Shown here: in pieces, positions 1 through 60,099 of the stretch
Position numbering within the stretch: position 1 is the first letter of the stretch
How the letters are laid out: the number at the start of each line of letters is the position of its first letter
IMG/VR virus record: IMGVR_UViG_3300020181_000001
Location: 1-60,099 of that record
Origin: a virus
Lineage: Duplodnaviria > Caudoviricetes
Length of the DNA: 60,099 nucleotides
Strand: one strand, 5' to 3'
The notes under the pieces: generated by a model
What the model saw: the letters and a program-made list of their open reading frames with translations, nothing else
What the model was told of the DNA's origin: nothing
Databases searched by the model: none
Program-made: the position numbers and the translations under genes

Positions 1-127
1 CCTTTGACACGCTCGAACTTACGCCCCATGGGAATTTCAGCCACACGGCCAGGACCTAACAGCCAGTTGGTCTTTTGCTTGGTCAGTGGATCGGTGGGAG
101 GAGGAGCATCCGTCCAGTAGAAACCCA
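1..127. repeat. Terminal direct repeat, copy 1 (assembly overlap of a circular contig)
   Basis: 1-127 is identical to 59973-60099. 127 is a common assembler k-mer size, and the repeat lies inside the portal gene. Confidence 0.95.
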
Positions 128-1004
128 AGCCCTCCATTGCCAGGGCTAGCTCTTGGTCAGACACAGCCTGGTTAACACCGGCAATGACTCGTTCAATACC
201 ACGAAGCTCAGAAGAACCGAACGGGTTGTTCGGCTCATCAAAATTCTTGATGTGGTAAACCGGGAGAGATGTAATCCCATTGAGAGTTACCGGCGCAGTG
301 ATGACACGTACCGGAGAAGCCTCAGGGTCTTCCCACTCTTCTAAGTCATAAATGCCGTGCTCCATAGTGACGAACCCACCCTCAATAGGGTTGAAGTTCG
401 CATCCACTGCTTTCATATATGTCAATCGGGAAATAAAAGGCTTGTCACCCTCCATCACCTGATCGACAATACGGACACCGATGATCTTGTCCAGGTCGTT
501 CGGGTGCCACACGGGGAAGTACGACGCGGGATCGAGTGGTTCGATACTGATACGTGATCCCTGAGGCTTCAAGGGGTTGGCCTTGAGGTGCCAGAGCCAG
601 TCTCCCCGCATGATGCCGTAACGCTTGTTACCTGCGAACTTGGAACCGAAGCGTTCGCGGTTGCAGAAGTTCCTCATGAACTGCTTGGCTAAGATGGGAT
701 CAGTTCGAGTGCCACCGGTAAACAACGGGTCAGGCTCCATGCGGAAACTGAACTTTGTCGCAGTGTAACGGTTAACTGTTTCGATAATCGTCTTTGCGTT
801 CGGGATATAGATCGGACGTGACTCGGAAGAACGCGCAACAAGCTTGAACGTCTCGGGTACGTTCCAATAGATCTGCTCATACATCTGGTATGAGAGAATG
901 CGCTCCTGGTCTAGGGGATTCACAATCCATGTCGGTTTAGCAATGGGCTGAATGACAGAGATCGGGGCCAGGGGTTGCAGCGTTGAATAAGGCGTAAAAG
1001 CCAC
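1..1004 (-). CDS. Portal protein, 5' part (continues across the origin to 59417; about 519 aa in total)
   Basis: GTG at 1004 follows AGGAGGTG, directly after terL. It is in frame with the 59417..60016 ORF once the 127-bp overlap is collapsed (1004+556=1560 nt). Position between terminase and head genes. Confidence 0.85.
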   Translation of the reverse strand, partial: MAFTPYSTLQPLAPISVIQPIAKPTWIVNPLDQERILSYQMYEQIYWNVPETFKLVARSSESRPIYIPNAKTIIETVNRYTATKFSFRMEPDPLFTGGTRTDPILAKQFMRNFCNRERFGSKFAGNKRYGIMRGDWLWHLKANPLKPQGSRISIEPLDPASYFPVWHPNDLDKIIGVRIVDQVMEGDKPFISRLTYMKAVDANFNPIEGGFVTMEHGIYDLEEWEDPEASPVRVITAPVTLNGITSLPVYHIKNFDEPNNPFGSSELRGIERVIAGVNQAVSDQELALAMEGLGFYWTDAPPPTDPLTKQKTNWLLGPGRVAEIPMGRKFERVK

Positions 1005-1016
1005 CGTGTCACCTCC

Positions 1017-2408
1017 TTAGTATTGCGCGCGACTCACGCGGGATTCTTGCCCCATTAGGCTCTCAGACGGGATACCGAAGTATCCACGCATGAAGCGTCC
1101 TAGGGCCTCAACGGAGTGGTTATCCTTGTCAAGCGGTTTCTCTGAATCCGACTTGATTTCAGACTTGTGTTCGGGCCACCGGTAACCTTCACGACATTCC
1201 CAGCGAAGGTTGATACATGAACGGTTGAACCGGAGTTGTGCGTGGTCTTCGGGGTGCCGGGGAACCATACCGAAAATCTTCATGTTACGGGGCTTCAAGC
1301 CACGCCTAATGAGAGCATCTCGGATTTTGCGTTCCCCTCCCACGTTACCGCGCTGAGGAATCTTCAAGGTGTTCTCCAGAAGCAGTGAGTCCTCAGGCTC
1401 AGCCGGGTCTGGATAGAATGCGACAGCACGCCGGACCAATGCCCCGTCAATAGGATCATTTTTCAGGTCCATGGCGATGTCGAGTGTATCTTTCTGCTTC
1501 CATAACCGCTCACGCAGAACGTAAACGTTGTTCCATTCGTCTACCTGAATCCACAACCACACCCAGTAGTTGGTGAAACCGTAGTCGAGTGCGCCATAAA
1601 CAGGCCAACTAGGATTATAATTGAAGTCGTACGTGTGGTAATCGTCATCATACTCCTGCATGACAACGCCTACCTTGTCGACAAATTCCGCACCATATTG
1701 CCTACGAAATTCATCTTCAGTGAGGTCATCCTCAGCCTCAAGAATTTCAGGGTCTTGTCTACCCCCAGGAAAAACAAGGTTGTTCTCCCATGAGGGCGCG
1801 TGGAAAGTCATCCATGCTTTCTTACTCGGGTCTTTACCTCGCTCTGCGAGAGCCCAAAGAAGAGAGTTAGCGGACTTACCCTCAGGCACACCAGTGAAAG
1901 CAGCCCAACCTTTCTTATCTGAAAGTGTGGGCCGGATGTACTGAGCCCAAGTGATCCTCTTGTGTAGACCTGCCTCTGCCATCAAAACAAAATCAAGACC
2001 ATCACCGACTAGTTTTTCAGGGTGCTCTGCACTCTTCCCTAGTAGTTCAAATCCCCACTCTGTCTTGATGTGCATAGAGCCAGAGTCAACGTTCTTCTGA
2101 AATTTGATAGCGTCTTTGTCGATGCCTAGCTTCCTAAGCGAGTCATAGACAACCGCGAACTCTTTTTCAGCGTGAACATAGTTAGGGCCGACAATCCAAC
2201 CTAACTGCGGACCACCATTAATCCCTCGCGAGGGGACAAACGCACAAGGCTCAATTTCTTTCCCTCCCCAAAGCGTCTTCCCGTATCGACGTCCACACGG
2301 GACAACCTTGAAGCGGGAGGGGGTGTAATGCAGTTTCTTTTGTCCTTCGTGAGGCTCATACCCTGTTTGCGCGTAGTACAGGTCTTTACGGAACACCTTT
2401 AGCGACAC
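1017..2408 (-). CDS. terL: Terminase large subunit
   Basis: Walker A VVPCGRRYGKT, GDGLDFVLMAEA Walker B region, FRRQYGAEF, C-terminal nuclease motifs ALDYG and KDNH; precedes the portal. Confidence 0.95.
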   Translation of the reverse strand: MSLKVFRKDLYYAQTGYEPHEGQKKLHYTPSRFKVVPCGRRYGKTLWGGKEIEPCAFVPSRGINGGPQLGWIVGPNYVHAEKEFAVVYDSLRKLGIDKDAIKFQKNVDSGSMHIKTEWGFELLGKSAEHPEKLVGDGLDFVLMAEAGLHKRITWAQYIRPTLSDKKGWAAFTGVPEGKSANSLLWALAERGKDPSKKAWMTFHAPSWENNLVFPGGRQDPEILEAEDDLTEDEFRRQYGAEFVDKVGVVMQEYDDDYHTYDFNYNPSWPVYGALDYGFTNYWVWLWIQVDEWNNVYVLRERLWKQKDTLDIAMDLKNDPIDGALVRRAVAFYPDPAEPEDSLLLENTLKIPQRGNVGGERKIRDALIRRGLKPRNMKIFGMVPRHPEDHAQLRFNRSCINLRWECREGYRWPEHKSEIKSDSEKPLDKDNHSVEALGRFMRGYFGIPSESLMGQESRVSRAQY

Positions 2409-2419
2409 AGGGCACCTCC

Positions 2420-2617
2420 CTAAGACTCAGGACACGGCGGTAAACCGGGGTCCAACCTGATGACTGAGTCATCTCTGAAGCCGAATTCGAACTGTCCTCC
2501 CTGGTGACCTCCATCAGGCACGTCATCAGGGTCAATCTCGTCACTGTCGTACGGTAAATGGTCTACACTCCACAGGAGTAGTCCCATAAACCGGTATTCT
2601 CTGCGACCGTAGGTCAT
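2420..2617 (-). CDS. Hypothetical protein
   Basis: ORF with a GGGAG RBS, packed between terS and terL. Confidence 0.6.
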   Translation of the reverse strand: MTYGRREYRFMGLLLWSVDHLPYDSDEIDPDDVPDGGHQGGQFEFGFRDDSVIRLDPGLPPCPES

Positions 2618-2626
2618 GGTGCTCCC

Positions 2627-2854
2627 CTAACTGATCGCGTCAGTCTCCGGAATAATCTGCTCATCGATCGGGTTAATGCCGTCGACATAACCCACTGCCG
2701 GATCACTGGCATAGATCATCCACAGCATTTCGCGCGGGTGGTCCTGTACGTCGTGTGGAGCAGGCTGGATTAGTCCGGGTACTCCACCGTACTCAGTCGC
2801 TAACGGGAAGTCTGGGGGCAGCTCAGACGGGTTCTTGATTACCATGAAGTACAC
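2627..2854 (-). CDS. Hypothetical protein
   Basis: AGGAG RBS, tightly packed. Confidence 0.6.
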   Translation of the reverse strand: MYFMVIKNPSELPPDFPLATEYGGVPGLIQPAPHDVQDHPREMLWMIYASDPAVGYVDGINPIDEQIIPETDAIS

Positions 2855-3122
2855 CTCCTACTGCTTTGATGAAGGCTTCAGCCTCTTCCAGGTCTTGCAT
2901 GGTCAAGATACCTTTGTTGATCAATGCTGTACGCACGACCGGATCAAAAGGCAAGTGTGACGAACTGATAACAGGTCCAGATGTGTTATCTGGCAGGCCG
3001 ATTGAAGGCTCTTCCTTTTTCTTGAGGAAATCAGTATTGACATCTGTTCCCTCAGGAGTGAATGGGTGCCTCAGCTTCTTGTGTGCCTCTTCCGGCTGAC
3101 TGCACATTTTACAGTTCATCAT
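2823..3122 (-). CDS. Hypothetical protein with N-terminal CxxC...H...H motif
   Basis: Likely start MMNCKMC overlapping the end of terS; the ORF-track start at 3203 overlaps terS too far. Confidence 0.55.
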   Translation of the reverse strand: MMNCKMCSQPEEAHKKLRHPFTPEGTDVNTDFLKKKEEPSIGLPDNTSGPVISSSHLPFDPVVRTALINKGILTMQDLEEAEAFIKAVGGVLHGNQEPV

Positions 3123-3684
3123 CGTCATCCTCCTCCTCGACAACTTCGCCCTCAATGAAGTTCTCCACACCAGGATACGATGGAGTGCCATCCGGATTGA
3201 CAATGACCGCGTTCATCAAGAAAGATACCTTGTGGTTGATTTCGGCTTCTACCTTTGCAATAGGAGCACCAACCGTCTGGTCGAGAATGTATTTCGCAGC
3301 AGCGAACTTGGTGGCAGCCGGAGTTACAGGTTTCCCATTCTCATCGAACTCATCATCGTTCATCAGCCGATGCATCAATGCAATGGCGTCTTCAGCCATT
3401 TCACGAATGTTGTCATTGACCAATTGCTTGTGCCGCTTACGCACTTGGGCAAGTACTTCTTCGGTAATCCATTTCGGTCGCGGACCACGTGTGAATTTAC
3501 CATCCAAGCCTTTGGGTTTACCTCGCGCAAGCTCTTGAAGGTCCCATTCTTCAATAGGCTTCCAGCCATTGTCTTCAATGAGAGCGTCAACAGCTTTCTT
3601 GCTTTTTGGGTTGACCTTTTTTGCGCGTGCCATTCGTGCATGAGGACGATCGGATCTTGGGTTGCCATTATTGAATTCAGACAT
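3109..3684 (-). CDS. terS: Terminase small subunit (putative)
   Basis: First gene after a strong promoter and upstream of terL; helical ...ATKFAAAKYILDQTVG...KVE segment and acidic tail typical of small terminases. Confidence 0.7.
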   Translation of the reverse strand: MSEFNNGNPRSDRPHARMARAKKVNPKSKKAVDALIEDNGWKPIEEWDLQELARGKPKGLDGKFTRGPRPKWITEEVLAQVRKRHKQLVNDNIREMAEDAIALMHRLMNDDEFDENGKPVTPAATKFAAAKYILDQTVGAPIAKVEAEINHKVSFLMNAVIVNPDGTPSYPGVENFIEGEVVEEEDDDDEL

Positions 3685-3719
3685 TGTGAACCCCTACTCT
3701 GGAGAGGTGAAAGAGGAAA

Positions 3720-3833
3720 CCTAGACGGGAGCTGCGATAGGACACGCGCCAAAGGTTCAACCCTTTTCGAGGAGGAAAAAAGGGTGCGCGAAACTAGCGC
3801 TCTGTAGGCCAGGGCCTACTGGGACCGTCTAGG
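3720..3833 (-). promoter_or_regulatory. Structured 5' leader of the terS/structural operon
   Basis: CCTAGACGG (3720-3728) pairs with CCGTCTAGG (3825-3833) and encloses further stems. Confidence 0.55.
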
Positions 3834-3846
3834 CTCCACGTGCGCG

Positions 3847-3875
3847 ATAGTACGGGGAGATTGATCGCATGTCAA
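3847..3875 (-). promoter_or_regulatory. Housekeeping-sigma promoter of the packaging/structural operon
   Basis: TTGACA-17 bp-TACTAT. Confidence 0.8.
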
Positions 3876-3927
3876 TGAGCCGTGCGTGTCCTGCTCATAC
3901 GCACAGCTCAGAGACCTTGACAGCGAC

Positions 3928-4194
3928 CTACCGCATGTGCTTCCTCCTGGGTGGGCGGTAGGCCTGAACCTTGACGGCTGACCTGATCTCCTCATCAGGA
4001 TCAACCGGCCACACGATAGTTCGGACGTCGCTACTCGTGATCTGCGCGTCCACTAGACGACTCATCGGTCCATCGGGAGGGAGCAAGCCCAACCACTGTC
4101 CCATCTTCCTGTACCTCGAAGATACCGCTTGGGCCAAGGCTGACCCTACCCATTGAAGACCCTTCACGTACATCCTGAGTCTCAGTCTCATCAA
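3928..4194 (-). CDS. Hypothetical protein
   Basis: ORF in the tiled minus-strand gene run; start uncertain. Confidence 0.4.
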   Translation of the reverse strand: MMRLRLRMYVKGLQWVGSALAQAVSSRYRKMGQWLGLLPPDGPMSRLVDAQITSSDVRTIVWPVDPDEEIRSAVKVQAYRPPRRKHMR

Positions 4195-4241
4195 ATGTCA
4201 GTCCTTTACAATGGGCTTCAATAGCCTTCCACACACCCCAT

Positions 4242-4634
4242 TCAGCCAGCAGCCAAAGGCCCAGTAGCAGGATCAGTAAGCTGAAGAGCCACCACATCAT
4301 TGATTGTCTTGCCTCCAAGCTGTTCTAGAAGGTGATGAAGATCCGGCCACATTTTTAATAGCTCGACTCTCCGGTTACGATCCATGACGAACTGATTGAC
4401 TACCTTGTTCGCGTTGTGGAGGGTCTGAGAAAGCGTGTCCTGTTCAATGGCCGTTGCCGTAATAGCTTCAACCTGAACAGGCTCCATTGTAGTTTTGAGG
4501 GCAAACTCCATCAGCTTCGCCCACTCAGCCGCAGGGTAGGGCTCATGCCGAGTGTAGGTGACAAAGACACCTACTGTATTAACCTTAGGCTCGACTACCT
4601 TTACTTGTGGAGTCTCATCCTTCATGGAGGTCAT
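4242..4634 (-). CDS. Hypothetical protein
   Basis: RBS and tiled overlap with neighbours. Confidence 0.6.
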   Translation of the reverse strand: MTSMKDETPQVKVVEPKVNTVGVFVTYTRHEPYPAAEWAKLMEFALKTTMEPVQVEAITATAIEQDTLSQTLHNANKVVNQFVMDRNRRVELLKMWPDLHHLLEQLGGKTINDVVALQLTDPATGPLAAG

Positions 4635-4815
4635 ACCCGTTCTCCTTTAGTAATCTATAGAGGTGCGCAGCTTGACGCGGCATCTCAACTTCATGCCAAA
4701 GCTCATAAAACAAATCAAGCATCATTTTACGCTCAACCATCAAACGATCAATGCTGTCTTTTTGACGTTTATTAGCTTCTTGCATTTTAGTCGCTTGTTC
4801 TAAGGGACTTGGCAC
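4615..4815 (-). CDS. Hypothetical protein
   Basis: GGAGG RBS, tiled. Confidence 0.6.
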   Translation of the reverse strand: MPSPLEQATKMQEANKRQKDSIDRLMVERKMMLDLFYELWHEVEMPRQAAHLYRLLKENGYDLHEG

Positions 4816-5713
4816 TCTTAATCGCCTCCTTTTCCATCAGCTTGATTACCTCATCCGGCGTGTCCATGTAGCTGTAGCAGTCGACAAAGACCGCGTAAGC
4901 GATAACAGCTCCGCGCATCTTAGCACGTGCTAATTGAAGACGGGCTGGATCAATGTGCTCAGTATGGTAGCGCAACACGGTCTTAGCCATTTTGACGACC
5001 TCGAACCACATGCGGTCCCGGATCGTCCCAGTAGGCTTACCCGGCGCGTAGATCAGTGGATCACGCTCAAAGTAGCGGAGATCCTTCTCTCGCTCCCTGT
5101 CGCTGTACGTCATGATCCTCCTCGCGATCGGTGTCCCGTTAGAACCTCCTAACCCTAAAGGAGGGGTGATCCCAGCTAACTCATCTAACCTAGTGTACGC
5201 GTTCCACGTGTGGATGTCACCACACAACTCGGATGCCAAGAATTCTTCCGCAGTCTTGAACGGCCAGTGCTTACCCTTTTTGAACCACTCACGCCTCCGC
5301 AAGTTGTCCCACTGAACCACACACTTCAACGTCAAGGGCCACTGTCCAGGCTTCCTGGGCATTACATTCATAGCCTCACGAGCTAGCTCATGTGGGTCCC
5401 GCTTGGCTAACCGCCACTGGAGTAAAGCATTGGTAATGATTGCCTTCTGAAGAGTATCCAACGTGCCCGGGTACTCTCCTAGCTTGACTTGGGCTTTCCA
5501 GGCGAGTGTCTCCAATGCCAGAGGAGTACCATAGCGTTTATCCACAGGAGCCACGTAAGGCCGTCCAGTGTGGTCTACGAACTCCCTAAGCTCGTACCCG
5601 TCCCACAGGTTCGACTGCTCGCCACTCACCATGTCCCCAGTGCATGAACTCTCCGTGGACTGGACAGGTAAAGACTTCTCCAAGCTCTGAAATGCTGCTA
5701 TAGATTTGTCCAT
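4787..5713 (-). CDS. Hypothetical protein (about 308 aa)
   Basis: Long ORF; probable start MDKSIAAF at 5713; no motif recognised. Confidence 0.65.
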   Translation of the reverse strand: MDKSIAAFQSLEKSLPVQSTESSCTGDMVSGEQSNLWDGYELREFVDHTGRPYVAPVDKRYGTPLALETLAWKAQVKLGEYPGTLDTLQKAIITNALLQWRLAKRDPHELAREAMNVMPRKPGQWPLTLKCVVQWDNLRRREWFKKGKHWPFKTAEEFLASELCGDIHTWNAYTRLDELAGITPPLGLGGSNGTPIARRIMTYSDREREKDLRYFERDPLIYAPGKPTGTIRDRMWFEVVKMAKTVLRYHTEHIDPARLQLARAKMRGAVIAYAVFVDCYSYMDTPDEVIKLMEKEAIKSAKSLRTSD

Positions 5714-5787
5714 TCTGGTCCCTTTGTGCCTCTGTCTGTCGATAAGTCGTTTCAAACATCCACGTGCAACGGCAGTCCATAACGCTC

Positions 5788-6024
5788 CTAAATGTGCTGT
5801 TGTGTATGCTGATAAACCCAACGAAGGAATTCAGTTACCTTGTTGTCGTCACTGAACGGGTCAAACTCAGTACCTCGAATCTGATCAGCTAAATCAGGTC
5901 GTGTGTTATACAGGCCATTGAAATAAGCTTGCCCGCGTCTCTGCTCAGGATGGTGCACAAAATAACGGTACATAATCCCGAACAGTCGATCGTATTCTGT
6001 CACACTTCCGCCTTTGAAGTCCAA
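5788..6024 (-). CDS. Hypothetical phage protein
   Basis: PEQRRGQAYFN...DPF motif resembling small phage proteins; start may be GTG 6003. Confidence 0.65.
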   Translation of the reverse strand: MDFKGGSVTEYDRLFGIMYRYFVHHPEQRRGQAYFNGLYNTRPDLADQIRGTEFDPFSDDNKVTEFLRWVYQHTQQHI

Positions 6025-6248
6025 TCAATCATCTCCTGAGTGTTCTCGTAAAGATACCAGGAAAATTCAACCTCCGCTGTGTATTTGGAAAAGTGTTGTG
6101 CTGCTTTAGCGATTGCATATGCGCAAGCTTGATTGATTCTACCGTCTAGGTCATCAAGACTTCCTGACCAGGACATGGCATCACCCACACGTACACGAGC
6201 GTGGTTGACTATAAAGTTCATTCCGATGAGCAAAACGTAATTATTCAT
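6000..6248 (-). CDS. Hypothetical protein
   Basis: ATGA overlap with the upstream gene. Confidence 0.6.
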   Translation of the reverse strand: MNNYVLLIGMNFIVNHARVRVGDAMSWSGSLDDLDGRINQACAYAIAKAAQHFSKYTAEVEFSWYLYENTQEMIDWTSKAEV

Positions 6249-6439
6249 GCTGTCTCCCGTGGCCTGTAATGAGCATCAATCTCGCGTTCAACCGCGTCGC
6301 ATGCTCCTTTATAAGAATTAGAGTTAAGGCCTGTAACTTCGACATGTAGATTGCCCAATGCATCCACCCTGCCAATCTCCCATGCCCAAAAAACAAGCCC
6401 TAACGTCTTTCTTCCAAAAATATGAACGTGATATTCCAT
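6245..6439 (-). CDS. Hypothetical protein
   Basis: Start MEYHVH coupled to the upstream stop (TAATG). Confidence 0.55.
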   Translation of the reverse strand: MEYHVHIFGRKTLGLVFWAWEIGRVDALGNLHVEVTGLNSNSYKGACDAVEREIDAHYRPRETA

Positions 6440-6630
6440 TACAAGGCCTTTCCTCTGTTGAGGAGATCGGCGTACATTTTGGCACCAATTGTGGATTTCC
6501 ACACAAGGGGTGACCCTTTACCGCGTTCGTCGTTCTGAACCTCGTGCCCTCTTCGTAGCAGGAAAAGCAACCGTTCACCCTCGAACTTCCCAACCATGAT
6601 CTTGCCCTTGAACTTGAATGCCTTGTACAT
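6439..6630 (-). CDS. Hypothetical protein
   Basis: AGGAGGTG RBS before MYKAFK; has its own promoter. Confidence 0.65.
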   Translation of the reverse strand: MYKAFKFKGKIMVGKFEGERLLFLLRRGHEVQNDERGKGSPLVWKSTIGAKMYADLLNRGKAL

Positions 6631-6661
6631 CGTGTCACCTCCTGAACTGGTTGTGTGGCCC

Positions 6662-6712
6662 ACCTTACGCTCAGATGGGCCACACGTCTAGAGGCTGTGA
6701 TCAGGTTGTTAC
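6662..6712 (-). promoter_or_regulatory. Promoter with upstream GTnAC-N6-GTnAC-type box
   Basis: GTAAC-AACCTG-ATCAC, 6 bp, TAGACG-17-TAAGGT. Confidence 0.7.
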
Positions 6713-7891
6713 TTACGGGTTGACAGCAGTTCCTCTGCCGTCGACACAGTTGGAGCAGTACCGGTAGTTGTTGCTCCACTGTGCCCAGCCCACACCAGAC
6801 GGGGTAGCAGTGGGACCATATTCAGTCCATCGGAACCGGTTGTTAATGGCCTTCATATTACTATAAACGCCACCACGGTTTTCTAAATAGAGGTTATAGC
6901 CCCCACCTTCAAGATAGTTGTCTTGGACTGTGCCGTTGTGGATATCAGACCAAGTGGGCTGAATGAACAGCGCACCACTTTGCCATCCATTGGTGTTCAC
7001 CGGAGTAGAGTCGAGTCTGTTGCCGATGAACTTCACTGTACGGGTGTTGGCCGCATTCTTGCGGAAATCCCGGATAGTCGCTCCGTCGTGATGAGCTTCT
7101 CCGGTGTGGCGCAGTCCGCGAACGTAATTGTTTTCTGCGTACGCGTCGTGCACTGTACCGGTCTCAAAGAAAGCAATACCCGAACCCATTCCATGCACAT
7201 AGTTGCGGTACAACTTTCCGACACCGATGAAACCGTCTGAACCTCCAAGGGCATTGTCTGCCGGAAGGCTCAGACCATTGATCTCAGAATCCTTGATGAC
7301 GACATTGCCAACTGATGTTGCTCTGCATCCACTCGTGCAGTCAGTAGTTGTCACCAGGTAGTCATTGTGCTCGCCTACTCTGGTCGGCTTGATGCAGGAC
7401 TGATCGATCGTAATGTCACCATTGTAGAGATTCAGCGGTACTGTAATTCTCTGCCGATAAATGACCGTACCTCGCGCCGGACGCTGAGGACCGGTATACG
7501 GCTGAAGCTGGTCACACACCAATCCGTGTGGGGCCAGACCGATGTTTTGTGCTGTCAGCTCCCACCCTTTCCGCACGCCCGTAACAGGAGGCTGTGTTGT
7601 GGTGGTGGTCGTCGGCACCGTGGTTGTAGTAGTCGTAGGAGACGCTGTAACGGTCTCAGTCTTCGTGTGAGTCACCGTACTCGGCGACGGCCACGTTAGC
7701 TGCTTACAGACCTTGTCAGCCCCGTCTACGAACTCTCCCTCAGGACACCACACACCACGGTCGCCCGGATTTGGCAGCACAGTTTGTGCTACTACCGGAG
7801 CAACAAAAAACCCCATCGGCAACAGCACTGAGGCTGCTACTAATGGGGCGAATCTCTTTACCTTTTCTCTGATCATCACTCTTCCTTTCAT
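6713..7891 (-). CDS. Secreted protein: signal peptide, Thr/Pro linker, probable right-handed beta-helix (pectin lyase-like) domain
   Basis: Basic-hydrophobic N-terminus ending VVAQ, TTTT linker, repeated IxxN/VxDN strands (ITIDQSCI, VIKDSEING, AENNYV, VQDNYL, AINNRF). Confidence 0.7.
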   Translation of the reverse strand: MKGRVMIREKVKRFAPLVAASVLLPMGFFVAPVVAQTVLPNPGDRGVWCPEGEFVDGADKVCKQLTWPSPSTVTHTKTETVTASPTTTTTTVPTTTTTTQPPVTGVRKGWELTAQNIGLAPHGLVCDQLQPYTGPQRPARGTVIYRQRITVPLNLYNGDITIDQSCIKPTRVGEHNDYLVTTTDCTSGCRATSVGNVVIKDSEINGLSLPADNALGGSDGFIGVGKLYRNYVHGMGSGIAFFETGTVHDAYAENNYVRGLRHTGEAHHDGATIRDFRKNAANTRTVKFIGNRLDSTPVNTNGWQSGALFIQPTWSDIHNGTVQDNYLEGGGYNLYLENRGGVYSNMKAINNRFRWTEYGPTATPSGVGWAQWSNNYRYCSNCVDGRGTAVNP

Positions 7892-7907
7892 TCAACATTT
7901 GGAAAGA

Positions 7908-7936
7908 CCCCCTCATGCACGGGAGACATGAGGGGG
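7908..7936 (-). terminator. Intrinsic terminator-like hairpin closing the RNA operon
   Basis: 10-bp stem CCCCCTCATG/CATGAGGGGG followed by TCTTT on the minus strand. Confidence 0.7.
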
Positions 7937-8197
7937 CCTGGTAAGCGAGGTGGTTGTTTCCAGGTCAGCCGTACACCGTGGTCCGGAACCGTGCCCTTAC
8001 CGCAACACCAATAACGGCCGTCACCGTTAAAGGAAAGGTTGCGACCCTTTCACCTCAAGCATTTAATTAGGTGTCCGCCTAAAACCACTTACGGACTCAC
8101 TCGCCCCTAGTGCTCTTCACGCCTATGCCGGAATCCGGGTGTTAATGTTTCCATCAACAGACGCTATACACTCGTGACCTATTACGAGCTTTCCCCT
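7937..8197 (-). ncRNA. Putative structured ncRNA downstream of tRNA-Asn
   Basis: No ORF of 60 aa or more; consecutive stems including TGTTGATG-GAAA-CATTAACA, CTCGT/ACGAG, GTCCG/CGGAC, CACCT/AGGTG, TAACGG/CCGTTA, CCTGG/CCAGG. Confidence 0.5.
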
Positions 8198-8199
8198 TG

Positions 8200-8272
8200 C
8201 TCCCACACCAGGGCTCGAACCTGGGACTTACGGATTAACAATCCGCTACTCTGCCAACTGAGTTATGTGGGA
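8200..8272 (-). tRNA. tRNA-Asn(GTT)
   Basis: TCCCACA/TGTGGGA acceptor, ACTC/GAGT D-stem, GCGGA-TT-GTT-AA-TCCGT anticodon arm, CCAGG-TTCGAGC-CCTGG T-arm, G73. Confidence 0.95.
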
Positions 8273-8278
8273 TTAGGC

Positions 8279-8364
8279 CCGGGTACCGACTCAAACGGTT
8301 GTAGTTGTCAGCTTTCTAGTTACAGCGCTTAACAACCAGCGGTCTTGTTGCGTTCCGCACCCGG
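8279..8364 (-). ncRNA. tRNA-like element A
   Basis: CCGGGT/ACCCGG closing stem, T-arm-like ACCG-TTTGAGT-CGGT and extra arms; no canonical anticodon arm. Confidence 0.5.
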
Positions 8365-8409
8365 TAGTTCCTCCTCTTCCGCGCAACCGAATCGGGAGAA
8401 ACCGTTTAG

Positions 8410-8481
8410 ATGGGGAGAGTAGCCCATATGTATACGCTACTGTTAAAGAGGTCTCTGCCTTACGGCCGTGAGTCTCCCCAT
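8410..8481 (-). ncRNA. tRNA-like cloverleaf element B
   Basis: 9-bp ATGGGGAGA/TCTCCCCAT stem enclosing GCC-GTAA-GGC, AGAG/CTCT and GTAGC/GCTAC arms; 72 nt. Confidence 0.55.
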
Positions 8482-8492
8482 TAAGTTATAGG

Positions 8493-8551
8493 TGGTCCAG
8501 TATCTCCCCCTGAACCAAGGGATTTCCAGGAGGTCTTAACCTGCATCTGGA
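8493..8551 (-). ncRNA. Mini tRNA-like element C with encoded CCA
   Basis: TCCAG/CTGGA stem followed by CCA; internal AGGT-TAAG-ACCT and CCCTTG/CAGGGG hairpins. Confidence 0.45.
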
Positions 8552-8555
8552 GGCG

Positions 8556-8624
8556 CACCAGGTGAAGGAATCGAACCCTCTCCTAAGACTTTGGAGGTCT
8601 CTTGGCTACCTTAGCCTACCTGAT
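8556..8624 (-). tRNA. tRNA-Trp(CCA), atypical short D-region
   Basis: ATCAGGT/ACCTGGT acceptor, GAGAC-CT-CCA-AA-GTCTT anticodon arm, GAGGG-TTCGATT-CCTTC T-arm, G73. Confidence 0.85.
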
Positions 8625-8928
8625 AGTGGATGCCACGCGTTATACCGCATCCTCTATGATCGTATCCCTTATTCTAAAAGTTCTCGGGTGATCACAGCTT
8701 TGCCGGGGGCTCTAGTCCCGGTATTTAGTTTTTGTTGAGGCTTGGTATCCGGTGGCCTCAGCCGGAACAACTTCACATCCGGAGTGGTGGTTTCTGCGCC
8801 CTTCCGGTGGGGCTAACCAGGGAGTCACTTTGGGGAGCGTTCCTGGCTGGGTCTTGTTTCAACCCTTTCCCTTACTCCTCCCGGTTCTCCATTAGGTGTC
8901 CGGGGCTTTGGGGGCTTGTTCTGTTGTA
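8625..8928 (-). ncRNA. Putative structured ncRNA or leader (hairpin series) at the 5' end of the RNA operon
   Basis: Stems CCCGG/CCGGG, CCAGG/CCTGG, CCGGA/TCCGG, TGAGGC/GCCTCA, CCGGG/CCCGG and GGATGC/GCATCC joined by A-rich linkers. Confidence 0.5.
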
Positions 8929-8934
8929 AGTACT

Positions 8935-8988
8935 AAGTTACAGCCTTCACACGTGGGTGTCAACCCCTTGAGGTAACGGAACAGTCTC
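8935..8988 (-). promoter_or_regulatory. Promoter of the RNA operon
   Basis: TTGACA-17-TAACTT, with GAGAC-N6-GTTAC 9 bp upstream of the -35. Confidence 0.8.
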
Positions 8989-9862
8989 AGTAGAGAACGA
9001 CCACGTCAAAGGCCAGGTCTGAGCTGTACGCCAGGTCAGTCTTGCCTGTGCCCGCCGGGATGTCGAACAGGCCGACACGGTCGTTCATGATGCGCTTCTC
9101 ACCAGGGTTGCCACCTGTGCCACCGGAGTTGCTCCAGTTGTACAGCGCGTGCACGGTGATGGTTGACCCTGCCGGAACGACCTGTAACTGACACTTCTTG
9201 TGCGCCGGGATGGCAATAGTGCGGGTCTGTGCCTTACCCGGGCCTAGCGTTACCTTCATAGCGGACATATCGTAATCCTCTTCTCCTGTCGGAACCGTTA
9301 CCGCGTTACCAGAAAGCTCTAGAATTCGAGCGATGTTCAACCTACCCGGGTCCCAATGGGAGTCCGGCGCTGATAGGTGCTGGTGTCCCAGGTGGCCAGA
9401 GAAATTCCGAAGCGCACCGGCAGACAGCCGAATGGGGGAGCTGGGTGACGCAAGAATGATCCCCTCTCCCTCCCCATAGAAGCGGAGGAAGTTATTCGGT
9501 ACACCTACAGCATCTCGAATAGGCTTGACTACGTTATCAGCCAGCCACCTCAGCACCCACTCAGGCCACGTGTGGGACGCACCTGCAAATCCAACAATTT
9601 CAACCTGAATGATATGATCATCATCATTGTTGTCCATTGCGGAATAGGCAGCCAGATCAAGTGAAATGTGCTGAAGCTTTTCACCTGACCAAGGATTAGC
9701 GATTAGGTGCGGAGGATAAGACGCATACGCACCTAAAGCCCCGCTGACACTTCCACCTTCTGTGGTGTGCCAACAGAGCTTAGGCTTGTCCATGTATTGA
9801 AATGGGTAGCCGGTCCTACCTGGAAAAACATGGCGTGTATATCCCGGTAACCAGATTGCCAT
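8987..9862 (-). CDS. Endolysin, N-acetylmuramoyl-L-alanine amidase with C-terminal putative cell-wall-binding domain
   Basis: WHTTEG, PHL, IQVEIVG and GHQH...HWDPG Zn-amidase motifs; probable start MAIWLPG at 9862. Confidence 0.85.
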   Translation of the reverse strand: MAIWLPGYTRHVFPGRTGYPFQYMDKPKLCWHTTEGGSVSGALGAYASYPPHLIANPWSGEKLQHISLDLAAYSAMDNNDDDHIIQVEIVGFAGASHTWPEWVLRWLADNVVKPIRDAVGVPNNFLRFYGEGEGIILASPSSPIRLSAGALRNFSGHLGHQHLSAPDSHWDPGRLNIARILELSGNAVTVPTGEEDYDMSAMKVTLGPGKAQTRTIAIPAHKKCQLQVVPAGSTITVHALYNWSNSGGTGGNPGEKRIMNDRVGLFDIPAGTGKTDLAYSSDLAFDVVVLY

Positions 9863-9864
9863 TC

Positions 9865-10257
9865 TCACCACCGTTCCATTGTGCCCCCGTTTTCTGTGGT
9901 ATATACGGCTGTCCGGATGCCAGCGTTGGTCAACGCGGTCCAGCACGAATCACACGGGCGACTCAACCGGAGTGTACCACGTCCAGCCACACGGGCTACA
10001 TACACGACTGCTTTTCGCAAGTCAACCCACTCAGACTGTCTGATCACAGAGCGGAGAGCGACCATCTCAGCGTGCCGGGAGCAGTGATCGTACTCGTGTA
10101 TGAACTTCGGGTGATTACGGAACTTATTGGTTCCCAATGCAAGTACTGAGTTCCTGACTACGATCACTGCTCCATGGCGCTGACGACAAACAGAGTCAAG
10201 AGCGAGCTTAGCGGCCAGATCCAGCCAACTTTGATGCCTTCTGCTTAAGGTCATCAA
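9865..10257 (-). CDS. Zn-dependent cytidine/dCMP deaminase-fold protein
   Basis: HGAVIV, HAE and PCxxC (PCDSC) motifs. Confidence 0.85.
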   Translation of the reverse strand: MMTLSRRHQSWLDLAAKLALDSVCRQRHGAVIVVRNSVLALGTNKFRNHPKFIHEYDHCSRHAEMVALRSVIRQSEWVDLRKAVVYVARVAGRGTLRLSRPCDSCWTALTNAGIRTAVYTTENGGTMERW

Positions 10258-10486
10258 TCGTCTCCTCTAGCTGCTTTCGTGCTTTCAGCTGATTGATCAG
10301 CTTCATCGTCTGCTTGATGTGCTTGGAGAAGGCAACCAGCACCTGCCTGCCGTCTGTCTCCTCCCTCTGCTTGTGCTCCAAGAGGAACGCGGAGTGAGAC
10401 AGGAACTCACAGAGACCCTTTGCTTGAGGCCCTGAGATGTACCGGTCAGCTACCTCACGGAAAGCCTTGTCCTGTTTAGTGGTCAC
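10208..10486 (-). CDS. Hypothetical protein
   Basis: GTGA overlap with the upstream gene, AGGAG RBS. Confidence 0.6.
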   Translation of the reverse strand: MTTKQDKAFREVADRYISGPQAKGLCEFLSHSAFLLEHKQREETDGRQVLVAFSKHIKQTMKLINQLKARKQLEETIDDLKQKASKLAGSGR

Positions 10487-10938
10487 TTTTCAACTCCTGT
10501 CGGCAGTTCTAGAACGTGCTTATACAAATCGACTGAGAGCCATTTCTCGAACGTCTGATAAATGGTATCTCGCAACTCGGGTAGCGTCTCGGCAACGAAC
10601 ATGATATTACGAATCTCTTGAGCGAAAGCCCACACACCCAACTGAGTGCGGTCTCCAATCTGTGTCTTGTTACCGACCCGCTGAAGGTGACTCTTGACCG
10701 TACACTCAGAGATGAACAGCTCTTTACCGATTTCTTTGTTGGTCATCCCCAGAGCGACAAGCCGGAGAATCTGCCTCTCGCGAGGTGTCAACGGCTTACC
10801 GTAGGGTGCCGTCTCCTTCATCCGCTGATTGAAGGTCTTGATTCGGCGATTGACCATAGTAGCTACCTTTGTTGGTTTTTGAATTGATCGATCAGGGCCA
10901 GAGTGAGAGTCAACATAGCAAGGGGGCCAACGATCCAT
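10483..10938 (-). CDS. LuxR/GerE-family HTH transcription regulator (no receiver domain)
   Basis: LTPRERQILRLVALGMTNKEIGKELFISECTVKSHLQRV; real start may be the internal MVNRR. Confidence 0.9.
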   Translation of the reverse strand: MDRWPPCYVDSHSGPDRSIQKPTKVATMVNRRIKTFNQRMKETAPYGKPLTPRERQILRLVALGMTNKEIGKELFISECTVKSHLQRVGNKTQIGDRTQLGVWAFAQEIRNIMFVAETLPELRDTIYQTFEKWLSVDLYKHVLELPTGVEK

Positions 10939-11017
10939 TGAGGGCCGGTAAGGCTCTCTGTGCCATCATCTACCATAAAGAATACCATGGCACAGAAGAG
11001 CCCTACCAACAACATCG

Positions 11018-11383
11018 TCAGCCTGCCTTACGAGTGGTGTGGTTCCGACCGGACTTCGCAGCGCCCTTGACGTTCAGCTTGGGCGCGTGCGGGACGAGGT
11101 GCTTCACCGCGAGGTTGACCGGGCGTTTGGTGGCCTTCTCCGTCGACACCAGAAAGTAGTCTGCGACACTGAGGCCCAGAGCCTTTGCCTTCCGCAGCTC
11201 CACAACCTTCATTCCCCGGTTCTCACGGTCGGGTGACTGCACCACCTTCACGAGCCGAACCATTGCATCCTTGTCAGCGCGAGACCGCACGTGGGCGGTG
11301 TAGTTGTCGAACGCGCCGGAGAGGGAGGACGGACCAGTGACGGTCTGGTACTTGCGGTTGATGAAGAGCTGAACGGCGTACAT
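11018..11383 (-). CDS. Hypothetical basic protein
   Basis: GGGAGATC RBS before MYAVQL at 11383; own promoter. Confidence 0.65.
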   Translation of the reverse strand: MYAVQLFINRKYQTVTGPSSLSGAFDNYTAHVRSRADKDAMVRLVKVVQSPDRENRGMKVVELRKAKALGLSVADYFLVSTEKATKRPVNLAVKHLVPHAPKLNVKGAAKSGRNHTTRKAG

Positions 11384-11421
11384 GATGATCTCCCGTGTTT
11401 TAGAAGCTTTTGTATGAACTG

Positions 11422-11472
11422 ACACTAACATGGGGTCCGCTTCACAGCCAGCCCGTGTTATCGAGTTGTTAC
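11422..11472 (-). promoter_or_regulatory. Promoter with GTnAC-type box
   Basis: GTAAC-AACTCG-ATAAC, 6 bp, TGGCTG-17-TAGTGT. Confidence 0.65.
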
Positions 11473-11630
11473 GCGCTGAACTTCTGATTGTAAAAGACTG
11501 CTCCCGCTTCAGCCTCTTCCTGGGTGCATCCACGAACCCAGTAAAGCTCGCGCTGAGCGTCATAAACCGACCAGTCACCGTGCACGTGGTGGGGCTTGGC
11601 CGAAAATCGCTCTTCCGTGGTAGTTTCCAT
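11469..11630 (-). CDS. Small hypothetical protein (53 aa, not in ORF track)
   Basis: GAGGAGATCGAA-ATG; METTTEERFSAKPHHVHGDWSVYD...FSA; own promoter. Confidence 0.7.
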   Translation of the reverse strand: METTTEERFSAKPHHVHGDWSVYDAQRELYWVRGCTQEEAEAGAVFYNQKFSA

Positions 11631-11660
11631 TTCGATCTCCTCTGTCGTGGTGATGTGAGA

Positions 11661-11711
11661 ACCCTAACCCACACCACCACGACATCACAAGGTCTGTTAC
11701 CTAACCGTGAC
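11661..11711 (-). promoter_or_regulatory. Promoter with GTnAC box
   Basis: GTCAC-GGTTAG-GTAAC, 5 bp, TTGTGA-18-TAGGGT. Confidence 0.75.
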
Positions 11712-11715
11712 TAAC

Positions 11716-12468
11716 TCAGGGGCACGACTGGAGCAGAGCCCCGTCCACCTTGGCGAAATATAGGGCGTGACCTGCATTGTTACCGTGGATGTCATCCGGC
11801 AGGTACGCACGGCTGTAGGTGTCCGGGCCGGTCTGGGGGAACGCCGGAACCATGTCTACCCAGCACGCTCCCTTGGCCTGAGCAGCCTCGAACATCTTGG
11901 CCGTGTAGTCAGCCTGCGTGTAGGTGCCCTGGTTGAAAACGTGATACCAGAGCTTAGGCGGATTCACGATCATGAACTGAGTGTTGGGTGATGTCGTCCG
12001 AATCTCAGTCATGAGTGCATCAAGGTCGGTCTTGAGCTGTGTGGGTGTCTTCCCGTTTAGCTGCTCGTTGGCACGCCAGTCCATCAGCACGAGGTCCGGC
12101 TGAAGGGCCTTTACCTGCTGAGTAACCGAGTACTGGTTACCGCCTGGAAGGAACTGACTGGCCATTGTAGACCCAACGGCATGCAAAGTTACCGACCAGT
12201 TGCGAGCTGCTCCGGCTGACTGAAGCAGACGCGGAAACGACCGTGATACCGGAGTGTTGGTGTCGGCACCCGCTCGGTACTCGGTAAAGATCGAGTCACC
12301 CATAATCGCGATCTTCTTTGCCGTGCCCGCCGGAATAGGCCCACACGTGCCAGCCTGCATTGACGATGACATGTTTTTGTGCTCATTGATCTCACGTGCA
12401 CCTGCAAATCCTCCAGCAATAAGAGAAAAAGCAGCCACGCCGATTACAATATCCCGCTTAACACTCAT
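11716..12468 (-). CDS. Exported SGNH/GDSL hydrolase (esterase/deacetylase family)
   Basis: N-terminal hydrophobic signal or anchor; GDSI, AVGS, RANE and DDIHGN blocks. Confidence 0.9.
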   Translation of the reverse strand: MSVKRDIVIGVAAFSLIAGGFAGAREINEHKNMSSSMQAGTCGPIPAGTAKKIAIMGDSIFTEYRAGADTNTPVSRSFPRLLQSAGAARNWSVTLHAVGSTMASQFLPGGNQYSVTQQVKALQPDLVLMDWRANEQLNGKTPTQLKTDLDALMTEIRTTSPNTQFMIVNPPKLWYHVFNQGTYTQADYTAKMFEAAQAKGACWVDMVPAFPQTGPDTYSRAYLPDDIHGNNAGHALYFAKVDGALLQSCP

Positions 12469-13124
12469 CAGAACAACCTAGCTCCCTCGAACGCCTTAGC
12501 GTCTACCCCGTAGTTGATCCATGTTGCACCCATGTTCTTAGCACACGCATCTGCCGTGCGCTCCAAACCTCCGTACGGAGCCAATGCCGTCACAGCGGCT
12601 TTATAACCCCCGAACACACGTCCCTGACGAACGTGGCACGATTCGTGAAGCATGACTGAAGCCAGCGCGTAAAGAGGAGTGCGCCTGGCGATCCACACGT
12701 TACCCGTGTCCGGAGCGGCGGCACCCCATGAGCCCTTGTCACCGATGTGCCAGTTACCCGGCAGCGTCGCGGAGAGACGGTTGTACGTCTCCATCCACGG
12801 ATCTCCCACAGGCTTCGGAGGGGCCGGAACAGGCTGAGTCTTCACTGGCGCTGGCTTTGCAGGCTGAGGAGTAACCTGTGTGGTCGTACGTGTGGCCTCG
12901 GCTTGGCGCTTCTGCTGGGCTGCCTGCTGTTCGGCATGCGCGCGCTCTTGATCCTTTTGTGTCTTGATCTGCACAGCCCAGCGTGCGTGATGATCAACAG
13001 CTTCACGGTGGTTGAGGTCGCGCGGGTCTGCTGCGTCCACCTTACCGGACCACTCGATCTTGGCGGATGTTCCACACGCTACCGCGCTGGCTAGGATGAC
13101 AGTTGCGATGATGATGTTTTTCAT
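12468..13124 (-). CDS. Lipoprotein with Pro-rich linker and HExxH zincin-like domain
   Basis: Lipobox ...SAVA-C; MLHESCH...LERTAD; ATG 7 nt after the -10 (probably leaderless). Confidence 0.75.
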   Translation of the reverse strand: MKNIIIATVILASAVACGTSAKIEWSGKVDAADPRDLNHREAVDHHARWAVQIKTQKDQERAHAEQQAAQQKRQAEATRTTTQVTPQPAKPAPVKTQPVPAPPKPVGDPWMETYNRLSATLPGNWHIGDKGSWGAAAPDTGNVWIARRTPLYALASVMLHESCHVRQGRVFGGYKAAVTALAPYGGLERTADACAKNMGATWINYGVDAKAFEGARLF

Positions 13125-13131
13125 GCTGCCT

Positions 13132-13180
13132 ATCTTACAGCTTGGTCCCCCAGACGCAAGCTACGTTACCGAGTTGTTAC
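13132..13180 (-). promoter_or_regulatory. Promoter with GTnAC box
   Basis: GTAAC-AACTCG-GTAAC, 5 bp, TTGCGT-16-TAAGAT. Confidence 0.75.
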
Positions 13181-13235
13181 TGAACAAACCAAAAACACCG
13201 ATCTCCGCAGTCCTCATCACAGTCACCACATGCTT

Positions 13236-14453
13236 CTACAGAATCTGTAGATCCTGCATCTTCGTTTCTGGTGTCATTACGAAGCTCAGCATCCCCGGTT
13301 GGCTGCTCATCCCGTTCATATCCGTTAGCCATTCTGATCCCCCGTCCATAGCAGGTGTTTGAATCCAGAGAGTTGCACCCCAGTCCCGCGATGCGTAGTG
13401 ATGGAAATGATGGGTAACGAGGACATCGGCATCCCCAATCGGCTGTCGGCCAGCAGCTTGTCCGGCAAACCATTTAAGAGCTTTTTGCTCAATCGAGCCC
13501 CCCGCGCCTCTTCCATAAGAATGGCCATGCGTCGTTCCGAGAACCCATCCTGAGACTTCAAGAGTTTTACTCATTTCATCCTGGGAGATCACAAAGTTTA
13601 CGTGGTTAAGCTTTGGATCACGCGAAGCAGCAAGAGCCATGTATTCGAATACAGCGCAGTCATCGTTATCACCACGAGTTGTGCGATTACCCTTGATTCG
13701 GTTCTCACCATGGTTACCGGGTACTGCTAAGACTGTGACTTTCTCAAAGAGCGGAGCCAAGCGATCGAGCCCTTCAAGTCCGAGTGAAACGCAGTTACGA
13801 AGCTGGGTTCTACGGTCCGAGTCAATTTCGAAGCTTTGGTTAGGAAAAATAGAGCAGCCTTCAATAAGGTCTCCACCACCCACAATAACAAGATGCCCAA
13901 GGGATCGGCCAATTCGCTTAAGCTCTTTTGCACGATTCTTCGCATTGTCAAAGCTCCGATCGAGTCGTTCCGCAAGTGCGGGTGTTCCACCTGTGCTGAG
14001 CTTGCCTACCTGCCAGTCATTCCAACTCAGTACAAATGAGTCTTCTCCCACCATTGATGTTGTCGAGTGTCGATTATTGGTAGATGGCTTTCTGCTTCCC
14101 CTAGCTTTCCGCAAAGACGCCAGAAGGGTGCATGCGTCGATTGGAGATGATACATTCCTATCTGTAATGGTAAATCGGCAGTAGATGAAAGGGTCGTCTT
14201 TAGGTCCCCAATAGCGTACTTGCGCGAGTTCCACACGGCGGTCCAACGGTAAATCCAAACCGGTAACTCGGGTGATCTCCTCTCGCCATTTTGCTTCATT
14301 CTCAGGGATGCGTGCGACCGTAACGGTAACCTCGCTGGGTTCCCCGGCTTCATACTTGACACCAGGCTCAAACCCTTTCGGATGCTGAGTGCGCTGACGT
14401 CTAGCGTCTGCGACATGTTTCTGTGCTTCATTAAGTTTGTCGCTTAGTGCCAT
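13236..14453 (-). CDS. Calcineurin-like metallophosphoesterase (Mre11-like)
   Basis: DWQ, GDLIEG, PGNHG, HGH and HHFHH motifs. Confidence 0.9.
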   Translation of the reverse strand: MALSDKLNEAQKHVADARRQRTQHPKGFEPGVKYEAGEPSEVTVTVARIPENEAKWREEITRVTGLDLPLDRRVELAQVRYWGPKDDPFIYCRFTITDRNVSSPIDACTLLASLRKARGSRKPSTNNRHSTTSMVGEDSFVLSWNDWQVGKLSTGGTPALAERLDRSFDNAKNRAKELKRIGRSLGHLVIVGGGDLIEGCSIFPNQSFEIDSDRRTQLRNCVSLGLEGLDRLAPLFEKVTVLAVPGNHGENRIKGNRTTRGDNDDCAVFEYMALAASRDPKLNHVNFVISQDEMSKTLEVSGWVLGTTHGHSYGRGAGGSIEQKALKWFAGQAAGRQPIGDADVLVTHHFHHYASRDWGATLWIQTPAMDGGSEWLTDMNGMSSQPGMLSFVMTPETKMQDLQIL

Positions 14454-14497
14454 TATTAGGCCTTATCTGTGCTTTAGAATGATCAGCCTTTCTCGCG

Positions 14498-14526
14498 AGT
14501 GTACGCGTCGATCGTTTAGGTGTCAA
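14498..14526 (-). promoter_or_regulatory. Consensus promoter
   Basis: TTGACA-17-TACACT. Confidence 0.75.
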
Positions 14527-15138
14527 CTATTCGATTGTCCCATGAATCCGACAAGGCCTACCCTGATGCTTATCAATGCCAGGACACAATAGCCAAGCTT
14601 CTACTTGTTTTTCATTTTCTTCAATTGTGTTACGTCGGTCTGCTCGTAACGGGATATTTTGACCAACAAAACTTTCTCTGGGAGCAGGCTTCCACCGTGG
14701 GCCTTCTAGCTTCTCTGGCTTATCACCTTTGTAAAGAGGTAATGTCCACCATGCGCCTTCATCATCTTGGAAATAACCGTCTTCTGCCGGAGTCAATTCG
14801 TAGGCTGCGACATTGAACCACACGGCTGCTGCGTGGTCTTCATCTCGCTTACCTAGAATCAGCGCACGAGCGTGACGAAAAAGGGACCGCGAAAAGCGTA
14901 GCTTTGCAACAAGGCCTGTAGCACGCCTCCAGTTATCCATACCATATTTCTCAGCGCCTTTGAGCATGTGACTGCCCATCCGCTCAAGCATTTCAATAGG
15001 GATAAGGTGAAGACCAGGAATAGCCATAATTCGTGCATAGTCAGGCTTACCGTCTTCTGTGTCACGGATAAAGCCATTGTCGTACTCCTCACGCTTGCCG
15101 GAATCTTTGACTTCAAAGCCCTCACTCATACTGCCCAC
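14527..15138 (-). CDS. dATP/dGTP diphosphohydrolase-domain protein (DUF5664-like)
   Basis: DSGKREE...RD...GKP...LIP...GAEKYG.DNW...RH...EDHAAAVWFN pattern. Confidence 0.8.
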   Translation of the reverse strand: MGSMSEGFEVKDSGKREEYDNGFIRDTEDGKPDYARIMAIPGLHLIPIEMLERMGSHMLKGAEKYGMDNWRRATGLVAKLRFSRSLFRHARALILGKRDEDHAAAVWFNVAAYELTPAEDGYFQDDEGAWWTLPLYKGDKPEKLEGPRWKPAPRESFVGQNIPLRADRRNTIEENEKQVEAWLLCPGIDKHQGRPCRIHGTIE

Positions 15139-15446
15139 TCCTTAGCAGACTCCAGCCACATGTCTACATGCCACAGAGGAAGCTTGACCCTGGCAGCAAT
15201 CTCAGCTTCCAGCACAGCACCTCGTGAAGCTGTCCAACCGTCAAGTAGTGCGATGCCGTCACAATCAACCAGATCCTTGATGTCGCGCTTGAGACAGGAT
15301 TCCCATGTTTCCCCGTCGACAACCGGATACTGCGCTGGATTCGATACCTCATAACCAGCCTCTTTGAGAGCCTTCTCTGCGGCAAAAAATGCTGGAAAAT
15401 TGTGATCTTCATAGCCCGTCATTGGACCACTGATATAGAGTCTCAT
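15126..15446 (-). CDS. Nucleoside 2-deoxyribosyltransferase-like protein (DUF4406-like)
   Basis: YISGPMTG...NFPAF...NPA...CDGIALLDGW..SRGA.LE. Confidence 0.85.
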   Translation of the reverse strand: MRLYISGPMTGYEDHNFPAFFAAEKALKEAGYEVSNPAQYPVVDGETWESCLKRDIKDLVDCDGIALLDGWTASRGAVLEAEIAARVKLPLWHVDMWLESAKEWAV

Positions 15447-15582
15447 TTATCTTCCTTTTTGATCTTCTCAGGTCGTGTGGTTGGCATATCAGGTGTGGGC
15501 TCTAGTTTAGCTTCCCACTTACATCCTGGACGTAGACACCGGCCAGTCTTGCTCACTCGATTGTGTGAGCACTTACCCCAGG

Positions 15583-15810
15583 TCATGACTTAGCAGGTAC
15601 AGCACTAGTTAGGTAGCAGCCTGTCCATTCTCCGCGTGCGAAATTGGCAATATGCTGGATCTTACCTGCCTCATCTTTTGTGTACAGATAAAGCTCACCT
15701 GTATGCGAATTAGTGCCGTAACCCTCCGCTTCTAATTGAATGTAGGGGTGGCTATACTCTTCAAGAATTACTGTGTACTTAGCCATTATGCATCTCCAAT
15801 TTGATACCAC
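15583..15810 (-). CDS. Hypothetical protein
   Basis: Tiled ORF; start probably MAKYTV. Confidence 0.55.
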   Translation of the reverse strand: MVSNWRCIMAKYTVILEEYSHPYIQLEAEGYGTNSHTGELYLYTKDEAGKIQHIANFARGEWTGCYLTSAVPAKS

Positions 15811-16187
15811 GTGCCCGGCTTTTGATCGATAGTTTCATACCACTTGCAATTACAGTGTTGACACTCTCGTTCAATTACTCGTGTGCGCACCCTCCTATAC
15901 TCGGTCTCTGTTTTTAACTGATCATTCAAATGACTGCGGTCTTCTGTTATCATCTTTTCGATGATGTCAAGCATGTAGTGAATACCGAATAGACCACACT
16001 CAGGACAATCAGAACCAACTTCTACGGTATCACGAGTAGGCGCTGAGATTTGAACCCAGTTCGCTGCAAGCGCAGGAAAACGAGTATGCAACTCATGTCG
16101 AGGAATCCACTTACGCTGATGATTATGAGCAGTCGGAACCTGGATAACTCGACCAGGCCCTAGAATCCATTCCTCCGGCCCCTTCAT
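15786..16187 (-). CDS. Hypothetical Zn-ribbon protein
   Basis: CPECG...CQHC; ATGA overlap. Confidence 0.6.
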   Translation of the reverse strand: MKGPEEWILGPGRVIQVPTAHNHQRKWIPRHELHTRFPALAANWVQISAPTRDTVEVGSDCPECGLFGIHYMLDIIEKMITEDRSHLNDQLKTETEYRRVRTRVIERECQHCNCKWYETIDQKPGTWYQIGDA

Positions 16188-16573
16188 AGCTCATACATCC
16201 CTTGGGCATAACGCCTACGAAACCAGTCAGCATAAGAGCAATCACCAGTATGCAAAGTCCGGTATCCACACACAGCGCACTTCGGATCTGCCCAATTAAC
16301 GAAACGGTACATTGCAATTACACATGAGATGGATTCCAGACCCAGCCCAACCCAAGTACCGGCAACGGTTAAAGGCTGCAAGACGAAAAGGATCAGGAGT
16401 GCGAAACTGAATGTAACTAACATCCACTTGATCCACGGCCAGCGCGACCCTCGCCGGACACCTGTAGCAGAATAGGCACCAAACGGGTTAAACGTCGCGG
16501 AAGGCTTGATCTCATAGGTTTTTACTCTCAAACCCACTAGTTGTAGCACTTTCAACCACAGAGTTCGGAACAT
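16184..16573 (-). CDS. Membrane protein with C-terminal CxxC..H..C
   Basis: Two hydrophobic segments. Confidence 0.6.
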   Translation of the reverse strand: MFRTLWLKVLQLVGLRVKTYEIKPSATFNPFGAYSATGVRRGSRWPWIKWMLVTFSFALLILFVLQPLTVAGTWVGLGLESISCVIAMYRFVNWADPKCAVCGYRTLHTGDCSYADWFRRRYAQGMYEL

Positions 16574-16838
16574 AGTAGATGCTCCTCCATGTCAGATGAT
16601 GATCTTCGGTTAATGATGGTCCCCACCCGAAGCAGATGTGACCTAAGAACCATGTTAGCACCACTGTCAAGGTGGCCGCCCACACAGGCCTATCAGGTCT
16701 TCGTGGGTGCTGCCCTGTGCAGTAGCGGGTGAACTCGCTCAGGCTCATGTGACGGCCCTTGGAGAGCAACGCATAGACCTCAATCGCAGCACCTATGCTG
16801 AGCCAGACTTTCCACGTTGAATGCCCTCTTCGTCCCAT
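16512..16838 (-). CDS. Membrane protein
   Basis: Hydrophobic segments; E.YAL...LSE...W..H pattern. Confidence 0.6.
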   Translation of the reverse strand: MGRRGHSTWKVWLSIGAAIEVYALLSKGRHMSLSEFTRYCTGQHPRRPDRPVWAATLTVVLTWFLGHICFGWGPSLTEDHHLTWRSIYYVPNSVVESATTSGFESKNL

Positions 16839-16839
16839 A

Positions 16840-17139
16840 TCACGACTGCCATTCTCTTTTCTTCGGAATGCTCCCGGTAATATTGAGGGTAAACGGGCCT
16901 AGGTGAATGAATACCATTCGAGGGTACTCAAGAAGTTGATTGTCTTCATACCATGTGTCTAAACCTTTCCCCTTAATTGAAGTCCAGACATTAGCACCAG
17001 GCTCATAAGCAATACCGAATACCCATGAATACCAAGCAACACTCCACCGAAAACGCTTACGATAATAGTTACTCAATGCCTCATCGGCCATTTCGCTTAT
17101 ACCTCTTCCAACGGAGAATAGCCAACCAGTCACATACAC
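16840..17139 (-). CDS. Hypothetical protein
   Basis: Tiled ORF; start uncertain. Confidence 0.45.
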   Translation of the reverse strand: MYVTGWLFSVGRGISEMADEALSNYYRKRFRWSVAWYSWVFGIAYEPGANVWTSIKGKGLDTWYEDNQLLEYPRMVFIHLGPFTLNITGSIPKKREWQS

Positions 17140-17334
17140 TTTGCAAGTGAAGCTTGCATAATAAACAACTCATCGTGTCTCCCACTTTCCACATCCTCGG
17201 CATTGCCTGATCTGACTCATACCAAAGTGAATCATGCGCCAACCGTCTAACCGGCCGTAGTCACCCTGCCAGTGTGCCACATGCTCGCACCAAAAGCCAT
17301 ACCTGATTCTGAAGATCAGTTGGCGCATGATCGT

Positions 17335-18621
17335 CTATGCCTTTCGGAAGATAGCACCTTGGCATCCGATTAGAGTAACAGAGCTAACGAGACTTCCCCA
17401 CTTACTAACGTAAGTACCACCAAGATCAACGTAAGCACTGTTAGAGCCATATACATTGGCGTTGACAACCACGACACCCTTTTCAAACCGGCGAATCCAC
17501 ACGTTGGCCTTGACCGCACTACGTACTCCGAGGGGCTGCCCAAGGTCCCAGCTCATCTCCTCGTACCACGGTGTGGGGGCATCATAGCCGTCTGTCTGTG
17601 AGATCGGCGAGAAAGCAGCCTTTGTGTTGGTGCCAATGCCCATGTAGTACGACGCCAGTGCATAAGTGAATGCACGATTACCGTTACCATCGTACGTGTG
17701 GTGAGGCTGAACAAGAGTCATCTTACCATTTAGATCATTACTCGTGATCTCACTGACTTGCCGAGTCCAGCCCTCTGTGTATTCAGACAGGATGTTGGTA
17801 TTGCTGAATGTCAGCCACCACTCATCCCATCCACCATCAAGATAAGCCATATAAGATAACCATCGGCCACCATTACCGATGCGCGCATTGGAAAGGTTAC
17901 CGAGCATGCTCAGTCCGGCGTTGCGGAGCACAGGACCCACAGTGCTCAGGAAGTACTTATAAGCGTCCTGGAAAGCCGTCTCTGTGCCGTACAGCATGGG
18001 TACAACGCCACTGTGGTAGGTGTCCGGTGTCCACAGGAGATTATCAACCAGGATGCCATCCCACACGGGCCACTGCTGTTTCATCTTGGCAACGTTGGAA
18101 GCCCATTCCTTCTGGTAGTCGACGTGACCGATATCCATTTGCCAGTGACCGTTATAGCCGGAGTAGCTCAACCGATTACCGTTACGATCCTTGAGGAACC
18201 AATTTGTGCGGTACGTGTTGGCGTACTGGTAACTGACACCGGTAGGGAGAAGCCGGTAATCGGTGTTGCTGTCATAGCTGCGCGTACTACTGGCATCTTT
18301 GTAACAGAACACCTTGAGTGCCGGATTGTAACTCTTCAGCTTACCGGCCAGCACGTGATCCCAGGCATTGAGCATGACATAAGACCGGCGCTTAGCCTCG
18401 CGCTCGACCTCAGCATCAGAAGGCTTGTAGCCATTCCAGTTCACCCAATAGGAATGGAATGACTTTGCAGGTACAGATGGGGGATCAACTTGATTGACTG
18501 CTGCAATACCGGCTTTGGCAATAGCGACCCAATCCTCTTGTCCAATTGTATGATCAGCAGCTTCATTATGAAGACCGATTGCCATTCGTGCATATTCATC
18601 TTCAGTGAATGTGTAAACCAT
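17335..18621 (-). CDS. Putative glycoside hydrolase (TIM-barrel, GHL15-like) with a phage-type N-terminal extension
   Basis: LKSYNP.LKVFCYKD, WFLKD.NGNR, WQMDIG..DYQ..W, WDGILVDN, GGWDEWW and RRFEKGVVVVN motifs. Confidence 0.75.
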   Translation of the reverse strand: MVYTFTEDEYARMAIGLHNEAADHTIGQEDWVAIAKAGIAAVNQVDPPSVPAKSFHSYWVNWNGYKPSDAEVEREAKRRSYVMLNAWDHVLAGKLKSYNPALKVFCYKDASSTRSYDSNTDYRLLPTGVSYQYANTYRTNWFLKDRNGNRLSYSGYNGHWQMDIGHVDYQKEWASNVAKMKQQWPVWDGILVDNLLWTPDTYHSGVVPMLYGTETAFQDAYKYFLSTVGPVLRNAGLSMLGNLSNARIGNGGRWLSYMAYLDGGWDEWWLTFSNTNILSEYTEGWTRQVSEITSNDLNGKMTLVQPHHTYDGNGNRAFTYALASYYMGIGTNTKAAFSPISQTDGYDAPTPWYEEMSWDLGQPLGVRSAVKANVWIRRFEKGVVVVNANVYGSNSAYVDLGGTYVSKWGSLVSSVTLIGCQGAIFRKA

Positions 18622-18693
18622 CAGGTCCCTTTCTAACGTGGTACTGGGCAGTGCGGAGGTTTATGGTAGCACCTACAGACACCGCAGTAAATG

Positions 18694-18906
18694 TCAGCCG
18701 GACTCACTTCCAGCCTTTCGGTAAGCCATGCACCGTGTCGAGCCGGGTGAAGGCGGTGTAGGTGCGGGGAGGTATTGTGCGTCTAGCGCAGCTTTGGCAA
18801 TAGCTTTGAATTCGCACTCGTCCCAATGCATCATTGGGTCTAATTTACGCATGAGATGCTTTACTGAAAGCGTCGCTTTAGCTAGATCATTCTCTGAATA
18901 CATCAT
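18694..18906 (-). CDS. Hypothetical protein resembling the N-terminus of the neighbouring glycoside hydrolase
   Basis: Shared Y.E...A...AIAKA...PPS pattern. Confidence 0.6.
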   Translation of the reverse strand: MMYSENDLAKATLSVKHLMRKLDPMMHWDECEFKAIAKAALDAQYLPAPTPPSPGSTRCMAYRKAGSESG

Positions 18907-19181
18907 TTCCCCTCAGGTACTGGACGGTTACCGGGCCAGCCATGCGCGCCACCTAGACCACGTCGCATGTCAGAAGGGCAGGGTACCACGCGGTTGTCTC
19001 GATCGTTGATATCCGGCACATGTCCCGTAAAGGCAATCCCCCACACAACACGAAGAGCTTGCCATGTTGGATATTCGTCACAGTATTTGCACTCACCCGG
19101 AGCGTGCAATACTTGTTGATCACAGTGTGGTAGTGCTACCCCGCCTAGCTTACTGATGGCTTGATACATATCCATATTCAT
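18903..19181 (-). CDS. Hypothetical Cys/His protein
   Basis: PHCD...HAPGECKYCD; tiled. Confidence 0.65.
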   Translation of the reverse strand: MNMDMYQAISKLGGVALPHCDQQVLHAPGECKYCDEYPTWQALRVVWGIAFTGHVPDINDRDNRVVPCPSDMRRGLGGAHGWPGNRPVPEGK

Positions 19182-19184
19182 CCC

Positions 19185-19307
19185 CTATCCGTGTTGGCAA
19201 TTACCGTTTGCACAAGGTGAACACATAGCCGTTCCTGCGTCTACCCGATTACCACACCCGGGGCAACAGCACGTCGCCTGAAACCAGAGCTTGAGTCGAG
19301 AGAACAT
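19185..19307 (-). CDS. Cys-rich microprotein (40 aa, not in ORF track)
   Basis: GAGGAGG RBS; MFSRLKLWFQATCCCPGCGNRVDAGTAMCSPCANGNCQHG. Confidence 0.65.
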   Translation of the reverse strand: MFSRLKLWFQATCCCPGCGNRVDAGTAMCSPCANGNCQHG

Positions 19308-19380
19308 CTCAGCCTCCTCTATGCGACAAGCGGAGCACTCTTAACTCTCTAAGAGTACCCCGCCTGTCAACCTGTGTGGA

Positions 19381-19581
19381 TTAGTGGACCGTTCGGTAAG
19401 TGGGTGTCACCCAGCGTCCGATCTCAGCGTACCAGACCAGCACTCCGGCCCCTGGCACCTTGCGGACCTTGTGGGGTGCTTCGTGGTAGAGCTTGCGGTG
19501 GTCTACCAGGTTGATGACCTGTGAGTACGTGAGACCCTTGTACGGGTCCCTGACTTCCAGCCTGCCGTCTTCGTTCAGCAT
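19381..19581 (-). CDS. Hypothetical protein
   Basis: ORF with host-like codon use. Confidence 0.6.
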   Translation of the reverse strand: MLNEDGRLEVRDPYKGLTYSQVINLVDHRKLYHEAPHKVRKVPGAGVLVWYAEIGRWVTPTYRTVH

Positions 19582-19625
19582 GATCAGATCCGATCTGAGA
19601 GAAAGATTGATAGGGAATGAAAAGA

Positions 19626-19904
19626 CTAGTCGCTTTCCAGCTTCAGCAGTTCGGACACGGCGGGAATGCTGACCTTCTTGGCAGCCGGACGCGGCTTACG
19701 CGGAGAAGGCTTCTTAACAGCGGGAACCTTGGCGATTACGCGCTCTTCCAACCGTTCCACACGGAGCCACGTCTTCACTCCGTTGGACCACTCGATGTTG
19801 AACCAGGCTCCGGCGCTCTTGATCAACTTGCCTGTGTCTTCAGCGCCGTTATCAAACCGGTAGGTAATCTGCTGGCCAGTTTTGAACTCTGCGGTTGCTG
19901 CCAT
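19626..19904 (-). CDS. Hypothetical protein (SH3-like N-terminus, basic tail)
   Basis: FKTGQQI...GKL...IEW; own promoter. Confidence 0.6.
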   Translation of the reverse strand: MAATAEFKTGQQITYRFDNGAEDTGKLIKSAGAWFNIEWSNGVKTWLRVERLEERVIAKVPAVKKPSPRKPRPAAKKVSIPAVSELLKLESD

Positions 19905-19960
19905 GATCTTTCCTTTGTCAGCGCCAGGGCTCCGCCTAAACGCTCTTCATCTCTTTTCTA

Positions 19961-20014
19961 ACCTTAGCACAGATTCGGCAGGTTAGCCGATGCCACCAGT
20001 AACGCATCGATAAC
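19961..20014 (-). promoter_or_regulatory. Promoter with GTnAC-type box and poor -35
   Basis: GTTAT-CGATGC-GTTAC upstream of -10 TAAGGT. Confidence 0.55.
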
Positions 20015-20024
20015 ACCTCCTTTG

Positions 20025-20097
20025 TGACCCTAGAGGGATTCGAACCCTCACTGGCCGGATTTTGAGTCCGTTGCCTCTGCCGTTGGGCTACAGGGTC
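20025..20097 (-). tRNA. tRNA-Leu(CAA) with short variable loop
   Basis: GACCCTG/TAGGGTC acceptor, CGGA-CT-CAA-AA-TCCG anticodon arm, GAGGG-TTCGAAT-CCCTC T-arm, A73. Confidence 0.9.
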
Positions 20098-20101
20098 TTG
20101 A

Positions 20102-20173
20102 TGTCCCGTGCCGGACTTGAACCGACTCCCCCGCTTGGTTGGCAGGTGGTACTACCAGTTATACGAACGGGAC
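20102..20173 (-). tRNA. tRNA-shaped RNA with aberrant anticodon loop (CA-ACC-AA; nominal Gly-ACC)
   Basis: GTCCCGT/ACGGGAC acceptor, D-loop with GG, CCTGC/GCGGG stem, GTCGG-TTCAAGT-CCGGC T-arm; lacks U33. Confidence 0.75.
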
Positions 20174-20380
20174 TTGTATTCATTGGCTATGAATGGGGAA
20201 GAGGCAGCCACCCTAAGGGCCTCAACACTACCTCTTCCCTCACGGCTCCTCATCCTCGGCCAGTTAACCTCGGCGCTATTTGGAGACCGGGAGACTTTTC
20301 TTGACAGGGGCACTGCCTTTCCCCTTTGCGCAACTAGGTAGTTCTCACCCCGCGTACCCAGGGATCACCTAGCGTCAAGC
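20174..20380 (-). ncRNA. Putative structured RNA upstream of the tRNA pair
   Basis: 12-bp stem 20196-20207/20228-20239; CTTGAC/GTCAAG (20300-20379) enclosing CTAGGT/ACCTAG and AGGGG/CCCCT arms. Confidence 0.45.
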
Positions 20381-20381
20381 T

Positions 20382-20459
20382 TTACTTACGTCGTGAGCAC
20401 CACGGCTCATGTCGTCCAATGCCCCCGCACTCTTCACACTCTCCAGCGAGTCCGTCCAT
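20382..20459 (-). CDS. Zn-finger microprotein (25 aa)
   Basis: GAGGAGAGATCGAA-ATG; MDGLAGECEECGGIGRHEPWCSRRK. Confidence 0.6.
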   Translation of the reverse strand: MDGLAGECEECGGIGRHEPWCSRRK

Positions 20460-20475
20460 TTCGATCTCTCCTCAG

Positions 20476-20589
20476 TTATCGTCCGGCTGGAATAGTGCCT
20501 GTACCGTGACACCTCCCACACCAACCGCCAGGAGCGTTAGGGTTAGCACCTGATCCCCCGCATGAGGGACATGGTACCATTTCCGCCAT
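20476..20589 (-). CDS. DnaJ-type Zn-finger microprotein (37 aa)
   Basis: GGGGAGATCGAC-ATG; two CxxCxGxG motifs (CPSCGGSG, CGRCHGTG). Confidence 0.75.
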   Translation of the reverse strand: MAEMVPCPSCGGSGANPNAPGGWCGRCHGTGTIPAGR

Positions 20590-20631
20590 GTCGATCTCCC
20601 CTGATCTAGTGGTCTTCCCCTTACCTGTCTA

Positions 20632-20682
20632 ACAGTACGGGGCCGGATCGTCGTTGTCCAGACCCCGTAACCTAACTGTTAT
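20632..20682 (-). promoter_or_regulatory. Promoter with GTnAC-type box
   Basis: ATAAC-AGTTAG-GTTAC, 6 bp, TGGACA-17-TACTGT. Confidence 0.75.
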
Positions 20683-20936
20683 CAGCTTTCGTAGGTCGCG
20701 GTGATCGTGATCTGCACGTTCTCGCAGGAACCGAGCACCCATTCCAGGTAAGCCATCGCCCGACGCTTGTCTTCCGGCAGGTTGTCCAGGCCCTCCTGAA
20801 CGTTCATGATCTCACCGATGCCAAGGTTGAAGGTTTGCACGGTCTTCAGCGCGTTACCTTCAGAGTCGCGTTCGATCGTCTCAGAGTTCGGGTAGCGGGT
20901 TTCGATGCTCTCAACGCGGTTGGTCTTGAAGGCCAT
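20682..20936 (-). CDS. Hypothetical protein
   Basis: GAGGA RBS; own promoter. Confidence 0.7.
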   Translation of the reverse strand: MAFKTNRVESIETRYPNSETIERDSEGNALKTVQTFNLGIGEIMNVQEGLDNLPEDKRRAMAYLEWVLGSCENVQITITATYES

Positions 20937-21001
20937 TTCAGTTCCTCTGTCGGGCTAACCGGTGTCCCCCGGCTGCTTTGTGCTTTTCTCTTATGTGACT
21001 A

Positions 21002-21051
21002 ACCTTAGCCCCTGAGACCCTCGTTGTCCAGGGGCGTTATCGAGTTGTTAT
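21002..21051 (-). promoter_or_regulatory. Promoter with GTnAC-type box
   Basis: ATAAC-AACTCG-ATAAC, 5 bp, TGGACA-17-TAAGGT. Confidence 0.75.
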
Positions 21052-21195
21052 CTATCGCTTTTCGGTGTAGATCGCGATGCGGTCGAGAATCGAGACCTCA
21101 TTCGCGGGACCGGGGTTGTTGTGGTCCCAGTAAACTCACCAGTACTCGACCTTGTTACCGCGTTCGACCTGGAAGCGCCTCACCCGAACGTCCAT
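21052..21195 (-). pseudogene. Small gene interrupted by an in-frame TGA at codon 20 (pseudogene or readthrough)
   Basis: GAGGAG RBS and own promoter; MDVRVRRFQVERGNKVEYW*VYWDHNNPGPANEVSILDRIAIYTEKR. Confidence 0.55.
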
Positions 21196-21204
21196 CTCTG
21201 GCTC

Positions 21205-21228
21205 CTCTGTCTTGCTGATATAAGAACC
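21205..21228. repeat. 24-bp direct repeat, copy 1 (promoter -10/initial transcribed region)
   Basis: CTCTGTCTTGCTGATATAAGAACC, identical at 21507-21530. Confidence 0.85.
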
Positions 21229-21276
21229 CTAACATGAGGGGGCTCTAATCACAAGCCCCCGTTACCTCTTTGTTAT
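21226..21276 (-). promoter_or_regulatory. Promoter with GTnAC-type box
   Basis: ATAAC-AAAGAG-GTAAC, 6 bp, TTGTGA-17-TAGGGT. Confidence 0.75.
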
Positions 21277-21485
21277 TTCCCGTAAAGCTTTTCGTTAGCT
21301 GTCACGGCAGCAGACCAGAGCATCCGTTCTCCAGAACGGGTCAAAGCCAAGTAGCCATCACGGCCTTTACGAACTAGCTTGGGAAGATCAGAGAATGTGC
21401 TGAGTTCCGAGTTAGGAACGAGTACCTTTGACAGACTTGCCAGACGGTAAACCGTATCAGAGGGAGTAAAGTTCTTAGCGTCCAT
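21273..21485 (-). CDS. Hypothetical protein (possible minimal winged helix)
   Basis: GAGGAGG RBS; LVRKGRDGYLALTRSGE wing-like segment. Confidence 0.65.
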   Translation of the reverse strand: MDAKNFTPSDTVYRLASLSKVLVPNSELSTFSDLPKLVRKGRDGYLALTRSGERMLWSAAVTANEKLYGK

Positions 21486-21506
21486 CGTGGCCTCCTCGGT
21501 TTGTGT

Positions 21507-21530
21507 CTCTGTCTTGCTGATATAAGAACC
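21507..21530. repeat. 24-bp direct repeat, copy 2
   Basis: Identical to 21205-21228. Confidence 0.85.
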
Positions 21531-21588
21531 ATAGCAAGCGCGCTAACCCGGCACAAGCCCTAACATCTAACCGTTACCACCATGTTAT
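21528..21588 (-). promoter_or_regulatory. Promoter with GTnAC-type box about one helical turn further upstream
   Basis: ATAAC-ATGGTG-GTAAC, 16 bp, TTGTGC-17-TATGGT. Confidence 0.65.
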
Positions 21589-21636
21589 CTAACCCGATAC
21601 ATTCATAGGCAATGAAAGTACCCAGGACAAAGAGAA

Positions 21637-21653
21637 AGGCCCCCGTAGGGGCC
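21637..21653 (-). terminator. Terminator-like hairpin
   Basis: GGCCCC/GGGGCC stem followed by TTTCTCTTT on the minus strand. Confidence 0.6.
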
Positions 21654-21659
21654 GGTCTC

Positions 21660-21887
21660 TCAGAGGTCTCGCTTCCCGTTGTAGAACTGGCTGATGAAGG
21701 TGTCCTCGTCCTGCTCCACCCAGCTCTCCCAGACGCTGACGTGCGTCCCGTTGAGGCTCTCCTGTGCGGCTACCTCTTCCGCCTTCTCCACCGTGGTGGT
21801 GTTCTGAAGGACGTGACCATCGGTGCGCTTGATCAGGAACATCCTGGTCTCCCTGCTCGCTCTGTTGTTGTGCCTTAAGCTTGGCAC
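21660..21887 (-). CDS. Hypothetical protein
   Basis: Probable start MFLIKR after GGGAG. Confidence 0.65.
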   Translation of the reverse strand: MPSLRHNNRASRETRMFLIKRTDGHVLQNTTTVEKAEEVAAQESLNGTHVSVWESWVEQDEDTFISQFYNGKRDL

Positions 21888-21949
21888 GCCGAACAGCCCC
21901 CGTCAAGCCCTCAGCTAACACACCACCCTAACGGCCTAACGCGGCCTGA

Positions 21950-22168
21950 TTAGAGCTTGACCGGGTCAGCGTTCATCACCTGGTAAGCCTGCCTGTAGAC
22001 GTTACCTACACACGGGGATGTTTCAGATAGAGGCCTGCCGACATGGTTAACGAATGAACGATTACGGCTCTCTCCACACCGCTCACACATGTACACATAA
22101 ACCCGGTCAGGAAACTGCATCATATTCCCTTTCATAGCCGATGAATCTATCGGGTGTAGTGGTCCCAA
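21950..22168 (-). CDS. Hypothetical Zn-binding protein
   Basis: CERC...H...C. Confidence 0.5.
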   Translation of the reverse strand: MGPLHPIDSSAMKGNMMQFPDRVYVYMCERCGESRNRSFVNHVGRPLSETSPCVGNVYRQAYQVMNADPVKL

Positions 22169-22458
22169 AGCTTCTTCAGCAGCTCCGGCGTCTCATCGTC
22201 ACTCGGTACGGGGATCTGCGCGCGCTCGCAATCCTCACGGAACATGTCGAGCATGTCACTCGCGTATGGGCGCTGCATATCCGTAAGAATGGCGGTGGGG
22301 TGTGCTCCACCTTCTCTTGCCAGAGCCTCAACAATTCGGCCATATGCCGAGAGGTGCACGCTGTCCATTATTTCACCCATCCCTGAATCACAGTCCCGTT
22401 CACCACGGAACCACTGATGATGTTGACATTTCCCCAGAACTCTCCGACCAATACCCAA
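22147..22458 (-). CDS. Hypothetical protein
   Basis: ORF; start probably internal (MGEIM or MDSV). Confidence 0.5.
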   Translation of the reverse strand: MGIGRRVLGKCQHHQWFRGERDCDSGMGEIMDSVHLSAYGRIVEALAREGGAHPTAILTDMQRPYASDMLDMFREDCERAQIPVPSDDETPELLKKLWDHYTR

Positions 22459-22724
22459 CGATTGTTCACCATTCGATAGACGTAATTGTCTCGAATGATT
22501 TCGTGACCTTCGCTGTGTGGCATGGCACTACCCTAACACGTCAGAGCCTAGATCAACATCACGGGTTGGTAACTTCCGCATCGTGGAATTTGATCTTGAA
22601 AACTTCTCGGCTGAGACCTCTTCGTGGGCGACTCTCTCGGTAAAAAAGTATCTCTCCAACTAAGAGACTTCCCCCTGAACGCTTCCTGACCTGCATAAAC
22701 TGCTGGAGTTGAACATCATTTTAG

Positions 22725-22738
22725 ACTGACCAGTCAGT
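22725..22738. promoter_or_regulatory. Perfect inverted repeat, operator-like
   Basis: ACTGAC-CA-GTCAGT in a non-coding gap. Confidence 0.45.
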
Positions 22739-22777
22739 TCAAAGCGGTATTATCTGTTTACCTACCTTAGGTATCTA

Positions 22778-23569
22778 TCAGGCTTCCTCATCCATCGCGG
22801 TAGCTCCACAGTACGGGCAAAACAACCAGTGCCCTTCCAGCAGCCGACCACACCACTTACCACCACCATGAGTTTCCGCTGATACACCACCAGGACCTGT
22901 CCTGGAACACCTACGCCACGTCGATACCTGACTAGAGTCTGCTATCTCACTCGCTCCGTCACGCAATGCCTCACTACCACGACTAGAATGGGCAGCATCC
23001 CGAGAAACTTCGCGAACAACGCGAACCAAAGCACGATCCACCCGAGCCCGAAGAGCAATCGCGTATTCCTCACCAACTACCGGCTTTCTGCGCGCACCTT
23101 CACGCTTTCCATGTGCCGACCCTTTCGCCGGTCCTCTGGTCACCCGACCTTCAATCGAACCCTCACTGGTCGACAATCGTGCACGCTGAGCCTTACCGAC
23201 ATCAATCACCCCTCCCTCTTTGACTTCTACATCTGGACGCAACCGAGTTACCACACGAGGATTCCAAGGCCTATCACATTCCACACAGAAGGAATCAGCA
23301 CTGGGAGTCCAATACCCACAAATGCATTGCCATTCAGCTGTTGGTCCCTTTCCACTACCATCAATTCTCAACCGAGTCAACGCACCTTCCGCAGCCTTGC
23401 CCTTACTACCCTCCAGGTTAACCCCTAAGCCCGGTCCCAGTGCCGACCACACGAGTAACTCATAGAGGTCCACGAACGCCCTTGGCATGAACTTGAGAAC
23501 CTCATTCCGCACTGCCTCACGCTCTAGTCCCGCATCACTACCCCGACTTGATCTCGCGTCACCCATCAC
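22778..23569 (-). CDS. Hypothetical protein with two Zn-ribbon motifs
   Basis: WQCICG...FCVEC (RanBP2-like) and C...WCG...FCPYCG. Confidence 0.7.
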   Translation of the reverse strand: MMGDARSSRGSDAGLEREAVRNEVLKFMPRAFVDLYELLVWSALGPGLGVNLEGSKGKAAEGALTRLRIDGSGKGPTAEWQCICGYWTPSADSFCVECDRPWNPRVVTRLRPDVEVKEGGVIDVGKAQRARLSTSEGSIEGRVTRGPAKGSAHGKREGARRKPVVGEEYAIALRARVDRALVRVVREVSRDAAHSSRGSEALRDGASEIADSSQVSTWRRCSRTGPGGVSAETHGGGKWCGRLLEGHWLFCPYCGATAMDEEA

Positions 23570-24465
23570 ACATACCTTTCCAACACACTCATAGGGAATG
23601 AATCTACCTCGTCATCACTCAGGTCAAGCATACTCGATGCGCGAGGAATACCCCACTCAGGTGTGATTCCCCAATGACCACCGATAGAGCGCCACGGACA
23701 ATCCAGAGCAGGCTCAATTTCTCCCTTGTTCACCTGCATAATGTGATCATCAAGAGTATCTTGACGCCACCCACCTTCAATAACTAATTCATCATAGTCA
23801 TCGATCGGCATCAATTCGAACAACGGACGACATTGAGTATAACCGTAACTACGATCTTCATGCGCGCGCTCATTTACGCTGTCATAGAGCCAATCATCAC
23901 CACGGGTGTAATAAATACCGTCCACAGTAAGAGCTATCAACTTATGACCGTACCACAATTCAGTAGTTCCCGCATCCGGCCCACCCTTGACAGTAACCAG
24001 CCTTTCATTAGTCGATTGCATAAGCTCATCATAACCCTGACGTGGCTGCTGCTGTAGCGGAGGACTGGCAAGCGCAAAGTCTATCAACGGAGTAAGCTCA
24101 CCGGTTGCCGGATTGAACTCCATATGTGCGAGTACCTCACCAGGCTGAGGCATCTGAATTTCCCTCAAACCAAAACTGATCTCTTCTGCCAAACCTTCGC
24201 CAGTCCTAATTTCCTCAATCTCAACACCCGCCTCATTGAGCATCGAATTATCCACCCGATAGCTGAATGTCCCGCTGACTAACTCAACAGCCGCATCCCA
24301 CATAGGCCTGCCTTCTTGATCGACAGGAGCAATGCGAATGTTGCGCCAATTACCCTGGATAAATTCCACTGCCCGCTCCCGATATTCCCGTTGAATTTCA
24401 AAAGCCTCTCGTAAACTAAAGCTTCCTTCTTGAACCTGACCATAAGCCATCCAGTCAGCCATCAC
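23566..24465 (-). CDS. Hypothetical acidic protein
   Basis: Long ORF with coupled overlaps. Confidence 0.7.
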   Translation of the reverse strand: MMADWMAYGQVQEGSFSLREAFEIQREYRERAVEFIQGNWRNIRIAPVDQEGRPMWDAAVELVSGTFSYRVDNSMLNEAGVEIEEIRTGEGLAEEISFGLREIQMPQPGEVLAHMEFNPATGELTPLIDFALASPPLQQQPRQGYDELMQSTNERLVTVKGGPDAGTTELWYGHKLIALTVDGIYYTRGDDWLYDSVNERAHEDRSYGYTQCRPLFELMPIDDYDELVIEGGWRQDTLDDHIMQVNKGEIEPALDCPWRSIGGHWGITPEWGIPRASSMLDLSDDEVDSFPMSVLERYV

Positions 24466-25094
24466 TCGCTCCCGTCCACTAACCAGCCACGTTCGATGAT
24501 GTTACCCGCACTGTCCCTCAGCCGGTAAGCCCGCCACATCTCCGCTCGTGTCCGCTGCTCGGTAATGACACCCTTTCCCCGGTTTACCTCAACGTCGTAC
24601 GTGGTGCCATAAAACTCGAACACAGGTACCTCTGTGTCACTTTCGTCTTCAGCCGCACGGCCAAACCCGCTATCCGCGTCAAACGTAAATCCTACCGCAC
24701 CCATCTCAACTTCACGTTCACTGAGCGGACGCGTAACCGTAGCCGGGTCCACACACCTACCGCGCGGAAGCTGCACGTCTCGCGTCTCGATACCCCAAAC
24801 CTCAGCACCGCTGGTTCCATTAACACGCATACGTGATAGATACGTCTGTGCCGCGCTCTTACGCTGTCCAGACGCCAAACGTTGGTCCCTCGGATGAACA
24901 AACCTGCCCATCACCTTAGGTTCAGAAAACGGTCCCTCGGCCTCCATGTACTTGACCCACACACGAGCCTTGACGGTCGCTTGACGATGCTTGTCAAAGA
25001 GCGTCGGCCCACTAAAGGTCAGATGACATGCTGAGCAGTGCGAGGTGTTAGCCCCGGTCCATTCAGCGTCACATCCACCACACGTGAAGTTCAT
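24462..25094 (-). CDS. Zn-finger protein (FDxHR-type N-terminal domain)
   Basis: CGGC..W.G...HCSACH.TF....FDKHR. Confidence 0.75.
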   Translation of the reverse strand: MNFTCGGCDAEWTGANTSHCSACHLTFSGPTLFDKHRQATVKARVWVKYMEAEGPFSEPKVMGRFVHPRDQRLASGQRKSAAQTYLSRMRVNGTSGAEVWGIETRDVQLPRGRCVDPATVTRPLSEREVEMGAVGFTFDADSGFGRAAEDESDTEVPVFEFYGTTYDVEVNRGKGVITEQRTRAEMWRAYRLRDSAGNIIERGWLVDGSE

Positions 25095-25198
25095 GGCGAA
25101 ACTCCTGTCAGTCTAGAAAGAAACTCTAACACACCCCAGGTCAAGAAAAAGACAAAAATCATGCCTAAAATCAAGGCCGCACACCCATCGGCGTCCAT
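25091..25198 (-). CDS. Single-pass membrane microprotein (35 aa)
   Basis: GAGGAG RBS; MDADGCAALILGMIFVFFLTWGVLEFLSRLTGVSP; ATGA overlap. Confidence 0.55.
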   Translation of the reverse strand: MDADGCAALILGMIFVFFLTWGVLEFLSRLTGVSP

Positions 25199-25200
25199 GA

Positions 25201-25554
25201 TTAGCTCTGCTCCTCTTCCGTTACCACACGGGCAAACAGATTGAACACCGTACGACGTCGCGTTGATTCAGGGCTATCCCAGCTGCCTGACTCATCACCA
25301 GGGATATAGCGCATTTCAGTTTCCAGCCGATGGGCCATATTATGTAAAGCAGCCTCACCCTTGAGGAGCTGGACGAAACGGTTGAATTCCATTTGAGTAA
25401 AAGCAAAATGAGGCTTCCATGTCGAATCGGTCTTGATCAGCGCCCACTTACCAGGCTCAACCATAAGTTGCTTGATGCAGTCGTAAGCCTGCTGTGAATG
25501 TGTGGTCAAGCGCTCTTGACCCATCTCCGGAGGAATCTCCTCGTAAAACTTCAT
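25201..25554 (-). CDS. Hypothetical protein
   Basis: ATGA overlap and RBS. Confidence 0.65.
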   Translation of the reverse strand: MKFYEEIPPEMGQERLTTHSQQAYDCIKQLMVEPGKWALIKTDSTWKPHFAFTQMEFNRFVQLLKGEAALHNMAHRLETEMRYIPGDESGSWDSPESTRRRTVFNLFARVVTEEEQS

Positions 25555-25880
25555 ACCGGATATACCTCTCCGTTAGGCCCTTCAATAACTTGCATGCCCG
25601 CACGTGTCTTGATGTCGTTACGGATCTCTTCGGTAACTTCACGTACTTCGCGACATTGCGCGCATCCATCTTCGTGTTCACGTAGACGCGCCTCAGCTTG
25701 ACGGACGTCTTCCCTCAGCTCACGGATATCAGCTAAAAGTCTGCTTCGCACACTCTCTTTACGTGTTGCGCTAGTACGAGAGGCTGCGTTGCGTATCGCT
25801 CCCTCATCGTGACTGATACTGGCTTTGATGACTCCACCGGTCACGCATCTCTTCATCTCACACCCTCGTTTCATGGTCAC
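25551..25880 (-). CDS. Hypothetical coiled-coil protein with HxxxCxxC
   Basis: First gene after the 25901-25951 promoter. Confidence 0.6.
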   Translation of the reverse strand: MTMKRGCEMKRCVTGGVIKASISHDEGAIRNAASRTSATRKESVRSRLLADIRELREDVRQAEARLREHEDGCAQCREVREVTEEIRNDIKTRAGMQVIEGPNGEVYPV

Positions 25881-25900
25881 AGGCTACTCTCAGAGCCCTC

Positions 25901-25951
25901 ACCCTACCTCACCCCTTCTCCTCTCACCAGACACCGTGACCCAACCGTTAC
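25901..25951 (-). promoter_or_regulatory. Promoter with GTnAC box
   Basis: GTAAC-GGTTGG-GTCAC, 6 bp, TGGTGA-17-TAGGGT. Confidence 0.75.
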
Positions 25952-26250
25952 ATCTCACTGAGCAGAGAGTCCCCTGTGAAACCCACAGTGCAAACCGCCC
26001 CGGAGGAGGCGGGTAGGCGCGTGAGGGTGGCAGGGAGGCGTCTGATCTGTGCGTTCATGATCCACTCAGAGACCGTCAAGGGTCCTGTCAAGTGCTTCCT
26101 GACCTGCACTTTTACACTACCTCTTGACACCGTATGATACAATCAGAGTAGCGTGCTCGCCACCCGGGTCCGTCCCGGCCCTTGGGCGTTGCTGCTACAT
26201 CTGATGTATTCATAGGTATACCACCCATAGGCGGACTTAGCCATAGTGGA

Positions 26251-26874
26251 CTACTTGCGCTTACGCCATACCCCGTTATCACCCCGTACAGCCACAAGAC
26301 CAGAGGGGTACTTTTCTGATGGAGGTATAAACCGGGTAACACGTCCCCCCGGCTCCTTAACTTCAATGGTTGAGCCTTCAGGGAAAAAGCCCTTAATCCA
26401 GCCTTGTGTACGGTGAGCTTCCCCATAAGGCAGTTGATTAGTGTAAGGGTCGGAGTACAGGAACACCTCAGGACGTGTAGGAATACCCTCAGTGTCGTAC
26501 TCCTCGTCTGCCGGGTAGCTGTTACCCCAGTCAGGGTTAGCGTCGATCCAGGCATTCCACTTCACCAGCTGTTCATACTTCAGGTAGTACTTCACTCCCC
26601 TGGCACGCTTGCTACGCACAGAGGCTACTGTCTTGGTTACTAACCCCCCATTGGCTAGAGCACCTAGGGTGATGTTCAGGTAATACATGCCTGTCTCATC
26701 TTGTCCATGCTGTTCAAGATGAGCGTTAGCAACACCTAAAAGTTCTTTGACCCCCATGTGTGGGGCCATGTACTTCCCGTCGGGGTCAGCGTTGTTATTA
26801 CTTAAGCAGTCGAGAACCCCCCGCACTACTAGCACTGCTTTACCCCTGACCTCTTCATACGCCTCATATGCCAT
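26251..26874 (-). CDS. Putative winged-helix DNA-binding protein
   Basis: ITLGALANGGLVTK...RGVKYYL helix-wing pattern; sits at the divergence point of the two arms. Confidence 0.55.
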   Translation of the reverse strand: MAYEAYEEVRGKAVLVVRGVLDCLSNNNADPDGKYMAPHMGVKELLGVANAHLEQHGQDETGMYYLNITLGALANGGLVTKTVASVRSKRARGVKYYLKYEQLVKWNAWIDANPDWGNSYPADEEYDTEGIPTRPEVFLYSDPYTNQLPYGEAHRTQGWIKGFFPEGSTIEVKEPGGRVTRFIPPSEKYPSGLVAVRGDNGVWRKRK

Positions 26875-27029
26875 GTCTTAAGCCTCTCTAAGTCCTCACT
26901 AGTCCAGCATCTTCAGACTACCAGACTCTGTCAATGGCCTCTGACCAGGGCCGTCAAGGATCAGACCAGCTCACTTGACAGACCCTGTACTCTGATGAGG
27001 TACGGTCCAATCCGAGGAGGAGAGTAGTC

Positions 27030-27275
27030 ATGTGTGATAACCGGGATGTTGCTGTTGCTCAGTCGAGTCCTTCCAAGATCGCGGTACTGTCTGAAATCGT
27101 TCATGAGATCAGGCAGCTTGAGGAAGAGATTGCTAAACTGAAGAAGCAGTTGAGGAATGACTTTAGCCTTTACAGCCTAGATGATGCCAGCGCCAAGGTT
27201 CGTGAATATGAGAACGCGAGTAAGTTCGTAGCGAGGATGAATGCTCCGTTCTCTCCAGATGACAATGAGGACTAA
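27030..27275 (+). CDS. Hypothetical coiled-coil protein
   Basis: GAGGAGG RBS; first gene of the plus-strand arm. Confidence 0.65.
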   Translation: MCDNRDVAVAQSSPSKIAVLSEIVHEIRQLEEEIAKLKKQLRNDFSLYSLDDASAKVREYENASKFVARMNAPFSPDDNED

Positions 27276-27287
27276 GGAGGTCAGTAC

Positions 27288-29474
27288 GTGGAATCCGATC
27301 CGCGCACTAAACCCCCGAAAGCTCTGAACGCACAAGAGCAATACTCTGTACTGCGCGAGATTTGGGGTACCACACAACTCGTCAAGGGTGAGGTGTCTTA
27401 TGTAGGCATGGGCGTGATGGACCCTGACAAGCCTCTGCTGGCTCGTAACGGGCACCGTAGATTCAACGATCAGCGCGCATTCGCATGGCCCGAGGAGGGG
27501 CCTCAGGTTCTCGCATACCTCAAGGAGCATCGTGGCAAAGATCTTTACTTTACAGCTAATCAATTTGCCGAAAAGGGACGCGCAAAGAGTAGTGCGCGCG
27601 CTGAACGTGCCCTATGGGCAGACTTGGATGGGGCAGATCCACGCAAAGGCCTGCTTCGGCAGTTCGCGCCTACAATTGCATGGGAAACTTCCCCGGGGTC
27701 GTTCCAAGCTGTATGGGTCCTCGAAGATCACGATACGAGTTCCAATCAAGTCCTCTCGGATTCAGGTGGACTCAATCAAAGGCTCAACTACGCGGTTGGA
27801 GCTGACAAGGGTGGTTGGGCAAGCAACAAGTACCTTCGTGTTCCGGGGTCTCTCAACTGCAAACCTGAGTACCTGGAATCTAACGGGGGTAACCCGTACA
27901 AAGGCAGGTTACTTTGGAGGCGTTATCGTACGTGGCTAGTCGATGAGTTCGACGGCCTACCTGAGCTGTCCGTAAAGGACGTTGCGGATATCTCCAACGC
28001 CACAGGTGAAATGATCGATGCCATTAACCGTGTGGAAGTGTGGAACCGTGTGCGTATGCGTGTCTCCAAGCGCATCCGTGAGTTCATGGCGCTCCGCACT
28101 GAAGACCAGGTAGACGACGCCGCAGGGGCACAGCCAGAGGGCAAGAGTGGTGTCCTGTGGGAGATCGAACGCGAGTTGGCCGACGCGGGCTGTAGCGCGG
28201 TGGAGATCGTAGCCATCGTCAAGCGTACGCACTGGAACAAGTTCGCCGGTCGTTCCAATGAGATCACACAATTGTTGCGTGAGGCTGCCAAAGCCATCTC
28301 CATGAAGCCGGAGACGGAAGAGGCTCTTGAGTTCGAGGCAGAAGACGATACTGTCCTGCCTACTACACTGACGTCCTTTCAGGACCTTCAGCGTAAACCA
28401 CGTGTGCCGGTCAAATGGCTGATCAAAGACATCTGGCCTGAAGGTGCATGTGGATTCATCTCCGGCGTACCCAAGAGCTACAAGTCTTTCACAGCACTGG
28501 ATTTTGCTTTCAGTATCGTATCCGGTCACCCTTTCTTGGGTGAGTTCCCGGTGTCCACACGAGGACCGGTTCTGCTGATTGAGGAAGAGGACAACGAAGC
28601 GCTGATCGTTGACCGTGGAGAGAGGATTATCAATGGTAAAGACTCGCGATATGACTCGTTCGGTCATCTGTCCTATGAGAACGGGGAAGTATGGCACACC
28701 CCACAGACACGTGATCTGTCAGCGTTTAAAGTTCAGGTGCATGCTGGCTTCACGTCTTCAGAATCGCGCTGGCATGACTGGCTTGAAGCGCAGATCCAAG
28801 AGCACGAACTCAAATGCGTCATCATCGACACGCTCGGCACTACGCTTGGAATGGTTGATTCTTACAAATCGGACGAGATGAACAGAAAGATCCTTCGGCC
28901 GCTCAAGCAACTGTCCACAAAGTACAATTGCGCTATCATCATCATTCACCACGTGCGGAAAGCCAACGCGGGAGCAGACGGGAAGACAGACGCGCGTCAC
29001 GGGCAGGACATGATGGGCGCTCAGGCCCTTCACGCGTGGGTAGAGGCTTCGCTGTACGTGTACGACAAGCGCGAGCAGGTCGGACAGCCTGCCGTCATCT
29101 ACGTAGCGCGTGAGACTAAGATGGAGACTGAGTTGAAGTTTTCCGTCAAGATTCCACACATGGACAACGAGAGTAATCCTCTGTGGCGTCCTGAGGTCAA
29201 TCGTGCGCTCATGGACAACGTAGGGATCGAGCAAGCGGCACAGCGTGAAGTGTCAGGCACCCAACGACGGAACCGAGCCGGTACGGGCGGAGCAAAGATC
29301 TCTGAAGTCTTGCGTACGCTGGGAGCGACCAATGGCCGCGTGGCACTCTTGGCTGACCTTATCTCGATCACAGGAACGAGTAAGCAGAATATCAGTGAAC
29401 AATTAGCACGGGCTGTGAAGAACGGTCACGTGGTGGGTAACGCCGGATCAGGATGGACGGTAATGACGACATGA
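27288..29474 (+). CDS. Primase-helicase (RepB'-type AEP primase, RecA-like AAA_25 helicase, C-terminal HTH)
   Basis: LWADLD, ETSPG.FQAVW, LRVPG; Walker A GVPKSYKS, IIDT, IIHHVRK. Confidence 0.9.
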   Translation: MESDPRTKPPKALNAQEQYSVLREIWGTTQLVKGEVSYVGMGVMDPDKPLLARNGHRRFNDQRAFAWPEEGPQVLAYLKEHRGKDLYFTANQFAEKGRAKSSARAERALWADLDGADPRKGLLRQFAPTIAWETSPGSFQAVWVLEDHDTSSNQVLSDSGGLNQRLNYAVGADKGGWASNKYLRVPGSLNCKPEYLESNGGNPYKGRLLWRRYRTWLVDEFDGLPELSVKDVADISNATGEMIDAINRVEVWNRVRMRVSKRIREFMALRTEDQVDDAAGAQPEGKSGVLWEIERELADAGCSAVEIVAIVKRTHWNKFAGRSNEITQLLREAAKAISMKPETEEALEFEAEDDTVLPTTLTSFQDLQRKPRVPVKWLIKDIWPEGACGFISGVPKSYKSFTALDFAFSIVSGHPFLGEFPVSTRGPVLLIEEEDNEALIVDRGERIINGKDSRYDSFGHLSYENGEVWHTPQTRDLSAFKVQVHAGFTSSESRWHDWLEAQIQEHELKCVIIDTLGTTLGMVDSYKSDEMNRKILRPLKQLSTKYNCAIIIIHHVRKANAGADGKTDARHGQDMMGAQALHAWVEASLYVYDKREQVGQPAVIYVARETKMETELKFSVKIPHMDNESNPLWRPEVNRALMDNVGIEQAAQREVSGTQRRNRAGTGGAKISEVLRTLGATNGRVALLADLISITGTSKQNISEQLARAVKNGHVVGNAGSGWTVMTT

Positions 29475-30031
29475 CCACCCGACGCGCACACAACTTCAAT
29501 CCCCCTACGTTGAAAGAGCTTCTTAAAGACCCTCTGTATCGACAGATGTTCATCAGACCTATTATCCAACCAGGAAAAAATCCATGGGCTGTTTATGCTT
29601 TGAAAAACAATGGTCGATGGGTGGGTAAAGTATTCCCTGACTATATTCAAGCATTTGAAATGGTAAAAATCATCATTTCACAAATGAATGACGCACACTA
29701 CGTAGACGTGTCTATTGTCTCTCGTGCATCATTGCATTCACCACCAGTGAAATATATGTGGCAGACGTCCAAGTTCGATTGGTGTGGGCGGTGTCGTCGG
29801 CCTACCACGTTCAAGCGTGATCAGGGTTTACATGCTCTTCGGGGTGCAGTCATCCTGACAACAGATGAAGCATTCCGTTGCTTTTACTGTGGGATGAGGA
29901 AAGCCGGACAGCCTGACTACAAGCCGATCAGGTACACTCAGGCTGAACTGGACGCAATGGCAAAGGCAGGAGAAGAGTATGACCAGCCCACACGAGGACG
30001 ACGAACACGAAGTAAAACCCCTCAAGCATGA
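29453..30031 (+). CDS. Hypothetical Zn-binding protein
   Basis: WCGRCRRP...RCFYCG. Confidence 0.65.
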   Translation: MDGNDDMTTRRAHNFNPPTLKELLKDPLYRQMFIRPIIQPGKNPWAVYALKNNGRWVGKVFPDYIQAFEMVKIIISQMNDAHYVDVSIVSRASLHSPPVKYMWQTSKFDWCGRCRRPTTFKRDQGLHALRGAVILTTDEAFRCFYCGMRKAGQPDYKPIRYTQAELDAMAKAGEEYDQPTRGRRTRSKTPQA

Positions 30032-30212
30032 TTGCCATTGCTGTAGCTGTTCAGAGGATGAATGGGTTGATCCACAGTGCCGAAGTCATGGCAGTCATGG
30101 GCTACGTGCATGTGCTGAGCATGGTTCTCTCCCTGTACGCTGCGGAACAACGATGTGTGACGACCCTGCCAATTGTCCGGGCAACACTGACCTAGGGCTG
30201 AGACCTTTATGA
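29979..30212 (+). CDS. Cys/His-rich small protein
   Basis: Nine Cys; ATGA coupling to the next ORF. Confidence 0.5.
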   Translation: MTSPHEDDEHEVKPLKHDCHCCSCSEDEWVDPQCRSHGSHGLRACAEHGSLPVRCGTTMCDDPANCPGNTDLGLRPL

Positions 30213-30374
30213 GACGCATCCGTCGATTGGTCTATGTTTACGGCACACGAAAGGACGGCTATCAATGGAACTGCCGACGCTGCCATGGACAACTCTGGTA
30301 CCATAGATGGAATGACTGTCAGACAGGAGCAAGAGATCATGTCCGTAAACACGAGACGGTAGGGTTCAGACCTC

Positions 30375-31958
30375 ATGGGCTACAAGTGGAAAACGCGCCC
30401 ATACAAACATCAGGTGCGCGCGGTCAAGAAAGCATTGAAGCTGGGAACCCACATCGCCCTATTGATGGAACCGCGCACAGGCAAGACGAAAACCACGATC
30501 GACATCTTATCGATTCTGGCGCAACAGGGGAAGATTCGAAAAGCACTCATCGTCTGTCCGGCGAGAGTCATGGACGTGTGGGCGGTAGAGTTCGCGGCAC
30601 ACTCACCAGTGAATCACCAGGTCATCATCTGGGATGCAGAAGAGAGGAAACGTGGGCTCCCATCACCTGACATGCCCGGATACCTTGATCTCCAAGTTGT
30701 GGTCACTAATTACGAAGCCTTCTCCACACCAGGGCGTAAGCTTCCCAACGGTCGTAGGTCTCAGCGCACGGGACGCTTCAAGGTACGTAACCAGATCAAG
30801 CAGTGGATTGGAAAAGACGCCGCCGCTGGAGTGCTTGACGAATCTCACAAGATTAAATCCCCATCAGGTAAAGCAGCAACTATGCTCGTTAGTATGCGAT
30901 CATTGTTCGTCTTTCATGCTATCCTTACAGGAACACCCGTCACTAAAGCTAACCGTGTGCACGATGCATACATGCAGTGGAAGTATGTAGCACCTGAGCG
31001 ATTCGCAGATTTACCGGATGCTCTCGCGTTCAAACAGAATTATGGGCGCTGGATCAACTCCAATGGATACGACCAATGGACCGGCCCCCGTAACATGGAT
31101 GACTTCCGCACGCGCATCCACGCTGACTCATTCGCCGTCCGGCGAGACGAGTGCTTTGATCTCCCTGAGGTGGACACTCAGATCATTGACGTAAAGCTTG
31201 GTCCATCTACGGCCAGGGCGTACAAAGAGATGGCTGAGGAAATGATTACCACATGGGAGTTCGAGGAGGCTCTACGCGTCAAGGCGAACAAGAAGCGCAC
31301 CTATTGTATGAACAAGTTCGAGGAAACCGGAGACAAGCGCTGGAAAGAGAAGGCCAATGAGTTCAAGCTCGAAGCAGACAGTCACACCATTGAAGCGTCT
31401 ATTAAACTCGTCCAATCATTACGCTTGGCTCAGATCACTTCTGGCTGTGCAACAACAGATGAAGGGGAGGTCATTCGAATTGGAAATGAGAAAGTCAAAG
31501 CGCTCGAAGAATTGGTTGAATACTACAAAGAAGTGGATGAAAAAGTCGTGGTCGCTGCTCGGTTTAAGAGTGATCTTGATGCTATCGCCCTATTGGGAAC
31601 CCGTTTTGGGCTACCAGTGTTCCAATTGCGCGGCGGGGTATCTCGAACTGAGTCCACAAGGAATATCGAATCTTTTAAGAGGCTTGACGGAGCTGGATTG
31701 TTCGTCATGCAACCACAAAGCGGTTCCCTTGGTATTGACCTGAGCACCGCACGACACATGGTGTGGTTCAGCTTGGTACCCAGCTTCGTTGACTTCAGTC
31801 AGTCGAATGACCGAATCGCGTTGAGCAAGAAGTCGCGCACGTACACTTACCTGTTGGTGCCGGGATCAATTGATACCATCATGTTTGAGGCATTGCAGAG
31901 TGACAAAGAGGTAGCGGATTATGTGACCAGCCGACCGGACAGATTGCGCTTGAAGTAG
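30375..31958 (+). CDS. SNF2-family (SF2) helicase
   Basis: PYKHQ, EPRTGKT, DESH, LTGTP, GIDL and QSNDRI motifs. Confidence 0.92.
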   Translation: MGYKWKTRPYKHQVRAVKKALKLGTHIALLMEPRTGKTKTTIDILSILAQQGKIRKALIVCPARVMDVWAVEFAAHSPVNHQVIIWDAEERKRGLPSPDMPGYLDLQVVVTNYEAFSTPGRKLPNGRRSQRTGRFKVRNQIKQWIGKDAAAGVLDESHKIKSPSGKAATMLVSMRSLFVFHAILTGTPVTKANRVHDAYMQWKYVAPERFADLPDALAFKQNYGRWINSNGYDQWTGPRNMDDFRTRIHADSFAVRRDECFDLPEVDTQIIDVKLGPSTARAYKEMAEEMITTWEFEEALRVKANKKRTYCMNKFEETGDKRWKEKANEFKLEADSHTIEASIKLVQSLRLAQITSGCATTDEGEVIRIGNEKVKALEELVEYYKEVDEKVVVAARFKSDLDAIALLGTRFGLPVFQLRGGVSRTESTRNIESFKRLDGAGLFVMQPQSGSLGIDLSTARHMVWFSLVPSFVDFSQSNDRIALSKKSRTYTYLLVPGSIDTIMFEALQSDKEVADYVTSRPDRLRLK

Positions 31959-31997
31959 TAATCTGGTACACTGGATCAACTGACCTGAGGAGGCCAG

Positions 31998-32399
31998 ATG
32001 TGCACTGACTGTGCTCCACCTTTACTGACACAGCAAGAAATGGTAGAAGAGTTTTATGTGAAAGCAAAGCATGAGCCTACTTTACCGTTAGCACGTGCTT
32101 TGTTGCTGGAAGAATTAGGTGAGTTATCAGACGCTTTGTATGAGGCTGAGACCCGTTATCGTTCTATTGAATTCACAACTATTGAAGAGCGCGTAGCTGT
32201 CATAAAGGAAATGGCAGATGTTATTTATACCTTATACGGATTCGCTCGAAAGTTTGGGGTTGATTTGGATGAGGCTGTTCGCCGTGTGCATGCGTCTAAC
32301 ATGTCCAAGTTCAATACTGATGGCACAGTAAGTATGAATGCCGAAGGTAAAATCATCAAGGGACTGAACTATAAGGAGCCTGATCTCAGTGACCTCTAA
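31998..32399 (+). CDS. MazG-like nucleotide pyrophosphohydrolase (dimeric dUTPase/PRA-PH-like)
   Basis: LLEELGEL...KEMADVIY...VHASNMSK...GKIIKG.NY.EPDL. Confidence 0.88.
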   Translation: MCTDCAPPLLTQQEMVEEFYVKAKHEPTLPLARALLLEELGELSDALYEAETRYRSIEFTTIEERVAVIKEMADVIYTLYGFARKFGVDLDEAVRRVHASNMSKFNTDGTVSMNAEGKIIKGLNYKEPDLSDL

Positions 32400-32530
32400 T
32401 GAAAAGCTAGAAGCTATTAAAACCATTTTAGACCCTGATGGGGATGGAGTCTATGTCTTTGACGATCCGTATACAGGGGATGCAGGCCGTATTGAGCAAG
32501 TTTGTGAGCTACTTGGTTTGAGGACAGCTA

Positions 32531-33037
32531 ATGACTAGACCTAGTGAGCACGAAGTCTGTATGGACTATGCGCGCAATGCGGCACGACGGGGGACATGCT
32601 CACGTCTCCAGGTCGGTGCAGTCATCACCGTATCCGGACGCTTGATCTCCTCTGGCTACAACGGAGTGCCCTCAAAGATCGAGCACTGTGACCACACATG
32701 CGCATGCCGATTCAAAGGTCAAGGCTTTGATGAAGAGACATTACACCCGCGCTACCATGAGGAAGGGTGTCCCGCTGGCCCCTGTCGAGCCAGTGTTCAC
32801 GCTGAGGCTAACGCTATCGCGTTTGCTGCTCGATACGGAGTGTCCACACAGGACTCTACAATGTATGTGACTCATGCGCCTTGTCTCGATTGTGCCAAAC
32901 TGATCATCAACGCAGGGATCACACATGTAATTTGGGCTGACCCATACCGACAGATTGATGGTATTGCACTTCTAGGTGAAGCTGGTCTTTGGAATGACAG
33001 CCTCGCAGTTGCTCTAGAGGTAGGTGTTACTAAATAA
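32531..33037 (+). CDS. dCMP deaminase
   Basis: CSRLQVGAVI, GYNG, HAEANAI, PCLDC. Confidence 0.93.
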   Translation: MTRPSEHEVCMDYARNAARRGTCSRLQVGAVITVSGRLISSGYNGVPSKIEHCDHTCACRFKGQGFDEETLHPRYHEEGCPAGPCRASVHAEANAIAFAARYGVSTQDSTMYVTHAPCLDCAKLIINAGITHVIWADPYRQIDGIALLGEAGLWNDSLAVALEVGVTK

Positions 33038-33183
33038 TGACAGAGCCACGCCCTGATCCTGCAAAGGAGCCTGAAGCTTATCTAGCATGGTGTAAGAAGA
33101 TGTTTCATGGTGATTGGTGGGGTACAGGCCGCTGTGAATGTGGAACCTGTTGCGGAGTCTTAGGATGTGACACATGCGCATGA
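33037..33183 (+). CDS. Cys-rich microprotein (48 aa)
   Basis: TAATG coupling; ...CECGTCCGVLGCDTCA. Confidence 0.5.
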   Translation: MTEPRPDPAKEPEAYLAWCKKMFHGDWWGTGRCECGTCCGVLGCDTCA

Positions 33184-35717
33184 ACCCACACGTAGAGCTT
33201 GCCGTGCGGAACGTCGGATGTGTCGCCTGCAAGCTTCACCGACAGGCTGACGATGACGACCGTTGCGTGACGGCCGTAGGCAACCACAAGGCAGACATCC
33301 TCATTGTTTCCAAGAACCCGTTGGGGGACAAGGGACTCAAGGAGATTTCCACCTACCTTGAGCGTGCCGGATTCGACGTGTCTCGTCTCGCGTTCACGGC
33401 TGCTCTCAAGTGTCGCGTGTGGGACATGGAAGGTAAGAAGACCGAGCAGAAGGCGTGTAAGACTTACCTGACAAAGGAAATTGAGTTCATCCGTCCTAAG
33501 TGGATTCTAACACTGGGCAATGAGGCGATGTTTGCTGCCACAGGTAAGTCAGGGATCATGAAGCATCGCGGAGCGTCCATTAAGGTCGGTGACGCTACCG
33601 TTATCCCGACGATCGCCCCAAGCATGATCTACCGTAACCCCGGTATGAAGGAAGGCTTTGAGGCTGATCTAAGGTACTTCCACCGTGTAGCCATGGGCTT
33701 GCCGGATGACCCGATGAACACACCACCGAAGTCAGTCTTTGTGACCACACAGGACAGACTCAAGGCGATGCTACGTCACATGCAAAAGGCTGTGCATTGT
33801 AGCTATGACTTGGAAACGTCCGGCTTTGACGAGTTCAGGCCGAACTCTCTCGGCGATGATCCCATGATCATTACGGCTGCCTTCACTCTATGGTCCAAAG
33901 AGGACATGAGTGACGCGGTTTGTTACGGAGTTCCACTGGCTCATCCCAATAGTCCCTTTAGGACAGTCTGGCACACGGTCTTCGGCTGGATTGCCAAGGT
34001 CCTTGTCAAAGTCAAGAAAACCATTGCCCATAATGGAAAGTTCGATAACAGGTGGTTACGTCAGTTCGGATACCGTGTCCGGCTCTCCTTTGACACCATG
34101 CTTGCCGCTCACCTGTTGAATGAGAACAGGCCCAAAGGCCTGAAACCGTTGGCACAACAGGAGTTAGGCGTTGAGCCGTGGGCTATGGATGTCCAGGGTG
34201 ATGGCTGGTACTACACGGCCAAGCTTCGGGACACCCTGTGGTACAACATGCTGGACACTTGGCACGCGGGCCGGTTGTACGCCTACAGGTTACGCCAGGG
34301 CTTGTTGGACAAGCCGAGACTAGCCAGGCTCTACCTCAACGTCACCATGCCCCTGAGCGAATCCCTGACAGACGCGGAACGTGCGGGCGCATGGGTGGAC
34401 AGACCTCTGTTGTATCAACGTTGGGACGAAGCCAAAGCCAAGCTCGAAACCCTTGACCTTGAACTGATGCAGTATGTGCCGGAACAGAAGTATTGGCCTA
34501 AGGGCATCAAGGAAGTCAACTTTGGACGCTCTAACTTTCTTCTATGGCTGCTGTTTGATGAGCTTGAACTACCGGTCATCGCGCGCGGAGAAGCCAAAGA
34601 GGACGGTTCTCCTGGTGACCCTTCAGTAAGTTCTGACTGTCTTGCTCAGATGTGGACAGAAAGCGAACATCCGATCATCCCTCTGCTTCAAGAGCGCTCT
34701 AAGTGGCAGAAGTACGAGAGTGCGTTTCTCGCGTCCTATGTGGAATTGATCGATGAGAATGACCGGCTCCACACGACATACAAGATCGCGGGTACCTCAA
34801 CCGGTCGGACAGCATCGGGTAAGGCTGATGCGGAGAAAGTCACTGGTGTCAAACAGATTCGTGGTGTGAACCTTCAACAGGTTCCACGTGACTCGTTCAT
34901 CAAAGGGATCTTCGGTGCACCGGATGAGTGGTTCTGGGTTGAGGCTGACTACTCCCAGATTGAGCTGAGGATTGCTGCGTTCCTCGCGCAAGAGTCCACA
35001 ATGCTCAGTTACTACAACAACGGTGTAGACGTCCACACACAAATGGCCATGCGCATCACAGGCTTGAAGCGTAAGGACATCACAGCACACCACCGGACAA
35101 TGGCCAAGTCAGTCAACTTCGGCTTCTTGTTCGGCATGGGTTGGCTGAAGTACATTGAAACCGCGCGCAAGAACTACGGAGTAATTGTCAATGAATCTGA
35201 AGCTAGGGCCTTTAGGACAGCTTTCTTTGCGGAGTTCCCACTACTCCTTAAGTGGCACAACAAACAGCGAAAGTTGGCGCGTGAGTTTAAACGTGTGGAG
35301 TCGCCCCTCGGAAGGATTCGGCATCTCCCAGACGTTGACTCGCCCAAAGACGATGTACGTGCTGAGGCTGAGCGTCAAGCCATCAACAGTCCCGTTCAAG
35401 CAATGGCTTCAGACATGGCACTGTGGGCGCTCACGCTCATCGACCAAGAGTTCAAGCGCCTCAAGTTGAAGAGCCACATCATTGGTGGTGTGCACGACTC
35501 CATCAACCTCGAACTGTGGCGTCCGGAAATGGGTATCGCTCTTCCCATTATCAAAGACACAATGGAGAACCTGCCTCTAGCGGAGAAGTTTGGTGTGAAC
35601 CTGAACGTACCGATCATCGCGGATGTGAAGGCCGGAAAGCGTTGGGGCGAAGCTAAAGAGCTTGACGTCTCACAGATTTATGAGTGGAAGGATGGTTACG
35701 CAGATGCGCTTGTCTGA
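33174..35717 (+). CDS. polA: Family A DNA polymerase with N-terminal family-4 uracil-DNA glycosylase-like domain (SPO1-type)
   Basis: CxxCxL...KCR...C Fe-S UDG fold; exonuclease DLET, HNGKFD, YNMLD; polymerase ADYSQIELR, RTMAKSVNFG, VHDS. Confidence 0.95.
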   Translation: MRMNPHVELAVRNVGCVACKLHRQADDDDRCVTAVGNHKADILIVSKNPLGDKGLKEISTYLERAGFDVSRLAFTAALKCRVWDMEGKKTEQKACKTYLTKEIEFIRPKWILTLGNEAMFAATGKSGIMKHRGASIKVGDATVIPTIAPSMIYRNPGMKEGFEADLRYFHRVAMGLPDDPMNTPPKSVFVTTQDRLKAMLRHMQKAVHCSYDLETSGFDEFRPNSLGDDPMIITAAFTLWSKEDMSDAVCYGVPLAHPNSPFRTVWHTVFGWIAKVLVKVKKTIAHNGKFDNRWLRQFGYRVRLSFDTMLAAHLLNENRPKGLKPLAQQELGVEPWAMDVQGDGWYYTAKLRDTLWYNMLDTWHAGRLYAYRLRQGLLDKPRLARLYLNVTMPLSESLTDAERAGAWVDRPLLYQRWDEAKAKLETLDLELMQYVPEQKYWPKGIKEVNFGRSNFLLWLLFDELELPVIARGEAKEDGSPGDPSVSSDCLAQMWTESEHPIIPLLQERSKWQKYESAFLASYVELIDENDRLHTTYKIAGTSTGRTASGKADAEKVTGVKQIRGVNLQQVPRDSFIKGIFGAPDEWFWVEADYSQIELRIAAFLAQESTMLSYYNNGVDVHTQMAMRITGLKRKDITAHHRTMAKSVNFGFLFGMGWLKYIETARKNYGVIVNESEARAFRTAFFAEFPLLLKWHNKQRKLAREFKRVESPLGRIRHLPDVDSPKDDVRAEAERQAINSPVQAMASDMALWALTLIDQEFKRLKLKSHIIGGVHDSINLELWRPEMGIALPIIKDTMENLPLAEKFGVNLNVPIIADVKAGKRWGEAKELDVSQIYEWKDGYADALV

Positions 35718-36153
35718 TGTAGCTATTATGAACGCAAAACCTGAACATATGTACCGTTTATTGTCCCGTTCAATTCACGACCCTGTCTCTGGTTGTGTTC
35801 AATTTCAAGGGTACCGAGATAAAGACGGTTATGCAACGGTAACTGTAAATGGCCGTTCAATCAGAGCTATTAGAATGGTTCTTTGGTTTAAAACACAGAA
35901 ATTGGAGCAAGTTGCACGCCACACTTGTGACAATCCCTGCTGCGTAAATAGAGAGCATCTAGTATGGGGTGAGCCCAAAAATAATTCTGAAGACATGGTT
36001 TCTCGGGATCGACATAGTAACGGAAATAGAGAAAAGAAGGTATGTAAACGAGGGCATTCTTTAACTCTTCTCCGCACTGGGAAACGGACTTGTAGGACAT
36101 GTAACAAAGAACGAGAACGGACTAGGAGAAAAAATGCCCGCACTGTATCTTGA
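35704..36153 (+). CDS. HNH endonuclease with C-terminal Zn finger
   Basis: RHTCDNPCCVNREHL...N..DM; CKRGH...CRTC. Confidence 0.88.
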   Translation: MRLSDVAIMNAKPEHMYRLLSRSIHDPVSGCVQFQGYRDKDGYATVTVNGRSIRAIRMVLWFKTQKLEQVARHTCDNPCCVNREHLVWGEPKNNSEDMVSRDRHSNGNREKKVCKRGHSLTLLRTGKRTCRTCNKERERTRRKNARTVS

Positions 36154-37189
36154 TGGAGATGGAAAGAGCATCCACACTAATTCAATGTTAAAATGCTTCA
36201 GGCGTTGCCCACGACAAGCACTTTACACTTACCATGACAGACTAAAGCCATTAGAAACGTCAAAGCCTTTACGCCGGGGCGTTTGGATGCACGCGCTCTT
36301 GGAGGCACACTACAAGGGAGAAGACTGGCGCAAAGTACACGCACACTTCACACTCAAGTTCGGTGAGTTGTTCGATGAAGAGAAAGAGAAGCTGGGAGAC
36401 TTACCGAACGAATGTCTAGGCCTTATGGAATCCTATCTCTGGCACTACGCCAATGATGATTGGAAGGTCCATGAGGTTGAGTTCTCCATGGATTGGGAGA
36501 TGCCTGATGGGAAGATCCTCCGAGGAAAAGCAGACATGCTCATTGAAGACCGATTCGGTCTGTGGCTTGTCGACCACAAGACGCACAAAACGTTACCTGA
36601 CTTTACTAATCGGGTACAAGACCCACAATCGGCTATTTACATGTACTTGGCAGAAAAGAACAAAATTCCCGTACAGGGTTTTATCTGGAACTACATTCGT
36701 ACTAAAGGCCTCACTGAACCTCAAATGCTTAAAGATGGGTCCCGTCTTAGTAAATCTGCGATTGATACCGATTACCTCACATACGCACGTGCTATCAAAC
36801 GGTACCAAGGTGCTCATAACCTCACCCTCACGCCAGAGATCAAAGAGAAATTGAGGTACTTGAAGTCTCTGCGCTATGTGCCGGATGAGCCTCAGCTGTC
36901 CACGTTCTTCCGCAGGGAGACGATCGAGAAGAATCCTGACATGCTCAAGCGTGCCATTGCGGAAAACTGGCACACAATGAAGCGCATGGAGAAATACAAT
37001 TTCGAGCAGCGTGACGCGGTGGAGCGAGTCTATGACAACTCGTGCAACTGGATGTGTAGCCACAAGCGGTTGTGTGGGGTAGAATTAACAGGAGGGAACG
37101 CAGAGCAAGTCATCCGGCAAGGTTACCGTGTGGGTGACGTGCTGGACTACTACGAAGACAAAAAGGATCGATCGGAGACAGGCTTTTAA
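36134..37189 (+). CDS. PD-(D/E)XK Cas4/RecB-like exonuclease
   Basis: FRRCPR, G..MH..LE, GKADML...VDHKT, Q.AIY, CNWMCSH..LC. Confidence 0.88.
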   Translation: MPALYLDGDGKSIHTNSMLKCFRRCPRQALYTYHDRLKPLETSKPLRRGVWMHALLEAHYKGEDWRKVHAHFTLKFGELFDEEKEKLGDLPNECLGLMESYLWHYANDDWKVHEVEFSMDWEMPDGKILRGKADMLIEDRFGLWLVDHKTHKTLPDFTNRVQDPQSAIYMYLAEKNKIPVQGFIWNYIRTKGLTEPQMLKDGSRLSKSAIDTDYLTYARAIKRYQGAHNLTLTPEIKEKLRYLKSLRYVPDEPQLSTFFRRETIEKNPDMLKRAIAENWHTMKRMEKYNFEQRDAVERVYDNSCNWMCSHKRLCGVELTGGNAEQVIRQGYRVGDVLDYYEDKKDRSETGF

Positions 37190-37368
37190 TGTGTGACTGT
37201 GAAGGCTGTCTTAGTGGAGGTATGTGTTTAAAGATGATGTGCACGCGCTGTACCCAGGACAAGTTCTGTAACAATTGTTTTCAGTTCATGAAGTTGATGT
37301 TGAAGATGCAATTCAACTCACCTCAGAATATGCCGAAACCTCAGCCCGTAGTAAATGAGGGGTTCTAG
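37189..37368 (+). CDS. Cys-rich microprotein (59 aa)
   Basis: TAATG/TAGTG coupling at both ends; MCDCEGC...C...CTRC...CNNC. Confidence 0.6.
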   Translation: MCDCEGCLSGGMCLKMMCTRCTQDKFCNNCFQFMKLMLKMQFNSPQNMPKPQPVVNEGF

Positions 37369-38081
37369 TGCGCGTAATTCCCATTGCGGAAACCAAGCTA
37401 ATTGAGCTTACTGAGCTGGGGAATCCAAATATTGGTGATTGGATGGAACTTGATTTAGGAAAATCATCTGACGCTGAACTCTTGACTGAGTTCGCGGGAC
37501 GGTCATGCTATGAATCATGGAACAAACCGAATGCTGCCACACGGACAAATGCCGACTACAACAAGCACATCATTGAGGTTGGTCATTTTTCCGTACTTGA
37601 ACATGCATCCATCACTTTCTACATTCGCGATGTGTCCCGTAGCCTTACACACGAACTGGTTCGTCATCGTCACTTTGCATATTCTCAACGTTCGCAGAGA
37701 TATGCAGATGAATCAGCGAACATGATTGTACTACCTCCTGATGTCAAGAAAAGCAACCGGGCACAACACATCTTGAACGCATTGGATGCACGGGCTAAGG
37801 CTGCTTACCAGGAGCTAGCTGAGATCATGCGCCTTGAGCTAGGACTATCACGCAAGCGTGCTCGATCAGCCGCCCGTGCTGCTTTACTGGGTTCACAGAG
37901 CACGGCCATTGTCGTTACTGGTAATCACAGGGCATGGCGTGAGTTCATGAGCAAGCGGAATGACCCAGCAGCCGATGAGGAAATCCATGATCTAGCCGTC
38001 GCTATTCTACAGGTGTTGAAAGAACGCTACCCCTCACTTTATGCAGATATGGGTAATGGTGGAACACCTGAAGGACATTGA
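37368..38081 (+). CDS. thyX: Flavin-dependent thymidylate synthase
   Basis: EFAGRSCY, GH.SVLEH, HELVRHRHFAYSQRSQRY signature. Confidence 0.96.
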   Translation: MRVIPIAETKLIELTELGNPNIGDWMELDLGKSSDAELLTEFAGRSCYESWNKPNAATRTNADYNKHIIEVGHFSVLEHASITFYIRDVSRSLTHELVRHRHFAYSQRSQRYADESANMIVLPPDVKKSNRAQHILNALDARAKAAYQELAEIMRLELGLSRKRARSAARAALLGSQSTAIVVTGNHRAWREFMSKRNDPAADEEIHDLAVAILQVLKERYPSLYADMGNGGTPEGH

Positions 38082-38135
38082 CCATCGGATCACGATCTGG
38101 TAACATTGGAGGGCTAAGTGTGATCGGAGGTCCAT

Positions 38136-38975
38136 ATGGCGACAACAGCGACGAAGGACTATTCTAAAATCGCTGCTGGTAAAATCCGGCGACCGTCTGA
38201 GGTGAAGCGTCCATTACGGATCTTCATTTACAGCCGGAACAAGAAGGGCAAAAGTACCTTCTGTCTGAGTGCGGGAGTACCAAATATTGAGGATGTGCTA
38301 TTCCTTGACCCTGAGGGCGGCACAGATCAGTTTACCAAGCAAGACCCCAAAGTGTGGCCCATTGAAAAATGGGAAGACATTGATGACGCTTACAAGTACA
38401 TCAGGTCAGGGAAGCACAATTACAAATGGATTGCTATTGACGGGCTGACTAAAATTGGAACCATGGCCGTCCGTTGGGTAGTCAATCAAGAGGAAGAACG
38501 GGATCTCACTAGACGACCGAACAAAGTCTCTCTTCCCAATTACGGTGATGCCGCGAAGATGATGGAAGCTATGTTGTTCAACTTCCACAATCTTCCTTAC
38601 GGAATTATCCTCACCTCACAGGAAAGAATGGTCTCAGGTAATGAGGCGGGGGACGAGGACGAAGACGCTGAAGACTCAGCCGTCTATTACGTCCCCGATC
38701 TACAACGCGGTGTGCGAGCAGCAGTCAACTCAATGGTTGACGTCATCGGCCGTCTCTACGTCGTCAATGCTCAAGTCAAGGTGCGCAATGCCAAGACTCA
38801 AGAGATTGAGGAAGTAGAGCGTCCACAGAGACGCCTATGGATTGCTCCACACCCCGCGTACGACACAGGTTTCCGCAGTGAGATGGGTTCCAAGATGCCC
38901 AAGTATCTGAAGAATCCGACTGTTCCCAGGCTTCTTGAATTGATCGAAAATGGAAAGGTTGCTCGAAATGGCTGA
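38136..38975 (+). CDS. Sak4-like AAA ATPase (ssDNA annealing/recombination)
   Basis: YSRNKKGKST P-loop, LDPEGG, IAIDG, DVIGRL; upstream TTGACC-17-TAACAT; located between exonuclease and SSB. Confidence 0.8.
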   Translation: MATTATKDYSKIAAGKIRRPSEVKRPLRIFIYSRNKKGKSTFCLSAGVPNIEDVLFLDPEGGTDQFTKQDPKVWPIEKWEDIDDAYKYIRSGKHNYKWIAIDGLTKIGTMAVRWVVNQEEERDLTRRPNKVSLPNYGDAAKMMEAMLFNFHNLPYGIILTSQERMVSGNEAGDEDEDAEDSAVYYVPDLQRGVRAAVNSMVDVIGRLYVVNAQVKVRNAKTQEIEEVERPQRRLWIAPHPAYDTGFRSEMGSKMPKYLKNPTVPRLLELIENGKVARNG

Positions 38976-39573
38976 GCAGGTTACCGCACGTACTCTTGAC
39001 TTCACCAACGTCAAAGAGGGCTCTGACATCCGGCCAAAGCGCAAGCTTGCCGGAGAGTATCTCGCCACTGTTGCGAGCGTAACAGAGAACGAATCCAAGG
39101 CCGGTAATGCTCAATGGGTATTCGTGGTCAAGTTAGTGGATGACCCGTCTGCCACTTACCCGGTTTACTGCACGCTGAACGATGAAGCCCTTTGGAAGCT
39201 TCGTGCCTTCATCATGGCGTGTGGAGCCAACGTGCAAAAGAAGCGTATCAAGATCGACCCGAACAAGTTCGTCGGTCGTCAGCTAGGTGTCATCCTGGAA
39301 GATGACGAGTACGACGGTAAGGAGAAGTCTACTGTCCAAGGCTTCATTCCGAAGTCTGAGCTTGCCAGCAGTTCTCCTCAGGGTATGGACGACGATGAGG
39401 AAGAGGACGAAGACGCGGTAGAAGAGGCTCCTCCTGCCCGTAAGACTCCCGCCAAGAAGGCTGCTCCGGCAAAGAAGACTCCGGCCAAGCGGAAGCCTGT
39501 TGAGGTGGAAGAGGACGAAGAGGACGAGGTTGACGAGGAAGAGCTAGATGAGCTTGACCTTGATGAACTGTGA
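38968..39573 (+). CDS. ssDNA-binding protein (DUF669-like) with acidic tail
   Basis: GEY.ATV...ESKAGN...ALWKL..F; long D/E tail. Confidence 0.75.
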   Translation: MAEQVTARTLDFTNVKEGSDIRPKRKLAGEYLATVASVTENESKAGNAQWVFVVKLVDDPSATYPVYCTLNDEALWKLRAFIMACGANVQKKRIKIDPNKFVGRQLGVILEDDEYDGKEKSTVQGFIPKSELASSSPQGMDDDEEEDEDAVEEAPPARKTPAKKAAPAKKTPAKRKPVEVEEDEEDEVDEEELDELDLDEL

Positions 39574-39710
39574 GTGTAGACTGAGAAGCATGTCCTAGCG
39601 GCACACCGTTAGGCGCGAGAGGCCCTGTAAGCCTGCGTACTGACTCCCACTCGGGGTGGAGCCTGGTCCGTGACTTACGGGGCTTTCTCGTATCCACACA
39701 AAGGGGAGTT

Positions 39711-40118
39711 ATGGGAAAGCAACCTGAAGCGCAGTTATCTGAAAATATTACTAAAGCTCTCAAAAAAGAAGCCAAGAAGCGTGGGCATGAGCTGTTCATC
39801 TTCAAGGTGCATGGGCATGACCAACAGATGTCCGGCGTACCTGATTTGCTCGCGTGCTACCGGGGCCGGTTCATCGGGCTTGAGGTGAAGATGCCTGGTA
39901 ATCATCCTAGCCCACGACAGATTTATGTCATGGATCGTATAGCCTGGGCTGGTGGTATCGTACTAGTGCCGTACAGCGTCTCAGAGGCTCTAGACTGCCT
40001 GGACCTGGTGGACGGACTCATTGACGGTCCCAAGGTCTTACAGAGCAAATCAGGACCCTGCAAGACAGGTGCTCAACACGGCTACATCGGTCGTCTTCCT
40101 GATTGCCAGCACGACTAA
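39711..40118 (+). CDS. VRR-NUC domain nuclease/resolvase
   Basis: GVPDLL...GRFIGLEVK.PG...S..Q. Confidence 0.88.
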   Translation: MGKQPEAQLSENITKALKKEAKKRGHELFIFKVHGHDQQMSGVPDLLACYRGRFIGLEVKMPGNHPSPRQIYVMDRIAWAGGIVLVPYSVSEALDCLDLVDGLIDGPKVLQSKSGPCKTGAQHGYIGRLPDCQHD

Positions 40119-40131
40119 CCAGCACAACGCA

Positions 40132-40171
40132 AATCCCCCGACACAGAGTCTTAGCCATGTGCCGGGGGATT
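40132..40171. terminator. Bidirectional terminator between the convergent arms
   Basis: AATCCCCCG...CGGGGGATT inverted repeat. Confidence 0.75.
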
Positions 40172-40186
40172 CGTCTATTCAGTTAG

Positions 40187-40618
40187 TCAGTGAAGGGCAC
40201 TGATGACTTCAACTGCTCCCCACACGACAGAGCCAGCAGCTGTTCCCCCAATGGCGAGCAGAAGAATCGCGATGACACCACAACCCTTTTTCTTCTGCTG
40301 TGCTTTGCTGATCTTCTGAACGTTCTTATTGCCCTTGAGGAGTTTTTCGGCCTCAGCCTTCTTGCCCTTTTTGTGAAGCTTTTTGCCTTTCTCAATCACA
40401 CGCATGGCATCATCCATGTCGATGCGGTCCTTCAATGCCTCTTCAGCTTCCTTCTGGAACTTAGCGACTTCAGATGCGCGAAGCCCAAGAACTTCAAACG
40501 TTTCAAACATCAAACTATCGTCAACCTGCTGGTCGTTCAGATCACGCTCGCGCGCTTCCTCCTCAGCAGCTTCACGCGCCATGCGCTTTTTCCACTCTTC
40601 TTCATCGAACTTAGCCAT
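40187..40618 (-). CDS. Charged protein with C-terminal membrane anchor
   Basis: GGGAGG RBS; KKKGCGVIAILLLAIG. Confidence 0.7.
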   Translation of the reverse strand: MAKFDEEEWKKRMAREAAEEEARERDLNDQQVDDSLMFETFEVLGLRASEVAKFQKEAEEALKDRIDMDDAMRVIEKGKKLHKKGKKAEAEKLLKGNKNVQKISKAQQKKKGCGVIAILLLAIGGTAAGSVVWGAVEVISALH

Positions 40619-40651
40619 TTCAACCTCCCGTGTTGTGGCCTTACGAGAACT

Positions 40652-40701
40652 ACGTTAGCACCCGAACAACACCATGTCCAGGTTAGTCACCCGATCGGAC
40701 G
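40652..40701 (-). promoter_or_regulatory. Promoter with a GTnAC half-site
   Basis: GTGAC, 5 bp, TGGACA-17-TAACGT. Confidence 0.65.
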
Positions 40702-40781
40702 CACGAAAAAGGCCCCTACCCTCTGCCAAAGGATAGGGACCTTCTCGCTAACCACTCGATAGAGTCTGGGAGGGTTAGAAG

Positions 40782-41573
40782 TTAGTTAGCCGCGCGGTAA
40801 GCGTCCTGGATCTCAGCCGGGATGCGGCCACGGTCGCCAAGCGCATAGCCATTGCTCTGTGCCCAAGTGCGCACAGCCTTCATGTCCAGATCGCCTGAGG
40901 ACTTCGCAGCAGGCTTCTTGGCAGTCTTGAGAGCGGTAGCAGCAGCCGCGCGAGTCTGAGCCTTAGTGGCACGCGGAGCCTTAGAAACTACCTGAGTAAC
41001 ACCCGGCGACTTGATGACGGTAGCCGACGCGGTTTCTGTGACACCTGAACCAACGAGGTAAGCGAACAGGTTCCCCGTGTGGTCCTGCTCAGCCGCCTTG
41101 AGGGTGGCGTCCACACGCTCAGCGTCCTCACGAGAGAGATTTACGCCGTACTTGCCAGCGGCGAATCCACGTAGGTACTCAGCCATGTCAGTCTCCTCTT
41201 CCTGCGCGACATCACGCGCGGTCTTCCTGGTAGCGGTTTTGGGTGTGGTTTTCTTGGTAACAACGGGTGTCGGAGCGGGAGCCTCTTCAGTCTCCTCTTC
41301 CTCGAAATCAAGCTCAATCTCGTCGCCATGCTCGGAGAATTCGATCTGGGGAGCAGGCTTCGCCTTCTTGGTAACGGCCTTCTTAGCCGGGACTTTCTTG
41401 ACCTCAGCCTCAGGCTCAGGCTCTGTTTCTAGATCAACGTCATCCAGCTCTTCAAGGCCGTCAAGCTCAAGGTCATCCAGATCTAGCTCTTCTACCTCAG
41501 CAGCGGGCTTGGCAGCAGCCTTACCCTTGCGCATTGGAGTTACGTTTCCCACGTGTGCTCTCCTCAGAGTCAA
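40782..41573 (-). CDS. Lsr2-like DNA-binding domain fused to a long acidic/low-complexity N-terminus
   Basis: C-terminal AVRTWAQSNGY.LGDRGRIPAEIQDAY (RGR AT-hook); start may be the internal MRKGK. Confidence 0.88.
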   Translation of the reverse strand: MTLRRAHVGNVTPMRKGKAAAKPAAEVEELDLDDLELDGLEELDDVDLETEPEPEAEVKKVPAKKAVTKKAKPAPQIEFSEHGDEIELDFEEEETEEAPAPTPVVTKKTTPKTATRKTARDVAQEEETDMAEYLRGFAAGKYGVNLSREDAERVDATLKAAEQDHTGNLFAYLVGSGVTETASATVIKSPGVTQVVSKAPRATKAQTRAAAATALKTAKKPAAKSSGDLDMKAVRTWAQSNGYALGDRGRIPAEIQDAYRAAN

Positions 41574-41596
41574 TCGCGTGTGCGAATCTTTGATTG

Positions 41597-41625
41597 ATGT
41601 TAGAGATGAAAATCAGCCGTGTCAA
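41597..41625 (-). promoter_or_regulatory. Consensus promoter for the Lsr2-like gene
   Basis: TTGACA-17-TAACAT. Confidence 0.75.
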
Positions 41626-41661
41626 GCTCATAGCGTTTGCTAGTGCAAAGACTCTGAACAA

Positions 41662-41703
41662 CAAAAAACCGGCCCCCGCGCAGACGAATCCACACGAGGG
41701 CCG
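41662..41703 (-). terminator. Terminator ending the structural/holin operon
   Basis: CGGCCC/GGGCCG stem followed by a T-run on the minus strand. Confidence 0.6.
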
Positions 41704-41720
41704 ATCTTTCGCTAAATCAC

Positions 41721-41930
41721 TTACGCCGCAAGGGAAGCGTTGTTCGGGTCGCCCTTCTGACGAGCCACAACAGCCTTGAGGAAGGATGCGACAGCAGCCA
41801 CCGCCACAACACCTGCACCTTGCTGCCAGTTGATGTCAAGCCAGTTCACACCATCTGCGAACATGGTTGCGAGAGCAACCTCAGCAGCAGTAGCGGCTAC
41901 GCGCTCCGCAGTGTCCTTAAACCAGTTCAT
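41721..41930 (-). CDS. Holin (r1t-like)
   Basis: W.KDTAER..AT.A...INW...S.LKAV...GD..ASL. Confidence 0.85.
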   Translation of the reverse strand: MNWFKDTAERVAATAAEVALATMFADGVNWLDINWQQGAGVVAVAAVASFLKAVVARQKGDPNNASLAA

Positions 41931-42237
41931 TTCGTTTCCTCTCTTTTAATCTCATACGTTCTAACCGGACATACACAACAACTCGCCACACAACCACGGT
42001 GGTCACTATTCCGGTAAGCACAACGGTAACTATGCCAGGTTCTCGTGGCTCGATCGCAACAGCATTATACACGCCTCGCGCGTAGAGTAAAGCGATAGCA
42101 AACGAGTAGGCCATGAAGTGTCTACCTACAAAAGTCTTCCACCATGCCGCAGTGAAATGGTAGAGAGGTAGAAAGCCCCAAGCTGCTATGGCTCCGATAA
42201 AGACAAAGATCACTCCAAGCCAATACGTCAGGCTCAT
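41917..42237 (-). CDS. Three-TM membrane protein (putative holin)
   Basis: WW...GRH.M motif; lysis-cassette position. Confidence 0.7.
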   Translation of the reverse strand: MSLTYWLGVIFVFIGAIAAWGFLPLYHFTAAWWKTFVGRHFMAYSFAIALLYARGVYNAVAIEPREPGIVTVVLTGIVTTVVVWRVVVYVRLERMRLKERKRNELV

Positions 42238-42467
42238 GATCTACCTCTTTCGACCATATTGATAAAATCTAAAGCAAAGTGGTTGTCCTCTGCTTCACGC
42301 TTTAGATAGTACAGAATCCCTCGTGTCTTCAAGCGCGACTCGTGCACCTTCTCTAAGGCCGCATCAGCTCTTTCCATTGAAGAGGTGGTGTCCTCCTGGG
42401 GAGCTGGGTCCTTTTTATGGTTCCACCACACCCGGAGTTCCTGCCTCTCTAATGGATTTGACGACAT
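42234..42467 (-). CDS. Hypothetical lysis-cassette protein
   Basis: NHFA motif; position. Confidence 0.6.
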   Translation of the reverse strand: MSSNPLERQELRVWWNHKKDPAPQEDTTSSMERADAALEKVHESRLKTRGILYYLKREAEDNHFALDFINMVERGRS

Positions 42468-42717
42468 GGCCAGTGAGGCTGGTTACTGCCTCCTGTTGGT
42501 CCATGATCAGACTGATACGCCCTTCTGCCACTTTCTCCCACTTGTCAGAAGTCGCGCGCCAGTAGTCGCGATCTTTCTCCATCTGTGCAAGCTGACCTTC
42601 GTGTGTGGAACGAGGTACCCATTGCCCGGACGCAACCAATCTGACGATGTACAACACCAGTGTCAGGAGTAGAGTGGACGGGCCGAAATCTTTGGCCAGT
42701 AGTAGAAACTGGTCCAT
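42415..42717 (-). CDS. Membrane protein (TM plus coiled coil), lysis cassette
   Basis: N-terminal TM, G.WVPR..H...RDYWR. Confidence 0.7.
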   Translation of the reverse strand: MDQFLLLAKDFGPSTLLLTLVLYIVRLVASGQWVPRSTHEGQLAQMEKDRDYWRATSDKWEKVAEGRISLIMDQQEAVTSLTGHVVKSIREAGTPGVVEP

Positions 42718-42725
42718 CCTACCTC

Positions 42726-44381
42726 CTAATCCTGAGGAATCACGACTACACTTCTGCGATCAAAGTTTGAAACCCCGGGGCCACCGGAACCCCTGTGTTG
42801 AACTGTCACTCGTGACATTCCACCAGGCTTTAAGCCACTGATGAGTGAAGATAGAGACAACGTCAATGCGGTTCCTGGGGAGGTTTTTACACATCTATTG
42901 TCGTCCGCTGGTAATGTATCAGCACCGGAAATGCGGAAGCTTGTCCGACACTCAGCCCCACTAACGGTTTCCCACATATCAGCTGCCAGGCATACCAAGA
43001 TGCGACCACTCCGTGGAGCGGTGAAATCTACGAACAAGGCATTACCTGTGTCTGTGTAAGACGTTGATGTGGTGCTGGTAAAACCGCTGGTGGCTGATAC
43101 TGTAATTGGACCATGGCTTACTTGTGTGGTGCCATCTTGGATATTGCTGATTTGAGCTTGCAGGTCTTGCTCTTTGGAAGTCAAGCGTGCAACCAGCTCG
43201 ATAGCCACAGTCTCAATACGCCGGTTGGTATTGCCTACACTGACAGTATAAGCGACTACTGTACCGACGTTGACGGTAGTACCAAGCCAAATGTAACGTT
43301 GGTCATCAATTGATACTTTATGGCCATTGTCAAAATCCAACGCGGGAATGTAGTCATTACCTGAGCCCGGAGTAATTTCAAAGGTACGACTGTTGGCGGC
43401 ATAACTTTGTCGTTTTTGTTGTTCACGCGAAAAGAAGTTACTGATTTCTGCATCAGAAATGAGATTAGTGTTGGAAATATATACTTCTCTACGGTAATAA
43501 AGATTTTCCGGGGTAGAATCTCGCGATTCATAGTATCTACGGTTAGCCCCTTCACCCAGCACCGTACTGTAAGCGTCTCGGGTATTTACGGCAACCCGTT
43601 CGTTCTTGACATGTGTTCCAGGACGGAAAATGACTTCGTCGGATTTGTCTGGATAGTATGTGGGATTAGTTGTATCCAACAACTTGACAGACCAGTGACG
43701 GCCATTCACGAATACTTCCGAAGTGGAACTAGTCGAGATATGGAAGTATCCTTGGTCAGCCATTTTCTTGACGAAATCCCAGATTGACGTTCCGATGGTT
43801 ACCACACGCTCTACTGCTAATGGAGAACTCCAGGCGTAACCAGAGGCATCATGAGTCAAAGTACCTGGCAAGCGCAGAGGCAGCACAGCATTGTCTGTTC
43901 TCCACTCTGCTTCATTCCATAGCCCTTTTACCAGACTCCAGGCGATGTGGCCTGGTATTGCTGTACCACCGATTACTCGGTCATTGCTTCGGTAACCGGT
44001 AACTGATCCTGTACTCAACCCAGGGTCAGGGTAGATCAGGGATGCACGGGTTCGTCCGATGATCCCTGCCCCTGCATAAGTGTGTAAGGTTCCTTCGTTT
44101 TGATCAAAAGCCATGTTCATATCAGCTTGATCAATGAAAAATCGATGGTTTTCTGGTTCTATGCCATCAATTTCAAGCCACACCATAGGTTGAATGCGGT
44201 AGGCCAGATCTAATCCATTTTTCCCGTTAATAGGGTAGGAGAAGGAAATGACTGGTAAATCATTAAATGGAATGCTGTAGGACAAATTTTGATAGTCAGG
44301 TAGGTCAAGGGTTTCATCCGTGTCTGGGTCCCATAAATGAAGAGTAACTGTCCCTCTATTATAGGGCTTAGGGTTAACCAT
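42726..44381 (-). CDS. Minor tail protein (hub/tail tip with C-terminal receptor-binding-like domain)
   Basis: Follows the distal tail gene; RREVYI and DFDNGHKV motifs. Confidence 0.8.
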   Translation of the reverse strand: MVNPKPYNRGTVTLHLWDPDTDETLDLPDYQNLSYSIPFNDLPVISFSYPINGKNGLDLAYRIQPMVWLEIDGIEPENHRFFIDQADMNMAFDQNEGTLHTYAGAGIIGRTRASLIYPDPGLSTGSVTGYRSNDRVIGGTAIPGHIAWSLVKGLWNEAEWRTDNAVLPLRLPGTLTHDASGYAWSSPLAVERVVTIGTSIWDFVKKMADQGYFHISTSSTSEVFVNGRHWSVKLLDTTNPTYYPDKSDEVIFRPGTHVKNERVAVNTRDAYSTVLGEGANRRYYESRDSTPENLYYRREVYISNTNLISDAEISNFFSREQQKRQSYAANSRTFEITPGSGNDYIPALDFDNGHKVSIDDQRYIWLGTTVNVGTVVAYTVSVGNTNRRIETVAIELVARLTSKEQDLQAQISNIQDGTTQVSHGPITVSATSGFTSTTSTSYTDTGNALFVDFTAPRSGRILVCLAADMWETVSGAECRTSFRISGADTLPADDNRCVKTSPGTALTLSLSSLISGLKPGGMSRVTVQHRGSGGPGVSNFDRRSVVVIPQD

Positions 44382-44390
44382 CTTTCCCCC

Positions 44391-46079
44391 TTACGCGCTT
44401 AACCACGCTTTACGGTACCAGATACGAATTGCTGATTTAGTAGCGTGTGCACCCTGCATAGCAATGCTGATCTGAGTGGGAACAGGGGGACCATAGGCGT
44501 CTATTCCAAGACCCAGGCCAAACTGTCCGAGTGCTACGGTCGCTTTGACATACCTATTATCCGGAGGAATAGTAAACCAGCTTGCACTACCGTAGTGGTG
44601 GATGCTAGAACTTCCGACCTGGGTAAAAGGGATACCAAAACTTGGCGTCATGCTGTCAGTGGTGTATGTGATTTCTTTTGAGGGTGAACCTCCAGGATAG
44701 CCAGACCAACCGGAATTGATGCTGGTGTCTCCATCCATGTAAGCCAGATCAGAAGAGCTGTTTCGTGCATGGATATCATCGACGTAAATCAAATCACCGG
44801 AGACTGCCGACTGAGCTTCAAACGTGACTTCCACATACGTGGTCGTGGCTGGTGTGGTTAACGAACCTGAGTTTACGTTGGTCCAGGCTGAAGTACTGAC
44901 TACACCTTGACCTACAGTTACAGTTGAGCCTACCTGTGAACCGCCAACTGACGTGAAGTACTTGATTACCATGTTCACGGTACGGGAGTTTACTCCCATG
45001 CGTACGTGTCCCTTTACTCGGAAGGGTTGGGACCCTCCAAGGAAAAAGCCCGTTTTGATCCCTAATGCGCCTGAAGAGGTTGCATTGGTTCGAGCAAACC
45101 AATTGCTTCCCACACGGGGGCTGGAGAATCCGGCAGACGATGAATTATGGATCTGAATAGTTCCACTGGAGACGCCGGAAGTAGCCCAGTCTGTACCGTT
45201 AACGAGCATACTCAAGGTGGGTAGAGTAGTTCCACCGGTCGTAGATGAGGAAGCTCGATATTCAAAAGAGGGATCATAAATCAGATTCGGTGCTGTAGCT
45301 ACTGTGGTTTTGTCGAGCCAACGAGCTTCCCATATACCGGTAAAGACTCGGGTAATAGTTGTGTCAGAGGGGGTCCCATCCAGTGACAACACAAGAGTGT
45401 TCTGCCAAAAAGTCCCTTGGTCTGTACCTAGAGAAATCACGGCTTGAGAAAAAGGACCGATGATATCAATGATAGGGTCAACAATCGGCGCATTACCGAG
45501 TTTACCTGTTAGAGGTGTACCCGCCGCATAACGTTGTCCGAACTCATAACCTGGAGCAGGGGTAACCATGTTGTAAATATTTTGATATCCCCCGTTATCA
45601 GTATTCGGAAAGAGGGTAAACGACTGATATTCGGTCTCTCTCCAAAAAGGATCATGTAATTGAATTTCAATCGATAGACGGCCTAATGGGTTTTGTCCGT
45701 TGGTAGACCAGTCAATGACGTTCTGGACAGACCCTCTAGCTTCCCGGATGGTTCCATCGTATCGGTGATACCGAATTACTAAGTCCCGATGGGCCACACC
45801 GAAAAGGCCATTTAGCGTGTCGACAGCTTTCAAAAACTTCTGTCGTTGCCCACCGGGTTCAGTAGGAATGGTTCCATCTTCATTGACACCGCGTACCCAA
45901 AGGTTCCACACGATGGTGTTTTGATCGTATTGCTTGCTTGCGAACATAGACCCGTGACGCCCGGAAACAAGGGTGTTTGAAGTCCTCTTTCCGGGCGCAC
46001 GTAGAACAGCAGCCAGTGAATCTACGTTCCTCGCAAGGGTCTTCATGTTGATACCGTCAACATATAGAGCTTCTGACAC
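44391..46079 (-). CDS. Distal tail protein with inserted carbohydrate-binding module
   Basis: Directly after the tape measure; DPFW motif; internal NLIYDPSFE...YVDD CBM-like insert. Confidence 0.8.
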   Translation of the reverse strand: MSEALYVDGINMKTLARNVDSLAAVLRAPGKRTSNTLVSGRHGSMFASKQYDQNTIVWNLWVRGVNEDGTIPTEPGGQRQKFLKAVDTLNGLFGVAHRDLVIRYHRYDGTIREARGSVQNVIDWSTNGQNPLGRLSIEIQLHDPFWRETEYQSFTLFPNTDNGGYQNIYNMVTPAPGYEFGQRYAAGTPLTGKLGNAPIVDPIIDIIGPFSQAVISLGTDQGTFWQNTLVLSLDGTPSDTTITRVFTGIWEARWLDKTTVATAPNLIYDPSFEYRASSSTTGGTTLPTLSMLVNGTDWATSGVSSGTIQIHNSSSAGFSSPRVGSNWFARTNATSSGALGIKTGFFLGGSQPFRVKGHVRMGVNSRTVNMVIKYFTSVGGSQVGSTVTVGQGVVSTSAWTNVNSGSLTTPATTTYVEVTFEAQSAVSGDLIYVDDIHARNSSSDLAYMDGDTSINSGWSGYPGGSPSKEITYTTDSMTPSFGIPFTQVGSSSIHHYGSASWFTIPPDNRYVKATVALGQFGLGLGIDAYGPPVPTQISIAMQGAHATKSAIRIWYRKAWLSA

Positions 46080-46094
46080 GCTGAACCCCTTTCC

Positions 46095-48893
46095 TTACGG
46101 GAACATACCAAAGGCTCTCAGTTTGTTAAGAGACCTGACCGTAGATTCAGTTCCTGTTTCGGCAACAGGATTATTATTGTTGACTGTGATGTTCCACGGT
46201 GATCCATCCTGTGTGTACATACCAGGAGACTGCTGTCCGTGTAGGTTCATCAGCCCGGATGACGGAGCACGAAGTTGTTCGATCCGTGTGGCAGCCATAG
46301 ACGGGCTTAGCTCAGCCTGTGCCAGCGCTAGGCTGCTCTGCAATGTGCTACGTAGCTTAGGCGCAGCTTGACCGATGCCCTTAGCAAAGTCAGTCATGAG
46401 GGCACGACCGGAGTACAGTGTGTAGCCTTTACCTGAGAACGGTCCTTCTTTTGCCGGAGAGAAGGGTAGCAAATTACGCGCTTTGCTTAGCATGTCTTTT
46501 ACTTCTTGAACAACCTTACTCGCCATGTCTTTGATGCCTCGAACAAAACCGGAAATCAATGCTTTACCGGATTCATAAAGCTTGGAGCCAAGATTACCGA
46601 GGGCATCGACAGCCTTACCAGGGAGATCCTTAATCCATTGAATTACCTTACCGATACCTTCACCGACTGCTCGGTTGGCATCAGCTAAAGCATTTTTGAT
46701 GGATTGGACAATGCTCGTCCAGGTAGTAACGATCCATGTCTGGGCCTTTGTAAAAGCATTAGTAATTGTGGTGACAATTCCATTGAAGATCTCAACGGCT
46801 TTATCCCACAAGCCTTTCCAAAATCCCTTAATAGCATCGACAAATCCCATAACGACGCCGACAACAAATTTAGCTGCAATTTCTAGGACATCACCTACAG
46901 TTGTCCAAATTGCGCGCCAAACAGACGTCAGGATATCTCCCGCTGCGGACCAAATTGTTTTGATGAATGTTAGCGCACCGTCAAGCAAACCCTTTAGCAT
47001 GGTTACGACACCGCTAAAGATTTGAACAATTCCGTCCCAAGCTAATTGCCAGTTTCCGGTAAAAATACCGACGATGAAATTAATGATGCCGGTAAAGACA
47101 TCGATAATTCCGAGGACAATTCCCTTGATGATGTACCAGGCAGCTTCAACTACACCAGAGATCAAGTTCCAGGCAATTACGAAAGTGTCAACAATTAATC
47201 CGAAGATCGTTTTGATAATCGAAAGAACAGGTGGCCACACGGTAGTCATGAATGCGGAAACGCGTTCAATGATAGCCTGAATAATAGGCCAGACAGCTTG
47301 AGCTAAACCCTTGATCTTTTCCCAGGCTTGCTGGAAGAAAGGAACCAAAGCGTTCCAGGCAGCCATCGCTTTTTCTTTGATGCTGGTCCAAAGAGCACTC
47401 AACTTTTCACCGAAATTCGACCAGAACCAGTTCGCAAAAGCTTGAGCCCAAGAAACGATCTTGTCCCAAATACCCTTGAGGAAAGCTGAAACCGTATCCC
47501 AGTTTTTCCAAATCAACCACACGACAGCGGCTACAGCAGCGATGATCAGGATTACCTTGAGGGCGATAAGCATAACTGCGCCAAAAGCTATACCTGCCAC
47601 TACAAGAACTGCTTTGACTGCTGCGAATGCTGTGACAAGCCCGATGATAGCTCCGACAATCAGCAGCAAAGCGGCTGCGACAGCAAGACCAATTGTAATC
47701 CACTTCTGCATGGTCGGGCTGAGGTTGCTGAACCAGTTAATCAACGAGGTAACCCATTCAGTTACCTTGCGAATAACAGGAATGAGTACTGTACCCATTT
47801 GGATTGCAGCAGTCTCAAGCGAGCCTTTGAGTTGTTCGACTGAACCAGCTAAATTGTCAAGCCGAGTCTTGGCTACATCTGCCGCACTGATTGACCCGAT
47901 AGCTTGGCCTAGATCAATGAAGCCTTTTTTACCGGTTTCCGCAACAACAGCAGCAGCACGGATAGCATCAGACCCGAACATCACTTCCAGTGTGGCCATC
48001 TGCTGTTGCTTAGTCATCCCTTTGAGAGCGGTCTCAAGCACGCCACCGATGTCAGCAAGAGACTTGACATTACCTTTGGCATCAAAGAACTTGTTAGCAG
48101 TTCCGTTAGTTGTAATACCTAATTGGTCAAAGAGCTTGATTTGGTCTTTCGTTGCGGGCTGTAGGTTCATGAGCATTGTCTTGAGAGACGTACCCGCGTC
48201 TGAACCCTTAATACCTGCGTTACCCATAGCAGTAATAGCTACAGCCATGTCATCGAATGACATACCAACCAGAGCAGCAGCTGTACCGGCTTGAGACATT
48301 GAATAACCAAAGTCACCGACATCAATTGCAGACTTGTTAGCCGCACCCGCGATTTTGTCAACGACATTATTCATGTCTTTGGCTTCAAGGTTGAACAAGT
48401 TCAAAGCATTAGCAGCGATCTCAGCAGCCGTAGGCAGATCCACACCACCAGCAGCAGCTAGCGCTACTGTGGCATCCGCAGCACCATTGAGAATATCCGA
48501 GGTGCTGACACCTGCCTTGGACAGTTCAGACATTGCTTTAGCAGCCTCAGAGGCGCTGAAAGAAGTGTCCTTACCGATGCGGAGAGCAGCGTCACGGATC
48601 TGGTCCATCTCTTGTGCGGTAGCACCGGAGACTGCCTTGATTCCACTTAGCTCTTTTTCAAAGTCTGAAGCAGCGTTAACGGCGAGAGCCAGGCCGCTGG
48701 CAATAGCCAGACCAGCGACCGTTACCCCTTTACCCACATCGCCAAGGACATTTTGCATACCCTTGCCTTTGGAGGTGGCCTCTTTTTCTAAACCGTCGAT
48801 ATCTTTTTTAGCCTTGCCAACACCGCTACCATCGTAGTCAATCTGGATTCTGCCGCTGATCGAACCTAGCGAATAACTAGCCATCTTGACCAC
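46095..48893 (-). CDS. Tape measure protein
   Basis: TP901-type N-terminal region (FSASEAA...GS.AGT.LK) and W-periodic helical repeats. Confidence 0.95.
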   Translation of the reverse strand: MVKMASYSLGSISGRIQIDYDGSGVGKAKKDIDGLEKEATSKGKGMQNVLGDVGKGVTVAGLAIASGLALAVNAASDFEKELSGIKAVSGATAQEMDQIRDAALRIGKDTSFSASEAAKAMSELSKAGVSTSDILNGAADATVALAAAGGVDLPTAAEIAANALNLFNLEAKDMNNVVDKIAGAANKSAIDVGDFGYSMSQAGTAAALVGMSFDDMAVAITAMGNAGIKGSDAGTSLKTMLMNLQPATKDQIKLFDQLGITTNGTANKFFDAKGNVKSLADIGGVLETALKGMTKQQQMATLEVMFGSDAIRAAAVVAETGKKGFIDLGQAIGSISAADVAKTRLDNLAGSVEQLKGSLETAAIQMGTVLIPVIRKVTEWVTSLINWFSNLSPTMQKWITIGLAVAAALLLIVGAIIGLVTAFAAVKAVLVVAGIAFGAVMLIALKVILIIAAVAAVVWLIWKNWDTVSAFLKGIWDKIVSWAQAFANWFWSNFGEKLSALWTSIKEKAMAAWNALVPFFQQAWEKIKGLAQAVWPIIQAIIERVSAFMTTVWPPVLSIIKTIFGLIVDTFVIAWNLISGVVEAAWYIIKGIVLGIIDVFTGIINFIVGIFTGNWQLAWDGIVQIFSGVVTMLKGLLDGALTFIKTIWSAAGDILTSVWRAIWTTVGDVLEIAAKFVVGVVMGFVDAIKGFWKGLWDKAVEIFNGIVTTITNAFTKAQTWIVTTWTSIVQSIKNALADANRAVGEGIGKVIQWIKDLPGKAVDALGNLGSKLYESGKALISGFVRGIKDMASKVVQEVKDMLSKARNLLPFSPAKEGPFSGKGYTLYSGRALMTDFAKGIGQAAPKLRSTLQSSLALAQAELSPSMAATRIEQLRAPSSGLMNLHGQQSPGMYTQDGSPWNITVNNNNPVAETGTESTVRSLNKLRAFGMFP

Positions 48894-49183
48894 CTCCTAA
48901 TGGATCACGGAATTGACGCTTACCTACATCAGCCTCTTCACCCATCCACGTGCGCATTCGCATTTTCCGCACTCTCTCGGCTGCTCTGCCACTCTTATCG
49001 TTTTTAATCTTGCTAACGGAACGTTCAATATCCGCTTCTAGCGAGACACCGAAGAGTTGAATTGCACGGTCAAAGCAAAATGCGACAACAGGATGACTAA
49101 CGCCGTACAACTCGCTTGGTCTTACGCGCCACTGTTTTGCCAGTTGCCACGCTTCCAGCATTCTGCTTGGGCTGCTCACGAAA
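48877..49183 (-). CDS. Tail assembly chaperone, frameshifted C-terminal extension
   Basis: Overlapping ORF in the +1 frame relative to 49097..49609; TTT-CGT at 49183-49178. Confidence 0.7.
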
Positions 49184-49609
49184 TTTTTCGAGGTCTGAGC
49201 TACCTCCGACCGTATACTGGAAGATAAACATCTTGTCTTCCAAATCAATGTCGTCAACGTAAACCTTCTCGGGGTCGCGTTCTTGACCCTTCTTAGGCAC
49301 AGGATGGATTTCCGGTTGATTGACAACGTGTACAACGATTTGATTTACAGTATCGACAACCTGCATAAGGCTCTTCTTGTCTTTCGCGAGGGCCTCAACG
49401 TCAACTGCCTTACGGCCGTCTACACGGGCGATGTGCTTTTGGTCGACCAGCCCTGTCAGTGCATCTACCTTGTCAAGTAAGCCAAGCTCAATTAGACCTT
49501 CTACACCAGGACGGCGAACCTGACAGGTCTGACCGGAAGGGCAGGTGAGGTCATGAAAGTCGCCCTTGTTCTTTCCCCACGCTGTAACGGCATAGTTCTT
49601 CTCAGACAC
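49097..49609 (-). CDS. Tail assembly chaperone
   Basis: Between the tail tube region and the tape measure. Confidence 0.8.
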   Translation of the reverse strand: MSEKNYAVTAWGKNKGDFHDLTCPSGQTCQVRRPGVEGLIELGLLDKVDALTGLVDQKHIARVDGRKAVDVEALAKDKKSLMQVVDTVNQIVVHVVNQPEIHPVPKKGQERDPEKVYVDDIDLEDKMFIFQYTVGGSSDLEKFREQPKQNAGSVATGKTVARKTKRVVRR

Positions 49610-49662
49610 GATTTGCTCCTAGGCATAGTTAAGGGGTGACGTCCAGCGTTCCTATCCCCTGG

Positions 49663-50019
49663 TTAAAGCAGTTCGAGCACCTGAACGGTAACTGACGTGG
49701 TTTGGCTGTGCGCAATCTCGATGTTGCCCGTTGCCGGGTTGATGAAACGGCGCGGGTCACGAACCCAGAAGGCTCGTGTGGTTCCATTGGTGATGGTCAT
49801 AGCCGCATCCGGATCGAACTGTGTGGCCCCATCAGGAGAAGCTGAGGTGAAGTCATTCAGCTTCAAGACATCAGGAGAACCGCCACCGTTAGCCACGATG
49901 AAACAGTAAGTGGCATCGACACGGGCAGCTACTACGTCACCCGAAGCAGCCGCCGCAGTTCCAGCAGCTAAAGTGACAGGAGTCAGACCGCTAACGGTAA
50001 TCTTTGTAGGGTTAGCCAT
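49663..50019 (-). CDS. Putative virion structural protein
   Basis: Small beta-rich protein in the tail operon; AGGAGG RBS. Confidence 0.6.
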   Translation of the reverse strand: MANPTKITVSGLTPVTLAAGTAAAASGDVVAARVDATYCFIVANGGGSPDVLKLNDFTSASPDGATQFDPDAAMTITNGTTRAFWVRDPRRFINPATGNIEIAHSQTTSVTVQVLELL

Positions 50020-50029
50020 GTCATCCTCC

Positions 50030-50578
50030 TTACGGGATAGCTACGGCGGTTTCGTTCTGGACGAAGGTGTAAACCTTGTTCAGGTCCGCTGCAACAGTAG
50101 AAGCGATACCTAGGCCAGAAGCCGAGGTAAGGAAGAACGAGCCATCAGTGAATTCACCTTCAAGCGCGTCGTTTACCTTGGCCTTGTAGATGATGCAGTG
50201 AACATCGCCACCGGAGTCAGAAATAACCTGACCCTCAATCTTGAAGTACGGCTTTTCTGTGGTAACCAGCTTGTCATAAGTAATTTTGATGTTCGGTGTA
50301 GTACCGGTCTCGATGGCAGCACCACCGGAGAGAACTGACCAAGCGGCAAGAGAAATACCACCGGACTCCAGTTCCCATTCGACGTTGGCACCAGAACCAT
50401 GGACAGCGACTAATCGGTCATCTCCGCGTAGCTCCTCGAACTCTTCAACTTCCGAGAAAGACAGAGTCCGTGAATACGGGAGATCGACAGGAGTACCATA
50501 CGCAGTTGCGGCCGGTGTGGTAAACGGAGTTAGTCGAATATCACGGAGACCAAAAGGCAGTGCGGTAGATAGTGGCAT
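50030..50578 (-). CDS. Major tail (tube) protein
   Basis: PFGLRD...ELRGDD...PYFKIEG; position. Confidence 0.85.
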   Translation of the reverse strand: MPLSTALPFGLRDIRLTPFTTPAATAYGTPVDLPYSRTLSFSEVEEFEELRGDDRLVAVHGSGANVEWELESGGISLAAWSVLSGGAAIETGTTPNIKITYDKLVTTEKPYFKIEGQVISDSGGDVHCIIYKAKVNDALEGEFTDGSFFLTSASGLGIASTVAADLNKVYTFVQNETAVAIP

Positions 50579-50799
50579 CAGCTGTTTCCTTCCTTTCTTA
50601 CAGGGTCGCTAAAGCGACGTGTTTTGTATTGTCCCGTTGAAATGCTGAACCTGTGCAGGACAACTCTGTTTTTCCCGGCACCACACCACCGTGAACGGCA
50701 TTTGATTTCAACTACCGCTTCAGTATTTGTGTCGTCAACAACAACGATTCCGTGCAATTTCCCCTTACACCTGAGTTCCATTAGCGTCAACCTTAACAA
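50578..50799 (-). CDS. Mu Com-like Zn-ribbon protein
   Basis: MELRC.GKL...VEIKC....C; start probably MELRC. Confidence 0.6.
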   Translation of the reverse strand: MLRLTLMELRCKGKLHGIVVVDDTNTEAVVEIKCRSRWCGAGKNRVVLHRFSISTGQYKTRRFSDPVRKEGNS

Positions 50800-51043
50800 T
50801 GTCGAGTCCAGGCTGAGCTAGAACTACTTCTAGAGCAGCGTCGCTGAAGTGGCTAACGGGGACCATGTAGCCATTGCCGTTGTGCCAGCGAGCGTCATCC
50901 TGGTCTTCAACGCCATGACGCTTGAAGTCTTCGGTAGACAGCCTGCGCTCACTACCCTTACCGGCATACCTGACCACACGGGTAGCAGAGTCTTCCATTT
51001 TCTTCGGCTCTGTGGGCTTAGGGGTAGGATTGGTGCTTGCCAT
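50765..51043 (-). CDS. Hypothetical protein
   Basis: Structural-operon ORF with RBS. Confidence 0.65.
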   Translation of the reverse strand: MASTNPTPKPTEPKKMEDSATRVVRYAGKGSERRLSTEDFKRHGVEDQDDARWHNGNGYMVPVSHFSDAALEVVLAQPGLDIVKVDANGTQV

Positions 51044-51053
51044 TAGCGTTCCT

Positions 51054-51473
51054 TTACGTCGCGGCTGAGCCTGTGATTAACCATTGACAATAGCGATTGA
51101 TGGTGCGAGCTTCGTCATCACGAAAGTCATCTGAGTCACCCTGCCAGCGCACATCTTGAATCCATTTTTCATCTGACGTTTCGCTGTTTTCCAGCAATTT
51201 CATGATGTCTTTGATGCGCTCTATTGCAGAATCAATCAGCCCAAAATCAGAAGCTCGATCGTGCACCCAGATTTGAATCTGTCGTTGATTAGTAGGTGAG
51301 TTCTTGAAGGGTGCTGGTGTGGTGGCAAGTAATCTCAGTACGATGAAAGAGCCTTCTGTTGGTTGTGTGTCTTTATCGTGTTGAGTGATTACTCGATCCT
51401 CACCGAACCCAAGCGCAGTCAAGGGAGCGTCATATGCAAGAGCTTCGTATAAAGCTTGTCGTAAGCCTGCCAT
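51054..51473 (-). CDS. Tail terminator/completion protein
   Basis: QIWVHD motif; position. Confidence 0.7.
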   Translation of the reverse strand: MAGLRQALYEALAYDAPLTALGFGEDRVITQHDKDTQPTEGSFIVLRLLATTPAPFKNSPTNQRQIQIWVHDRASDFGLIDSAIERIKDIMKLLENSETSDEKWIQDVRWQGDSDDFRDDEARTINRYCQWLITGSAAT

Positions 51474-51476
51474 GCA

Positions 51477-51896
51477 CTATCTCCCTCCTGCATCCCGAAC
51501 GGCTTGAGCTACCATCACTGCCAAGCGTGGAGCTACACTAGCCATGGTGGGCCCGATGATCGCGTAACGACCAGACCACCGGATCTCTAACCACACTCCA
51601 TAATCCATTGTGTGGACAAAGTTCAAGATAAAACGCCCGTCCACACCTGCTCCTATTGCCTGTAGGCCGTTACGCGCGTTACCTGTCCGGTCAGTCCATT
51701 TAGCATTTTGTCGCATTTCTGATGAAGCTTTGACAGCCCAATATTGAAATACCATGAGGATAGCTTTTTCAGCTTTTTTATCAAACTCTGCCAGACTAGG
51801 ACGGAGAGTGTCTTTTCCCCACTTGATACTCATGTCAATCACCATGCTTAAAGATGAAGGCTCGCATGATGTAATCAAGGGGTGCTTTAGGCTCAA
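51477..51896 (-). CDS. HK97 gp10-like neck protein
   Basis: AKWTDRTGNAR...YGVWLE; start probably MSIKWG. Confidence 0.8.
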   Translation of the reverse strand: MSLKHPLITSCEPSSLSMVIDMSIKWGKDTLRPSLAEFDKKAEKAILMVFQYWAVKASSEMRQNAKWTDRTGNARNGLQAIGAGVDGRFILNFVHTMDYGVWLEIRWSGRYAIIGPTMASVAPRLAVMVAQAVRDAGGR

Positions 51897-52215
51897 TCAT
51901 GATTACTTCCAGGCGTGCTCCGGACGCTTCGTCAATCCAGTGGTCACCCACTGCAATTTCAGCGTCGTACTCACCGACCAGAATCATATCGTGGACGCGC
52001 TCTTTCCCATCGGTAGTTGTAATTGGCACGCGTTGAGACGTCAAACCAATAAGCCTGAACGTCTGCTCTGGCCGTGCGGGTCCGTCGCTGGGAATTCGAG
52101 CGCCATTCTCTGTTCTGGTGAGAATCGTAGGGATCAACGCCAATCGGAGCGGATTAGCGTTAATAAAGGCTTTGGTCAATTTGCGTTGAATACACTGCTC
52201 AATTGAGTTGGACAT
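51835..52215 (-). CDS. Head-to-tail stopper
   Basis: Position; IAVGD motif. Confidence 0.65.
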   Translation of the reverse strand: MSNSIEQCIQRKLTKAFINANPLRLALIPTILTRTENGARIPSDGPARPEQTFRLIGLTSQRVPITTTDGKERVHDMILVGEYDAEIAVGDHWIDEASGARLEVIMIEPKAPLDYIMRAFIFKHGD

Positions 52216-52526
52216 TAGAGCCTCTCAATTGGCCGCGTTCCGGAAGTTCCTTCAGTAACTTCCAGCTCTTCCTCATCGATAGCTGCTTTATACTCAGCCA
52301 TCATGGCTTTAGCATGAGCGAACAGATCACTTAGGTCGCGTCGGGACTGGTTCTCAGAAACCGTAACCATGTGAGCGTATGTACCGGCCATACCACGCCA
52401 ATATTCATACCCTGCTTTGTTCATGCTTAATTCATTGTTATCCAATAGCAAACTGATTTGCTCATCAGAAAGGTCAGTCCCACCGATGAGCATTTTAAAG
52501 CGATCAATTTCAAGGGGACTGGCCAT
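52215..52526 (-). CDS. Head-to-tail adaptor
   Basis: LSDEQI..LL...; position. Confidence 0.7.
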   Translation of the reverse strand: MASPLEIDRFKMLIGGTDLSDEQISLLLDNNELSMNKAGYEYWRGMAGTYAHMVTVSENQSRRDLSDLFAHAKAMMAEYKAAIDEEELEVTEGTSGTRPIERL

Positions 52527-52537
52527 GTTGTCACTCC

Positions 52538-53050
52538 TTAGAGCTTGGAGGCGTCATCGCGACGAAGAGTCTTGATGATGTGCTCCCTGCTGGCCTTTGG
52601 TGTTACGTTGGGCAGCTTACGACGACGCACTTCCTTAAGAAGATCAGCGGTATCACATTCGTCATAATTGTCTGACTCGTCTTCACCTACGTCACGAGTC
52701 TCTAGCACTACTGGGGCAGGCGGAACCGGTACACCCTCATCGATAACCGGAACCTCAATCTCAACGCTGTCAGGCTCTTCACCAATGCTGGCTAGTACCG
52801 CATTCTCAACCGGGTCCTCACCCGGCTTGGGCTCATCTTCCCTTACTGCTGCGGAACCATCAGGTCCCACACCAGGGTAAAAGGTAGGGTCCTCACCGGC
52901 TGCAACCTTACGGTCGTAGTCATCCGCGATGGCAAGGATTTCATTCTTGTGGAAGCCCTTGAGAAATGCACGCACTTCCGGATCAAGGGGGAGGCCCAAG
53001 TCCATTCCGTACATAACCGTTGGGATACGCACGTCATAGTGCTTTGTCAT
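52538..53050 (-). CDS. Hypothetical protein with C-terminal SAP/Rho-N-like helix pair
   Basis: YDE....DL.KE..RR.L......R..II..L. Confidence 0.6.
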   Translation of the reverse strand: MTKHYDVRIPTVMYGMDLGLPLDPEVRAFLKGFHKNEILAIADDYDRKVAAGEDPTFYPGVGPDGSAAVREDEPKPGEDPVENAVLASIGEEPDSVEIEVPVIDEGVPVPPAPVVLETRDVGEDESDNYDECDTADLLKEVRRRKLPNVTPKASREHIIKTLRRDDASKL

Positions 53051-53152
53051 TGTTTTCCCTTACGTCTCAGACGGATAGGTGTGTGGGGGTTTTCATCCTC
53101 ATTGTCCCCCACCTTAACGCGTACGTGTCGAGAGGCTCCGCGTCGAATTTGG

Positions 53153-53389
53153 TTAGGCTTCTAGAGTAACTGTGTAGCTAGTGTCATCATCTAGGTTGGG
53201 GGCTTTGGGTGCCGCCTCACTAAAAGAGCCAACAGTCGACTCAATAGTAACTCTTACCTTACCCTTAAACCCACCAAAGTCCTTAATAAACACAGCCTTT
53301 TGAAGATAACCTCCTTCTAAAGCCGGAGCATCTCCCTGAGACTGAGTCATTGAATCAGGAACTTCAGTAAATGAAAACAGCTCTGCCAT
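53153..53389 (-). CDS. Hypothetical protein
   Basis: ORF after the capsid gene. Confidence 0.55.
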   Translation of the reverse strand: MAELFSFTEVPDSMTQSQGDAPALEGGYLQKAVFIKDFGGFKGKVRVTIESTVGSFSEAAPKAPNLDDDTSYTVTLEA

Positions 53390-53414
53390 ACCTTAACCCT
53401 TTCACCTATTTTTA

Positions 53415-54536
53415 TCAGGCAGCGTAATCAGCCGGAGGGCTGTATGCACCCGCACCTAGCTGTAGAACCGCACCCGCACCACGCTCTAGAACACCGGTAC
53501 CAAGACCGTTGACGTAGAACGAGTCAATAAGCGGGTAGTCAGGGTTACGGCCCTTGACCAAGCGGAGGCCACGAAGCTCTTCACGAGCGTGAACACGGAT
53601 CGCGACCGGGTTGTTCAGCGCGTTAACGCCACCGGTAGCGAAAGCGAACAGGTAACCGGCAGGCATGTAAGCGTTGACCACAATGGACCAGTCGCCGTAA
53701 GTACCGAGACGCTCAAGACCATCCAGCTCGTTGCTTGACTGAGAGCCGAGAACAACGGTTCCGGGGGCAAGAATTACGTTGGTACCAAGCGCCGGAATGA
53801 AGTCCCAAGTAGCACCGTTGACACCCGCACGGAAAGAACGGATAACGTTGGCCTGAGCCTCATTGACCAGCACGACCAGACGGTAACCATTGGCACGGTT
53901 GAAGCCGTGCTCGGTAACGTCAGTCATAAGCGCTTCAAGCATCGCCGGAGTCAGGGTCGCTGACGCGTTGAAGTTGAAGTGGTCATGACCAGCCGCGAAC
54001 GTAGTCGGGCCAACGGGCGGAGGAACTTCGGCGTCACCGTTGTAGAACGGGAACGCGGTGAAGGTCGAACCGGTACCGTTGCCACCCTCAAAGCCCTTAA
54101 GGGTAAAGGCCTGAGTGGTGTTGCGGAACAGCTGGGTAAACATGCGCTTGAAGTACAGCCGGTTAGACGCCTCAAGAACGGTGTTCGTGATGCGGTCTAG
54201 ATCCTGCTGTGACGCTTCAACAAGGTACTGCCAAGTGAACCGAGCGGAAAGGTCGTACCACTTAAACGGAACACCACGGTCGATGTTCGCAGCAGCAGGA
54301 CGAATACCCTTGGGCTCGCCGTACTCAGAAGCCTCTTCAAAGTCCACACCAGCACCGAAAGAACCGATGTTGATAACAGGTGTGGTGACTTCGTAGCTCA
54401 GGAATCGGATAAGCGCGTTGCGACCGGCGTTGTACTCGGCAACTAGATCCGCGTACTCCTGGAAAAGGTGGTTTAGGTCCCGACCGTCAGCAGTCTTGGT
54501 GACTAGATCGTGGACGTTGTTAAATCCATATGCCAT
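53415..54536 (-). CDS. Major capsid protein
   Basis: Size, position after the scaffold, FEEASEYGEP; strongly biased codons. Confidence 0.9.
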   Translation of the reverse strand: MAYGFNNVHDLVTKTADGRDLNHLFQEYADLVAEYNAGRNALIRFLSYEVTTPVINIGSFGAGVDFEEASEYGEPKGIRPAAANIDRGVPFKWYDLSARFTWQYLVEASQQDLDRITNTVLEASNRLYFKRMFTQLFRNTTQAFTLKGFEGGNGTGSTFTAFPFYNGDAEVPPPVGPTTFAAGHDHFNFNASATLTPAMLEALMTDVTEHGFNRANGYRLVVLVNEAQANVIRSFRAGVNGATWDFIPALGTNVILAPGTVVLGSQSSNELDGLERLGTYGDWSIVVNAYMPAGYLFAFATGGVNALNNPVAIRVHAREELRGLRLVKGRNPDYPLIDSFYVNGLGTGVLERGAGAVLQLGAGAYSPPADYAA

Positions 54537-54568
54537 TTGGTTTCACTCCCTTCAAATCACGTAGTAGG

Positions 54569-54988
54569 TCAGGCACCAGTACCGGAGCCACCGCAGTTGA
54601 CAACCAGGCGTCCACCGGAACCACCGGACGTAGAGTTGACCTCAACAACAAGGCCAACCTTCTTGTTGGCGGTTGCGGTGTCGGAAAGCTGACCAGTGGT
54701 AGCCGCGTAAACCTGGTCACCGGGAGACATAGCAGTGATGTCTGTGGTGGTGCACTCAACGATCTCTCCGGCAACCATGACATCGACGATGTCACCAACT
54801 GCCTTGGGACCGTCAACAACTACGACACCGACGATATCGGTTGCAGCAGCGCCACCTACAACCACACGACCTGAAGTGTTCAGCGAAACCGCTGTAACTC
54901 GACCCACGTTACCGAGAGCTGAGCCAGCAGGCCAAGCAGCGTTCAGAGGCGCGCGGAATGTCTGAGTAATCTTGTCATAACGAGCCAT
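54569..54988 (-). CDS. Capsid decoration/cement protein
   Basis: GD.VDV...GE...GD.VY....G.L pattern. Confidence 0.75.
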   Translation of the reverse strand: MARYDKITQTFRAPLNAAWPAGSALGNVGRVTAVSLNTSGRVVVGGAAATDIVGVVVVDGPKAVGDIVDVMVAGEIVECTTTDITAMSPGDQVYAATTGQLSDTATANKKVGLVVEVNSTSGGSGGRLVVNCGGSGTGA

Positions 54989-55014
54989 TACCGTTTCCTT
55001 TCTTAGCTCGTAAT

Positions 55015-55647
55015 TTACTTACCTAGTGCCGGGAAACGCTTGCGGAGAGACTCCCTGTCGGCAGTCGGCTTTTCTCCCTTGCGCTTGACCGGTGTTTGTC
55101 CAGTCGCCTCTGACGACGGGGTTACAACTCCATCTGTCGACTTGACGAGGTGGGGTTTCTGCTTGACCATTGCTTTAACAGCCTCAGCCATACCAGTTAC
55201 CTTGCCGTCTTCGTCAACTTCAACACCATCCATGAACTTCTTTTGTAGAACGGTGTAAGCATCTTCAGCATCAGCCCAGTCCACACCCTTAGCCGCAAGG
55301 AATGCATTCTCCAGGGCCTGTTGCTTTACACGGTCGGCGAGAGCTTCAGCCTTCTTGGCTAGCTCATCACGTTCCTTTGTGGCCTTTTCCAGTTCGGACA
55401 GCTTGGACTTCTCGATTTCGTCCAGCTTGGCCTGAGCCTCTTCTAAGGCCTTTTGTGTTTTCGAGCGGTTCTGATCGGCCGCACGCATACGAGCGTCAAG
55501 GTTCTTGTAGTCCTCTTCGGTATAAGTCTTGGTGGACTTGCCGCTTTCCTCTGAAGTCTCCGACTCTTCGGTTTCGACCTCTTCACGCTCATCAACATCA
55601 CTAGTGGATTCTGGGGATGTCCCTGACATTGTCCCTTGACCTCTCAT
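55015..55647 (-). CDS. Capsid scaffolding protein
   Basis: Acidic N-terminus, coiled coil, LSELEK, KPHLVK. Confidence 0.85.
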   Translation of the reverse strand: MRGQGTMSGTSPESTSDVDEREEVETEESETSEESGKSTKTYTEEDYKNLDARMRAADQNRSKTQKALEEAQAKLDEIEKSKLSELEKATKERDELAKKAEALADRVKQQALENAFLAAKGVDWADAEDAYTVLQKKFMDGVEVDEDGKVTGMAEAVKAMVKQKPHLVKSTDGVVTPSSEATGQTPVKRKGEKPTADRESLRKRFPALGK

Positions 55648-56477
55648 GCAGCTAATCTAATGATGGACAAAGCGGTTGCCTCATCCACGGTTTCATATGT
55701 CATATAACACAGGCATTGTGGGTGTGGTTTACTCGGAACTGCTCTGGCTTCGTAAACCCCATCTCCGTTAACACCTCCGCGTGCCCGTTCATCACAGGCA
55801 TCGGGCTTAGGGTGCCGTCTACTGAGATTCCATTTAGTGCCAGCCACAAAAGGGTTGTCTGTACCTTGTGCTATCTGGCGCTCATGGAATGCGTTATTGA
55901 TCTCAGTTCGAGCTAATCGCATTGCTGAATAGGAGATACCACCAGGTGCATCAGGACGGATAAACCGTCTGACTTCGGTAGCAAGTTCACGCGCACTGAC
56001 TTGGTTGATGATCCCCGCACGAATAGTTTTTTCAACTAAACCTGTACTCAGCTGGATATTCTTGTAGACGCGTTGTGACAGCTCAAGTGGACGTCGTAAG
56101 TTATCCAGTTCCAAGCCATGTTCCAAATACGGCATAAAGGCATCCAGCAAGCTTTCTGCTTGACGCTCAGTCATGTGTGCGGCCAACACTCGGTAGATAG
56201 ACATGGCTGCTCTATCCGCCGCGCCTTCAGCTAACCCGAAGTACTTGTTAGTGGCTCGCTCGACATCGCCCCATGTCTCTTCCATAAGGCCATTGATTTG
56301 GTCAAGCATGATACCGAGCTGAGCCACACGTACAGTTCCACCGACGCCATTACCCTGTCGGAGAATAATCCGCGAAGCCATGGCGGCTGATTCACGAAGG
56401 ATGCGCCTCAGCTCGATGTCTGCACGCTGTTGAACTTTGATGTATTCGTTCAGCGGTTCCCGTTCAGGAGTAAGCAC
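55644..56477 (-). CDS. Minor capsid/head morphogenesis protein (MuF-like)
   Basis: RLARTE..NA...CD...HPQCLC. Confidence 0.88.
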   Translation of the reverse strand: MLTPEREPLNEYIKVQQRADIELRRILRESAAMASRIILRQGNGVGGTVRVAQLGIMLDQINGLMEETWGDVERATNKYFGLAEGAADRAAMSIYRVLAAHMTERQAESLLDAFMPYLEHGLELDNLRRPLELSQRVYKNIQLSTGLVEKTIRAGIINQVSARELATEVRRFIRPDAPGGISYSAMRLARTEINNAFHERQIAQGTDNPFVAGTKWNLSRRHPKPDACDERARGGVNGDGVYEARAVPSKPHPQCLCYMTYETVDEATALSIIRLAA

Positions 56478-56828
56478 TTACACCACCACAGACAACAGAT
56501 TTTCCGCAGTTAACAGTGGAGTCTGTGTACCGTAGACGAAACGGACATGAACTTGATAATCACCAGGTGGAACTAAAGCAGCAGTATCGATTTCCGCAGT
56601 AGCCCAATAATTCTGTCCGTAAGACTCCCACACACCAGGAAACACCAAGGATGCCAAACTGACCGCGACATTAGGAACTTCAAGGATTATCTCAAGGTTC
56701 GTAGTTTGATTGAGGAGGTCGATATAGACACCGTTGAGCTTGCCCTTAATGGGAACTTTGATGGTCTCTGTAGTCCCGTATGTAATCTCTTTAGGGCTAC
56801 ACGACATAACTGACCTCCCATCCCTCAA
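56478..56828 (-). CDS. Small beta-sandwich virion protein (BppU N-terminal-like)
   Basis: PGDY.V.V.F...TP pattern; position. Confidence 0.5.
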   Translation of the reverse strand: MRDGRSVMSCSPKEITYGTTETIKVPIKGKLNGVYIDLLNQTTNLEIILEVPNVAVSLASLVFPGVWESYGQNYWATAEIDTAALVPPGDYQVHVRFVYGTQTPLLTAENLLSVVV

Positions 56829-59016
56829 TAGCCTCAGCTGTAAAGCGTGTATTTACTGAGCCAGTTTCCCATGTGCTCTCCACACATCCACTGACAAACT
56901 CATAAACTGCAATTGCCACTGTCGGATTACCTGCGACAAACGTAGAAGCCAGCCCGTCAAGGAACAGGCGCTCGTCTGCGGCGATCTTGGTATTTCCGAA
57001 CCGGGTAGCTACACCACCACTGGTCAGCTTGAGTGCACGGTTCAGCCGTGTCAGGCCGTACGCCAGCGTTGAGCCTTTACCCGTAGGCTTGAGCTTCAGC
57101 CCTAGACGAGGTGATCCCGCTTGGAAGCTTGAGCTATAGCCCTGAGGACGTAGGGTCAACACGAGCTTGGATGAGCCTGACTGAGCTGTAGGGCCTAGCC
57201 CTGTCACCTTCAGTATCAGCGCGAGTTTAGAGCCACCATACTGTGTGGATGACCCAAGGCCAGTCAGCGTTACCCGGTGGGACAGCTCTGAGTTACCTGC
57301 GGAGAAAGTCGAACCATATCCCGAAAGATCCAAGATATCTGGCTGAAGCTCACTGACTGCTGGCGCGCCGTACTGTGTGGAACTAAGGCCTGCCAATTTG
57401 ACGACATGAGTCAGCTCAGGATTACCGTAATCAACAGTCGAACCCAATCCCGAAAGGCTGAGCATTCGATCTGTTTGAACTACTGGATTACCATAAGCAG
57501 TTGAGCTAACTTTACCCGTTAACTCAAGAGTTTGTGCAAGTGAAGGGTTACCATACTGAAGCGCAGATGCATGTCCGCTCAGGTTTAAACTTTGATTCAA
57601 TCTGGGTGTACCGAAGTCCACACCTTCATTGAATCCTTGGAGGACCAAGACATGCTTCAGTGCATTAACACCGAACTGCACAGTCGGCGCATGACCGGTC
57701 AAACTCAAGATTTGATCAGGCAGCAGAACAGGAGAACCGAATTGAACTGATGACGGGTGCCCTGTCAGTACTAACGTTTGAGCAAATCGTGCAGTGCCGT
57801 ATACGATACTTGAAGCTTTCCCGGTTAAACTAAGTGCATGAGAAAGCTTGGATGTTCCGTAAACAGTACTGCTTGCTTTACCGGTCAAACTGATGGAACG
57901 GTTTAACCGAGTTGTGCCAAAGCTTTGAGTATTTGCATACCCAGTAGGTTTGACAATCACAGCCAAATGTGGAGCACCATAAGCCACAGTGCTGGCTAAA
58001 CCTGTCAAGGTAAGGCCAATACTGAGTTTAGAAGTGCCGAACTGTTGACTGTTGGACAGCCCTGTCAGTTCCAGTATATGAACTAGTTTAGGTGTACCAT
58101 ATGAGGTTGAAGTAAAACCTATCGGGTTTACTCCACGGTTCAGCCGAGGTGAACCATAAGTTAAGGTATTACTATACCCAGTCAGCTTAAGAACAGGCGC
58201 TAGCTTGGTTGTACCGTAAACGGTGCTACTTGCTTTACCAGTCGGTTTGACTACGTGCTTAAGAGTAGTTGTACCATAAGCAGTAGACGAAGTTTTACCT
58301 GTCGGTTTGAGTGCCCTATTCAACTTTGGGCTACCGTAAGCAGCCGTAGATGCGAGACCGGTCAGCGTAACCGTAGCTGAAGGCAAAGCATCACGTAGAG
58401 CAAACATCGTAGCGGTAAGAGGAGTAGTGCTACTAGGAAAAGTACCCCAGTGGACACCAGTATCACCCATACCGCCAGCAGTAACACGACAGATGGAAAA
58501 CAAATTGGACGTTACATCATTAGCACCTGTAACATACGTCCAGCCGCCAGGAATACCACACAAAGACGAAGTACGACCCATAGCCGTCCACACAAGCATT
58601 CGCTGAGTATTCAGCAATACACCTTGAACGCTTGGAGTCTGGGTTGCCGCTGTTGCACCCGTAGTTTCCAGATCGACAAAATCATAAGGGGTTCCGACTG
58701 CGACAACACCCTCCCACCGCACAGCTACATAACGGCGAACCGTTACAGCAGCTGCTTGTGAAAACGCATAACTACCGCCATCTGCACCTGTAGCGCGTTT
58801 CCAAAAGATGTGGTGATAGTGAGGTGTACCTGTTGTGTTGGTAGGCGAGCCTGGAAATGCGGTAAAGCCTGCCGGAGCTGTAACCGCACCACTGGTGTTG
58901 GTCAGAATATGAACAGTGATGAAACTGCCTGCTGCGACACCAGTCGGCACAGCCACCGAAAAGCCTGCTGTAGTAGCCGTGCCGATTGTTCCTACAGATC
59001 CAAATGTAACCGGCAT
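56797..59016 (-). CDS. Long repetitive fibre-like virion protein (about 24 repeats of about 20 aa)
   Basis: Repeat LxLTGxxSxxxYGxPxL after an N-terminal beta domain of about 210 aa. Confidence 0.8.
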   Translation of the reverse strand: MPVTFGSVGTIGTATTAGFSVAVPTGVAAGSFITVHILTNTSGAVTAPAGFTAFPGSPTNTTGTPHYHHIFWKRATGADGGSYAFSQAAAVTVRRYVAVRWEGVVAVGTPYDFVDLETTGATAATQTPSVQGVLLNTQRMLVWTAMGRTSSLCGIPGGWTYVTGANDVTSNLFSICRVTAGGMGDTGVHWGTFPSSTTPLTATMFALRDALPSATVTLTGLASTAAYGSPKLNRALKPTGKTSSTAYGTTTLKHVVKPTGKASSTVYGTTKLAPVLKLTGYSNTLTYGSPRLNRGVNPIGFTSTSYGTPKLVHILELTGLSNSQQFGTSKLSIGLTLTGLASTVAYGAPHLAVIVKPTGYANTQSFGTTRLNRSISLTGKASSTVYGTSKLSHALSLTGKASSIVYGTARFAQTLVLTGHPSSVQFGSPVLLPDQILSLTGHAPTVQFGVNALKHVLVLQGFNEGVDFGTPRLNQSLNLSGHASALQYGNPSLAQTLELTGKVSSTAYGNPVVQTDRMLSLSGLGSTVDYGNPELTHVVKLAGLSSTQYGAPAVSELQPDILDLSGYGSTFSAGNSELSHRVTLTGLGSSTQYGGSKLALILKVTGLGPTAQSGSSKLVLTLRPQGYSSSFQAGSPRLGLKLKPTGKGSTLAYGLTRLNRALKLTSGGVATRFGNTKIAADERLFLDGLASTFVAGNPTVAIAVYEFVSGCVESTWETGSVNTRFTAEAIEGWEVSYVV

Positions 59017-59034
59017 GACTTCACCCCATTAGAA

Positions 59035-59445
59035 TCAAAGGGCGAAGATCTTGTTAGCCCCGTTATCGAACTGGAGAATAACGTCAGTGCCAGACGGAGT
59101 AAGCGGGAGACCTGTTACACCTGTGTCTTGGAACATGATGAGGCGGGACGTTGCTTCCACACCCGTGTGGATGTAGAAGATAAGACCCTCGAACTGGTCA
59201 CCTGTTACGTTGGAAACTGTGATGTCGTCAGCGTCAAAAACACCATTCGTGATGCTGGTGTTCTGAAGTGCGCCGGACACGCCCACACGGGCAAGTGCCG
59301 GGACATCGTCCAGAAAGTCATGAGCAGCGCTATATGTGTAGTCCGCAAGATCAACCAGGATCACACGAATATCGGCAGTATCCAAGCTCGTGTGGGAGCT
59401 GTCTAGAAGAGCTTGCTTAAACAGCGGGTAGAGTGTCGTCGCCAT
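59035..59445 (-). CDS. Conserved virion protein preceding the fibre gene
   Basis: LYP.FK...H.FL.D...GVFDADD...GLP.TP.G.D...KIF.L. Confidence 0.7.
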   Translation of the reverse strand: MATTLYPLFKQALLDSSHTSLDTADIRVILVDLADYTYSAAHDFLDDVPALARVGVSGALQNTSITNGVFDADDITVSNVTGDQFEGLIFYIHTGVEATSRLIMFQDTGVTGLPLTPSGTDVILQFDNGANKIFAL

Positions 59446-60099
59446 TTGATGTTACACCTCCTGTATCTCCTAGCTCAGCATCCAACCGAGCTGCAAAGGG
59501 GTCTTCTGCTTCAGCCAATGCGGCACGTTCTTGAATGATATCCAGGCCCATTTCCTCAGGGAACGTGTAACCCAGTTTCTCAGACAACACCGTACGGATA
59601 TACGCGGCTGAGGCAATCTTGTTTTCAACCATGAACTTGCATTCTTCCAAGACCTCTTTACGGTCGGTAGGAAGCTTGTCTCCGACTGTAGGAATAATAC
59701 TCAAGCCATCAAACTTAAAGCCCTCATATGTGGGGAACCACTGCATAGCCAGATCATGGAACATCTGCGCATGAACTTCAATGACTGAAGTATCTTTCTC
59801 TTCCGTTGAAGAGAGAAGAGGTCCCATCTGTAGATAAAGGGCTACGCCGGAAACTTCAACTGAAACGTCCACCATACCAACAGCAGCATCACTGACACCG
59901 GTTGAGCGTTGCATGGATTGTTCAAGGTACTTGATGTGCTTGAGTGCGGCATCTACACCATTGCTGTCAAGGCCTTTGACACGCTCGAACTTACGCCCCA
60001 TGGGAATTTCAGCCACACGGCCAGGACCTAACAGCCAGTTGGTCTTTTGCTTGGTCAGTGGATCGGTGGGAGGAGGAGCATCCGTCCAGTAGAAACCCA
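59417..60099 (-). CDS. Portal protein, 3' part
   Basis: In frame with 1..1004; SGVAL.L...PL and LP.DR motifs. Confidence 0.85.
   Translation of the reverse strand, partial: GFYWTDAPPPTDPLTKQKTNWLLGPGRVAEIPMGRKFERVKGLDSNGVDAALKHIKYLEQSMQRSTGVSDAAVGMVDVSVEVSGVALYLQMGPLLSSTEEKDTSVIEVHAQMFHDLAMQWFPTYEGFKFDGLSIIPTVGDKLPTDRKEVLEECKFMVENKIASAAYIRTVLSEKLGYTFPEEMGLDIIQERAALAEAEDPFAARLDAELGDTGGVTSNGDDTLPAV
59973..60099. repeat. Terminal direct repeat, copy 2
   Basis: Identical to 1-127. Confidence 0.95.

Follow-up and report, generated by a model that had tools for sequence, protein, structure and literature searches.

In an uncultured actinobacterial phage from soil, nine promoters of the minus-strand accessory arm (6.7-26 kb) carried a direct-repeat box of the form RTNAC-N6-RTNAC, oriented on the same strand as the genes downstream (Table 1). 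The complete phage record of 60,099 bp was analysed and is called the window here; "promoter" throughout means a promoter predicted from sequence alone. The box proved to be genuine: its spacing is fixed, and so is its position beside these promoters. We tentatively propose, at a little under an even chance, that the boxes are activator sites of a host regulator of the OmpR/PhoB family, MtrA/AfsQ1 type, which would aid transcription of the accessory arm.

Table 1. Box promoters, two further sites and a regulator gene of the phage (coordinates in the window)
Feature	Coordinates	Strand	Box	-35	-10	Downstream features or remarks
Box promoter 1	25901..25951	-	25936-25951 GTAACGGTTGGGTCAC	TGGTGA 25924-25929	TAGGGT 25901-25906	Heads operon 25880/25856 to 22778
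Box promoter 2	21528..21588	-	21573-21588 ATAACATGGTGGTAAC	TTGTGC 21551-21556, 16 bp on	TATGGT 21528-21533	First ORF start 21485, 70 aa
Box promoter 3	21226..21276	-	21261-21276 ATAACAAAGAGGTAAC	TTGTGA 21249-21254	TAGGGT 21226-21231	First ORF start 21195, just 19 aa
Box promoter 4	21002..21051	-	21036-21051 ATAACAACTCGATAAC	TGGACA 21025-21030	TAAGGT 21002-21007	First ORF start 20936, 84 aa
Box promoter 5	20632..20682	-	20667-20682 ATAACAGTTAGGTTAC	TGGACA 20655-20660	TACTGT 20632-20637	Small Cys-rich ORF start 20589, then tRNA-Gly, tRNA-Leu
Box promoter 6	13132..13180	-	13165-13180 GTAACAACTCGGTAAC	TTGCGT 13154-13159	TAAGAT 13132-13137	Predicted targets 12468-13124 (weak metallopeptidase-like match) and GDSL hydrolase gene 11716-12468
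Box promoter 7	11661..11711	-	11696-11711 GTCACGGTTAGGTAAC	TTGTGA 11685-11690	TAGGGT 11661-11666	First ORF start 11630, 53 aa
Box promoter 8	11422..11472	-	11457-11472 GTAACAACTCGATAAC	TGGCTG 11445-11450	TAGTGT 11422-11427	Predicted target ORF start 11383 (121 aa); strong hairpin next, then LuxR-type gene 10483-10938
Box promoter 9	6662..6712	-	6697-6712 GTAACAACCTGATCAC	TAGACG 6685-6690	TAAGGT 6662-6667	First ORF start 6630
Perfect RTAAC-N6-RTAAC	19999..20014	+				Inverted relative to arm genes; left out of regulon
Possible extra site	38089..38104	+				PWM score 12.3; overlaps spacer and -10 of TTGACC-17-TAACAT before gene 38136-38975
GerE-type HTH protein, stand-alone NarL/FixJ	10483..10938	-				151 aa; HTH residues 49-108; without receiver domain

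The preliminary description of this DNA had called for the motif to be checked for enrichment and fixed spacing, and both were borne out. RTNAC-N6-RTNAC gave 22 strand-specific matches at 19 loci in the window, against 7.51 ± 3.20 (maximum 20) in 100 shuffles. Most half-sites were RTAAC, and RTAAC-N6-RTAAC with at most one mismatch was observed 24 times against 8.01 ± 2.58 expected. When gaps of 0 to 20 were scanned, enrichment appeared at gap 6 only. Fifteen of the 22 gap-6 matches fell in intergenic DNA, which with 10 bp added makes up 12.2% of the window (binomial P = 1.4e-9), and every other gap gave 1-18 matches with 0-3 of them intergenic. The strict composite pattern was observed four times against 0.01 expected. 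A PWM built from the nine boxes scored these same training sites at 20.9-30.6, and the next best place in the window reached 14.3. With each box left out in turn, eight of the nine scored 11.4-23.5 and box 21573 scored 0.4, the 99.99th percentile being 10.6. In the aligned boxes T2, A4 and C5 were invariant in both half-sites and position 3 was A in 14 of 18, with a centre-to-centre distance of 11 bp. The second half-sites were GTAAC (four boxes), ATAAC (two), ATCAC, GTTAC and GTCAC.

The boxes held a nearly constant distance from the promoter elements. The end of the box lay 5-6 bp from the -35 at eight sites and 16 bp from it at 21573; to the TAnnnT -10 the distance was 29 bp at six sites and 28, 27 and 39 bp at the others. 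Box 21573 is one helical turn further out than the other eight, and a degenerate third half-site (ATGTT), in 11-bp phase, occupies the canonical proximal position 5 bp before its -35. Box promoter 6 is of a leaderless type, with 7 nt between its -10 and the ATG at 13124. The -35 hexamers of all nine promoters matched the consensus at 3-5 of six positions, and the non-consensus hexamers reported earlier were found as listed. The four perfect TTGACA-17-TAnnnT promoters (3875, 8963, 14526 and 41625) were all without the box, in agreement with the earlier statement on consensus promoters. Three of the nine box promoters are paralogous and have a 43-nt -10/leader module in common. The other six showed no extended similarity to one another and still kept T2, A4 and C5 of both halves together with the G preceding the second half-site. 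Outside the box, -35 and -10 the promoters are unlike, save for the three sharing the module, so that at least seven promoter contexts have each retained the box independently.

About 13 boxed promoters had been counted in the preliminary description. Nine of these hold, and the sites at 8973, 19999, 22558 and 40686 fall away. At 8973 neither strand matches RTNAC-N6-RTNAC; the minus strand reads GAGAC-N6-GTTAC, with one mismatch, before a perfect TTGACA. The matches at 19999 and 22558 are on the plus strand only and are thus inverted relative to the minus-strand promoters, and 40686 is a single half-site. As the window contains 165 one-mismatch matches, these four sites are at noise level. The possible extra site at 38089-38104 would be in a repressing position if it were bound; it stands alone and could be a chance match.

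The architecture of the box was compared with the sites of actinobacterial response regulators. The AfsQ1 site is given as GTnAC-n6-GTnAC (PMC6988585), identical to the pattern first noted in this phage, and the S. coelicolor MtrA site as (G/T)T(G/A)ACC-N5-GT(G/T)ACN, of which C. glutamicum has an A/T-biased form (PMC5650626). The earlier statement that GTnAC-n6-GTnAC is the published form of AfsQ1/MtrA sites agrees with these two sources. The C. glutamicum MtrA consensus, (A/G)TAACAATttn(A/G)TAACAAT, is described as an 8-bp direct repeat with a 3-bp linker and is itself called "loosely conserved"; activation there is associated with sites upstream of the -35 and repression with sites near the -10 (PMC3353115). 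The placement of the phage boxes matches this rule, as the preliminary description had maintained in calling it an activating position (PMC3353115). MtrA sites, like the phage boxes, are direct repeats of 11-bp period, upstream of the -35 when activating, and the phage boxes share their half-site core, which is RTAAC(A) for C. glutamicum and GTnAC(C) for Streptomyces. All three features, the GTnAC or RTAAC(A) core, the 11-bp direct repeat and the placement upstream of the -35, were found in the nine boxes.

In four phage boxes the first repeat reads RTAACAAC and agrees with RTAACAAT at seven of eight positions, whereas positions 6-8 of the second repeat are not AAT. Against the 19-bp C. glutamicum consensus RTAACAATnnnRTAACAAT the nine boxes matched at 11-13 of 16 positions. 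Places with at least 12 of 16 numbered 13 in the window; Markov shuffles gave 9.1 ± 3.0, so this count does not exceed background. The apparent likeness to C. glutamicum MtrA sites is confined to RTAAC(A/G) cores, phasing and position. The phage boxes also differ in setting, as they lie on nine phage promoters and not at chromosomal osmoprotection or cell-wall genes. GlnR had been named earlier as a possible reader and fits poorly. A GlnR box joins an a site, gTnAc, to a b site, GaAAC, and two such 22-bp boxes (four sites) are usually present (PMC10235972); MtrA competes for these boxes (PMC6988585, PMC10235972). The a site is shared, but the phage box consists of two a-type half-sites; GAAAC occurred in none of the nine second half-sites, and each promoter has two half-sites, with the degenerate third at 21573. 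The PHO box of actinobacterial PhoP is built of direct repeat units of 11 nt in which GTTCACC is conserved (PMC6988585); this sequence was found in none of the 18 half-sites. Judged by its motif, the box matches the sites of MtrA and AfsQ1, and those of GlnR and PhoP fit less well.

The DNA-binding domains of the OmpR/PhoB family bind head-to-tail and contact region 4 of sigma-A (PMC10235972). We infer that a protein binds the boxes, that its binding activates, and that this reader is MtrA-like and encoded by the host. One transcription factor would bind all nine boxes as a head-to-tail dimer, occupying a pair of RT(A)AC half-sites separated by one helical turn, at roughly -57 to -39, as estimated from the -10 positions. 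The bound factor would adjoin the sub-optimal -35 and help the host sigma-A RNA polymerase to start the accessory-arm operons. The reader would most likely be a host response regulator of the OmpR/PhoB family, of the MtrA/AfsQ1 type. Of such regulators MtrA comes first, since the literature presents it as a system conserved in actinobacteria. Knowledge of AfsQ1 comes chiefly from Streptomyces. Expression of the arm would then follow phosphorylation of a host two-component system reporting envelope, osmotic or cell-cycle state, and a coupling of the phage arm to host nitrogen or envelope conditions, as suggested earlier, may be envisaged.

A serious rival to the host regulator is an activator encoded by the phage, which we consider possible though rather less probable. 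Such a protein, expressed from the boxless consensus promoters, would read the direct repeat and switch on the nine weak -35 promoters in an early-to-middle transition. The division into boxless promoters with a perfect -35 and boxed promoters with a weak one is what a phage-timed cascade would be expected to look like, with a logic resembling that of lambda CII and T4 MotA. CII sites are TTGC-N6-TTGC direct repeats at the -35, with a 6-bp gap, and MotA boxes are short boxes that define a class of T4 promoters; the reader is a phage protein in both cases. In these systems, as here, a short box at or next to a poor -35 marks a class of phage promoters, but there the boxes overlap or replace the -35 and the readers are known.

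The distribution of the box also fits a phage-encoded reader. No gap-6 enrichment was found in three IMG/VR phages with 45-47% capsid identity, which are distant relatives, nor in Wollypog (first 50 kb) or Muddy, so that the conservation in related phages looked for after the preliminary description did not emerge. Contigs with several copies of the box were not found besides this phage, and elsewhere there were 92 single hits. Among 401 sampled Actinomycetota genomes, 12 of them unpublished, the strict box-plus-10 grammar gave 12 matches against 10 in the reversed control and was not enriched, which weighs against the host reading. The regulon thus appears private to this phage among the relatives and actinophages examined. 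The lack of gap-6 enrichment in them indicates that phages of this group do not as a rule make use of a host regulator that is available everywhere. The actinobacterial context of the phage itself, which favours the host reading, is seen in its capsid and PolA relatives in actinophages, its Lsr2 DNA-binding domain and the Atlas taxa.

The candidate readers in the phage would be one of its many ORFans or the GerE-type protein of 10483-10938. Of 60 distinct ORFs of the phage that were scanned, most had no Pfam family match, so a DNA-binding protein reading the box could be hidden among them; most ORFs of the arm are likewise without a match, which makes an unknown DNA-binding protein plausible. 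However, searching the whole record (60,099 bp) in six frames returned no OmpR-type DNA-binding domain (PF00486), as had been stated earlier, and no HTH_3, HTH_17 or WhiB domain. The recognisable transcription-factor candidates were the GerE-type protein and an Lsr2-domain protein only, and the primase has a weak MarR-like stretch. The LuxR-like protein noted at 10483-10938 was confirmed by a match to GerE (PF00196; E 5e-18) and to NarL-type HTH structures. The winged HTH suggested for 26251-26874 was not supported: this ORF had no family match and no homologue, and its predicted fold (pLDDT 37) was unusable. The GerE-type gene lies in the arm as part of the box promoter 8 operon, an arrangement that would permit positive feedback. 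A hairpin of -43 kcal/mol, however, separates this gene from the box-8 transcript, and no boxless promoter was seen for it. As the single recognisable regulator it is of the NarL/GerE type, a family whose symmetric dimers usually bind inverted repeats and not head-to-tail direct repeats. The half-site sequence and geometry correspond to those of a known host regulator family, which would be a coincidence if the reader were an unrelated phage protein.

It is improbable that the boxes, bound by a host or phage regulator, repress the accessory arm at some stage or, during phage replication, titrate a host response regulator off its targets on the chromosome. Four boxes do lie array-like within 1 kb (20667-21588) ahead of ORFs of 19-84 aa, box copy number would climb with replication, the further site in the replication arm overlaps a -10, and the Spo0A sites of phi29 are described as repressing (PMC2731898). 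However, the place just upstream of the -35 is the activating position for C. glutamicum MtrA, for which repression is described near the -10 (PMC3353115). Polymerase recruitment would account for the strict association with weak -35 hexamers and for the constant helical phase, and a sink needs no fixed distance. Least probable of all is a box acting without a dedicated protein, as an intrinsic upstream element (an UP-like contact or a bend) or as a duplication relic: it is placed where alpha-CTD contacts occur and three of the nine promoters are paralogous, but the six dissimilar promoters keep the same letters, these form a phased direct repeat and not an A/T tract, and the enrichment is at the 6-bp gap only.

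If a host regulator does read the boxes, they would let the phage sense what state its host is in. Systems of this kind are already known from cyanophage Pho boxes and the Spo0A boxes of phi29, and an actinophage regulon as large as this one would be a new addition to them. [quoted passage not shown] In both phages the promoters carry direct-repeat sites for a host regulator of the OmpR/PhoB family that link, or would link, phage genes to host physiology. The cyanophages differ in host phylum, in regulator and in their looser sites; binding and regulation were measured there, whereas the boxes described here are predicted sites. Spo0A binds sites in phi29, where host response-regulator sites spread over phage promoters decide the course of infection (PMC2731898). 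Spo0A represses transcription and blocks replication in phi29, whereas the position of the boxes in the present phage suggests activation; Spo0A is also not of the OmpR type, and its sites are single 0A boxes.

The half-site RTNAC is repeated in the window at one preferred spacing. RTNAC-N6-RTNAC, a 16-mer with half-sites 11 bp apart, gave 22 strand-specific matches at 19 loci against 7.5 ± 3.2 in shuffled sequences, and none of 100 shuffles reached 22. When gaps of 0 to 20 were scanned, only gap 6 stood out: 15 of its 22 matches were intergenic, although intergenic DNA makes up 12% of the window (binomial P 1.4e-9), against 0-3 intergenic matches at every other gap. The check on enrichment and fixed spacing proposed in the preliminary description thus came out in favor of the motif. 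With RTAAC as half-site, five of six matches were intergenic and on the minus strand, and 24 matches against 8.0 ± 2.6 were obtained with one mismatch allowed. Nine sites (6697, 11457, 11696, 13165, 20667, 21036, 21261, 21573 and 25936) lie on the strand of the genes downstream. With a weight matrix built from these same nine sites, they scored 20.9-30.6, and no other place on either strand (120 kb in all) scored above 14.3. Leave-one-out scores were 11.4-23.5 for eight sites and 0.4 for 21573, where the 99.99th percentile was 10.6. In all nine boxes both halves have an invariant T2, A4 and C5, and the base directly 5' of the second half is always G; the consensus is RTAAC(A/G)nn-tnG-RTAAC(A/G). 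The strict composite TAACR-N4-G-RTAACR-N26-28-TANNNT matched four times in the window versus 0.01 expected. The evidence for the motif comes from these targeted tests rather than from de novo motif finding: dyad enumeration recovered TAAC-N7-TAAC (six of seven intergenic), weak after multiple testing, expectation maximization returned low-information, overfitted motifs, and a generic sigma-70 and terminator scan was uninformative, with the same counts as in shuffles. The cis-element is very probably a protein-binding regulatory box.

At eight of the nine sites the 16-mer ends 5-6 bp 5' of the -35-like hexamer of a predicted promoter (TAGACG, TGGCTG, TTGCGT, TGGTGA, and TTGTGA and TGGACA twice each). 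These hexamers match TTGACA at 3-5 of six positions and are followed 16-18 bp beyond by TAnnnT, so that 29 nt separate the box end from the -10 at six sites; the other two have 28 and 27. At 21573 this distance is 39, one helical turn longer, and a degenerate third half-site, ATGTT, fills the canonical proximal position in 11-bp phase. Beyond each box promoter, at a distance of 30-65 nt, lies an ORF that has a ribosome-binding site; the arrangement at 13165 is leaderless, its -10 TAAGAT lying 7 nt ahead of the ATG of gene 12468-13124 (window 13124-13137, minus strand). Leaderless mRNAs are common in Actinobacteria. The box is absent from all four perfect TTGACA-17-TAnnnT minus-strand promoters (3875, 8963, 14526 and 41625), and the earlier remark that consensus TTGACA promoters lack it holds. 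Because of the position of the box and the weak -35 hexamers, the box likely activates the predicted promoters.

Three promoters have in common a 43-nt module running from the -10 through a GGTTCTTATATCAGCAAGACAGAGGAG-like leader to an ATGGA start, with 60-81% identity to the reference copy. Its leader contains an imperfect palindrome, TCTT-N8-AAGA, and one copy stands ahead of a 19-aa ORF (21195-21136). The other box promoters are alike only in box, -35 and -10; with likeness so limited save in three promoters, the box has been kept in seven or more independent contexts. Many box promoters carry an unrelated inverted repeat of their own spanning the -35 or -10; at 6697, for example, TGTGGCCCA..TGGGCCACA flanks the -10, and at 21261 GGGGGC..GCCCCC flanks the -35. 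They probably belong to the preceding transcripts, as terminators or processing hairpins fitted into the promoter that follows. The inverted repeats shift position and the box does not; the box is therefore tied to the promoter, not to the hairpins.

About 13 promoters had originally been credited with the box. The nine on the gene strand stand, whereas four listed sites fail: 8973 does not match the pattern and adjoins a perfect TTGACA, 19999 and 22558 match on the plus strand only and are hence inverted relative to the minus-strand promoters, and 40686 is one half-site alone. None of these counts as evidence, because the window holds 165 one-mismatch matches. The regulon is nine promoters, all within 6.7-26 kb. 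The promoter TTGACC-17-TAACAT has its -10 overlapped by an extra box-like site (score 12.3), which may act as a repressing site or be a chance match. Between the accessory and replication arms, the divergent control region has three GTCAA/TTGAC-containing 10-mers (CTGTCAATGG and CCGTCAAGGA on one strand, CTGTCAAGTG on the other) and lacks a canonical -10 at the usual distance; the 10-mers may form a set of operators for a different factor.

Coordinates of features in the window
Feature	Position	Strand	Remark
Exact direct terminal repeat	1-127; 59973-60099		127 bp
Structural and lysis genes	60,099 to 40,187	-	including capsid protein, 932-aa ORF
Holin	41917-42237	-	in structural/lysis block
Lsr2-domain protein	40782-41573	-	263 aa
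Replication arm	27,030-40,118	+	RepB-primase/AAA_25, SNF2 helicase, family-A polymerase, PD-(D/E)XK nuclease, MazG-like protein, dCMP deaminase
Extra box-like site	38089-38104	+	replication arm
Family-A DNA polymerase	33174-35717	+
Divergent control region	26875-27029
Accessory arm	26,874 to 1	-	mostly small ORFs without family match; four tRNAs
Proposed wHTH protein	26251-26874		207 aa
GHL15-family glycoside hydrolase	17335-18621	-
GDSL/SGNH hydrolase	11716-12468	-
LuxR-type gene	10483-10938		151 aa
Hairpin	10945-11010	-	~22-bp stem, -43.3 kcal/mol, z -6.5, no U-tail; between ORF 11383-11018 and LuxR-type gene
43-nt module	11626-11668; 21191-21233; 21493-21535	-	three copies
Inverted repeats at box promoters	6662-6690; 11661-11690; 13132-13160; 20632-20662; 21002-21032; 21226-21256	-

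At 60,099 bp and with direct terminal repeats, the window is a complete virus record; its GC content is about 52%, and its three-block plan is the same as that of Mycobacterium phage Muddy. The capsid protein is 42% identical to capsids of Arthrobacter, Microbacterium, Mycobacterium and Gordonia phages, and PolA is 47% identical to Streptomyces phage PolA. In this polymerase an N-terminal UDG-superfamily domain (PF03167, residues 58-160) precedes the 3'-5' exonuclease and polymerase domains. The 263-aa protein ends in an Lsr2 DNA-binding domain (PF23359, E 3e-15) and appears to be an Lsr2-like protein carried by the phage, with a nucleoid or silencing role; its gene has a perfect TTGACA-17-TAACAT promoter at about 41597-41625, without the box. 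The Lsr2 family is typical of actinobacteria and their phages. The capsid and PolA kin and the Lsr2 domain identify an actinophage, one without close relatives: megablast of 20000-27000 against 50,697 phage records gave no match, the best capsid match in IMG/VR reached only 47% identity, and of two accessory-arm proteins compared with IMG/VR one found no relative and the other a single match, confined to the HTH. Tyrosine integrase, HTH_3, HTH_17 and WhiB domains were found in none of the six frames of the window, and because of the missing integrase the phage is probably lytic. Host searches (capsid, PolA and GHL15 kin; Atlas taxa) converge on Actinomycetota at the phylum level only. The GHL15-family protein is 48-49% identical to chromosomal genes of Allokutzneria, its sole matches in genome contigs; it had no match in the 50,697 phage records, and among metagenome contigs only a 2-kb bacterial-like contig matched, no phage relative being found. 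This enzyme and the GDSL/SGNH hydrolase are probably cell-envelope enzymes acquired from actinobacteria.

Conservation of the box in related phages, another check suggested initially, was not seen in the five distant phages compared. These relatives are too distant for footprinting. Three IMG/VR phages (capsid identity 45-47%, GC 56-60%), Wollypog (first 50 kb) and Muddy showed no gap-6 excess and at most one or two box-plus-10 composites, at chance level; codon periodicity dominated direct-repeat periodicity in the relatives. The exact box 15-mer occurred once each in 92 IMG/VR contigs, again chance level. In 401 sampled Actinomycetota genomes, of which 12 are unpublished and were used in tallies only, the strict composite occurred 12 times versus 10 for the reversed control, which is no enrichment. 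Part of the excess of RTAAC-N6-RTAAC in these genomes, which carry no taxon labels, is a 16S rRNA word. Among the 12 places with the composite are promoter-like ones that have TAAC(A/G) half-sites, three or four in number and in 11-bp phase (G168:C46 at L137, G329:C11 at L140, and G047), and one phased site upstream of a 424-aa ORF is kept in two others (G117 and G145; L134/L135). They are likely to be chromosomal boxes for response regulators, built on the grammar of the phage box. Such sites exist in Actinomycetota, without bearing on the host of this phage.

The boxes are phased direct repeats that share a single orientation and adjoin a weak -35, a layout classical for head-to-tail binding by OmpR/PhoB-type winged-helix domains. 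In the GlnR activation complex, as described in a section of PMC10235972, such domains sit head-to-tail around the -35 and touch sigma-A region 4, the beta flap and alpha. The C. glutamicum MtrA site, according to a passage of PMC3353115, lies upstream of the -35 when activating and near the -10 when repressing. Excerpts of PMC5650626 give the S. coelicolor MtrA site as (G/T)T(G/A)ACC-N5-GT(G/T)ACN and its authors' view that MtrA sites are A/T-biased in C. glutamicum and G/C-biased in M. tuberculosis, for which a GTCACAgcg motif appears in part of PMC2945938. The statement that GTnAC-n6-GTnAC is a published actinobacterial regulator site was confirmed, the AfsQ1 consensus quoted in PMC6988585 being identical; the same excerpt has MtrA also binding GlnR boxes. 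Published MtrA/AfsQ1-type sites thus resemble the phage boxes in core, period and position, and the C. glutamicum MtrA repeat shares 7 of 8 positions with RTAACAAC, the start of four phage boxes. Of the 16 positions that the C. glutamicum consensus specifies, the phage boxes match 11-13, no more than random sequence does: 13 places reached at least 12, against 9.1 ± 3.0 expected. GlnR, also proposed earlier, fits poorly, a GlnR-like reader being unlikely rather than impossible; its boxes combine gTnAc and GaAAC, usually in four sites (excerpt of PMC10235972), whereas GAAAC is the second half-site in none of the nine. The PhoP unit GTTCACC (PMC6988585, in part) is matched by no phage half-site. 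An OmpR-type DNA-binding domain was found in no frame of the phage, as the preliminary description had stated for genes. Judged from these likenesses, the reader may well be a host OmpR/PhoB-type regulator, with MtrA as first candidate, an assignment that we make tentatively and on which opinion could almost be evenly divided.

The main rival, possible but somewhat doubtful, is a phage-encoded activator, which would account for a regulon private to the phage and for its two promoter classes; most of the 60 distinct ORFs compared with Pfam lacked a family match. The sole clear regulator is a stand-alone NarL/FixJ (GerE) HTH protein (GerE E 5e-18), which bears out the LuxR-like protein noticed earlier and has the LiaR, NarL and VraR DNA-binding domains as best solved relatives. 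Its gene belongs to the operon of the promoter with the box at 11457, beyond a hairpin that may act in processing, stability or the control of translation; the gene has no obvious Shine-Dalgarno sequence. The NarL/FixJ family usually binds inverted repeats, with exceptions, and lambda CII is a phage HTH protein able to read a 4-N6-4 direct repeat. The second protein put forward, as a wHTH, could not be upheld: it had no family match and no homologue in 5.8 billion proteins, and its AlphaFold2 model (pLDDT 37) gave an unusable fold. A negative or sink role of the boxes, or an intrinsic promoter element, is distinctly unlikely.

Host regulators acting on phage promoters are already established: host PhoB shifts promoters of cyanophage S-PM2d (part of PMC10976474), and the host response regulator Spo0A acts on phi29 and Nf promoters (part of PMC2731898). 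A host regulator on the phage boxes would thus be no new principle, and few such cases of phages reading their hosts are known. In a narrow full-text literature search, none of the matches listed dealt, by title or abstract opening, with MtrA-type sites on promoters of phages. With an MtrA-type reader, the known cases would come to include actinobacterial phages and a regulator linked to cell division and envelope stress, and the regulon would be the first under response-regulator control to be described in an actinophage. The nine natural promoter variants of about 50 bp each (box, weak -35 and -10) would then serve for studying OmpR-type activation in Actinobacteria. The fullest version of this reading is less likely than not as a whole: the phage would have wired nine accessory-arm promoters, among them those of a putative peptidase/esterase operon and of the phage LuxR-type gene, to host MtrA, a conserved envelope and cell-cycle regulator, timing or scaling a third of its genome by the growth and envelope state of the host. 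Host cell-wall genes might also lose MtrA to the four-box array at 20.6-21.6 kb. If a phage protein is the reader, the boxes would mark the middle-promoter class of the phage and give a handle on a new activator among the ORFans. With either reader the regulon is clean and can be tested with synthetic DNA, though phage and host are uncultured.

The sequencing runs listed as containing the phage are soil metagenome DNA, with no RNA run among them. Contigs of four soil DNA runs were compared over 6500-26400, and one holds a variant strain with about 1.5% differences (329). In the stretch covered in full, about 21012-21600 with three boxes, there are two substitutions, both outside the boxes, an outcome with a chance of about 70% and so no conservation test. 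The variant contig (soil run X4) follows the window to 25897, a position immediately 3' of the -10 in the promoter with the box at 25936, and then continues as unrelated sequence; 25897 is a mosaic junction at a promoter boundary.

Follow-up and report, generated by a model that had tools for sequence, protein, structure and literature searches.

The 60,099-bp genome of a soil phage, analysed here in its entirety as the window, contains a protein-free stretch of 1.1 kb with two genuine tRNA genes inside it. On balance, we regard this island as a tRNA transcription unit specific to the lineage of this siphovirus-like soil phage, the spacers around its tRNAs probably not being new structured RNAs. 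The genome is complete and siphovirus-like, with terminal repeats present, and the stretch in question, at positions 7892–8986, is its largest gene-free gap. It is bounded by the minus-strand ORFs 8987–9946 and 6713–7891, and the longest minus-strand ORF inside it has 38 aa. The features of the island and its flanks are collected in Table 1.

Table 1. Features of the tRNA island and flanking genes, in the order of the predicted transcript
Feature	Coordinates	Strand	Description
Upstream flanking gene	8987..9946	(-)	319-aa protein, probably an N-acetylmuramoyl-L-alanine amidase (lysin-like)
Promoter-like site	8935..8963	(-)	TTGACA-N17-TAACTT; predicted transcript start near 8928
5′ leader	8625..8934	(-)	~305 nt; four possible 5-bp CCGG-core hairpins; fold z −1.23
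tRNA-Trp(CCA)	8555..8624	(-)	called by ARAGORN and Rfam; cloverleaf with short D arm
Inter-tRNA spacer	8273..8554	(-)	282 nt; fold z −1.63
Y-shaped fold	8410..8481	(-)	72 nt; 8-bp closing stem, two hairpins, 11-nt unpaired junction
boxA-like CUCUUUAACA	8441..8450	(-)	in the unpaired junction of the Y fold, between the tRNAs
Proposed nut-like element			between the tRNAs; hairpin, unpaired boxA-like CUCUUUAACA, second hairpin, 8-bp closing stem
tRNA-Asn(GUU)	8199..8272	(-)	called by ARAGORN and Rfam; canonical
3′ trailer	7940..8198	(-)	~260 nt; with the hairpin excluded, z −1.26, 21/200 shuffles as good
3′ hairpin	7905..7939	(-)	14 bp, GC-rich, weak U tail; −25.7 kcal/mol, z −5.55, 0/200 shuffles as good
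Downstream flanking gene	6713..7891	(-)	signal peptide, Thr/Pro linker and beta-helix-like domain, from the translation

The product of the upstream gene was assigned from its similarity to amidases, and is probably a lysin-like N-acetylmuramoyl-L-alanine amidase. Its match to Pfam Amidase_2 had an E value of only 0.084, short of the cut-off; its Atlas feature score was 0.94, with 194 features in common with Amidase_2 clusters, and its structural rows were Amidase_2 matches. The downstream gene probably starts at the ATG at 7876, and the beta-helix protein that it encodes had Atlas scores of 0.92–0.93 to clusters of Actinomycetota, in which Beta_helix was found on 35–40% of the members. These Atlas clusters of the flanking proteins give Actinomycetota as a lead, and only a lead, to the host of the phage.

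On the RNA strand of the gap, a single ORF of at least 10 aa has a Shine-Dalgarno sequence, namely the 14-aa GTG ORF at 8360–8316, and its AGGAGG is buried in a 9-bp helix. When the small ORFs of the gap were compared with PHROGs and Pfam, none of the seven matched at E ≤ 1. The sequence-only reading that preceded this analysis had noted about 1 kb with no minus-strand ORF, and this description agrees with both the ORF lengths and the family searches. That the spacers carry unannotated mini-proteins, or derive by decay from a tRNA array that was once longer, is in our judgement very unlikely. Phage mini-ORFs with good ribosome-binding sites, seen by eye near 20.4–20.6 kb, and the 14-aa ORF itself speak for mini-proteins, and the failure of all seven small ORFs to match a family and the pairing of the sole Shine-Dalgarno sequence speak against them. 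Two features of the opposite strand were also considered and set aside: the plus-strand ORFs of 52–65 aa lying antisense to the tRNAs match no family, and the plus-strand terminator-like site at 8701–8723 belongs to a class of sites found at chance level (3 vs 1.7 ± 1.4).

The two tRNAs, Trp and Asn, had been described as canonical and as occupying about 140 nt, and they hold up well, with a combined length of 144 nt. Their scores against RF00005 were 65.9 bits for tRNA-Asn and 31.3 bits for tRNA-Trp (family cut-off 29), and the minimum-energy folds of both are cloverleaves, with z −3.58 for tRNA-Asn and −1.23 for tRNA-Trp, folded alone. Neither gene encodes the 3′ CCA. By eye, both anticodon loops are canonical. 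Further RNAs were sought with cmscan over all 4227 Rfam families at E ≤ 10, which returned the tRNAs plus three sub-threshold chance matches, with no truncated or further tRNA match in the island. Relaxed ARAGORN added calls on the opposite strand, an intron-containing call that is implausible and a weak one in mitochondrial mode, and nothing else. The T-loop word GTTCRANNC, present 25 times genome-wide, occurs in the island inside the two tRNAs only, and the lowest P value among 12 tRNA-versus-spacer alignments was 0.036. The three tRNA-sized closed folds that had been put forward as tRNA-like modules gained no backing, since ARAGORN, Rfam, the T-loop scan and the tRNA alignments add none, and the cmscan and ARAGORN checks proposed along with them yielded no RNA beyond the two tRNAs. 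The same alignments, the lack of truncated tRNAs at E ≤ 10 and the lack of stray T-loop words argue against a decayed tRNA array.

The promoter-like site ahead of the island was evaluated by the usual sigma-70/sigma-A criterion of a −35 TTGACA, a spacer of 16–18 nt and a −10 near TATAAT. It has an exact TTGACA and a 17-nt spacer, and its −10 TAACTT shares three of six positions with TATAAT, which is why a generic sigma-70 scan did not call it. The architecture TTGACA-N17-TANNNT was found four times in the genome, where 0.54 ± 0.73 were expected, and none of 100 shuffles had at least four. All four are minus-strand sites, and on the ORF map each falls in a gap between ORFs and immediately precedes a minus-strand ORF. 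The promoter reported earlier at this position is present as a motif, and with this recurrence we consider it a credible promoter.

The folding analysis indicated that the leader, spacer and trailer are shuffle-like, with z-scores between −1.23 and −1.63, and the earlier impression of nearly continuous stems and of a 260-nt multibranch region was not borne out. Among sliding 120-nt windows over the island, 3 of 50 fell below z −2 (mean −0.71), compared with 10% of 150 coding windows of the same genome (mean −0.40, extreme z −3.85); in the comparison with shuffled controls that had been suggested as a check, the spacers thus folded no better than shuffles or the phage's own coding sequence. Windows containing the genuine tRNA-Trp had z-scores of +0.6 to +0.85, so the folding test has low power and structured RNAs in the spacers could hide from it.

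Large phage-borne RNAs adjoining tRNAs are known, and the island resembles GOLLD and ROOL in being about 1 kb long, protein-free, tRNA-adjacent and carried by a phage. The proposal that the region as a whole forms a single new large structured RNA of this kind, with the tRNAs embedded in it, is nevertheless highly improbable in view of the following results. Unlike GOLLD and ROOL, the island matches neither model: RF02032 (GOLLD) and RF03087 (ROOL) had 0 matches in the whole genome at E ≤ 10, the ROOL search being the weaker of the two, as its control gave no match anywhere, and no other Rfam family matched. Nor is there a sign of a large stable fold, the whole 995-nt transcript having z −1.75 and 1 of 20 shuffles doing equally well. 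No relatives of the region were found, and an indel hotspot lies in the middle of it.

The strongest local structure of the island is the Y-shaped fold, at −28.8 kcal/mol and z −3.45, a stability reached by 1 of 200 shuffles; the z-score is biased by the selection of 8410–8481 from the minimum-energy fold. The leader has an unusual composition, being rich in A and C and poor in U (A 32%, C 28%, U 14%), and the highest A+C window of the genome falls in it. CCGG occurs eight times in the leader, where shuffles have 2.1 ± 1.3; this was counted post hoc, and a neighbouring coding window has seven. GGA was found 12 times in the leader against 9.0 expected (P 0.087), with no enrichment in other parts of the island, and a scan for sponge motifs gave one match each for AANAANAA and for A-R-N repeats, which is the background level. 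The GGA, AANAANAA and A-R-N motifs lend no support to spacers acting as sponges, and the suggestion of decoys is likewise unsupported. A 12-mer and a colinear 14-mer are common to the leader and trailer; an internal duplication of the two was rejected, with a local alignment P of only 0.036 and 12-mers in common with the rest of the genome being frequent.

At the 3′ end, an inverted repeat at 7908–7917/7927–7936 lengthens to the 14-bp hairpin of Table 1, which has a loop of 7–9 nt and the tail UCUUUCC. A terminator scan, the criterion being a GC-rich stem-loop with a U tract behind it, did not call it. The ribosome-binding site of the next gene follows about 17 nt after the hairpin and the gene start about 30 nt after it. 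Sequence inspection and the sigma-70 scan found no promoter-like site between the hairpin and this ribosome-binding site, and from this lack, together with the closeness of the hairpin, read-through from the island into the beta-helix gene appears likely. The picture of an operon bracketed by a terminator is thus doubtful: the strong hairpin at 7908–7936 is there, and read-through past it is likely.

The island was then compared with related phages and with sequence collections. In a blastn search against 50,697 phage records, 56 matched, each through the tRNA-Asn only and over at most 7% of the query. Relatives of the amidase, found at one locus in IMG/VR and five loci in metagenomes, lacked tRNAs and any similarity to the island; at one of these (L002), the next ORF begins about 80 nt past the amidase homologue, and no tRNA was found. 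Eight terminase-linked loci likewise showed no similarity to the island, and tRNAs were found in 0 of these 8, in 0 of 3 long metagenome loci and, by RF00005, in 0 of 5 related phage records, two of them complete. The beta-helix protein had no relatives in IMG/VR. Exact-word scans of IMG/VR gave 0 matches for one word from tRNA-Trp, one from tRNA-Asn and the motif pair of leader and trailer, and a pattern search for the hairpin gave six loci, all unrelated. In the genome collection, the leader word had 0 matches and the tRNA-Trp word one chance match that is not a tRNA; across IMG/VR and 185,579 species genomes, the anticodon-arm word of tRNA-Trp matched no tRNA. In the collections searched, the island is a singleton, and the absence of tRNAs from the related loci and records suggests that it is most likely a recent gain specific to this lineage.

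Near-identical strain variants from several soil metagenome studies retain the island. Among the nine sequencing runs listed for the stretch, none is an RNA run, which bears neither way on its expression. In one variant (contig 14 of run X4), all 16 gap positions lie at 8527–8549, in the first ~30 nt of the inter-tRNA spacer, and another (record 27 of run X6) is 5.8% diverged with three gaps over the trailer. This indel cluster suggests that one spacer, at least in one variant, tolerates change. Divergence between strains is patchy: along the neighbouring gene it passes from 25% through 6.5% to 1.7%, and over 8042–8361 it is 5.6%. With this mosaic divergence, and with the table of differences ending before the island, no constraint can be read from the variants. 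In the beta-helix gene, 23 of the 26 strain differences at 6902–7298 fall on third codon positions.

As a tRNA transcription unit, the island would work as follows. The host-type promoter at 8963–8935 would start an untranslated RNA consisting of a ~305-nt leader, tRNA-Trp(CCA), a 282-nt spacer, tRNA-Asn(GUU), a 260-nt trailer and the strong hairpin, and transcription would most likely go on into the secreted beta-helix gene from about 7876. Host RNase P and 3′-end processing enzymes would excise both tRNAs, and the host CCA-adding enzyme, invoked because neither gene encodes CCA, would finish them. The tRNAs may supplement decoding or replace host tRNAs lost in infection, and the leader, spacer and trailer would be leftovers of processing together with regulatory or untranslated sequence. 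Given a credible promoter ahead of two tRNAs, and the established biology of tRNAs, a precursor cut by host enzymes is a reasonable expectation, and to this extent the RNase P/Z-processed precursor of the sequence-only reading can be kept; its further claim, that several small RNAs arise from the ~850 nt outside the tRNAs, is unsupported.

A role in replacing tRNAs would have parallels, since phage tRNAs have been proposed to counter host defences that deplete tRNAs (PMC10264068) and to stand in for tRNAs cut by anticodon nucleases (also PMC11555353 and PMC11464382). A small and specific set of tRNAs such as this one would be in keeping with that proposal; both anticodon loops here look canonical. 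The tRNA region of T4 is similar in that its tRNAs lie in an untranslated, host-processed unit and extra non-tRNA RNA is co-transcribed with them (PMC3014915). The two small RNAs made there, RNAC and RNAD, are of unknown role (PMC3014915). Unlike the T4 region, the island has only two tRNAs and spacers of 260–310 nt, and unlike T4-type clusters, its sequence is related to phage records through the tRNA-Asn alone.

By analogy with RNAC and RNAD, or with sponges derived from 3′ external transcribed spacers, the processing of the tRNAs could leave stable small RNAs from the spacers, acting as regulators, sponges or decoys. We consider this unlikely, though it deserves to be taken seriously. It would account for the persistence of ~850 non-coding nucleotides in a dense genome and in its soil metagenome variants, for the stability of the 72-nt Y-shaped fold, and for a leader whose composition is at the extreme of the genome and in which CCGG-core hairpins are enriched (post hoc). 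Against it, fold stability is within the shuffle and coding background, the collections searched hold no homologue and hence no covariation evidence, an indel hotspot adjoins tRNA-Trp, patchy strain divergence makes constraint unreadable, and GGA-type and A-R-N motifs are not enriched. Functional spacer RNAs are, as it stands, unproven. Two observations sit uneasily with the plain tRNA-unit explanation: a compact phage, along with its variants in several soil studies, keeps ~850 nt that are neither tRNA nor coding, in the largest gap of its genome, and the unusually stable Y fold displays the genome's single boxA-like word.

This word, CUCUUUAACA, is the only match to YTCTTTAANA on either strand of the genome, and the island carries it on its RNA strand. 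When the 851 nucleotides outside the tRNAs were shuffled 20,000 times, 98 shuffles contained a match; genome-wide, 0.68 matches are expected by chance and 51 of 100 shuffles had at least one, and the motif was found post hoc, after 8–10 other motif ideas. It is unpaired with a hairpin on either side in both the minimum-energy and the centroid folds, and its region agrees with 10 of 11 positions of GYTCTTTAANA (PMC5725501), a gamma-proteobacterial consensus, and with 10 of 12 positions of UGCUCUUUAACA (PMC13753749), the E. coli consensus, neither of which may be that of the host. Other boxA-like words, such as the one at 24991–25002, are inside coding sequence and were discarded.

In rrn operons, boxA with NusB/S10, NusA, NusG and SuhB acts in leaders and 16S–23S spacers. 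The likeness to the island lies in a long untranslated stable-RNA transcript and in a CUCUUUAACA that is unpaired, has a hairpin on each side and lies past a tRNA, as the rrn spacer boxA does (PMC2724277, PMC13753749, PMC5725501). The rrn layout is boxB-boxA-boxC (PMC2724277), and Rho is blocked by boxA complexes, which also hinder intrinsic termination (PMC13753749). By such rrn-style antitermination, CUCUUUAACA might load host NusB/S10 and shield the 1-kb transcript from Rho, letting the polymerase cross the hairpin on its way into the beta-helix gene; this would be compatible with the tRNA-unit explanation, to which it adds a mechanism. We hold it to be improbable, given the chance expectation above and the departures from rrn boxA: the phage element has C in place of the first consensus G, a position altered in the lambda boxA5 mutant (PMC2724277, Table 1), and the element is present in a single copy, ~480 nt past the promoter and outside the leader. 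Actinomycetota, moreover, is only a lead to the host, and the boxA consensus of B. subtilis already deviates from that of E. coli (PMC13753749).

The E. coli tRNA-tufB operon is a co-transcript of tRNAs and an mRNA. It resembles the island in having tRNAs ahead of a protein gene and nothing promoter-like in the interval, an arrangement in which one promoter would serve both the tRNAs and the beta-helix gene. Unlike tRNA-tufB, the island has a strong 14-bp hairpin before the gene and ~1 kb of untranslated sequence. The most elaborate version of these analogies, to which we give a similarly low chance, would make the island a phage copy of a stable-RNA operon, in which the nut-like element would recruit the host Nus complex and block Rho, the polymerase would reach the beta-helix gene, and at least one piece of the spacers, the 72-nt Y element, would survive as a stable RNA.

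The plain tRNA-unit explanation, if true, adds a further case of a phage gaining a few tRNA genes, which has value for annotation and is unsurprising. If the boxA-like element is functional, the phage would borrow the host's rRNA read-through machinery for its untranslated genes and the protein gene downstream, and the island would offer a simple case of long untranslated phage RNAs escaping Rho.

The 60,099-bp window is a complete virus record with direct terminal repeats. Since its proteins include tape-measure, major head, large terminase, family-A DNA polymerase, primase, and helicase, the phage is siphovirus-like, as judged from its gene content. The biggest gene-free gap of the genome, 7892-8986 (the island), lies between two minus-strand ORFs, of which the upstream one probably encodes an Amidase_2 lysin and the downstream one a secreted beta-helix protein. 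The nearest Atlas clusters of the beta-helix-like protein belong to Actinomycetota, which is only a lead to a possible actinobacterial host. The public runs listed as holding the island stretch were soil and biocrust metagenomes, none of these recorded as RNA. On present evidence, the island is real but ordinary: a transcription unit with two tRNAs and long spacers that the phage acquired recently.

ARAGORN and Rfam made the same calls for tRNA-Trp and tRNA-Asn, in agreement with the sequence-only reading. The predicted fold of both is a cloverleaf, with a short D arm in tRNA-Trp, and neither gene encodes CCA. The longest minus-strand ORF within the gap has 38 aa, and only one minus-strand island ORF, a 14-aa GTG ORF at 8316-8360, carries a Shine-Dalgarno sequence. 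This AGGAGG, 9 nt upstream of the start, falls within a predicted 9-bp helix (GUUUCUCC.../...GGAGGAAC). None of the seven small island ORFs on both strands matched PHROGs or Pfam at E<=1. Antisense to the leader, at 8701-8733 on the plus strand, a hairpin that resembles a terminator and has a T-rich tail lies at the end of a 58-aa ORF that overlaps tRNA-Trp in antisense; the hairpin was not above chance and the ORF had no family match.

Features of the island, its flanks, and related sites elsewhere in the genome
Feature	Coordinates	Strand	Details
tRNA-Asn(GTT)	8199-8272	minus	ARAGORN + Rfam, 65.9 bits
tRNA-Trp(CCA)	8555-8624	minus	ARAGORN + Rfam, 31.3 bits, cut-off 29
Upstream flank, 319-aa protein	8987-9946	minus	Amidase_2 lysin, probable
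Downstream flank protein	6713-7891	minus	signal peptide + Thr/Pro linker + beta-helix-like domain
Leader	8625-8934	minus	fold z -1.23
Inter-tRNA spacer	8273-8554	minus	fold z -1.63
Trailer including hairpin	7940-8198 with 7905-7939	minus	fold z -2.45
Trailer excluding hairpin	7940-8198	minus	fold z -1.26, 21/200 shuffles as good
Whole 995 nt		minus	fold z -1.75, 1/20 shuffles as good
TTGACA-N17-TANNNT promoter-like site	3847-3875	minus	upstream of minus-strand gene
TTGACA-N17-TANNNT promoter-like site	14498-14526	minus	upstream of minus-strand gene
TTGACA-N17-TANNNT promoter-like site	41597-41625	minus	upstream of minus-strand gene
tRNA-Leu(CAA)	in 20024-20390	minus	54.5 bits
Weak 'tRNA-Gly(ACC)'	in 20024-20390	minus	31.9 bits

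TTGACA-N17-TAACTT and the inverted repeat both sit at the positions given in the sequence-only reading. A generic promoter scan of 7500-9300 called no promoter. The pattern TTGACA-N17-TANNNT occurs four times in the genome versus 0.54 +/- 0.73 expected (0 of 100 shuffles reached four), and all four sites are on the minus strand directly upstream of minus-strand genes; the island promoter is likely real. The hairpin (7905-7939; 14 bp, -25.7 kcal/mol, z -5.55; tail UCUUUCC) is followed after about 17 nt by the AGGAAG ribosome-binding site of the downstream gene, which probably starts at ATG 7876, where the Atlas record also begins. Since no promoter-like site was found between the hairpin and this ribosome-binding site, the transcription unit probably reads through into the downstream gene, which argues against the closed all-RNA operon with a terminator that had been proposed.

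Sliding 120-nt windows of the island (n = 50) had a mean z of -0.71, with three below -2 and a minimum of -2.36, compared with a mean of -0.40 (sd 1.23, 10% below -2, minimum -3.85) for coding windows of the same genome (n = 150). Since the island z-scores resemble those of coding windows, the "nearly continuous stems" described earlier would be expected by chance for such composition, although the test is weak, with real tRNA-Trp windows giving z values of +0.6 to +0.85. Over 7700-9100, cmscan at E<=10 returned nothing beyond the tRNA pair except three chance matches below threshold, and the GOLLD and ROOL models gave no match. Neither lower thresholds nor intron or mitochondrial settings led ARAGORN to a further credible call on the RNA strand, the T-loop word GTTCRANNC was confined within the island to the two tRNAs, and the lowest P among 12 alignments of the phage's four tRNAs with the three spacers was 0.036. 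Thus, the suggested non-canonical tRNA-like modules found no support in these searches, nor did new structured RNAs in cmscan or in the folds, which resembled shuffles in this weak test. The leader (at 8856-8902) and trailer (at 8038-8077; both minus) have an exact 12-mer, CGGACACCUAAU, in common, followed 16-23 nt further on, in the same order, by a 12-of-14 match, GAAAGGGUYGMAAC; this similarity is marginal (P 0.036), with no IMG/VR matches.

The best single structural element of the island is the Y fold, a predicted 72-nt structure between the tRNAs (8410-8481; z -3.45, 1/200 shuffles as good, a value biased by its being picked from the minimum-energy fold). Its 11-nt unpaired junction contains CUCUUUAACA on the RNA strand at 8450-8441, a candidate boxA, albeit an improbable one. 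This is the single match to YTCTTTAANA on both strands of the genome, and when the island's 851 non-tRNA nucleotides were shuffled 20,000 times, a match arose in 98 of the shuffles. The motif agrees at 10 of 11 positions with GYTCTTTAANA, a gamma-proteobacterial consensus (PMC5725501) that may not be the host's, and at 10 of 12 with UGCUCUUUAACA, an E. coli consensus (PMC13753749) to which the same caveat applies. Against a boxA, the motif was picked post hoc, 0.68 matches are expected by chance genome-wide, and the consensus G is C in the phage, the same position as the lambda boxA5 mutation (PMC2724277).

When 50,697 phage records were searched with the island, tRNA-Asn alone matched, in 56 records and over at most 7% of the query each. 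Relatives of the amidase-like flank (one in IMG/VR and five in metagenomes, 28-54% identity) had no tRNA or island similarity nearby, and at one relative's locus, L002, the amidase homologue is followed by the next ORF after about 80 nt. Terminase relatives (56-62% identity) had just two small terminase-adjacent genes in common with the phage, and tRNAs were absent from their loci in 8 of 8 cases. The tRNA model matched none of five related records, two of them complete, and exact-word scans for the island tRNAs and spacer motifs returned nothing related. Judging by these sequence comparisons, the gain of the island is specific to this lineage and took place in a hypervariable genome region.

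Strain-variant contigs from four soil runs were aligned to 6700-10000. The island-bearing contig of run X4 had 9 substitutions in 8343-9333, with all 16 of its gap positions there at 8527-8549, directly 3' of tRNA-Trp, and 8042-8361 in X4 had 18 substitutions and 10 gaps. In run X6, the trailer was 5.8% diverged and the leader 2.4%, the latter with 14 gaps. Successive parts of the downstream gene were 25%, 6.5%, and 1.7% diverged in X4. Among the differences listed at 6902-7298, 23 of 26 fell on third codon positions, and this neighbouring gene is therefore real. The divergence of X4, about 1% over 8343-9983 versus 1.7-25% in parts of 6700-8361, suggests a recombination boundary within or beside the island. 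The strain genomes are mosaics, and spacer constraint is not readable from divergence.

A second tRNA pair lies at 20024-20390 (minus), preceded by about 215 nt of leader without ORFs. The 7-nt anticodon loop of its weaker member, CAACCAA, has A in place of U33, which is almost universal in tRNAs. Just upstream, at about 20375-20593 (minus), are two mini-ORFs, one of about 27 aa and the other of about 36 aa, which have CxxC pairs and good ribosome-binding sites and look zinc-ribbon-like by eye. The 22-nt sequence TTCTTATATCAGCAAGACAGAG is repeated exactly at 21205-21226 and 21507-21528 (minus; 0 expected), both copies lying shortly upstream of small genes, and GTTAG follows several of the GC hairpins in this region (near 20640-20680, 21010-21040, and 21232-21262). 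GGTTAGC occurs 12 times versus 5.2 expected. The 22-nt repeat and the GTTAG hairpins are probably phage-specific regulatory sites.
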